21,196 nucleotides of DNA from a virus. How positions within the stretch are numbered: position 1 is the first letter of the stretch; the number at the start of each line of letters is the position of its first letter. Below, one piece after another: positions 1-21,196 of this stretch. The position numbers and the translations under genes are program-made. Below the pieces are notes generated by a model. The model was given only the letters and a program-made list of their open reading frames with translations. It did not search any database and was not told the origin of the DNA. The DNA lies in the IMG/VR virus record IMGVR_UViG_2667527214_000001; one strand, written 5' to 3'.

Positions 1-1023
1 GTGGTGATCGGAGTGAGTGACGACCTGCAACCGCTTTCCCCGGAGGAAGGCGTCGATCGGTTCCTCCGTCATCACCGCCCCAGTGTCCGCGATACGTCGT
101 TCCGGAACGCGAAACACCGGCTGTCGGTGTTTCTCGAGTGGTGCGACGAGCGGGACATCGAGAACCTGAACACGCTCGATGGGCGTGAACTCGCGGATTT
201 TGTCGATTGGCGACGGGCCGATGTCGCGCCGATCACGCTTCAGAAACAGCTGAGTAGCGTCCGTCAGGCGCTCCGGTGGTGGGCCGATATCGAGGCCGTC
301 GACGAAGGGGTCGCGGAGAAGCTCCACGCTCCGGACCTCCCCGACGGGGCACAGTCCAAGGACGTCTTTTTGGACGCCCAGCGAGCGAAGACCGCGCTCG
401 AGTATTTCGATCGGCATCACTACGGCTCGCGAGATCACGCGCTGATCGCGCTACTCTGGCGGACGGGGATGCGTCGAAGCGCCGCGCAGTCGATCGACGT
501 GGACGACCTCGAGCCGGACGACCACGCGGTCCGTGTGGAACACCGGCCGGAGACGGGAACGACGCTGAAGAACGGCGACGACGGGAACCGCTGGGTCTAT
601 CTCGGCCCGAAGTGGTTCGCCGTTCTGACCGCGTACCGGGATAACCCGGATCGACCGCGAGTTACCGACGATCACGGCCGTCAGCCGCTGTTTACGACCC
701 AACAGGGGACGCGGCCGACGGGCGATACCATCTACAAGTGGGTCGTCCGGGCGCTGCACCCCTGCACGTACGGGGAGTGTCCGCACGACGAGACGCCGCG
801 CTCGTGCGACGCTCGAGGGAGTGATGGTCATCCTGCACAGTGCCCGTCGGCGCGATCGCCCCACGCGATCCGCCGGGGAGCGATCACGCACCATCTCAAC
901 CAGGAGACGACGCCGGAGATCGTCAGCGAGCGGATGGACGTGTCGCTCGAGGTTCTGTACGAACACTACGACGCCCGTACCGAGCGCGAGAAGATGGAAG
1001 TCCGACGAGAGAACCTGCCGTAA
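1..1023 (+). CDS. Tyrosine integrase (SNJ2-like haloarchaeal family), probably terminal gene of an upstream element
   Basis: Catalytic motifs TGMR (R), LKNG (K), PHAIRRG (HxxR), HYD (Y), plus Cys/His cluster HPC..CPH..C..CP. Homologous over its full length to 20183-21196. The true start may be the GTG at 13 (aligns with MSDDL of the paralog). Confidence 0.93.
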   Translation: MVIGVSDDLQPLSPEEGVDRFLRHHRPSVRDTSFRNAKHRLSVFLEWCDERDIENLNTLDGRELADFVDWRRADVAPITLQKQLSSVRQALRWWADIEAVDEGVAEKLHAPDLPDGAQSKDVFLDAQRAKTALEYFDRHHYGSRDHALIALLWRTGMRRSAAQSIDVDDLEPDDHAVRVEHRPETGTTLKNGDDGNRWVYLGPKWFAVLTAYRDNPDRPRVTDDHGRQPLFTTQQGTRPTGDTIYKWVVRALHPCTYGECPHDETPRSCDARGSDGHPAQCPSARSPHAIRRGAITHHLNQETTPEIVSERMDVSLEVLYEHYDARTEREKMEVRRENLP

Positions 1024-1079
1024 CCTATCACAATCATGAGAAAGACGAGCCAAACCGCACGACTCGAAGGGGTTCGAAC

Positions 1080-1094
1080 ATCCCGGCGAGTCCA
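1080..1094 (+). repeat. Putative att core: 3' end of a tRNA-Ala gene (ATCCCGGCGAGTCCA)
   Basis: Reads as end of T-loop (AT), T-stem 3' strand (CCCGG), acceptor 3' strand (CGAGTCC) and discriminator A. CGAGTCC pairs with GGGCTCG giving the G3.U70 alanine determinant. It is preceded by a T-loop-like GGGTTCGAAC and lies 57 bp after an integrase stop. No complete tRNA is present. Confidence 0.65.
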
Positions 1095-1146
1095 TCCCCC
1101 TGTTTTGACATTTCGAACTATCCGCTAAGTCGCATCGTTAGCGCTC

Positions 1147-1163
1147 GAGCAAACAGTTTGCTC
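1147..1163. promoter_or_regulatory. Perfect palindrome GAGCAAAC-A-GTTTGCTC near the att site
   Basis: 8-bp inverted repeat with 1-bp spacer, intergenic, about 50 bp inside the element end. Confidence 0.4.
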
Positions 1164-1261
1164 TCCGGCCCCTGCCGGAAACAACCGGGCAAAAATCCGA
1201 GTGATTCCCCCGAAATCAACCGGGTCGACGCCGTCCGGCGATTAGATCGAAGGAAATCGGG

Positions 1262-1702
1262 GTGGTTCGCGTGAGTACCTTCCAGTCACCATCCGATGGT
1301 GGACCTCTCGACTTCTTGACTGAACGCGACGGCGAGACGGAGTCGTGGGCTCGAGCGGATCCACGCGAGGCGCTGATCGAATCGTTCGGACGGTTCGGCT
1401 ACAAGGTGACGCTCAGAGACGGCGAGAGCGTCCACTACTGCGCGCTCGGGATCGAGGACGGCGAGTACATCGGGCGGTGCGACTGCAAGGGCTGGGAGTA
1501 TCACGACGGTCCGTGTGCCCATCTCTGCACACTCCGCAAAGCCGACTTCCTCGAGCTGATCGACGTGGCGTCGACCGACGGCAGTCCCGACGACGAACAC
1601 GAGATGCGACACGCGACCAACGAGGCGCTCGAGGGCGAACCCCACGACGGGGCGATCGAACGATCACGCGACTACGAGCGGGAGATGGAGGGTCGCGCAT
1701 GA
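1262..1702 (+). CDS. SWIM zinc-finger protein
   Basis: CDC-x9-CAH (RCDCKGWEYHDGPCAHLCTL) fits the SWIM CxC...CxH signature. Acidic composition; GTG start. Confidence 0.75.
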   Translation: MVRVSTFQSPSDGGPLDFLTERDGETESWARADPREALIESFGRFGYKVTLRDGESVHYCALGIEDGEYIGRCDCKGWEYHDGPCAHLCTLRKADFLELIDVASTDGSPDDEHEMRHATNEALEGEPHDGAIERSRDYEREMEGRA

Positions 1703-1823
1703 CGCGCACGCACACCCGCGCGATAGCCGCCTCCGTAGGCATCCCCACCCCCCTTGCATACGAACTGTACATCCCGACGCCGTCTGCGTATTCACGGGAT
1801 ATGCAAATCGGGGTGAACCACTG

Positions 1824-2285
1824 ATGGGACGGATGGATCACGACCCCTCGAGCCGCGTCTCGTTCGGCTGTCCCGACGAGTTGCTCGAGACGCTCGACGA
1901 GATCGCCGACCGCGAGGACATGAACCGAAGCGAGAAGCTTCGCGAGCTGGTCCAGAAAGAAGTCGAGGCGAAGGGGGATCTCGACGCGCCCCAGCCGGTC
2001 CTTCCCGACGACGAACGACTCGCCGAGGCGTACCGCATCCTCCACGAGCGGGCGTCGGCTCCGCACAAGGACAAGCGCCGCGTCAAACTCGAGATGGCCA
2101 AGAACAAGCTCTACGACAACACCACACCCAAGAGCGCCGTCCTCGACGAGATCATCAAGCCCCTCGAAAGTGAGGGATACGTCTCGGTGTGGGCGGGGAA
2201 CCAGCACGTCTGGGTGATCGTCCCGCCGATGCGCTACACCGACGGTGAGGATACCGTCGAACCGGGCGAAAAAGCAGTCGCGTAA
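1824..2285 (+). CDS. CopG/ribbon-helix-helix N-terminal domain protein with probable C-terminal winged-helix domain
   Basis: RVSFGCPDELLETLDEIADREDMNRSEKLRELV is a classic RHH pattern. The C-terminal half (helix, then IIKPLESEGYVSV..HVWV) resembles a wHTH. Confidence 0.75.
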   Translation: MGRMDHDPSSRVSFGCPDELLETLDEIADREDMNRSEKLRELVQKEVEAKGDLDAPQPVLPDDERLAEAYRILHERASAPHKDKRRVKLEMAKNKLYDNTTPKSAVLDEIIKPLESEGYVSVWAGNQHVWVIVPPMRYTDGEDTVEPGEKAVA

Positions 2286-2320
2286 GCGCCTCTCGTCGCT
2301 TTTCTCTATTCGACCGCCGT

Positions 2321-3001
2321 TTACCGAAGCGAGCCGCCCATTTCAGTCCCTGGCCCGGCGTACAGCCCGGTCAACTTGCGCGGCTCGAAGACGAGAACGA
2401 CATCGTTCTCGGAGGGACCGATCTCCACGTCGACCGGCGTGTACCAGGTATAGTCGACGCCCTCTCGTCCGGAGTTGGCGACGAGGACGAAGTCGTCGTA
2501 GTTCGAGCGGAGCGTATAGACGGTAAACGTCCCGTCGTCCGCGACCGGGCCGACCGTGGGGAGATCACCCATTGCCATGATGTACTTCGCGTCACCGAGG
2601 GGGTTTCCGTCCGTATCGATCGCGATGCCCCGCAGTGAGCGGAAATACGAGCCCGGAATGAGTGTGGTCTGCTCGAGGGAGACACCGAACGATGAACGTG
2701 TCTGTGGGGTCCGTCGGGCTACCCCTGCACCCAGTGGGTCAAAGGGAACTGACCGCCGAAGTGGCGTATTTTCCGCTCCAAGCCGTGCGGTCGTGGTGAA
2801 CCCTGTCGTTGGGTCTGTAGACAGCGGGACGGGCGATCGAGTCCGCTGTGCCGATGAGGCACGTCCGTCCCCCGCTCGAGAGTCGAACGCTACCGTCTGC
2901 CTGACCGGATCGTTCGACGGACTGAGACGGGAGATCGTCGTGAGCGGTGTCGTCGCTATGCCGCCGTTGTCCATCGCAGCAGCGGTGGTGAGCGTGACCA
3001 T
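2321..3001 (-). CDS. Putative virion vertex/spike-associated protein with C-terminal beta-sandwich (carboxypeptidase-regulatory-like pattern)
   Basis: Last gene of the minus-strand structural operon. LRGIAIDTDGNPLGDA...VADDGTFTV pattern. The N-terminal half is Thr/Ser/Arg/Pro-rich. Confidence 0.55.
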   Translation of the reverse strand: MVTLTTAAAMDNGGIATTPLTTISRLSPSNDPVRQTVAFDSRAGDGRASSAQRTRSPVPLSTDPTTGFTTTARLGAENTPLRRSVPFDPLGAGVARRTPQTRSSFGVSLEQTTLIPGSYFRSLRGIAIDTDGNPLGDAKYIMAMGDLPTVGPVADDGTFTVYTLRSNYDDFVLVANSGREGVDYTWYTPVDVEIGPSENDVVLVFEPRKLTGLYAGPGTEMGGSLR

Positions 3002-3003
3002 GG

Positions 3004-3999
3004 TTATTCGTTCCGTAGACCGGCGCTGACGACGTTATTGCGGCTTGCTCCCGACTGCTTGAAGACCTTGTAGCTCGTGCCGTCGTGAGTGAAATCGTCG
3101 CCGTGTGCGCCGCCCTCCTGGGCATCGTTTGGGACGGCCTCGTTGAGGTATGCGACGGGCACGCTTTGATTCGTGTTCTTGTAGACCGCCGGATAGCGGA
3201 AGAAGAACGTGTCGTCCTCGCTCGAGGGGTTGATGATTCCCCAGTCGGCTGCCTCGAGGGGCGCGGAACCGTGGCCGACTGCGTCCACGTCGAAGGTTCG
3301 GGATTGCGACCAGTAGGAATTGAATCCGTAGGCCACGCTGTGGCACCGGAACGAGGTTCGAGTCGCCGCGAGGAACGGGACGGATGGATCGTCGAAGAAT
3401 CGACTACCGAGGTAGTCGAAGACGGTCATACAGGCGATCCCGTTGTTGCCGTCGTTGTCGTTCCAGAGACCGATGTTGAATCCGTCGGCGTTCACGGACA
3501 TGATGTAGCTGACGCTCGTTCCCCGGAGTACGTCTCGATTCAGGGAATTCGAGCTGCCCCAGATACCGTACGTGGAACCGTTGTACCGGTCGTACGACTG
3601 GGTGACTACGTCGGTGTAGCTATCGCGAAGTTGGAAGCCGACGTTGTTCGTGAGGTCGTTCGCATCGGCGTTGCCGATGTTCGTGTCGCCGGCTGGGTAG
3701 TGTTCGGACGTATTCCAGTCCGACGAGTAGACGAGCCGAACGCCCGACACATCGTCGTTGTCGTGATTGTCGAATCGGGAATGGTGGAGGTACAACAGCA
3801 GGTAGGTCCCAGTGTTGGTGTCCTCGAGGACGCGGCCGTTGTTGTGCCACTCCGTTCCGTCTTCGTCGTCTGTCTTCCCAGTACCGTCGTTCTGGACGTA
3901 GCTGTCAGCGTCACTCCAGTTATCGAATCCTGTGAGTGCGCCGACGAGATCGTCGATGAACGTCGCGTAGTCTGCGGTCTTTTCTCCGATAGTAGTCAT
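3004..3999 (-). CDS. Putative spike/receptor-binding virion protein
   Basis: 331 aa, Asn/Asp/Thr/Tyr/Gly-rich, beta-strand-like, at the distal end of the structural operon. ATGA-coupled to the upstream gene. Function inferred from position only. Confidence 0.6.
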   Translation of the reverse strand: MTTIGEKTADYATFIDDLVGALTGFDNWSDADSYVQNDGTGKTDDEDGTEWHNNGRVLEDTNTGTYLLLYLHHSRFDNHDNDDVSGVRLVYSSDWNTSEHYPAGDTNIGNADANDLTNNVGFQLRDSYTDVVTQSYDRYNGSTYGIWGSSNSLNRDVLRGTSVSYIMSVNADGFNIGLWNDNDGNNGIACMTVFDYLGSRFFDDPSVPFLAATRTSFRCHSVAYGFNSYWSQSRTFDVDAVGHGSAPLEAADWGIINPSSEDDTFFFRYPAVYKNTNQSVPVAYLNEAVPNDAQEGGAHGDDFTHDGTSYKVFKQSGASRNNVVSAGLRNE

Positions 4000-4472
4000 T
4001 TGTTGGCTTTGACGATTACCTGCGTGTCGTTCGTGTCGTCGCTACGCTTCCGAATCCAAGCGCTCGAGGCACCGAGCCCGCCCGGCGGAGCTTCGTGGTA
4101 CGGAGCGTTGCCCGGCTCGAGCGGGATCTTGCGATAGTCGCCGTCCGAGCGGAACGCGACGTAAATCGGTTCGGTGAATCCCCAGATCGTCACAGAGGAG
4201 GCTGGGAACCCCCAGTTGAGCCGTTCCTCGTCGGTCGAGGTCACCGCGAGCGGGCTTTCCGTGACGAAGTACGCCGCCTCCTGGCTGTCGTCCGCTTCGG
4301 GGTTGAGCGCCTCGACCGCGTTCTCCCCCCGATGCTCGAGCAACAGTGCGAGTAGCAGCCGCTCAGTGTCGCTCTCGACGAGGTCTTCGCCCCACGACGA
4401 GGCTCCGACGCCGTAGTCCTCGAGGACGCGCTCGATCGGGCTGTTGGGGCCGACCGTCGAGGAGCCGATCAC
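3996..4472 (-). CDS. Hypothetical virion protein (158 aa; penton/vertex candidate)
   Basis: Start corrected to the GTG at 4472, which overlaps the upstream stop (GTGA). Acidic, with a beta-rich C-terminal half. Confidence 0.6.
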   Translation of the reverse strand: MIGSSTVGPNSPIERVLEDYGVGASSWGEDLVESDTERLLLALLLEHRGENAVEALNPEADDSQEAAYFVTESPLAVTSTDEERLNWGFPASSVTIWGFTEPIYVAFRSDGDYRKIPLEPGNAPYHEAPPGGLGASSAWIRKRSDDTNDTQVIVKANK

Positions 4473-4684
4473 GATGCATCCCCCTCCTGCTCGCCGCCGT
4501 CGGTCGCGACCGTCCGCACGTCGCGCCGGAGATCGCGCACGGCAGCCGTGTGTTCTTGGATCGCCTCGAGCCACTTGCTCCGCTCCTCGCGGCGTTGGTC
4601 GCGTTCTTTCAGGTAGAGGCGGTACATGAGCAGGAACGCGACGGTCGGGAAGCCGAAGTTGTTGAGCAAGGCGGTGGGTTCCAT
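4469..4684 (-). CDS. Small membrane protein, holin-like (YvrJ/BhlA-type topology)
   Basis: One N-terminal hydrophobic helix (NNFGFPTVAFLLMYRLY) followed by a charged coiled-coil; 71 aa. Confidence 0.6.
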   Translation of the reverse strand: MEPTALLNNFGFPTVAFLLMYRLYLKERDQRREERSKWLEAIQEHTAAVRDLRRDVRTVATDGGEQEGDAS

Positions 4685-4685
4685 T

Positions 4686-5390
4686 CTAGATCAGCCCTCC
4701 GGTGAGGTTGCCCACGGCGTCGCCGGCACCGTCGACGAGGTTGCCGCCGGCATCGGTCGCACCGTCGACAAGGTTCCCACCAGCGTCGGTCGCGCCGTCG
4801 ACGAGGTCGCCGCCGGCGTCGGCCGCGTCGTCACCGGCACCCATCAGACCGCCGAAGAGGTCGCCGCCGGCGTCGGTGACGCCGTCGAAGGTGTCGCCGA
4901 TCGTATCGCCGACACCGTCCGCGGAATCGGTCACGCCGTCCCACGTGTCACCAAGGACATCGCCACCGAAGTCGCTCGCGCCGTCCGCGAGGTCGGTCGC
5001 GCCGCCCCACACGTCGCCGATCGCGCCGCCGATCCCGCCGGCCGCGTCGGTCGAGCCGCCCCAGATGTCACCGACCGCGCCGCCGACACCGGCCGCGGCG
5101 TCGCCAGCTCCACCGGCAGCGTTGGTCGTCCCGCCGACTATGTTGCCGAGCGCGTCGCCGATCCCGTCGGCGGTCTGGCCGGGCCCGCGCATCATCTGCA
5201 TCCAGCGATAGACGACGTAGCCGACGATCGCGACACCGATGACCATCGCGATGTTGAAGCCCTTGCTGTCCTTGGCCGCGTCGCCGAGATTGTCGGCGAC
5301 ATCGCTCATCGCCTCTGCGGCGGGCTCGGCAGCGTCGCCGGCCTTGTCGGCCGCTTCACCGGCGGCCAGGGCCGCTGCAGGTCCCGGCAT
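4686..5390 (-). CDS. Gly/Ala/Asp-rich membrane-anchored virion protein with 11-residue repeats
   Basis: TM segment FNIAMVIGVAIVGYVVYRW; repeats DAGG(D/N)LVDGA(T/G); GGAGGTGA SD upstream. Confidence 0.8.
   Translation of the reverse strand: MPGPAAALAAGEAADKAGDAAEPAAEAMSDVADNLGDAAKDSKGFNIAMVIGVAIVGYVVYRWMQMMRGPGQTADGIGDALGNIVGGTTNAAGGAGDAAAGVGGAVGDIWGGSTDAAGGIGGAIGDVWGGATDLADGASDFGGDVLGDTWDGVTDSADGVGDTIGDTFDGVTDAGGDLFGGLMGAGDDAADAGGDLVDGATDAGGNLVDGATDAGGNLVDGAGDAVGNLTGGLI
4731..4829. repeat. 33-bp tandem repeat (3 imperfect copies) within the CDS
   Basis: GTCGAC(G/A)AGGT recurs at 4731, 4764 and 4797. Confidence 0.85.
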
Positions 5391-5449
5391 CTATCTCACC
5401 TCCCTGTCGATACCGTCGGTGGGGCCTGTGAGCCCCTGCGTGTGTGCGT

Positions 5450-5692
5450 TCATGATCGGATCGTGACGAACACCAGCAGCACCACCTGCAGCGCCAGCAG
5501 GGCGATCATGATGTCGTCCTGCGTCCACTGCGTGCCGTAGACGAGCCGCGCCGTCGGACTCTCCGGCGGCTGCTGGGATTGATTCTGATTCGCCGGGCTC
5601 GAGGTCGTGGTCGCGGTGGGTTCCGACGACGTTCCCGTCGCGGTGACCGCAAGCTCGCCGGGTTCGGTTCCTTCCGAAAGACCGCCCTGCAC
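5450..5692 (-). CDS. Small membrane protein (C-terminal TM helix), probable virion membrane component
   Basis: Thr/Ser/Gln-rich N-terminus and IMIALLALQVVLLVFVTI; directly downstream of the large MCP gene. Confidence 0.7.
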   Translation of the reverse strand: MQGGLSEGTEPGELAVTATGTSSEPTATTTSSPANQNQSQQPPESPTARLVYGTQWTQDDIMIALLALQVVLLVFVTIRS

Positions 5693-5698
5693 GGGAGA

Positions 5699-6436
5699 TC
5701 ACCCCGTGACTCCGATCATGTCCTGCTTGACGCGCGTCCCCAGCCCCTCGATGCGGGCCTCGGTCTGGAACCGCGGCAGCGAGAGCAGGGCGTTGTTCGC
5801 TCGAGGCGTCCCGTTGGCCCGTTCGGGGGCCTCGAACGCGACCTTGTACGGCGCGTCGACAGCGACCTGCAGGCGGAACTTGCGGGGGACGTACGGCTGC
5901 AGCGGCGTCCGATCGAAGCCGAACGTGATTTCCTGCTGGGCCTGATCGCGAGTGTGCAGAATCGCCGTCTGTGCCTCCTTGAGCGTCTGGTTGACCTTGC
6001 CGCCCGCGCCGGGTGCGGTCTTGCGGATCTCGACCGACGCCGGGTTGCGAGCGACGTAGAAGACGTCGAGGTCGGTGTCAGTCCCGCTCGACGTGTAGTC
6101 GAAGGCGTTGGCGTCGTAGTCGACGCTGTCGGGCTGGACGACCGCTCCATCCTCCCACAGCAGGAAGTCCTGGGTCGTCGGGCTCTCGATCAGGTTGTGG
6201 CCGAGTTCGAACGTCTCGGAGTTGTCGGCCGTCCCGTCGGTCGCGAAGTGTTCGTGTGCCGGAAGAACGAGCCGAAGCTCGCTGTCCGGGTCGTCCCGGA
6301 GCTGGAGCGCCCGCCCAGTCTCGATCTCCGCGACGACCGACTCCTCTCCCGGGGTTCCCGCTTGGGTGTTGAACTCACGGAGAGAGACGCTGCCAGGGAC
6401 CCAGTCGGCCGACTTGAGTTGCCTCTTGACCGACAT
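5699..6436 (-). CDS. Large major capsid protein (SH1 VP4 / P23-77 VP17-like, single jelly roll with turret)
   Basis: 245 aa, acidic, beta-rich, with PDSVDYDAN resembling the D.VDY.A segment of VP4-type MCPs as I recall it. Directly follows and overlaps the VP7-like gene, as in Halopanivirales. Confidence 0.75.
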   Translation of the reverse strand: MSVKRQLKSADWVPGSVSLREFNTQAGTPGEESVVAEIETGRALQLRDDPDSELRLVLPAHEHFATDGTADNSETFELGHNLIESPTTQDFLLWEDGAVVQPDSVDYDANAFDYTSSGTDTDLDVFYVARNPASVEIRKTAPGAGGKVNQTLKEAQTAILHTRDQAQQEITFGFDRTPLQPYVPRKFRLQVAVDAPYKVAFEAPERANGTPRANNALLSLPRFQTEARIEGLGTRVKQDMIGVTG

Positions 6437-6927
6437 TACTCGAGGTCCACCTCCGCCAGCGCCGACTCCTCGAAGTAGATCTCACTCTGCGAGTGGTCGA
6501 TCTGGGCCGACGACTCGACGAGGAGATACGCCTCGTCGATGTCGCGGACCTCGAGGCCGTTCCCCTTGAGGGCGTGCTTGATCGCGTCGACTTTCCGGTC
6601 GTCCTGCTGGTCCGAGACTGAGTTCTTGATGTAGCTCGCGATGGTCGACTTCGGATCAGAAACGACCTGAATCGACTCGTCGGTCGGTGCCTGGTACCCG
6701 ATCGCGACGCGGGTACTGGCCGGCATCGGATTCCCGTTCGTGTCGACGAACTTCCCGTAGATCGGGATGCCGGCCTTGTCGCCTACGTCGACGCGGTTGC
6801 GGAAGAGGACGCCGACGCCGTCTTTGGGGTTGATCGACAGCACCGGAGTGAGTTGGTCCGGCGTGTTCGTCTGCGTCTCGACATACTTGCTCGAGTCGCC
6901 GAGGGCGGCGTACAGTTGCAGACTCAT
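6436..6927 (-). CDS. Small major capsid protein (SH1 VP7 / P23-77 VP16-like single jelly roll)
   Basis: 163 aa. VLSINPKDG..., PIYGKFVDTNGNPMPASTRV matches the P..x.F.DSNG..L..STRV segment recalled from SH1-type VP7. Sits between a small membrane-protein gene and the larger MCP. Confidence 0.8.
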   Translation of the reverse strand: MSLQLYAALGDSSKYVETQTNTPDQLTPVLSINPKDGVGVLFRNRVDVGDKAGIPIYGKFVDTNGNPMPASTRVAIGYQAPTDESIQVVSDPKSTIASYIKNSVSDQQDDRKVDAIKHALKGNGLEVRDIDEAYLLVESSAQIDHSQSEIYFEESALAEVDLE

Positions 6928-7203
6928 CTACGCCAGCACCTCGTTGATCATGCCCTGAGCGTTGAAGCGCTCGGCAGCCTCGCGGACGGCGAATGCGCCC
7001 GATCCGAGGGTGAATGCTCGGTTGTTGACGACCATCTCGCCGACAGCCATCCCACCGATACCGAAGATTTCCGACGGGAGCATCGTCCCCGTCGCGGTGT
7101 CGACGAGGTACGGAACGAGGTAGCCGCCCGCGACGAAGCCGACATCCATCCACACGTCACTGTCAGTCAGGACCTCCGTGGCCTGATCGAATTGCATTGC
7201 CAT
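6928..7203 (-). CDS. Major membrane protein candidate (91 aa, two hydrophobic segments)
   Basis: DVGFVAGGYLVPYLVD and IFGIGGMAVGEMVV...FTLGSGAFAV. First gene after a TATA-like promoter; position matches the small membrane protein preceding MCPs in SH1/SNJ1-type viruses. Confidence 0.75.
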   Translation of the reverse strand: MAMQFDQATEVLTDSDVWMDVGFVAGGYLVPYLVDTATGTMLPSEIFGIGGMAVGEMVVNNRAFTLGSGAFAVREAAERFNAQGMINEVLA

Positions 7204-7231
7204 GCGACCCGACCAAACAGCCGAAAACAGG

Positions 7232-7237
7232 AATAAG
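7232..7237 (-). promoter_or_regulatory. TATA-like box (CTTATT) for a leaderless capsid-operon transcript
   Basis: Located 29-34 bp upstream of the ATG at 7203, the normal haloarchaeal spacing for leaderless mRNA. Confidence 0.55.
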
Positions 7238-7249
7238 AGCGCGTTAGAA

Positions 7250-7305
7250 CCGCAGTCAGCCGACGCGGACCGCAGCGGTTGCCCGCAGTTGCCCGCGGAC
7301 CGCCG
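7250..7305. repeat. Array of short direct repeats upstream of the capsid promoter
   Basis: CCGCAG at 7250, 7270 and 7283; CGCGGACCGC at 7264 and 7294; GTTGCCCGC at 7278 and 7288. Confidence 0.7.
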
Positions 7306-7482
7306 TCACGGCCGCGGCCGCTGTCGGCCACGATCGTCCTCGAGGTCCTGTTCGAAGTCCGCCATCAGGGCCCCAACGACATCGGCCCGCGAAAGTTCGT
7401 GACCGCGACGGTCCTCGAGGCGATCTTGAATCCGTTCGAACTGGTCGGCCTTGCTCCCGCGGAGCGTGATGTCGGTTCTCAT
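7306..7482 (-). CDS. Small ribbon-helix-helix-like regulator (58 aa; not in the ORF track)
   Basis: Translated by hand: MRTDITLRGSKADQFERIQDRLEDRRGHELSRADVVGALMADFEQDLEDDRGRQRPRP. Beta-strand, helix, SRADVV helix pattern; starts 6 bp after the ATPase stop. Confidence 0.7.
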   Translation of the reverse strand: MRTDITLRGSKADQFERIQDRLEDRRGHELSRADVVGALMADFEQDLEDDRGRQRPRP

Positions 7483-7488
7483 CGTGAG

Positions 7489-8277
7489 TTAGTCGTCGAA
7501 GGGGTGTTTGATCCGGACCCGGTCGCTCCCGTAGTGGGTACTCTCGAGCGTCCAATCGCGCGAGTCGATCCGCTGCAGCGTTGTATCGTCCGAGTAGATC
7601 CACTCGGAACCGATCGTGTTGCCCGCGTCGTCGCTGAACCGGCGAAGCGTGAGCGGTTCGCCGTCGACGAGGAGATCGTCGGGAAGCGTCCGCGGGCAGG
7701 TTTCGGCGTCGGCCTTGTGAACGTCGGCCGGGTACTCGACGATGCCGCGGACCTTGTCGAGGTCGTTGCCGGAGCCGAAGCCGCCGAGCATCGACGCCTG
7801 ACACTGTGAGGCGATGTCTTCGTCGAGTTTCGCGAACCGCTGAGTGACCCACCCGACGCCCATTCCGTCGCCGTGCCACGTCGTCGCGAGCGTGTCGAAA
7901 GCGTCCGGGTAGCCCTTCCCTTGCGGCGCGAGCCGGTGGGCCTCGTCCAACCCGAGGAACGTCCGTTCGTCCAGCTGGGCCAGCGCCTCGATCACCGTCG
8001 CGATCGTCTCGCGCCAGGCGTCGTCGGTCATCCCGTCGCGACCGAGCTGCAGGTTCCCGTTGTCCTCAAGGATCTGCCGCCACTCGGCCCGAGACAGGTT
8101 CTCCGTGCCGGGTCGGACCGGGAGCCGCTGCAGGAGTCCCGACTCGACCAGCCCGGTGTACTCGTCCTTGTAGTCGACGAGAACCGTCCGGTCGTACTCC
8201 GGCGCGTTGCGCTCCGTGTACGCCTGTAGGCCGTAGCTTTTCCCCCAGTTCGTGCGGGCACCGAACGCGAGGTTCAT
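7489..8277 (-). CDS. Genome-packaging ATPase (FtsK/HerA superfamily, PRD1 P9/SH1-like)
   Basis: Walker A ARTNWGKS, Walker B FLGLDEAH, VTQR sensor motif; lies upstream of the MCP genes. Confidence 0.88.
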   Translation of the reverse strand: MNLAFGARTNWGKSYGLQAYTERNAPEYDRTVLVDYKDEYTGLVESGLLQRLPVRPGTENLSRAEWRQILEDNGNLQLGRDGMTDDAWRETIATVIEALAQLDERTFLGLDEAHRLAPQGKGYPDAFDTLATTWHGDGMGVGWVTQRFAKLDEDIASQCQASMLGGFGSGNDLDKVRGIVEYPADVHKADAETCPRTLPDDLLVDGEPLTLRRFSDDAGNTIGSEWIYSDDTTLQRIDSRDWTLESTHYGSDRVRIKHPFDD

Positions 8278-8852
8278 TCCTCGAGGTCCTCCGCTACCTC
8301 GTAGATGCCTTGCTCGGCCATCTCGAGCCCGCCGGCGAGTGCCTCCTCAAGGACGGCTTGCCGTCTCTCGTCGGACCACTCGATGACGGCCTCGCGGAAC
8401 GTCTCGAGGTCGTCGACATCGAAGCGGGCCCGAACGTGGGCCGTCGCGAGTTCGTCGACGCCGCCCTCGATTCCCTGCTCACGGTAGCGGTCGGCCCACG
8501 TCTCTTTGGTCTCCTGCCACTCTTCCGCCGTCTGGTCGGCGTACTGAGCGGCTTCCTCAGCGTTCTCGAGGTCGTGCATCGCCTCCGTGACGTACCACGA
8601 GGGGAGCGAGCCGTCGATCATCGCGAGGGCCATCGAGCGGATTTGACCGACGCGGTCGTCGACCGTCGGCAGTCCCTCGATGGGTTCGATGTCGTCGCCG
8701 GCCGCCTCCTGGAGGTCGGCGACGGCCTCCATGATCCGCCGCTCGCGATGGGCGACGATCGAGAGGAACGCCTCGGCCTGCTGGCTCTTGAAGAACTGTT
8801 CTGCCATCGCTTTCCGTGGATCTCCGCCGGTTGCAAGATTTCGCAGATTCAT
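8274..8852 (-). CDS. Hypothetical alpha-helical acidic protein (192 aa)
   Basis: Start corrected to the ATG at 8852 (MNLRNL), which overlaps the upstream stop (ATGA). Also ATGA-coupled to the ATPase. Confidence 0.8.
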   Translation of the reverse strand: MNLRNLATGGDPRKAMAEQFFKSQQAEAFLSIVAHRERRIMEAVADLQEAAGDDIEPIEGLPTVDDRVGQIRSMALAMIDGSLPSWYVTEAMHDLENAEEAAQYADQTAEEWQETKETWADRYREQGIEGGVDELATAHVRARFDVDDLETFREAVIEWSDERRQAVLEEALAGGLEMAEQGIYEVAEDLEE

Positions 8853-9388
8853 GCTTCCTCCATCGAAAGGTCGTTCATCGAATCGAGCGCGCCGTCGAGC
8901 ATCTCCGCGTCCTCGACGAGGACCATCACCGCGAACAGAGACGTGAACGCGACGAGCCCCTGTCCGGGTCCGAGGTCGGGATCTCCGCCGAAGTTCTCGG
9001 CGTACCACTGATCGAAGTAGTCGTCCAAGTCGAGGTCCTTCGCGAGGGCCGCGTACTCCTCGATCGACTCCGATCGGTCGTCGACGCCCGACCCCATCCG
9101 TTCCTGCCCGATGGTCGCACCTGCTCCGAGCGCCTTGCAGTAGATGTGGCCGGGAGTGAGGTCGTTCGACGACTCGTCCGCGCCGTCGCCGGCGTCCGGA
9201 TCGTCCGCTGGGTCGTCGACATCTACCTCGTCGCCGGCGTCGTCGGCATCATCCTCGGCATCGGCCGCGGCGACCTGCTCGGCGATCTCCGGGTCGACCT
9301 CCGCATAGGCGTCCTCCTCGAGTTCGGGCCCGGGTTCGTCACCGGCGTCCTCGAGGTCGTCCTCGGGCTCGTCGCCGGCGTCGCTCAC
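8849..9388 (-). CDS. Highly acidic protein with C-terminal hydrophobic segment (packaging/membrane accessory candidate)
   Basis: Asp/Glu-rich N-terminus; GQGLVAFTSLFAVMVLV; overlapping stop/start on both sides. Confidence 0.75.
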   Translation of the reverse strand: MSDAGDEPEDDLEDAGDEPGPELEEDAYAEVDPEIAEQVAAADAEDDADDAGDEVDVDDPADDPDAGDGADESSNDLTPGHIYCKALGAGATIGQERMGSGVDDRSESIEEYAALAKDLDLDDYFDQWYAENFGGDPDLGPGQGLVAFTSLFAVMVLVEDAEMLDGALDSMNDLSMEEA

Positions 9389-10032
9389 CGGAGGCCACCC
9401 CCACTTTCGCGGTCGATGCCGTTGCCGGTCGATTCGTCCTCATCGTCGGGGGTCGGGTCGGCCGAGTCGACATCGATCGAGTCCGACCGGCGGCGACGCC
9501 ACAGAACGATCACGACGGCGATCGCGACGGCCGCTCCGATCAGGAGCGCGGTCGTCCGAAGACTCGGTCCGCCGAACGAGGGGCCGGTCGAGGGGGTCGA
9601 CCCACCGCTCGAGGGCCCCTGAGGGCCCCCTGTTTGCTGGTCGTCGCTCTGGTCGTCTGGGTCCCACGGGTCCTTGCTGTCTTCGGGTTCTCCCTGGTCG
9701 TCCGGTTGGTCGTCGTTGGTCGTGGTCATGTCGTCGTCGCTCGAGGGGCTGGTCGAGGGGCCCGAGCCACCGCTCGAGGCCCCCTGATCGCCCCCTTCTT
9801 GCTGGTCAGTTTGCTGGTCGTCGTCGCTCTCGTCCCCCTTGCCGTCCCCTGCTTTGCCTGCCTCGGGGGCCTCTACCCACGCCCCTGCGTCCCGAGCCTG
9901 CTGGTGGTCGTCGTCCGGCTTAGCGTTGACGTGGCCCTGAACCCCTTCCTTGGAGGCAAACGGCGGTTGGTCGTCGTCCCATTCGTCTTCGTGCTTCTCG
10001 CACCCCTCTACGGGGCAGTAGTAGCCTGTCAT
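9385..10032 (-). CDS. Membrane-anchored protein with N-terminal C2H2-like Zn finger and low-complexity acidic linker
   Basis: YYCPVEGC...VQGHVNAKPDDDH; D/Q/G/S-rich linker; TM ALLIGAAVAIAVVIVLW followed by RRRR. Confidence 0.8.
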   Translation of the reverse strand: MTGYYCPVEGCEKHEDEWDDDQPPFASKEGVQGHVNAKPDDDHQQARDAGAWVEAPEAGKAGDGKGDESDDDQQTDQQEGGDQGASSGGSGPSTSPSSDDDMTTTNDDQPDDQGEPEDSKDPWDPDDQSDDQQTGGPQGPSSGGSTPSTGPSFGGPSLRTTALLIGAAVAIAVVIVLWRRRRSDSIDVDSADPTPDDEDESTGNGIDRESGGGLR

Positions 10033-10036
10033 GGTG

Positions 10037-10792
10037 TTACCAGTCGATGTCGTCTTTCGTCAGTTCGCGCTGGCCCAGCTCGCGGAACGCCGTGGTCGGC
10101 TCCCCGAGGAGGTCGTTCAGTTCGTTGATCGCTGCTGCGGCCTCCTTTGCCTCCGCGACGGCGATCTGATAGCGTCGCCAAGCAAGATTCTTGGCGCCGT
10201 AGAGTTCGCCCGGCGGGTCGTCCGCTCGAGCGTCGCCGACGAGGGCCTCGACGTCTTCCTCGTCGAAGCCGCACGACTCGACGAGGAACTCGCAAGCTTC
10301 GTCTTCGCCGTCCTCGCAGTGGTCGCGAGCGTGGCCGCACTGCTCGTCCTGCGCTCCCTCGAGATCGGCGAGACGATCGTCAACGTTGGTCTCGGCGTCG
10401 AGCCGGTCACCGCGTTCGTCGCGAGTCGCTCGCTTTGCCACTTCGCGGTGTTCGTCGACGCTGAGCGTGTGATCGTAGTACGCGAGCCAGTCGTCGACGC
10501 CCTCCTTGAGCATCAGCCCCTTCACGCTCCTGGCGTGGGGAACCGATGTTCGTGAGAAGTCGATCGACTCGCGTTCGTGGTCGGTCAGCTCGGCTTGGCC
10601 GCCGCGGCCACCGCGTTCGGAGCGCCCCGCCGCGGCCTCGATCGTCGCCGTCTCGAGGACGTGGTCGGGTGCGTCCGAGGAGATCGCGACGGTTTTGAGC
10701 CGGCGATCGTCGTCGGTGCAGAGGTGATCCTCGTAGTCGTCGCGGAACTGGTCGGCCGCCGCTTTCGATCCGAACTCGATCCGTTCGGTCAT
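10037..10792 (-). CDS. Hypothetical acidic protein (251 aa) with Cys/His cluster
   Basis: Start corrected to the ATG at 10792 (MTERIEF), overlapping the upstream TGA. Contains QCGHARDHCEDGEDEACEFLVESCG. Confidence 0.8.
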   Translation of the reverse strand: MTERIEFGSKAAADQFRDDYEDHLCTDDDRRLKTVAISSDAPDHVLETATIEAAAGRSERGGRGGQAELTDHERESIDFSRTSVPHARSVKGLMLKEGVDDWLAYYDHTLSVDEHREVAKRATRDERGDRLDAETNVDDRLADLEGAQDEQCGHARDHCEDGEDEACEFLVESCGFDEEDVEALVGDARADDPPGELYGAKNLAWRRYQIAVAEAKEAAAAINELNDLLGEPTTAFRELGQRELTKDDIDW

Positions 10793-11115
10793 CAGTAGGC
10801 TCCGGTGATATAGCGGGCGAGCCGGCAGTTCTTCAGCGTCCGCGAGTGGCCGTCGTAGCCGCCTTCTGGGTCGGTCTGTTGGAGCGACGAGCGCTCGAGG
10901 ATATCCTCGAGGTCGGGGGTGACGTGCCAGGATTTCTGGCCGGTCGGAGTGTCGACCCAGACGACCGGCCACCCGTCGTGCCAGTACCAGCCGGCGGTGT
11001 TCGGGCCCCAGGTGAGCCGGATCGCCCTCGCGAAGGCGATCGCGAGGAGATTTCGGTCGTGATAGACCTCGTCGGGAAGCTTCTCATCAGTCGGTGGTGG
11101 GTTGTCTGTCCCCAT
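10792..11115 (-). CDS. Small viral protein of the (W/Y)DGH-motif type
   Basis: YHDRN.L...VVWVDTPTGQKSWHV...GYDGHS...RL resembles a widespread small phage protein family ending in WDGH(T/S)...RL. First gene of the minus-strand operon. Confidence 0.65.
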   Translation of the reverse strand: MGTDNPPPTDEKLPDEVYHDRNLLAIAFARAIRLTWGPNTAGWYWHDGWPVVWVDTPTGQKSWHVTPDLEDILERSSLQQTDPEGGYDGHSRTLKNCRLARYITGAY

Positions 11116-11160
11116 GGTCAGATGGGTCTCTCGAGCGAGTGATAGCGGTCGGGAATATCA

Positions 11161-11191
11161 TAGTCTCGTACTGGTGAGACTAATGTTTAAA
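11161..11191. promoter_or_regulatory. Divergent control region: inverted repeat TAGTCTC-N8-GAGACTA next to a TTTAAA TATA box
   Basis: IR at 11161-11167 and 11176-11182. TTTAAA at 11186-11191 lies about 30 bp upstream of the ATG at 11221. Confidence 0.6.
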
Positions 11192-11220
11192 CAGATTCAG
11201 CACTAGTTAGGAATGTAGCC

Positions 11221-11418
11221 ATGCCGATCCACCAGTTGACACAAGTTGGTCGTACGTCGGGCGGTGTTGTACTCCCGAAAAGCGAGCTTCGGGCGCTCGG
11301 GTTGGTAGATGAGGACGGCAACGTGAAAGATCAGCCAGTACGGATCACTCGGACAGGTGATGAAACGTGGGAAGTATCGTTGATTGATCCGAACGATTAT
11401 CCGGTACAAAACGTCTAA
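11221..11418 (+). CDS. AbrB/MazE/SpoVT-like swapped-hairpin DNA-binding protein (repressor candidate)
   Basis: LTQVGRTSGGVVLPKSELRALGL...VRI matches the AbrB-fold pattern. Transcribed divergently from the virion operon. Confidence 0.75.
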   Translation: MPIHQLTQVGRTSGGVVLPKSELRALGLVDEDGNVKDQPVRITRTGDETWEVSLIDPNDYPVQNV

Positions 11419-11537
11419 TCGATCGAATTTCTTGTTGAACGGTACAATATATGGGTTCATATATTTGATGATTCTAACTCCGTTCTCATTCCTCATATGA
11501 CAAGCTTTTATGTATTTATGGTTAGTATGGATTAGCA

Positions 11538-12296
11538 ATGGATACAAAATTACTATATCTTGATGAGTCGGGGGACAGCGGTTGGCTACCTGATCACGGT
11601 GGGAATAGTACTGAGCCATATCTCATTTATGGCGGAGTCGTTCTGTCACCAGCACAGAATCACTTATTGAAGCAGGAACTGCATGACATCATAAACAAGT
11701 ATTTTTCATCCCCTATGGATCGGCCTGAAGAAATACACTATGCCGATATCTGCCATCATAATGGGCCCTATAGCCAACTTTCTAATGAGGAATCCAGTGA
11801 TCTTCGAGATGATCTCTTTGAATTAATCTTGGATATTGAGCCGATGCTGATGGGGATGGTGATAGATAAATATGAGCTAAAGGAAGAATATGGTGCTTAT
11901 GCAAACCCCCCGAAAAGACTAGCATTTAGAGCAATTGCTGACCGATTTCATAAACAGCTCCAATCTGATGACGCAGTAGGAATGATTACGATGGATGCTT
12001 CCGAAAGGAGTATCGACGCTAGACTTCGAGAACTCATTTACCAAGCCCAAGATAGTGGTATCAAATTGGATGGAGCTAGCTCAAAATACGACTCAACTCT
12101 CCCTAGAATAATGGATACCGTGACCGTTACTCCATCAGAGATGAGTCCAGGCATTCAATTAGCAGATATTGTAGCTTACCAAATCCGCCATCAATATCGA
12201 TATGATAATGACAGTCATGGCTTCCAAGCAATTGAACATTTGTTTCGGGACCCCGATGGTTACAGCCTTACGGAGCCCGCAATCTTCCCCGACTAA
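11538..12296 (+). CDS. DUF3800 domain protein (RNase H-like fold, predicted nuclease)
   Basis: N-terminal LLYLDESG and C-terminal IQLADIVAY, the family's DE and QxxD motifs. AT-rich; TTTTAT box at 11506-11511. Confidence 0.85.
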   Translation: MDTKLLYLDESGDSGWLPDHGGNSTEPYLIYGGVVLSPAQNHLLKQELHDIINKYFSSPMDRPEEIHYADICHHNGPYSQLSNEESSDLRDDLFELILDIEPMLMGMVIDKYELKEEYGAYANPPKRLAFRAIADRFHKQLQSDDAVGMITMDASERSIDARLRELIYQAQDSGIKLDGASSKYDSTLPRIMDTVTVTPSEMSPGIQLADIVAYQIRHQYRYDNDSHGFQAIEHLFRDPDGYSLTEPAIFPD

Positions 12297-12303
12297 AGAT
12301 AGG

Positions 12304-12386
12304 TCTACGAAAGTAGGAACAGAGGGGGAAGAATCCACGGGCATTGCGCCCTCCCTCCTATACGAATGTCTAAGCGGAAGCACATT
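12304..12386 (+). ncRNA. Candidate structured RNA 3' of the DUF3800 gene
   Basis: TCTAC-GAAA-GTAGG (GNRA hairpin, 12304-12317). GAGGG/CCCTC (12322-26/12353-57) encloses GGGC-ATTGC-GCCC (12339-12351). AATGT/ACATT (12365-69/12382-86). Confidence 0.4.
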
Positions 12387-12506
12387 ATAACTTACGGACC
12401 GCACTGATATCTGCAAATTAAACCTCGACAGTATCTATTCGTTATACAGGCTGCTGTAAAGGAGGCGACTTAATAAACCGTACAAGATTTGATTTCCGTT
12501 AGTAAC

Positions 12507-13376
12507 TTAGTTTCCAAACTGCGCTATTGGTGATTGACTTGTTACGAGATAGTGACTACCAATTAGATCAGTCTCAATCTCGGTCCGCTTGTGTCTTGCA
12601 TCCATTCCGTTTGGAATGGCGACTGAAAAGAGCGCCTCACTGCCGAACGTATTCTCGTGTTCTCGGAGTCGCCGTGTGAATGCTTTCGTCTCGCCGATAT
12701 ACGCCAGTGGTGGCGCATCACTTTCGTACCAAATCCGATAGACACCTGCGTCGGGTAGATCCGGCTCAAGTCGATCTTCAAGCCGATAGGGATCACTCCA
12801 TTCGAGACCCATCCAGTCAGGTGCGGTCACATCGTCGACGTTCTTCCAGGGAACCGGCCCACGACCGGGTTCGGTATTCGGTTCAATTTCTCCGTCTTCG
12901 AGCGGGCCACCGACGTATCCATCACTTCGGTATCCCGACTGTGAGTAGCCGGGAATGATCCGGCCGAAGTTCGCGGTCGGGCTCTCATCCATTTCACGAC
13001 GGGCGATCGCGATGAGTGCTTCCTCGAGGCCCTTCCGGTCCTGATCGGTAGTAGCGAGCGACGGTGTCGCGGTCGACACTTCGAACGCCGGTCCGTCTCG
13101 ATCACGAACTGCCCACAGACATGGTGCAGCTGTGTGTGGATCACGGAACGGCATCTCTTCGGAGTAGACGTTCCGTGCCAGCGCGCTCACCCGTCCACGT
13201 GTACTCCGGCCGGTTTGACCAATGTACTCGAGGCCGTCCCGGTCATGATGGCGAACGCGGTAGAGTCCCGGATCGGTCGAGATCGCCGTCAACTCATCGT
13301 CTGTCGGATCAAGAGATAGCCATTCGCTCCAGTTTATTTCCATCCAGTCATCCGCATACAGATTTCCCTCGTCCAT
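12507..13376 (-). CDS. Protein with two tandem GIY-YIG nuclease domains
   Basis: PGLYRV...EYIGQTG...R and AGVYRI...AYIGETK...RRLREH. Both domains are preceded by a similar W..(I/L).WS segment and followed by a conserved Glu helix (GLEEALI / EIETDLI). Confidence 0.85.
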   Translation of the reverse strand: MDEGNLYADDWMEINWSEWLSLDPTDDELTAISTDPGLYRVRHHDRDGLEYIGQTGRSTRGRVSALARNVYSEEMPFRDPHTAAPCLWAVRDRDGPAFEVSTATPSLATTDQDRKGLEEALIAIARREMDESPTANFGRIIPGYSQSGYRSDGYVGGPLEDGEIEPNTEPGRGPVPWKNVDDVTAPDWMGLEWSDPYRLEDRLEPDLPDAGVYRIWYESDAPPLAYIGETKAFTRRLREHENTFGSEALFSVAIPNGMDARHKRTEIETDLIGSHYLVTSQSPIAQFGN

Positions 13377-13478
13377 GTCTGTTCGTTGTACAATACAAGC
13401 CGATCACCTATCATTAAACCCTCAGTTGAAATCCGAACCTTGATGTCGTGGCCTGTAGGTTTGTAGAAGTTGCTCTGG

Positions 13479-13844
13479 CTATGAATTGAGGCTGTTTTTC
13501 ACAAATTCATACATGTCTCTGAAGATAGTGATACAACCCCAGAATAATTGAGAAACCCACGAAGAGAGCATTTGAACTAGGTTCTGTGTATGATTGGTTG
13601 GTGAGTTCCATAAATCAAAAACTGTCCCAAGAAGAAATTCAGTAAGGATTGAGTACAGCCCGAGAGCTATCGATGTAATAAGGGTGGTAAGCGCAGATAC
13701 TCCCCGAAAGAATACCGTTTGTAAGAACTCTCGCGGCCAACTTACATACTGTTCAGTAAACGGTTGCTTCCTTGGGTTCTTTCGTTTCCACCATCCGTAG
13801 AGGGCATTCATCTTGCGACGTATATACTGCAGCACTTCAAACAT
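13479..13844 (-). CDS. Hypothetical membrane protein (cargo, AT-rich)
   Basis: Hydrophobic stretch GVSALTTLITSIALGLYSIL; basic N-terminus; atypical composition, so coding status is uncertain. Confidence 0.45.
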   Translation of the reverse strand: MFEVLQYIRRKMNALYGWWKRKNPRKQPFTEQYVSWPREFLQTVFFRGVSALTTLITSIALGLYSILTEFLLGTVFDLWNSPTNHTQNLVQMLSSWVSQLFWGCITIFRDMYEFVKNSLNS

Positions 13845-13924
13845 ATCTAATAGTTACTCTAATGGCACTTGAACCTACTTCGTTTACCGTCCAGTGGGTT
13901 TGTAGAAGTACTAACTGTAGTGAT

Positions 13925-13950
13925 GTCCGAGAAGTAGAGTAGTATAGGCT
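13925..13950. repeat. Repeated site copy 1 (degenerate right arm): GTCCG-AGAA-GTAGA-GTAG-TAT-AGGCT
   Basis: Shares GTCCGAGAA-N5-GTAG with copies 2 and 3; intergenic. Confidence 0.65.
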
Positions 13951-13977
13951 CTTCTGTCCTCTTATATCCAGGTCAAA

Positions 13978-14340
13978 TCACCCAGAACCATTCTCTGAGT
14001 TTGTGTCTGATTTTTCACCAGTGACTGCTGGAACTGGAACAGTTGTAGCAGCAGTTGCTGCTGGTGGTTCAACGTGGACTGCTTTAGCGATGCCGGTGAT
14101 AGAAGCAAAGAAGGTTACTATCACAATTTCTGAGAAGGGGCCAGAACAGAGGTAGTTCACTAAACCTGCAAATGCAAGGATCACTGTAAGCCATGGTCCC
14201 CACTCCAATACCCATGTAGCGACTTTGTGTTCCCTTTCGCTTTCAGCAACAAGTATGACCTTTGGTAGACGGCATTTGATCTCCATGCTAGTAACTCCCC
14301 ACTCAGATAGAAAATAGTGTAGTGTCATTTCCATAGACAA
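13978..14340 (-). CDS. Hypothetical membrane protein (cargo, two TM-like segments)
   Basis: WVLEWGPWLTVILAFAGLVNY and IVIVTFFASITGIAKAV. The start may instead be the ATG at 14286. Confidence 0.55.
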   Translation of the reverse strand: MSMEMTLHYFLSEWGVTSMEIKCRLPKVILVAESEREHKVATWVLEWGPWLTVILAFAGLVNYLCSGPFSEIVIVTFFASITGIAKAVHVEPPAATAATTVPVPAVTGEKSDTNSENGSG

Positions 14341-14350
14341 AATTTCCTGT

Positions 14351-14376
14351 GTCCGAGAAGATTAGTAGGGCCGGAC
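14351..14376. repeat. Repeated site copy 2: GTCCG-AGAA-GATTA-GTAG-GGC-CGGAC
   Basis: Inverted GTCCG/CGGAC arms 16 bp apart; intergenic. Confidence 0.8.
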
Positions 14377-14414
14377 GATCGTCTGTACGGGAATGGCTGT
14401 TTTCGGTCAGGAAC

Positions 14415-14900
14415 TCACCTTTGGATAGAGAATACGGGAGTTACAGCGTCCGCGAAATCAACCAGCCATGCAGCGAATTTTGAGAGGGGATTGGTCAGGT
14501 CCTCACGTTCTAATGCGTCCTGACGTGCCCTGTCGAGATTCCTACTACACTCGTGATGGCAATCATGGATGCGCTGCTTCTGTTCGAGTGTTAGCGGAGC
14601 TAAACCTTGATAGTCATCTCCCAACACCCACCGACGCATTGTATGGTCACTATTCTCATCAGGAAACCGCTCGTAGAGTTCCTTAAACTCCTGATGCAGA
14701 AAGTCTCTCTCTGACATACCTTCCTCATCTGGATTTATTGCCCCGAGTCGGCGAGCACTTAAATCTGAAAGGCGTTCGTATGAATATCGTTCTCTAAGTG
14801 TGCTTAGTCTCTCTTCCAAGAACTTCTCGTTATTAGATGGGTCCGGGTCGTCGGCAAAAGGTGGATCAGATTGATTTGTTTCTCTATTGTCCGTGCTCAT
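14415..14900 (-). CDS. Hypothetical acidic protein (cargo)
   Basis: 161 aa with halophilic composition; own TATA-like CTTATT (minus strand, 14925-14930) about 25-30 bp upstream. Confidence 0.7.
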   Translation of the reverse strand: MSTDNRETNQSDPPFADDPDPSNNEKFLEERLSTLRERYSYERLSDLSARRLGAINPDEEGMSERDFLHQEFKELYERFPDENSDHTMRRWVLGDDYQGLAPLTLEQKQRIHDCHHECSRNLDRARQDALEREDLTNPLSKFAAWLVDFADAVTPVFSIQR

Positions 14901-14987
14901 GACGCTTAATTGTCTGGAGAGCCGAATAAGTGCTTTGGGGGACTCCTTGGCTGATAAATATGTATCCGTAGTTACTGCGAGCGCTGT

Positions 14988-15013
14988 GTCCGAGAACTCC
15001 GGTAGAGTCGGAC
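14988..15013. repeat. Repeated site copy 3: GTCCG-AGAA-CTCCG-GTAG-AGT-CGGAC
   Basis: Same arms and spacing as copy 2, and shares CTGTGTCCGAGAA (13 bp) with it. The IR extends to TGTCCGA/TCGGACA. Confidence 0.8.
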
Positions 15014-15073
15014 AGAATCACCCCGATCTCCCCCTCGAGGACCACCGAAAGAACTAGATTGCTGGCGGTTTTT

Positions 15074-15097
15074 GTCCGGAATGCAGGCAACCCGGAC
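15074..15097. promoter_or_regulatory. Inverted repeat GTCCGG-N12-CCGGAC immediately before the short recombinase ATG
   Basis: Same GTCCG/CGGAC arms as the repeated sites but 2 bp closer; ends 2 bp before the ATG at 15100. Confidence 0.55.
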
Positions 15098-15099
15098 GC

Positions 15100-15687
15100 A
15101 TGAATCTCCAACAGCACGAGAACCGCGACGACATGAAGGTCTGGCTCAGCCAGAACGAAGTAGAACAGTTGCTCGAGGTGGCCGACGATACCCAGCAGCG
15201 AATTGCATTCGCACTCGGAGCGCGATGCGGCCTCCGCTCACACGAAGTCCTCGACGTTGCGCCGGAGGATATCGTCGATACCGACGCCGGGACGATGCTC
15301 CGCGTCTGGCACGGGAAGGGCGACAAGTTCCGAGAGACGCCGGTCCCGCGAGATCTCGCGACGACGATCCGGACGGTCGACGACGTACGCGACGCACCGA
15401 CCAGCTCGTCGCTCGTCGAGATCACCAGTACGCGGTCACTCCGGCGGTGGGTCCGATCGGCTGCCGACCAGCTGTACGACGAGACGGGAGACGCTGGGTG
15501 GGACCATCTCGGCTTCCACGATCTCCGCCGGACCTGGGCGACCGCGCTCGCCTCCGACGACGTTGATCCGCTACTGGTCTGTGACTGGGGCGGATGGAAC
15601 GATCTCGAGACCTTCCTCGAGCATTATCGAGGAAGCTACAGCCCTGAAGCACAGCAGCGGGAGCGTGAGAAAGTTGGTTGGCTCTAA
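15100..15687 (+). CDS. Short tyrosine recombinase (catalytic domain only, 195 aa)
   Basis: CGLRSHE (R), HGKGDK (K), FHDLRRTWA (HxxR), GGW (W), EHY (Y). No N-terminal core-binding domain; unrelated in length and sequence to the two flanking integrases. Confidence 0.92.
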   Translation: MNLQQHENRDDMKVWLSQNEVEQLLEVADDTQQRIAFALGARCGLRSHEVLDVAPEDIVDTDAGTMLRVWHGKGDKFRETPVPRDLATTIRTVDDVRDAPTSSSLVEITSTRSLRRWVRSAADQLYDETGDAGWDHLGFHDLRRTWATALASDDVDPLLVCDWGGWNDLETFLEHYRGSYSPEAQQREREKVGWL

Positions 15688-15811
15688 GCTACCGCTCAAT
15701 ATATGTGCGGACTTAGCGTTGTTATTTCCGTTAGTGCCGGTGATTATGGTAATGGCATTCTGAAAACAGTTCGCATATTCACCCACCTATATCTACGATA
15801 ATGCACAACCA

Positions 15812-16594
15812 TCAAATATTTATCATCTCTTTGAGTCTATGAATCCATATTCTGATTTGATCTCTGATAGTAATTTCATGTCTATGAGCCGATAACGCCT
15901 CTGGAAATACATTCTTAGCCTCTTGTTCATCTGTAGCCATAAATTCCATGCCCGTTGGGTAGCCACTGTACCGGTCATTTTGGAGATCAATAGTTGCAGC
16001 AAATGGAGTGATTATTACAGTCTGTGATTCTCCAGTGAATTCTTGATATTCCACAACGAAGCAGAATTTAACTTCTTTAATACCATCTTGTTTCATTTCG
16101 TTAAAAGCCTCCAAGAGCCATTTCATGTCCCAGGTCTCGGAGTCTTCTGTTTCTCTAACTCCAATTTTAGGTTTGCAACTAAACTCTTCTTTTTCGCCTG
16201 GCTGTAATACAGAACCTTCTACTCCCTCTAGTCCATCTTGATTCAGATAAACACCGACTTCAGAATACTTCTGTTTGTAGTCTTCTGGAACCGTAAAATA
16301 TGTTATCAACTTTAGATCCTTAGCAATACCATTTCCGTAATTGCTTAGGCTTATTTCACTCTCGATCGTATCAGAATCCTGTAGTTTACCAGATACAATT
16401 GCCTTATGATCTGCTGCTAAAAGTTCCTTCTGCTGGCCGTAAAGCCGATAGAGAAGGTAAGATATGATGACGGAAAATGAAGACAAAATCACCTCTGCCC
16501 AACCCGTAAGCCATTTTGGTGGTGAGGATAGTTGTAATGAAATAGCTAATAGATAATCCAACATATTGTATAGTAACGAATTCTGGCTACTCAC
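15812..16594 (-). CDS. Membrane-anchored hypothetical protein (cargo, AT-rich)
   Basis: TM helix WAEVILSSFSVIISYLLYRLY followed by an acidic beta-rich domain. The start codon is uncertain. Confidence 0.75.
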   Translation of the reverse strand: MSSQNSLLYNMLDYLLAISLQLSSPPKWLTGWAEVILSSFSVIISYLLYRLYGQQKELLAADHKAIVSGKLQDSDTIESEISLSNYGNGIAKDLKLITYFTVPEDYKQKYSEVGVYLNQDGLEGVEGSVLQPGEKEEFSCKPKIGVRETEDSETWDMKWLLEAFNEMKQDGIKEVKFCFVVEYQEFTGESQTVIITPFAATIDLQNDRYSGYPTGMEFMATDEQEAKNVFPEALSAHRHEITIRDQIRIWIHRLKEMINI

Positions 16595-16801
16595 CCTATC
16601 CTTTACGATATGGTTTCCCTTTTAGGCGACCACGACTAATTATGTGCGCATATTGAAAGAGTATATCTTCATTGTTCGGATGATAATAGATAGTCTGCGT
16701 TCAGTACACGGCTTCTAATAGCTATCGAGGAGGTGCATGACAACTTCCGGAAGGCCTTCGTCTGTACTTATTGCTGATAGTCGGTAGCCGAATGGGTATA
16801 A

Positions 16802-17092
16802 TTAGAGGAGACTATGAATCGTAGGCTGAGGAAGGTTCTCTACATCTAATTCTCCCTCGAGATACCTCTGACCTCTACCCGTGATCTCGTACATGTGATG
16901 ATCACTAAACACGGGTGTCACCAGACCAGCCTGTGTAAGCATCCTGCACCGCTCTTGAATCCTCCCTCGAGAAGCATTGAATCCCATAGCCTGTTCCATG
17001 TAGCGAGGGGTTGACCAAGAATCCTCTTCGAGGTACTCGAGGATTCGTTCATCGAGTGTACACATCCATCGAGCTGGTCTTCGGTCCGTCAC
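16802..17092 (-). CDS. phiH1-repressor-like winged-helix protein
   Basis: WMCTLDERILEYL...RCRML..AGLV...MYEITGRGQRYLEGELD; GTG start overlapping the upstream stop. Confidence 0.85.
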   Translation of the reverse strand: MTDRRPARWMCTLDERILEYLEEDSWSTPRYMEQAMGFNASRGRIQERCRMLTQAGLVTPVFSDHHMYEITGRGQRYLEGELDVENLPQPTIHSLL

Positions 17093-17400
17093 GATTCCGA
17101 GGTTTCACTCGCCGTAGGGCCGTCTCTCGAGCCGTTTCCGTTAAGGTAGACTCCGTTTTCAGCGTCGTACTCCTCATCAAGATAGGCCTCTCCTCGATCA
17201 GTGATGATATATACGCCATTTCCGAGCGGAGTCAGTAATCCGTTTTCGGCGAGCTTCTTACAGCGTCGTGAGACAGAAGAATGAGAAATCCTGAGACCCT
17301 CTTCTTCGGCAAGTTCACCGACTGGTTTTGCGCCTTCCTTTCGTAGAGTCTCGAGAATACGATCGTCCCAGATCGTCATCCACGTTCCCGACTTCCTCAT
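17089..17400 (-). CDS. phiH1-repressor-like winged-helix protein
   Basis: MR.S.TWMTIWDDRILETL...VSRRCKKLAENGLL...GVYIITDRGEAYLDEEYD. Start corrected to the ATG at 17400. Confidence 0.88.
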   Translation of the reverse strand: MRKSGTWMTIWDDRILETLRKEGAKPVGELAEEEGLRISHSSVSRRCKKLAENGLLTPLGNGVYIITDRGEAYLDEEYDAENGVYLNGNGSRDGPTASETSES

Positions 17401-17516
17401 TACTGCCCACTTCAGAACACACAAACCTATTCCTACGGTTTTCCCCACTCCATAGAACTATGACCTACTTTAGTCAGTCGTTGCATTTATGCAGAGTGAG
17501 CCTATACACAGAAACA

Positions 17517-17600
17517 CGGAGCTACCAACTTGGCTGAAGATGACTCTTGTTGGTATGTGAGACCGGGCGGCGCTGGCACGCCGCCCAGAAGGTAGCTCCG
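17517..17600 (+). promoter_or_regulatory. Structured 5' leader of the rightward operon
   Basis: CGGAGCTACC/GGTAGCTCCG (17517-26/17591-600) encloses GGGCGGCG-CTGGCA-CGCCGCCC (17565-86). Alternative pairing TACCAAC/GTTGGTA (17523-29/17549-55). TTTAT box at 17486-17490. Confidence 0.65.
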
Positions 17601-17609
17601 GAATCCACA

Positions 17610-17981
17610 ATGAATTGCGGAACTCTCGTGGGGCGTGTACCCCACGCACGGCAAGAGGCATCGCCATCCAAAAGGTCTGACGCTCGGTGCGCCTGCGGCG
17701 CTCGAGCGGACGGCTACGACGCGGGCAGCGACGAACCGGCTTGTCGCTCTTGCGTGCCCTTCCGAGCTGACGGCGGCCCGACTGCGGGATCCCCCGAGGC
17801 GCGACGCCAAGCGGACGCGCTCGAGACGATCGCCAGCGAACTGCGGTATCAGAACGCGGTTCTCACCGAGGTCATCAACACCCTCGACGCGATCCACGGT
17901 GAGGGGATGCGGTCACTAACGGCGATTCACACGGCGATCGAGGACCACGAAGTGACTCGTCGCGAGCAGGAGGGGATCTAA
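17610..17981 (+). CDS. Hypothetical protein with CxC...CxxC Zn-binding motif and C-terminal coiled-coil
   Basis: RCACGA...ACRSC..RADGG, then ALETIASELRYQNAVL. Start set at ATG 17610, just after the leader hairpin, rather than TTG 17547. Confidence 0.65.
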   Translation: MNCGTLVGRVPHARQEASPSKRSDARCACGARADGYDAGSDEPACRSCVPFRADGGPTAGSPEARRQADALETIASELRYQNAVLTEVINTLDAIHGEGMRSLTAIHTAIEDHEVTRREQEGI

Positions 17982-17982
17982 G

Positions 17983-18228
17983 ATGGTCGACGACGCGCTC
18001 GTCGATGCGGTCGAATCGATCCCGGACGCTGATCCCGACAGCATCGCGCAGTACGACGACGATTGCGGTCACTTCGTAATCCACAGCGATGCTGACGAGC
18101 AAGACGTCGACGAGATCGACGCGGCCCTCGAGGACGCGGGCTACGAACGCGACGGGCATCTCCCCGTCCCCGACATGGTGCAGCAGAACTTCCGTCCGCT
18201 CGAGGACGGGGAGGGGGATGACGAATGA
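17983..18228 (+). CDS. Small acidic hypothetical protein
   Basis: 81 aa, strongly acidic, tightly packed in the operon. Confidence 0.8.
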   Translation: MVDDALVDAVESIPDADPDSIAQYDDDCGHFVIHSDADEQDVDEIDAALEDAGYERDGHLPVPDMVQQNFRPLEDGEGDDE

Positions 18229-18995
18229 GCGGGAACAGCCTCTATTCCTGCGAGACACCCAGCTGCGACGGGTGGAAAGAGGTCATCACGCCCGACGGCT
18301 ACGTCTGCGAGGACTGCGCGGCCGAACTCGAGCAGCAGTACGAGGCCGGGCCAGAGATAGCCACCGACGGCGGCGTCGCCGTCCCGGACGCGACGACGGT
18401 CGCCGACGAACTGCCGACGCCCGACGATCCCGGCACGATCCCACTCCCGCACTCGTTCCTGGTCACGGCGTCGGGCCCGGTGACTCGCGTCTCCGAGCGG
18501 AGCGATGCCACGATCGAGAAGCGACCGGTCACCGTTTCGGTCGAGTACCGCCTCGAGACGCTGGCGGAGTTCATCGACTTCTGGAAGCTCCGCGATCGCC
18601 GGCGCTGGAAGTCCGCCGCGGTCGAGACGCTGCTCGGAAACGAAGACCTCGAGACGAGCTACGAACTCACTCGGAGCCACATCGAGGACTGGGATGTCGT
18701 CGCCGACGGCCGCGTCGAAGCGTTCGCCGGCCTCGGCCAATTGATGGTCGACTACGACGGGGCTCCGGACAGCACCGATCTCCCGAGGACGATCGTCGAT
18801 CGGCTCCACCTCGCCGGCGAGGATCACCGCGGCGTCGACGAGATCGTGATCGAGTTCGCGCGTGAACTCCGCCGGTCGGAGCTGTGGGGAACGGGCGTCG
18901 ACCTGGCGTACATCAACGCGAAACACGCCCAGCACGAGGATGTCGAGGACGACCTCGAGCGCGTTCTCGAGAACCTGCAGGAGGGATCGGCATGA
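18225..18995 (+). CDS. Hypothetical protein with N-terminal Zn finger
   Basis: CETPSC...VCEDC, then an ATDGG linker and an acidic domain; ATGA overlaps at both ends. Confidence 0.85.
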   Translation: MSGNSLYSCETPSCDGWKEVITPDGYVCEDCAAELEQQYEAGPEIATDGGVAVPDATTVADELPTPDDPGTIPLPHSFLVTASGPVTRVSERSDATIEKRPVTVSVEYRLETLAEFIDFWKLRDRRRWKSAAVETLLGNEDLETSYELTRSHIEDWDVVADGRVEAFAGLGQLMVDYDGAPDSTDLPRTIVDRLHLAGEDHRGVDEIVIEFARELRRSELWGTGVDLAYINAKHAQHEDVEDDLERVLENLQEGSA

Positions 18996-19201
18996 CGGTC
19001 GTACCCGAGACGGTGACCTGCAGGACCTGCGGTGAACCCGCGCGACGGGTCGCGTGGGGATCAGCGGATACGCCCTGCTACCGCTGTACCGAGTGTCACG
19101 CCGGCGGCCACATCGTCCACACCGAGGACGGTAGAGAACTCCGCCGAGGCGGTGTCTTCTGCCGGCTCAGTAACTACGCGACACGGAGGATCAGCGCATG
19201 A
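18992..19201 (+). CDS. Small Zn-ribbon protein (69 aa)
   Basis: CRTC...CTEC. Start corrected to the ATG at 18992 (ATGA overlap). Confidence 0.75.
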   Translation: MTVVPETVTCRTCGEPARRVAWGSADTPCYRCTECHAGGHIVHTEDGRELRRGGVFCRLSNYATRRISA

Positions 19202-19440
19202 GCGAGGACGACGCGATCTCGATCACGACTGAACTCACGCGCGGTACGTCGACCGACGATCGCGACAAGATCCGCGCGGAGGTCAGCGCCGAGACCGTCG
19301 ACGAACTCGATCACAAACTCGAGCGTGTTCGCCGGCAGCTCGAGGACTGGGCCGACGAGGTCCGGAACATCCAGCCGGAGAACTCTCGCAGTCGTCGGCT
19401 CGCTGACGATCAGTCTGAACTTGGGGAGGTCGAAGCATGA
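19198..19440 (+). CDS. Small hypothetical protein common in haloarchaeal viral/integrative elements
   Basis: ITTELTRGTSTDDRDKIRAEV...DEVRNIQP; ATGA-coupled on both sides. Confidence 0.8.
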   Translation: MSEDDAISITTELTRGTSTDDRDKIRAEVSAETVDELDHKLERVRRQLEDWADEVRNIQPENSRSRRLADDQSELGEVEA

Positions 19441-20186
19441 TTGGTGACTCCTTGAGCAGTGCTGAACGTACACGCGTCCTAAATCTGTACGCAGGAATTG
19501 GTGGCAATCGAAAGCTCTGGGACGATGTTGAAGTGACGGCCGTCGAGATCGACGACGAAGTCGCTGCCGAGTATCAGCGCCACTACCCAAAGGATGACGT
19601 GGTCGTTGCGGACGCTCACACGTTCCTGAAACAGCACTACGACGACGGTTGGGATTTCATCTGGGCGAGTCCACCGTGTCAGAGTCATTCGAGAGTTAGC
19701 TACGCGATGTGGCACTCCGATAAGGCACATAATCGGAATAGGTCGCCTGAATACCCCGATATGCGGCTCTATCAGGAGATTGTGTTCTTAGATAGGTTCT
19801 TCGACGGGGATTGGGTCGTTGAGAACGTTGAGCCGTACTACGACGAATTGATCCCCGGACAGAAGGTCGGGAGACATCTCTTCTGGTCCAACTATCATAT
19901 CCCGGATTTCGAGGAACCGGCGCGAGACTTCCCGTTTACAAGTGGGAATCCGTCTGACCGTGAAAAACTCGAGTCTTGGTTAGGGATCTCTACCTCCAAG
20001 AACATCTACCTCGGCACCTCAAACGATCCGACTCAGGTGCTGCGGAACGCAGTTCACCCTGAACTCGGGAGGCACGTCTTCGACTCGAGGACGGGTACCT
20101 ACGAACAACAGACGCTAGTTGCAGCGACGGATGATGGGAACGCGCGAACGCCACAGTCGAAGTCTGAACATGGGGGTGGCCAATGA
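19437..20186 (+). CDS. DNA (cytosine-5)-methyltransferase, compact viral type
   Basis: Motif I LYAGIGG, motif IV ASPPCQ (catalytic PC), motif VI VVENV, motif X-like LRNAVHP. Confidence 0.88.
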   Translation: MIGDSLSSAERTRVLNLYAGIGGNRKLWDDVEVTAVEIDDEVAAEYQRHYPKDDVVVADAHTFLKQHYDDGWDFIWASPPCQSHSRVSYAMWHSDKAHNRNRSPEYPDMRLYQEIVFLDRFFDGDWVVENVEPYYDELIPGQKVGRHLFWSNYHIPDFEEPARDFPFTSGNPSDREKLESWLGISTSKNIYLGTSNDPTQVLRNAVHPELGRHVFDSRTGTYEQQTLVAATDDGNARTPQSKSEHGGGQ

Positions 20187-21196
20187 GCGACGATCTCGCG
20201 CCGCTGTCACCCGAGGAAGGCGTCGAGCGATTCCTCCGTCATCGCGAGCCCAGCGTTCGGGAGTCGACGCTCCAGAACGCGCGGACGCGGCTCAACTACT
20301 TCCTCGAGTGGTGTGACGAGCGCGATATCGATAACCTGAACGACCTCTCTGGTCGCGACATCGCCGATTTCGTCGCGTGGCGACGCGGGGATATCGCCGC
20401 GATCACGCTACAGAAACAGCTCAGTAGCATTCGGGTCGCGCTCCGTTGGTGGGCCGATATCGAAGCCGTCGAGGAAGGGCTCGCTGAGAAGGTCCACGCG
20501 CCGGAGCTGCCGGACGGAGCCGAGTCGAAAGACGTGTTCCTCTCCGCGGATCGTGCGGAGCGGGCGCTGGCGTACTACAACCGGCACCAGTACGCGAGTC
20601 GCGAACACGCCTTGTTGGAACTCATGTGGGAGACAGGGATGCGCCGGAGCGCAGTTCACTCGCTCGACGTCGACGATCTCGAGCCAGACGAACACGCGGT
20701 TCGAGTCGAACACCGAATCGACGAGGGGACGAAACTCAAGAACGGCGAGGCCGGCGAGCGATGGGTCTATCTGGGCCCACAGACGTTCCAGGTCCTCGAG
20801 GACTACGTCGACAACCCCGACCGAAATGATGTGGTCGATGAGTACGGTCGCCGTCCGCTGTTCACGACTCGGAAAGATACCCGGCCGCAACCGGGCACGA
20901 TCTACAACTGGGTCATGCGGGCGTTGCACCCCTGTTCCTACGCCGAGTGTCCACACGATCGGACGCCGGAGAGCTGCGATGCTCGAGGGCGCAATGCATC
21001 GCTCAGCAAGTGTCCGTCGTCACGATCGCCGCACGCAGTCCGACGCGGTGCGATCACGCACCACCTGAACAACGATACCCCACCTGAGACGGTGGGTGAG
21101 CGAATGGATGTCTCGCTCGATGTTCTGTATCGTCACTACGATGCACGAACTGACAAGGAGAAAATGCAGGTCCGACGCAAGCACCTAAATCGGTGA
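20183..21196 (+). CDS. Tyrosine integrase (SNJ2-like family) of the provirus
   Basis: TGMRR, LKNG, PHAVRRG, HYD and the Cys/His cluster; paralog of 1-1023; ATGA-coupled to the methyltransferase. Confidence 0.94.
   Translation: MSDDLAPLSPEEGVERFLRHREPSVRESTLQNARTRLNYFLEWCDERDIDNLNDLSGRDIADFVAWRRGDIAAITLQKQLSSIRVALRWWADIEAVEEGLAEKVHAPELPDGAESKDVFLSADRAERALAYYNRHQYASREHALLELMWETGMRRSAVHSLDVDDLEPDEHAVRVEHRIDEGTKLKNGEAGERWVYLGPQTFQVLEDYVDNPDRNDVVDEYGRRPLFTTRKDTRPQPGTIYNWVMRALHPCSYAECPHDRTPESCDARGRNASLSKCPSSRSPHAVRRGAITHHLNNDTPPETVGERMDVSLDVLYRHYDARTDKEKMQVRRKHLNR

Follow-up and report, generated by a model that had tools for sequence, protein, structure and literature searches.

The question raised by this locus is whether an icosahedral virion module and a pleolipovirus-like integration arm lying in the same chromosome form one integrating virus. 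An earlier note on the window (the whole 21,196-nt stretch of DNA analysed, IMG/VR record IMGVR_UViG_2667527214_000001) had proposed a single chimeric, integrating element of about 20 kb. Positions outside the window are given here on the same scale.

Bounds and integration site of the element

The element, designated element B, was found to be a real, well-bounded and complete-looking provirus in a tRNA-Ala gene, derived from a tailless archaeal virus with a membrane (SNJ1/HJIV1 type). The locus consists, in order, of the tRNA-Ala gene, an SNJ2-like pleolipovirus provirus (element A), an att site, the 20.2-kb element B and another att site (Table 1). The core ATCCCGGCGAGTCCA is the 3' end of tRNA-Ala(CGC), located at -17578. 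Across the 3.98-Mb genome the exact 15-mer occurs only four times, and each copy either lies at the 3' end of a tRNA-Ala gene or closely follows an SNJ2-type integrase gene. Position 1095, at which the element had been taken to start, is the base following the left copy, and the right end is 61 nt outside the window. The shared core expected after the integrase was indeed present 46 nt past the stop codon.

In a sister genome this site lacks the 38.8 kb of the two tandem elements. At the empty site of G079, nothing separates the tRNA core from the homologue of 21243-21431, and the two flanks of the locus are 4 kb apart in G079 and G082. The att repeats, the empty site and the SNJ2-type integrase bore out the claim of integration, and the comparison showed that the integrase-linked unit was inserted into the 3' end of tRNA-Ala(CGC) through site-specific recombination at the 15-nt core. 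The genes of element A are 63-94% identical to SNJ2 orf2, orf9, orf15, NTPase, orf18 and orf22, and its integrase carries SNJ2-type signature residues. The two elements were shown to stand in tandem, element B behind element A, with integrases of 70% amino acid identity and one common core.

The same att-bounded architecture was detected in at least eight related genomes. The order between their own att repeats (13-23 nt, at tRNA-Ala(GGC) or tRNA-Ala(CGC)) was SWIM-RHH, virion module, short recombinase, wHTH and integrase in eight relatives, with elements of 20.6-25.6 kb. Eight more loci with the gene order of element B included a tandem pair in G031, and IMG/VR contained two 20.6-kb 'provirus' records with a capsid gene and an integrase. 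An SNJ2-type integrase was located nearby in 18 of the 28 capsid-gene loci examined. The dN/dS values of the capsid, ATPase, SWIM, RHH, AbrB-like and short-recombinase genes were 0.03-0.24. In many genomes of Natrialbaceae, the whole 20-kb gene order was shown to be conserved and selected as a unit. The empty site in G079, the eight att-bounded relatives and these dN/dS values together showed that the two arms are one mobile unit.

Table 1. Features of the locus, numbered on the scale of the window
Feature	Position	Strand	Basis or remark
Element A, SNJ2-like betapleolipovirus provirus	-17563..1094		
Integrase of element A	1..1023	+	Pfam Phage_integrase and SAM-like domains; outside element B, sets its left border
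att core, 15 nt	1080-1094	+	right att of element A, left att of element B
Element B, simulovirus-type provirus, ~20.2 kb	1080-21257		att to att
SWIM zinc-finger gene	1262-1702	+	Pfam SWIM
RHH-domain gene	1824-2285	+	Pfam RHH_1
VP1-like	2321-3001	-	tblastn; SNJ1 VP1, 33%
HJIV1 ORF28-like	3004-3999	-	tblastn
HJIV1 ORF27-like	3996-4574	-	tblastn
SNJ1 VP7-like	4469-4684	-	SNJ1 VP7, 67%
Repeat-rich HJIV1 ORF25-like, TM helix	4686-5390	-	tblastn, TM scan
Small C-terminal-TM protein	5450-5692	-	TM scan
Large MCP, single jelly-roll with tower	5699-6436	-	equivalent of SH1 VP4, P23-77 VP17, SNJ1 PB2
Small MCP, single jelly-roll	6436-6927	-	equivalent of SH1 VP7, P23-77 VP16, SNJ1 PB7
VP6-like small structural protein	6928-7203	-	98% to HJIV1 ORF21
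58-aa ORF	7306-7482	-	67% to HJIV1 gp25; 45% to SNJ1 gp24
Genome-packaging ATPase	7489-8277	-	phrog_2666
VP5-like	8274 to about 8850	-	tblastn HJIV1, NVIV1, SNJ1, collinear
VP4-position gene	8849-9388	-	TM helix; tblastn, collinear
VP3-like	9385-10032	-	TM helix; tblastn, collinear
VP2-like	10037 to about 10795	-	tblastn, collinear
gp17-like first operon gene	10792-11115	-	Pfam WDGH
Divergent control region, palindrome TAGTCTC-N8-GAGACTA beside TTTAAA	within 11116..11418	+	sequence read directly
AbrB-like gene, 65 aa	11221-11418	+	conserved ORF
Variable low-GC cargo slot 1	11404..14984	both	GC 0.43-0.55
DUF3800 gene	11538-12296	+	Pfam; cargo slot 1
GIY-YIG protein gene	12507-13376	-	Pfam; cargo slot 1
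Catalytic-domain-only tyrosine recombinase, 195 aa	15100-15687	+	Pfam Phage_integrase, E 1e-17
Variable cargo slot 2	15688..16835		ORF 15812-16594, 260 aa
Two PhiH1-like/SNJ2 Orf4-like wHTH regulator genes	16802-17092, 17089-17448	-	Pfam HTH_24, MarR; divergent from integrase operon
ORF144	17547-17981	+	30-aa stretch resembling SNJ2 Orf2
ORF81	17983-18228	+	integrase operon
ORF256	18225-18995	+	integrase operon
CxxC zinc-finger gene	18992-19201	+	integrase operon
DUF7389 protein gene	19198-19440	+	integrase operon
Short C5-MTase-like gene	19437-20186	+	match limited to N-terminal 80 residues
SNJ2-type tyrosine integrase	20183-21196	+	Pfam Phage_integrase and SAM-like domains
Right att core of element B	21243-21257		G000:C1:452996-453010; outside window

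Virion module and phylogenetic position

The virion module (2321-11115, minus strand) comprises 17 genes collinear with those of the episomal simulovirus HJIV1, with 89% nucleotide identity across 2325-10033. The genes abut or overlap by 1-4 nt, and a TM scan predicted a transmembrane helix in at least four of the ORFs. The VP7-like and VP4-like MCPs, the packaging ATPase and the membrane proteins were all located in this one operon as the earlier note had described, and its impression of intact, tightly coupled genes also held, all 17 ORFs being intact. Two of the proximal genes are frameshifted in record BK013338, a database copy of HJIV1, whereas they are intact in element B. The distal genes (2321..5692) showed 54-97% identity to HJIV1 in tblastn, all collinear, and matched PHROG 'head protein' and phrog_31620. 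The products of 2321-4684 were 94-100% identical to those of G079, a match that shows mosaicism.

The large MCP was 94.7%, 83% and 40% identical to those of HJIV1, NVIV1 and SNJ1 (PB2), respectively, and the top seven Foldseek PDB matches of its AF2 model (pLDDT 78) were 3zn6_A/3zmn (VP17), 6h82_A, 6h9c_A and 6qt9_C/A, with E-values of 2e-10 to 1e-7. The corresponding identities of the small MCP were 92%, 83% and 38% (PB7), with weak phmmer matches to SH1 ORF24 and HHIV-2 VP7, and its model (pLDDT 88) gave 6h9c_K/D/I, 3zn5, 6h82_E and 6qt9_h as top matches (TM about 0.7, E about 1e-8). The top PDB matches of both models were only capsid chains of P23-77 (VP17/VP16), HHIV-2, HCIV-1 and SH1 (E about 1e-10 to 1e-7, TM 0.57-0.73); the single-jelly-roll capsid folds proposed for both proteins were thereby confirmed. 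The ATPase was 97.7% identical to the 'packaging ATPase' of HJIV1, 94% to that of NVIV1, 35% to that of SNJ1 and 26-27% to those of HHIV-2, PH1 and HCIV-1, with dN/dS of 0.06-0.09.

Two points of the earlier note had to be revised. The virion module, regarded there as partly of SH1 type, is of SNJ1 type (Simuloviridae); its ATPase is only about 26% identical to the SH1 group. In the ATPase and MCP tree, element B was the sister of episomal HJIV1 (SH-aLRT 96) and its core nested within Yingchengvirus, between NVIV1 and HJIV1, so that no new genus was indicated where an unnamed one had been suggested. Integrated and episomal forms were interleaved in the tree, with at least three lifestyle changes.

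Persistence arm and comparison with known viruses

The SWIM protein was 36% identical to SNJ1 gp9 and HJIV1 ORF8, which are located ahead of RepA in SNJ1 and HJIV1. The SWIM and RHH genes were 79-91% conserved in seven integrated relatives (dN/dS 0.07-0.19), and the AbrB-like ORF 79-89% in seven (dN/dS 0.07-0.12). The latter gave neither a Pfam match nor a BLAST match to SNJ1 ORF4; its GGVVLPK..LRALGL motif, typical of AbrB/SpoVT, suggests an AbrB-like fold.

The PhiH1-like repressors, zinc-finger genes, methyltransferase and SNJ2-like integrase of the earlier note were all present where it had located them. The wHTH product of 17089-17448 was 54% identical to the HHPV4 'PhiH1-like repressor' and 34% to SNJ2 Orf4, identities to HRPV9 and Harhisp1 were 37-39%, and the regulators were conserved in all relatives. 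Starts and stops in the integrase operon (17547..20186) overlap by 4 nt. Its CxxC region was conserved in seven relatives; ORF256 and DUF7389 occurred elsewhere only in G079 and a decayed third copy, and the C5-MTase-like gene only in elements B and A (82%). Clear homologues of the Orf2/Orf3 accessory proteins were not found in element B, where only the 30-aa stretch of ORF144 matched. The integrase was 43%, 66% and 69% identical to those of SNJ2, Harhisp1 and the G012 provirus, respectively. With R154, K186, H284, R287 and Y319 present, Ala at the E/D-I site and Val at the H/W-III site, it carries the full SNJ2-type signature. The element is thus chimeric as proposed, with a capsid/ATPase core sister to RepA-bearing HJIV1 and a pleolipovirus-like persistence arm.

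In all likelihood, the region 1080-21257 is one integrated Yingchengvirus-like simulovirus provirus, in which the plasmid persistence module of SNJ1/HJIV1 has been replaced by a pleolipovirus-type lysogeny module. The module lost would be the rolling-circle RepA and MazE-type switch, and the one acquired would be PhiH1/Orf4-like wHTH regulators and, facing them, an operon whose last gene encodes the SNJ2-type tyrosine integrase. The wHTH proteins would silence the leftward 17-gene virion operon and the integrase operon, and on induction the integrase would recombine the two cores to release a 20.2-kb circle. Across attP, the SWIM and RHH genes would then be the next genes after the integrase, and the integrase operon would be read through into them. 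The virion operon, controlled from 11116-11220 beside the AbrB-like gene, would produce a membrane-lined capsid of two single-jelly-roll proteins, into which the ATPase would package the DNA. The genome size of Simuloviridae is given as 16-19 kb, a range exceeded by element B, and a packaging capacity for 20.2 kb is assumed here.

Among known viruses, HJIV1, NVIV1 and SNJ1 share the collinear 17-ORF virion module and the SWIM gene with element B, but they are circular 16.5-18.9-kb episomes without integrase, whereas element B is chromosomal. SNJ1 and HJIV1 have rolling-circle RepA and MazE-type regulators; element B lacks RepA and adds, relative to all three, the SNJ2-type integrase, PhiH1-like regulators, a second small recombinase and cargo slots. 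The temperate pleolipoviruses SNJ2, HHPV4, HRPV9 and Harhisp1 resemble it in the integrase signature and the divergent PhiH1/Orf4-like wHTH regulator. As in SNJ2-type modules, att is not part of int but follows it about 50 nt downstream, overlapping the 3' end of a tRNA gene; the annotated attP of the active provirus Harhisp1 has the same 13-nt core CCCGGCGAGTCCA, 53 nt from the integrase. The temperate pleolipoviruses are pleomorphic and bud, and their integrases are accompanied by a Rep-Arvir/ORF19-type replication operon re-formed on excision, while in element B the module accompanies virion genes of an icosahedral, lytic type, and a Rep of that kind is absent.

Proviruses of this kind are not new. 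Similar integrated loci have appeared in the literature since 2010, including the SNJ1-like HaloMukP1/P2, IHP and tRNA-Ala ViPRE-Hmuk1, and the present analysis also encountered such loci in Halomicrobium. These chromosomal loci of Halomicrobium and Haloarcula carry SNJ1-like capsid/ATPase genes. ViPRE-Hmuk1 (39.4 kb) has tRNA-Ala at one border and, at the other, a partial copy of it beside an integrase; its content is a mixture of genes like those of pleolipoviruses and of SNJ1, together with methyltransferases and regulators, an overall picture like that of the 38.8-kb tandem. To go by their published descriptions, however, these loci belong to another host family, are only distantly related, and were each described as one mosaic locus rather than as a pair of att-bounded proviruses with separate integrases. 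The alphasphaerolipovirus-like proviruses HalaCibP1, HalaPauP1 and HaloLacP1 are likewise located in haloarchaeal chromosomes, with an integrase on one side of their capsid and ATPase genes and a tRNA gene on the other, but their affinity is to the SH1 group of linear, protein-primed viruses.

Cargo slots and alternative readings

No replication initiator was recognisable in element B or its relatives, neither RepA (SNJ1/HJIV1), NVIV1 ORF19, SNJ2 ORF19/DUF7845 nor an Orc1 homologue, and an SNJ1 ORF4-type switch was not found in element B. Decayed copies of like elements are present in this genome, both at the tRNA-Ala(GGC) site and immediately to the right of att (21258-24000), which shows that elements of this kind do die in place. 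Together with the defence-type genes in the cargo slots of relatives, the missing initiator and the decayed copies would suit a former provirus that, having lost RepA and the SNJ1-type switch, no longer replicates or forms infectious particles and is only chromosomal cargo, possibly kept for defence genes or superinfection immunity. We regard this as unlikely, though the strongest competitor. RepA was absent from all 18 integrase-linked loci, yet the genes are under strong purifying selection, which fits a working RepA-less lifestyle better than independent decay. RepA is likewise missing from NVIV1, which is an accepted simulovirus. In contrast to the frameshifted HJIV1 copy, element B has none of its 17 virion ORFs disrupted, and integration was duplicated in tandem in G031.

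Besides its DUF3800 and GIY-YIG genes, cargo slot 1 contains small ORFs, two with TM helices; homology to relatives is interrupted from about 11403 to about 14985, and the relatives carry AspBHI/Mrr, HNH/EVE and C5-MTase genes there. The ORF of slot 2 had no match in Pfam, NCBIfam or PADLOC, and the slot no homologue among relatives. The 195-aa recombinase between the slots is a core gene of the lineage, with 81-97% amino acid identity in five of the eight att-bounded relatives, 35-46% in G079, G076 and G012, and 97% in two further loci; its dN/dS was 0.03-0.05 at dS 0.3-0.7. Its stop codon is the exact end of the conserved DNA, and two more copies of at least 95% identity are present elsewhere in the genome. 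The AT-rich stretch around it may be a swap-in cargo or defence region.

Somewhat less probable still is a composite, in which the recombinase exchanges a nested mobile island (about 11.4-16.8 kb) that is not packaged with an integrating simulovirus of ~14 kb. Homology to relatives breaks exactly at 11403, 14985, 15687 and 16836, both slots differ in content in every relative, the GC of the island is far below that of the host, and the further recombinase-unit copies stand beside other low-GC DNA. However, the recombinase is vertically inherited, with dS like that of neighbouring genes, no repeats flanking the island were seen, and a slot region of 5.5-10.4 kb was kept in every att-bounded relative.

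That the arms are separate neighbours, either a remnant of capsid genes left stranded next to an integrative element unrelated to it or a 'ViPRE' mosaic that is not mobile and was made by local recombination, is very improbable and was largely refuted: a low-GC break does separate the arms, a second recombinase gene lies inside the element and published ViPRE loci were initially read as mixed collections, but the only att cores are those bounding the element at 1080 and 21243, with none between the arms, everything from the tRNA to 21243 is inserted relative to the empty site, and the SWIM/RHH and integrase ends travel together between att repeats in eight other genomes, at two tRNA-Ala genes.

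Tandem proviruses at a tRNA-Ala gene

The window mapped to positions 431754-452949 of contig C1 (3.47 Mb) of the host genome G000, a haloarchaeal genome of 3.98 Mb with 66% GC. Frame-specific GC and ORF listing outlined a tight leftward operon, a rightward operon and a low-GC tract, and three tyrosine-recombinase genes were present, two of which encode integrases sharing 70% identity. A gathering scan of the whole window against Rfam matched no family and no tRNA gene was found within it, and a tRNA-Ala(CGC) gene was located 17.6 kb to the left. The final 15 nt of this gene, ATCCCGGCGAGTCCA, recurred exactly 56 nt past the first integrase gene and again 46 nt past the stop codon of the second, where the earlier note had expected a shared att core. 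Only four exact copies existed in the whole genome, the fourth being the 3' end of a tRNA-Ala(GGC) gene beside a third integrase paralogue. The annotated attP of the pleolipovirus Harhisp1, reported as an active provirus, carries the same core over 13 nt and lies 53 nt from the integrase gene. The copies beside the tRNA gene and both integrases therefore gave the order tRNA-Ala, element A, att, element B, att, in which element B, the simulovirus-type provirus, measured 20,178 bp from core to core. Element A was an SNJ2-like betapleolipovirus, with identities to SNJ2 of 79% (NTPase), 90% (orf18), 92% (orf22) and 94.5% (orf2), and its spike protein gave no match in tblastn against phages. The far end of this 18.6-kb provirus, which has its own SNJ2-type integrase, holds the methyltransferase gene, an orf22-like gene and a gene for a DUF7845 Rep-like protein, and these would adjoin the integrase across attP once excised, as described for SNJ2.

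Features of the two proviruses and their surroundings, in window numbering extended beyond both ends
Feature	Position	Remarks
Element A	-17563..1094	G000:C1:414190-432847 (L005)
C5-methyltransferase-like gene of A	-17028..-16285	
Integrase of A	1-1023	tyrosine recombinase
att core, left of B	1080-1094	
Virion operon	2321-11115 (-)	17 genes
Distal virion genes	2321-4684	
Repeat-bearing ORF	4686-5390 (-)	
Large major capsid protein (MCP)	5699-6436	
Small MCP	6436-6927	
Packaging ATPase	7489-8277	
Low-GC tract	~11.1-17.5 kb	
Putative AbrB-like gene	11221-11418	
Cargo slots 1 and 2	11404-14984, 15688-16835	here: DUF3800, GIY-YIG protein, ORFs without known family; in relatives: AspBHI/Mrr, HNH/EVE, C5-methyltransferase genes
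195-aa recombinase	15100-15687	tyrosine recombinase
Two wHTH genes		divergent from int operon; one 54% to annotated PhiH1-like repressor of the pleolipovirus HHPV4, 34% to SNJ2 repressor Orf4
Rightward (int) operon	17547-21196	upstream of int, with 4-nt start/stop overlaps: ORF144, two ORFs without known family, CxxC, DUF7389, short C5-methyltransferase-like
C5-methyltransferase-like gene of B	19437-20186	
Integrase of B	20183-21196	tyrosine recombinase
att core, right of B	21243-21257	
Older remnant	21258-24000	L006:1012-3750

In G079 and G082, the two nearest genomes, the chromosomal flanks were 4 kb apart, when compared to 41.7 kb here. Directly after the tRNA core, G079 had a homologue of window-scale 21243-21431, and beyond it the same small remnant (like 10675-11403) as is present after the right att in G000. 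Thus, elements A and B (38.8 kb together) were inserted exactly at the core, and from the att copies and this empty site we infer that integration took place in the past. A 528-bp repeat of 10876-11403 just beyond element B (88% identity) was common to G079 and is an older, shared relic. The remnant right of att, consisting of a truncated ORF that resembles the opening gene of the virion operon and a control region, came from an older simulovirus-like element and predates both proviruses because it is common to G079. A third complete element in this stretch was rejected, as no further att copy was found right of window-scale 21257 and the remnant is shared with G079. A decayed third copy of the element kind was present at the tRNA-Ala(GGC) gene of the host (G000:C1:2231659-2242800), a site used by seven relatives; it keeps an integrase (46%), genes of the arm (66-94%), cargo of low GC, a homologue of the recombinase and 118 bp of VP5, and has lost the virion module.

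The integrase of element B showed 66% identity to Int of Harhisp1 and 43% to SNJ2 Int. SNJ2-type integrases are characterized by R...K...HxxR...Y, with Glu/Asp-I replaced by Gly/Ala and His/Trp-III by Ala/Val (Wang et al. 2018). Alignment matched the pentad R154, K186, H284, R287 and Y319 to R165, K199, H295, R298 and Y330 of SNJ2, and the family-specific substitutions were A157 and V310 in this integrase and A161 and V314 in that of element A. The att of element B lay outside int, a short way downstream and overlapping the tRNA sequence, as in the SNJ2 type, of which subgroup I has an int-to-att distance of 48 bp (Wang et al. 2018). As for Orf2/Orf3-like accessories, the int operon contained just a 30-aa stretch within ORF144 with 60% identity to SNJ2 Orf2; such homologues occur in only 5 of the 38 elements in the SNJ2-integrase study, which comprised 33 pleolipoviral, 5 unknown and 0 sphaerolipoviral elements (Wang et al. 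2018). The short C5-methyltransferase-like gene (249 aa) occurred in both proviruses with 82% identity, preceding the integrase in B and following attP in A, and was missing from the relatives' arms; known enzymes matched only its first ~80 residues.

Virion module and taxonomic placement

The packaging ATPase showed tblastn identities of 97.7% to HJIV1, 94% to NVIV1 and 35% to SNJ1, all episomal simuloviruses, whereas those to the SH1 group were just 26-27%. The nucleotide identity to HJIV1 was 89% across 2325-10033 (megablast), and 17 ORFs of the window, namely 16 of the 17 virion-operon genes and SWIM, matched HJIV1 collinearly, with 94.7% and 92% identity for the large and small MCPs, respectively. 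The replication/regulation part was not common to the two, SWIM excepted. AlphaFold2 models of the MCPs, built from alignments of 20-22 relatives (pLDDT 78 for the large and 88 for the small protein), found their best Foldseek matches in the PDB exclusively among capsid chains of P23-77 (VP17/VP16), HHIV-2, HCIV-1 and SH1, all of Halopanivirales, as is expected for Simuloviridae. These results upheld the single-jelly-roll folds that had been proposed for both proteins in the earlier note. As Pfam and PHROG searches of the two proteins gave no match and phmmer against the PDB gave weak matches only, their identity was taken from the homology to HJIV1/SNJ1 and the folds. The identities, the collinearity with HJIV1 and the Foldseek matches therefore establish the module as SNJ1-type (Simuloviridae), and the "SNJ1/SH1-type" of the earlier note was narrowed accordingly. 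The virion module also contained an ORF made up of degenerate repeats of 33 nt (11 aa) with a high content of Gly, Ala, Asp and Thr. This ORF had a single TM helix, matched a tape-measure entry of PHROG weakly, and varied in length and repeat content among relatives.

In a concatenated ATPase and MCP tree (quick search, midpoint root), element B was sister to episomal HJIV1 (SH-aLRT 96) inside a clade with NVIV1, which placed it by core genes in Yingchengvirus. NVIV1 fell among integrated forms with SNJ1 as the outgroup, and the episomal/integrated label changed at least three times. The unnamed genus raised previously was thus not borne out, and a new genus is not suggested. According to the ICTV profile (2023), members of Simuloviridae have in common 17-21 homologous collinear ORFs including the packaging ATPase; the 17 collinear ORFs and the ATPase of element B agreed with this description. 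The profile also describes simuloviruses as plasmid-like/episomal with rolling-circle replication, a circular dsDNA of 16-19 kb, an internal membrane and lysis on induction. Element B is chromosomal, lying between att cores at tRNA-Ala, spans 20.2 kb from att to att, and yielded no homologue of the HUH RepA of rolling-circle replication by tblastn with SNJ1/HJIV1 RepA, Pfam or NCBIfam. Element B conflicts with the profile where it describes every simulovirus as episomal and rolling-circle; NVIV1 is likewise without RepA. The distal virion genes shared 94-100% identity with G079, whereas the capsid genes were nearer to HJIV1, a case of module exchange among close relatives.

Recurrence in relatives and relation to published loci

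Among 152 genomes of the host family (Natrialbaceae), 26 encoded the large MCP. Among ten chromosomal loci fetched, nine had an SNJ2-type integrase at the same side and distance, and eight had the complete order of SWIM-RHH, virion operon, AbrB-like gene, variable region including the 195-aa recombinase, two wHTH genes and integrase. These eight loci were each bordered by direct repeats of 13-23 nt, giving elements of 20.6-25.6 kb, and the repeats overlapped tRNA-Ala(GGC) in seven of them and tRNA-Ala(CGC) in G012. Eight more loci, two of them in tandem in G031, had the same pattern. In total, att-bounded and integrase-linked elements accounted for 18 of the 28 capsid-gene loci examined in the family, and none of those loci had a RepA homologue. 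Two IMG/VR "provirus" records, of 20.6 kb, also contained both capsid and integrase genes. The dN/dS between element B and its relatives was 0.03-0.24 for the capsid, ATPase, SWIM, RHH, AbrB-like and short-recombinase genes. The recurring order, att borders and low dN/dS show that the two arms move together and are under selection as a single genome; the earlier proposal that the virion and integration arms form one element was borne out by the eight att-bounded relatives, the empty site and dN/dS. The tandem pair of G031 (C1:894459-937433; L078/L079) consisted of two integrase-bearing simulovirus-like proviruses 22.3 kb apart beside tRNA-Ala(GGC). G096 contained an 18,925-bp contig (C3, L085) with NVIV1 ORF19 at 100% amino acid identity, an NVIV1-like episome, along with a 21.6-kb integrated cousin with an integrase at tRNA-Ala(GGC) (C1:2815336-2849335; L039/L040); episomal and integrated simuloviruses therefore co-reside in this genome.

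Reports of integrated SNJ1-like loci go back to 2010, and current views are not overturned. A 2014 review lists HaloMukP1/P2 and IHP as integrated loci having genes in common with SNJ1. ViPRE-Hmuk1, with pleolipovirus-like genes mixed with SNJ1-like ones, extends over 39.4 kb from tRNA-Ala to a partial copy beside an integrase (Porter et al. 2013). Element B therefore belongs to an already known kind of locus; a literature search gave no paper in which integrating simuloviruses are named as a lineage, the older HaloMukP, IHP and ViPRE papers covering the kind. What is added here is the presence of two tandem proviruses, the shared att, the SNJ2-type signature, the conserved RepA-less architecture and the close tie to HJIV1. 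Compared by description, the published "mosaic" locus type (ViPRE) resolves to two tandem proviruses with one att core. Of the three named simulovirus species, one has as its nearest relative an element that is chromosomal, integrase-dependent and RepA-less, and capsid modules switch between persistence modules, those of icosahedral haloviruses and those of pleomorphic ones. A culturable-type host offers a concrete system for studying the replication mode of such a virus and possible cross-excision of co-resident SNJ2-like and SNJ1-like proviruses.

Replication candidates and cargo slots

Searches of element B yielded no initiator of a known type. Homologues of NVIV1 ORF19 and SNJ2 ORF19 were not found, the regulators SNJ1 ORF4 and HJIV1 ORF1-4 had no match, and RHH153 (the RHH gene product), ORF256, ORF260 (cargo slot 2) and others gave nothing usable as an initiator when searched against Pfam, NCBIfam, PADLOC, PDB and Atlas. 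The AbrB-like gene was putatively called from its motif alone. On excision, SNJ2 regains a replication operon that extends from within int through attP; by this analogy, SWIM and RHH, which would be next after the integrase in the circle, are candidate replication genes.

Homology with the relatives ended at 11403, returned only for 14985-15687 and returned again from 16836. The middle block consisted of the 195-aa recombinase gene and its 115-nt leader, the conserved DNA ending exactly at the stop codon, and both flanking cargo slots were low in GC, with different contents in every relative. The recombinase and the low-GC region had been considered as a foreign insertion; as the recombinase is conserved in relatives with low dN/dS, it was treated as a core gene instead. 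The block with its flanking slots may be a cassette-exchange site. A more extended joint reading is that element B represents an active integrating simulovirus lineage, commoner in Natrialbaceae genomes than the episomal forms that define the family, which replicates without a known initiator, perhaps via an excision-only operon (integrase, attP, SWIM and RHH, as in SNJ2), and whose 195-aa recombinase services two hypervariable defence-cargo slots as a cassette-exchange site in a virus genome; taken as a whole, we regard this reading as rather unlikely. As a core gene of the lineage, the recombinase, which consists of the catalytic domain only, was under strong constraint (dN/dS 0.03-0.05), and two further copies with at least 95% identity were located at C1:1132164-1132748 and C1:2780750-2781334, each beside other low-GC DNA.

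Follow-up and report, generated by a model that had tools for sequence, protein, structure and literature searches.

A cassette array bounded by 28-bp sites beside a single-domain tyrosine recombinase: a candidate gene-capture system of Halobacteria

Introduction

Integrons combine a tyrosine recombinase with attC sites, which are imperfect palindromes of 57–141 bp that fold as single strands, and with promoterless, co-oriented and mostly single-gene cassettes served by a common promoter, Pc. Simpler tyrosine-recombinase core sites are usually built of two inverted arms around a short centre, and gene modules associated with such sites are known from the pdif modules of Acinetobacter plasmids and the IMEX elements stacked at dif. 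Enzymes of the Xer and Cre type clamp DNA with an N-terminal core-binding domain.

Here we describe a locus in the IMG/VR virus record IMGVR_UViG_2667527214_000001, analysed as a single stretch of 21,196 nucleotides (the window), in which a gene for a 195-residue tyrosine recombinase, int195, adjoins an array of repeats separating orphan genes. We found no account of the system in an archaeal tyrosine-recombinase review, an archaeal integron paper, a study of Halorubrum islands or a paper that classifies tyrosine recombinases (YRs). It resembles an integron in that the recombinase gene is read away from the adjacent array, a fixed proximal site carries an enzyme-specific flank, and co-oriented sites lie between unrelated, fast-turnover cassettes, which differ between relatives and move as units, so that one cassette is found at different positions. 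Recombinase-less site clusters (compare CALINs) and some defence-like cargo extend the likeness. In contrast to integrons, the enzyme consists of the catalytic domain and has neither a core-binding domain nor the IntI insertion, the sites are 28-bp cores of the double-strand type without a stable single-strand hairpin or a GTTRRRY box, the cassettes hold 0–3 genes in either orientation without a common Pc, and the hosts are Halobacteria with their proviruses and plasmids. Int195 scores 37.8 bits against the IntI profile TIGR02249 (cut-off 265) and 15.5 bits against PRK15417 (cut-off 435), and by membership the system is not an integron. The preliminary description of this DNA had proposed an integron-like cassette-capture system; the capture is supported, as far as sequence comparison can indicate, by sites, variable cargo and homology breakpoints.

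With Xer/dif and the pdif modules the system shares a 28-bp site of two inverted arms and a short centre, as well as gene modules bounded by sites, and in both sequence and fold XerA/XerC come closest to the Int195 catalytic domain. However, Int195 is a dedicated, adjacent enzyme rather than the host chromosome-dimer enzyme, and its sites are direct rather than alternately inverted as in pdif, with a variable centre of 7 nt. Its scores are 40.6 bits against XerA (NF040815, cut-off 220) and 27.8 bits against XerC (TIGR02224, cut-off 335), and it does not have their two-domain build. Cre/loxP is similar in having its site immediately upstream of the recombinase gene, mostly one site per locus and a simple inverted-arm core; it differs from the present system, which has multi-site co-oriented arrays with variable cargo and an enzyme of about half the size that lacks the N-terminal DNA-clamping domain.

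Results

The sequence TGTCCGAGAA occurs three times in the window, always on the plus strand, compared with 0.09 occurrences expected from shuffled sequences (0 of 100 shuffles reached three), and GTCCG-N16-CGGAC is found at 14351 and 14988 only. The three copies occupy consecutive intergenic gaps to the left of int195, each upstream of one minus-strand ORF (13479–13844, 13978–14340 and 14415–14900). This agrees with the preliminary description, which had placed repeats at 13925–13950, 14351–14376 and 14988–15013, the first with a decayed right arm, in three consecutive gaps upstream of minus-strand orphan ORFs. The 26-bp site that it proposed is a real repeat, but the conserved unit is larger, namely a 28-bp core, TGTCCGAGAA-N7-AGAGTCGGACA, at 13924–13951, 14350–14377 and 14987–15014, with some copies reaching about 100 bp; likewise, the GTAG element it had singled out is present, but only as part of a (G/A)(T/C)AGAG right arm. 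The core arms are inverted (TGTCCGA and TCGGACA, with asymmetric inner bases) and flank a variable 7-nt centre that differs among neighbouring sites within one array.

The int-proximal, attI-like site (14987..15014, +; core TGTCCGAGAA-CTCCGGT-AGAGTCGGACA) lies 113 bp upstream of the int195 ATG and gives the top position weight matrix (PWM) score of the genome, 49.0. All three paralogs and the majority of roughly 70 homologous loci keep its position and strand, homology with other genomes begins at it, and its right side runs on into the candidate int promoter. The second site (14350..14377, +; core TGTCCGAGAA-GATTAGT-AGGGCCGGACG; PWM 33.1) is intergenic between ORF161 and ORF120. In the third (13924..13951, +; PWM 29.8) the left arm and spacer are intact and the right arm is decayed; its spacer, GTAGAGT, recurs at C1:485924 and at sites of other genomes. 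Faint traces point to a further, strongly decayed site, probably at 12437..12466 (+), on the outer edge of a GIY-YIG cassette, where the sequence aligns with the intact site B1 of a sister array at an equal distance from the GIY-YIG stop codon. The copy farthest from the recombinase is thus the most degenerate in the window array (49.0, 33.1, 29.8), as had been proposed, but not in sister array B (47.8, 41.6, 34.6, 38.8, 45.1).

To the left of the proximal site lies an outer element, CGTAGTTACTGCGAG (14967..14981, +), which on a cassette model would be the 3' end of the last cassette. Similar GTA(C/G)TTACCG-like elements accompany 6/10 proximal and approximately 9/27 distal sites (about 15/37 in all), and the element is an inverted repeat of CGGTAAGTAC, found to the right of 6/27 distal sites. 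These inverted repeats of about 12 bp extend some copies to about 100 bp; we rejected them as a universal part of the site because too few copies carry them, and only the 28-bp core is general. We also rejected an attC-like reading as a single-strand hairpin, since the DNA folds of six 108-nt site windows gave z-scores of −1.14 to +0.08 against shuffles. No GTTRRRY/RYYYAAC boxes were seen in the aligned sites, Rfam gave no match in 11000–17600 at E values up to 0.1, no tRNA target is present in the window, and a bacterial-type promoter and terminator scan, a type ill-suited to archaea, returned nothing above shuffles. Downstream of int195, only a weak left-half look-alike at 16764 was seen as a right border of the variable slot.

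Int195 (15100..15687, +) matches PF00589 over residues 15–178 (1.2e-17), in accordance with its earlier identification as a 195-aa tyrosine recombinase with a GTCCGG-N12-CCGGAC repeat at its start. It has the R-K-H-x-x-R-(H/W)-Y residues and the catalytic-domain fold of the tyrosine recombinase superfamily. R46, K73, H140, R143, W166 and Y176 are invariant among 26 homologs of 193–200 aa, and with catalytic residues invariant and length constant the enzyme looks active from its sequence. The predicted structure, in which pLDDT falls below 50 for residues 150–165 and 175–195 and which is weak after residue 150, best matches the catalytic domains of XerA, Cre, XerH and IntI4 (Foldseek probability 1.00). 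In alignment with IntI4 (2a3v), the match is limited to query residues 9–87. Alignments to solved Xer proteins begin at residue 105 of the chain in 4a8e and at residue 126 in 5hxy, which leaves the Xer N-terminal domain without a counterpart in Int195. Larger integrases are encoded at both ends of the element in the window.

Between the proximal site and int195, CCGAAAGAACTAGATT (15045..15060, +) is conserved across paralogs and homologs, and we take it, on the haloarchaeal BRE/TATA consensus, to be the candidate int promoter. The second inverted repeat, GTCCGG-N12-CCGGAC (15074..15097, +), stands directly before the ATG at 15100. Variant forms occur at the corresponding place in nearly all homologous loci; the repeat is a candidate autoregulatory or second Int-binding site.

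In its own 4-Mb genome the window array is one of several: 14 strong sites (PWM at least 29.8; next best 20.4) form five clusters, each on a single strand. The genome contains three int paralogs (95–100% aa identity), each with a site 113 bp upstream of its ATG, and homology among them is confined to the stretch that begins with the site and ends with the stop codon of int. Array sites are all co-oriented with int, and some clusters have no int nearby. Sites occur in divergent, tandem and convergent gaps, among them a gap in array B in which a site separates the stop codons of two converging genes. Cassette genes are read from either strand. Both observations argue against a promoter element.

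Homologous recombinases are present in 109 of 401 Halobacteria genomes. In nearly all of their loci a GTCCG-N16-CGGAC site is retained roughly 110 bp upstream; allowing GTCCG-N14-17-CGGAC, approximately 70 loci have it at −108 to −131. Extra sites, defined by at least 19/25 arm matches, were counted upstream on the plus strand (10 and 16) and not downstream on that strand (0), and the few on the minus strand are low-scoring or self-palindromic. At the genus level, about 148 site matches were found in 28/31 genomes versus 1 for a reversed control pattern, and of 50 pairs of neighbouring sites, 48 share a strand and 2 do not. This direct arrangement, together with the co-orientation of array sites with int, led us to reject an invertible-switch recombinase of the FimB/FimE or shufflon kind. 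The inner arms co-vary by lineage, distal sites matching their own proximal site (L017, L023, L084, L081, L095, L102). Arrays of 3–7 co-oriented sites recur in many genomes (seven sites in G084, five in G080), and about 70–75% of int loci have the proximal site only at the threshold used. Dozens of genomes thus have the inverted-repeat site near a homologous recombinase, between variable genes whose order differs, the outcome that the preliminary description had named as support. The module is found in proviruses, as first suggested, but is not confined to them, being present on plasmids and also in islands of the chromosome that have no plasmid backbone nearby. Several near-identical stretches of about 4–13 kb bearing int loci in Natronoarchaeum, Salinigranum and Saliphagus are probably contig-end overlaps or large duplications, and we do not count these multi-copy loci as evidence for transposition of the site–int unit.

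Cassettes across the arrays measure 0.3–2.4 kb and contain 0–3 genes, often 2–3, on either strand; these mixed orientations argue against an integron-style common promoter, and from them it would follow that a cassette may carry its own promoter, as the preliminary description had proposed. Orphan genes make up most of the cargo, alongside nucleases and an AbiL/PARIS-like ATPase; array B carries an AbiL/PARIS-like pair. In the window, cassette 1 carries ORF161 (14415..14900, −), an acidic orphan protein without a Pfam, NCBIfam or PADLOC match; its sole DNA homolog, on Natrialba magadii pNMAG01, has no sites around it and was discarded as evidence of transfer. Cassettes 2 and 3 encode the small hydrophobic orphan proteins ORF120 (13978..14340, −; start uncertain, with ATGs at 14334 and 14287) and ORF121 (13479..13844, −). 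Neither of these has a Pfam or NCBIfam match, and none of the window's cassette ORFs has a homolog among about 80 int loci. A role in defence, as originally suggested, is supported for some cassettes of sister arrays only, and the suggestion is unsupported for the three orphan ORFs. The GIY-YIG nuclease gene (12507..13376, −; PF01541) recurs at the distal end of four int195 arrays, with homologs of 87–89% aa identity in array B, G084 (L067) and L037, each 3.5–5.4 kb upstream of int; G084 also has the site–GIY-YIG unit.

The cassettes turn over, and homology breaks at the sites. In 152 family genomes, DNA homology to 13400–15100 begins at the left edge of the proximal site, 14983–14988, so that the neighbouring genes are not constant. 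Related proviruses have both arms and int in common and differ in their cassettes. In three independent pairs of genomes, a cassette or a flank is common to both members and its homology breaks exactly at the sites. In L017 and L020 the flanking DNA is shared as far as the outer edge of each of two sites, and the cassettes between these sites differ. A 740-bp cassette, approximately 96% identical in G084 and G092, extends from the edge of one site into the spacer of the next; it is the int-proximal cassette in G092 and the third one out in G084. A 1.4-kb cassette common to L015 and L068 starts with a variant site and ends directly after a left arm. Four metagenome or isolate contig sets contain relatives of the int region whose alignments break in the site spacer at 15002–15004, and also a few low-depth contigs identical to cassette DNA; site-to-site joints were not found in these sets. 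The breakpoints could alternatively have arisen by homologous recombination between repeats of 28–100 bp. Some variation was also observed within cassettes, and some immediately past the stop codon of int, in places without a recognisable site.

Discussion

We consider it probable that Int195, encoded next to the repeats, recombines them as double-stranded sites and that they border mobile gene cassettes. In such a mechanism, the fixed site 113 bp upstream of int195 would serve as the attI-like site, with the other sites further upstream, co-oriented, and cassettes between them. A circular cassette carrying one site would recombine with a resident site, preferentially the proximal one, leading to insertion, and recombination between two direct sites would excise the cassette again, with strand exchange in or adjoining the 7-nt centre. 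Halobacteria would thereby possess, in their proviruses, plasmids and chromosomal islands, a slot whose cargo turns over rapidly. The sequence comparisons show how the sites are built, their linkage to int, their common orientation, their co-variation by lineage, the turnover of cassettes and the breakpoints; we infer the part of Int195 as the enzyme, circular intermediates, mainly proximal entry and the functions of the cargo. Classical tyrosine recombinases require identical overlap regions, and the differing 7-nt centres within arrays therefore suggest either that heterology is tolerated or that the arrays are largely frozen.

As most int loci have the proximal site only, cassette capture may not be the main job of the enzyme. 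The best surviving alternative, which we regard as unlikely, is that site and recombinase serve mainly, in the manner of Cre/loxP, to resolve multimers of haloarchaeal plasmids and of proviruses in the plasmid state or to maintain these replicons, and that the arrays are by-products of occasional DNA capture, or of tandem accretion and decay, reshuffled by homologous recombination. A lone site beside the recombinase is indeed the commonest layout, recalling loxP, which adjoins cre; the larger integrases at both ends of the window's element mean that Int195 is not needed for integration, and spacers are heterogeneous within an array. However, an active resolvase would delete direct repeats, whereas co-oriented arrays of 3–7 sites recur, some of them in clusters with no int nearby. 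One identical cassette stands at different array positions with breakpoints inside sites, and the module also resides in chromosomal islands distant from plasmid backbones, neither of which favours resolution as the main role.

It is considerably less plausible that the repeats are operators of a transcription factor, either Int or a regulator of the element, that co-regulates the cargo and has spread as a duplicated regulatory module. With their conserved outer half-sites and variable centre the repeats look like dimeric operators, a related repeat sits on the int start, and all three copies in the window are upstream of ORFs, yet sites in convergent gaps such as that of array B, with no gene start there, cannot simply be operators, a possibility that the preliminary description had itself raised. 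Furthermore, L001 has genes oriented opposite relative to its sites, site orientation is fixed relative to int and not to neighbouring genes, the wHTH regulators of the window are missing from other site-bearing loci, and breakpoints at sites would be unexplained. A MITE- or REP-like selfish repeat, inserting into AT-rich intergenic DNA and unrelated to the recombinase, would account for the copies that reach about 100 bp with outer inverted repeats of about 12 bp, and can be set aside as exceedingly improbable given only 14–16 copies in a 4-Mb genome, all in a few co-oriented clusters, a position relative to int that is constant across genera, and single-strand folds no better than shuffles.

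Returning to site-specific cassette movement by Int195, it is tempting to speculate further that a gene-capture platform proper to Halobacteria is widespread among them and does the work of an integron: a minimal single-domain recombinase would act on double-stranded 28-bp sites, tolerate differing 7-nt centres and shuttle defence, exclusion and orphan genes among proviruses, plasmids and chromosomes, and int-less clusters would be served in trans from int copies at other places in the genome; we see this extended proposal as evenly balanced. It raises the mechanistic questions of how an enzyme consisting of a catalytic domain only binds and synapses its sites, and whether identical spacers are needed.

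If Int195 moves cassettes, the system would be a second, independently built solution to the problem that integrons solve, modular capture and turnover of accessory genes, in this case archaeal and run by the smallest kind of tyrosine recombinase. The compact recombinase and a pair of 28-bp sites could then become a genetic tool for halophiles, and the sites would offer a handle for new archaeal defence and exclusion genes, which would be expected between them. Such movement would also explain the fast turnover of AT-rich islands of orphan genes in haloarchaeal proviruses and plasmids.

Sites and Recombinase in the Window

The window contains three copies of the 10-mer TGTCCGAGAA, where 0.09 would be expected; none of 100 shuffles had as many. 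The copies, at 13925, 14351 and 14988, all on the + strand, match the positions in the preliminary description, which also correctly placed them in three consecutive gaps among minus-strand ORFs and noted the decay of the 13925 copy, which has lost its right arm. Complete GTCCG-N16-CGGAC is found in the window at 14351 and 14988 only. The cassette ORFs, ORF121 (13479-13844), ORF120 (13978-14340) and ORF161 (14415-14900), all on the minus strand, gave no match in Pfam, NCBIfam or PADLOC. By its PF00589 match the 195-aa ORF at 15100-15687 (+ strand; int195) is indeed a tyrosine recombinase, and the second repeat reported at its start, GTCCGG-N12-CCGGAC, lies at 15074-15097, immediately before the ATG. 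An AT-rich island (11000-17500, 39-55% G+C) is embedded in DNA of 63-70% G+C; the int195 gene is G+C-rich, unlike the island surrounding it. The flanks hold virus-like genes, and because two larger integrases lie at the window ends, int195 is not the sole integrase of the element. Low-depth 151-nt contigs from soil metagenome run X1 match window 13708-13861, 14399-14549 and 14660-14810, two of them differing from ORF161 DNA at 0-1 positions and one spanning ORF121; the sample may contain this strain or one very close to it.

Site Structure and Spread in the Host Genome

The window corresponds to C1:431754-452949 of a 3.98-Mb genome in three contigs (C1 and C2 are contigs in coordinates). Alignment of copies from a whole-genome scan gave a 28-bp core, TGTCCGAGAA-N7-AGAGTCGGACA, with inverted arms around a 7-nt centre (spacer). 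Fourteen sites score 29.8-49.0 by weight matrix and the rest of this genome at most 20.4, a clear gap nonetheless partly circular as a separation, the matrix having been trained on the same 14 sites. They form five clusters, each of uniform strand: A (the window, three sites), B (a sister array, C1:2773356-2780637, five sites) and D (C1:1132861, one site) have an int nearby; C (C1:485924-488057, three sites) and E (C2:172614-173867, two sites) are without one. The three int195 paralogs of this genome share 95-100% aa identity, and in 3/3 a same-strand site precedes the ATG by exactly 113 bp, with the remaining A and B sites all upstream of this proximal site. Similarity among the paralog loci is confined to the stretch from site to int stop codon. 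The right flank of proximal sites is the conserved int upstream region, CCGAAAGAACTAGATT and then the second repeat; from its sequence, CCGAAAGAACTAGATT looks like a candidate BRE/TATA promoter. Around the distal sites B4, C1, C2, E1 and E2 (named by cluster), ~100 bp of structure is conserved, and the outer left element CGTAGTTACCGCGAG and outer right element CGGTAAGTACAG are mutual inverted repeats, not universal among sites.

Co-oriented clusters with no int195 close by lie at C1:485166-488057 (L005) and C2:172614-173867 (L007), and also at C2:251904-251992, comparable to the int-less attC clusters of integrons. Cluster C terminates in a right half-site (485166-485216) and has an IS1595-like transposase between two of its sites. 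Tandem sites exactly 33 bp apart occur in two genomes (C1:2778524/2778557 here and G079:C13:28273/28306); such a pair might be explained as an empty cassette or as a double site.

The Site Accompanies the Recombinase Across Genomes

The int195 family is present in 109/401 sampled Halobacteria genomes and 42/91 genera, at a constant length of 193-200 aa and with R46, K73, H140, R143, W166 and Y176 invariant. In predicted fold, int195 matches the XerA, Cre, XerH and IntI4 catalytic domains (model mean pLDDT 75.8, weak past residue 150). Assignment as IntI or true Xer was rejected, with scores far under the family cut-offs and no N-terminal domain. The host genome also encodes a fourth 195-aa paralog, 47% identical (C1:2241312-2241899, L008), whose subfamily is present in many Halobacteria genomes.

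We inspected 38 loci from genome contigs and 40 from whole genomes. The motif recurs near homologous recombinases: GTCCG-N14-17-CGGAC lies at -108 to -131 in nearly all of these loci, and the second repeat at the ATG likewise in nearly all of both sets. Inner arm bases are lineage-specific (GAGAA...AGAGT, GGAAA...GAAAGT, GATAA...ATCT, or perfect palindromes), and further sites of a locus bear the arms of its own lineage. Searching with locus-specific arms (at least 19/25 matches) yielded 10 extra sites in the first set, three of them a single site in overlapping assemblies, and 16 in the second, all upstream and on the + strand. No extra + strand site lay downstream of int in either set at this threshold, first-set flanks being symmetrical (10 kb either side of int); a handful of minus-strand matches were low-scoring or self-palindromic. 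The longest arrays have seven sites (G084) and five (G080). On a Natrinema plasmid (L001), a homologous 195-aa integrase accompanies four sites of uniform orientation, one in each of four successive gaps, with genes that differ from those of the window and run in the opposite direction relative to the sites. A genus scan with the core pattern (up to three mismatches) returned ~148 matches in 28/31 genomes, the reversed control one; by hand count of that listing, 48/50 neighbouring pairs up to 5 kb apart share a strand. Two loci carry two int195 copies in the same orientation, 6-8 kb apart, each with its own proximal site (L026 3545-4155 and 10001-10588; G279:C1:541930 and 549813).

Cassette Turnover and Breakpoints

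Across 152 family genomes, homology to window 13400-15100 almost always begins at the proximal site's left edge (14983-14988), and the only relative of window cassette DNA found among them is ORF161 on pNMAG01. Gene content beside the recombinase is variable, in line with the proposed cassette array: the related proviruses L009, L010, L034, L015, L040, L043 and G084 have int in common, together with the left arm as far as 11403 and the right arm from ~16762 onward, but not the cargo. Between two Natronoarchaeum loci, L017 and L020, a common flank of 94% identity runs precisely to the end of one site's outer right element, and homology restarts precisely with the proximal site's outer left element; between the flanks, L017 has two cassettes and a middle site and L020 one different cassette. 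A 740-bp cassette, ~96% identical in G084 and G092, starts at the left edge of its left site (spacer TTGCGGT in both) and stops within the spacer of its right site, after TGTCCGAGAA(c)TCGTA; that right site is int-proximal in G092 and two cassettes from int in G084. The 1.4-kb cassette common to L015 and L068 starts at a variant site and stops directly after the left arm TGTCCGAGAAT. A [site]-GIY-YIG unit is common to array B and G084, with a probable decayed remnant in the window at 12437-12466, and a limited set of 7-nt spacers (CTGCAGT, CTCGGAG, TTGCGGT, GTAGAGT, TCACAGT and others) recurs, proximal in some loci and distal in others. Taken together, these breakpoints, the GIY-YIG unit and the recurring spacers place the probable exchange point in or beside the 7-nt centre, as expected of a tyrosine recombinase.

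One cassette gene of 318 aa (70% aa) has opposite orientations with respect to the adjacent sites in L010 (7222-8175) and L067 (oriented; 7664-8617); cassettes or cassette parts can apparently take either orientation.

Centres differ between neighbouring sites of one array, and most int loci have one site only; homologous recombination at the repeats may contribute to cassette exchange. A promoter or operator function in any simple sense was rejected, since array B sites occupy divergent, tandem and convergent gaps and gene direction in cassettes varies while site orientation follows int. Single-strand folds of the sites were no better than those of shuffles, which dismisses a folded attC, and a known RNA was likewise rejected.

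Cargo and a Second Variable Slot

The proteins encoded by the window's three cassette ORFs are all orphans, a pair of small hydrophobic ones and an acidic one. Cargo of sister arrays comprises an AbiL/AriA-like AAA_15/21 ATPase and its small partner, a DUF6884 protein (PADLOC candidate PDC-M57A), GIY-YIG nucleases, a trypsin-like peptidase and a CBS protein. Some of the cargo could plausibly serve defence or exclusion; for the window's own cassettes such a role is unproven. Four int195 loci (window 12507-13376; L004 5425-6312; L067; L037 4754-5620) share one GIY-YIG nuclease gene (87-89% aa), located 3.5-5.4 kb upstream of int. In B and G084, and apparently also in the window, no recognised cassette lies further out than this gene, which may not be just ordinary cargo. 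In L037, from Natrarchaeobius versutus, the int195 homolog (10001-10222) is broken off after 74 codons, and the proximal site and GIY-YIG cassette are retained despite this interruption.

A second variable slot (window 15688-16800, orphan ORF260) has the int stop codon as its exact left border and extends to ~16762, the start of the provirus right arm. No clear site bounds it, a weak left-half look-alike (CTGTACTTATTGC...) at 16764 being the only match. In G080, a C5 DNA methylase and a second gene occupy the slot directly downstream of int.

Relation to Known Systems

We found no description of this cassette system in the searchable literature, and a review of archaeal tyrosine recombinases lists single-domain haloarchaeal families only as uncharacterised. 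Functionally, the int195 system is closest to integrons, and in the build of its sites nearest to Xer/dif-type sites, while being a member of neither.
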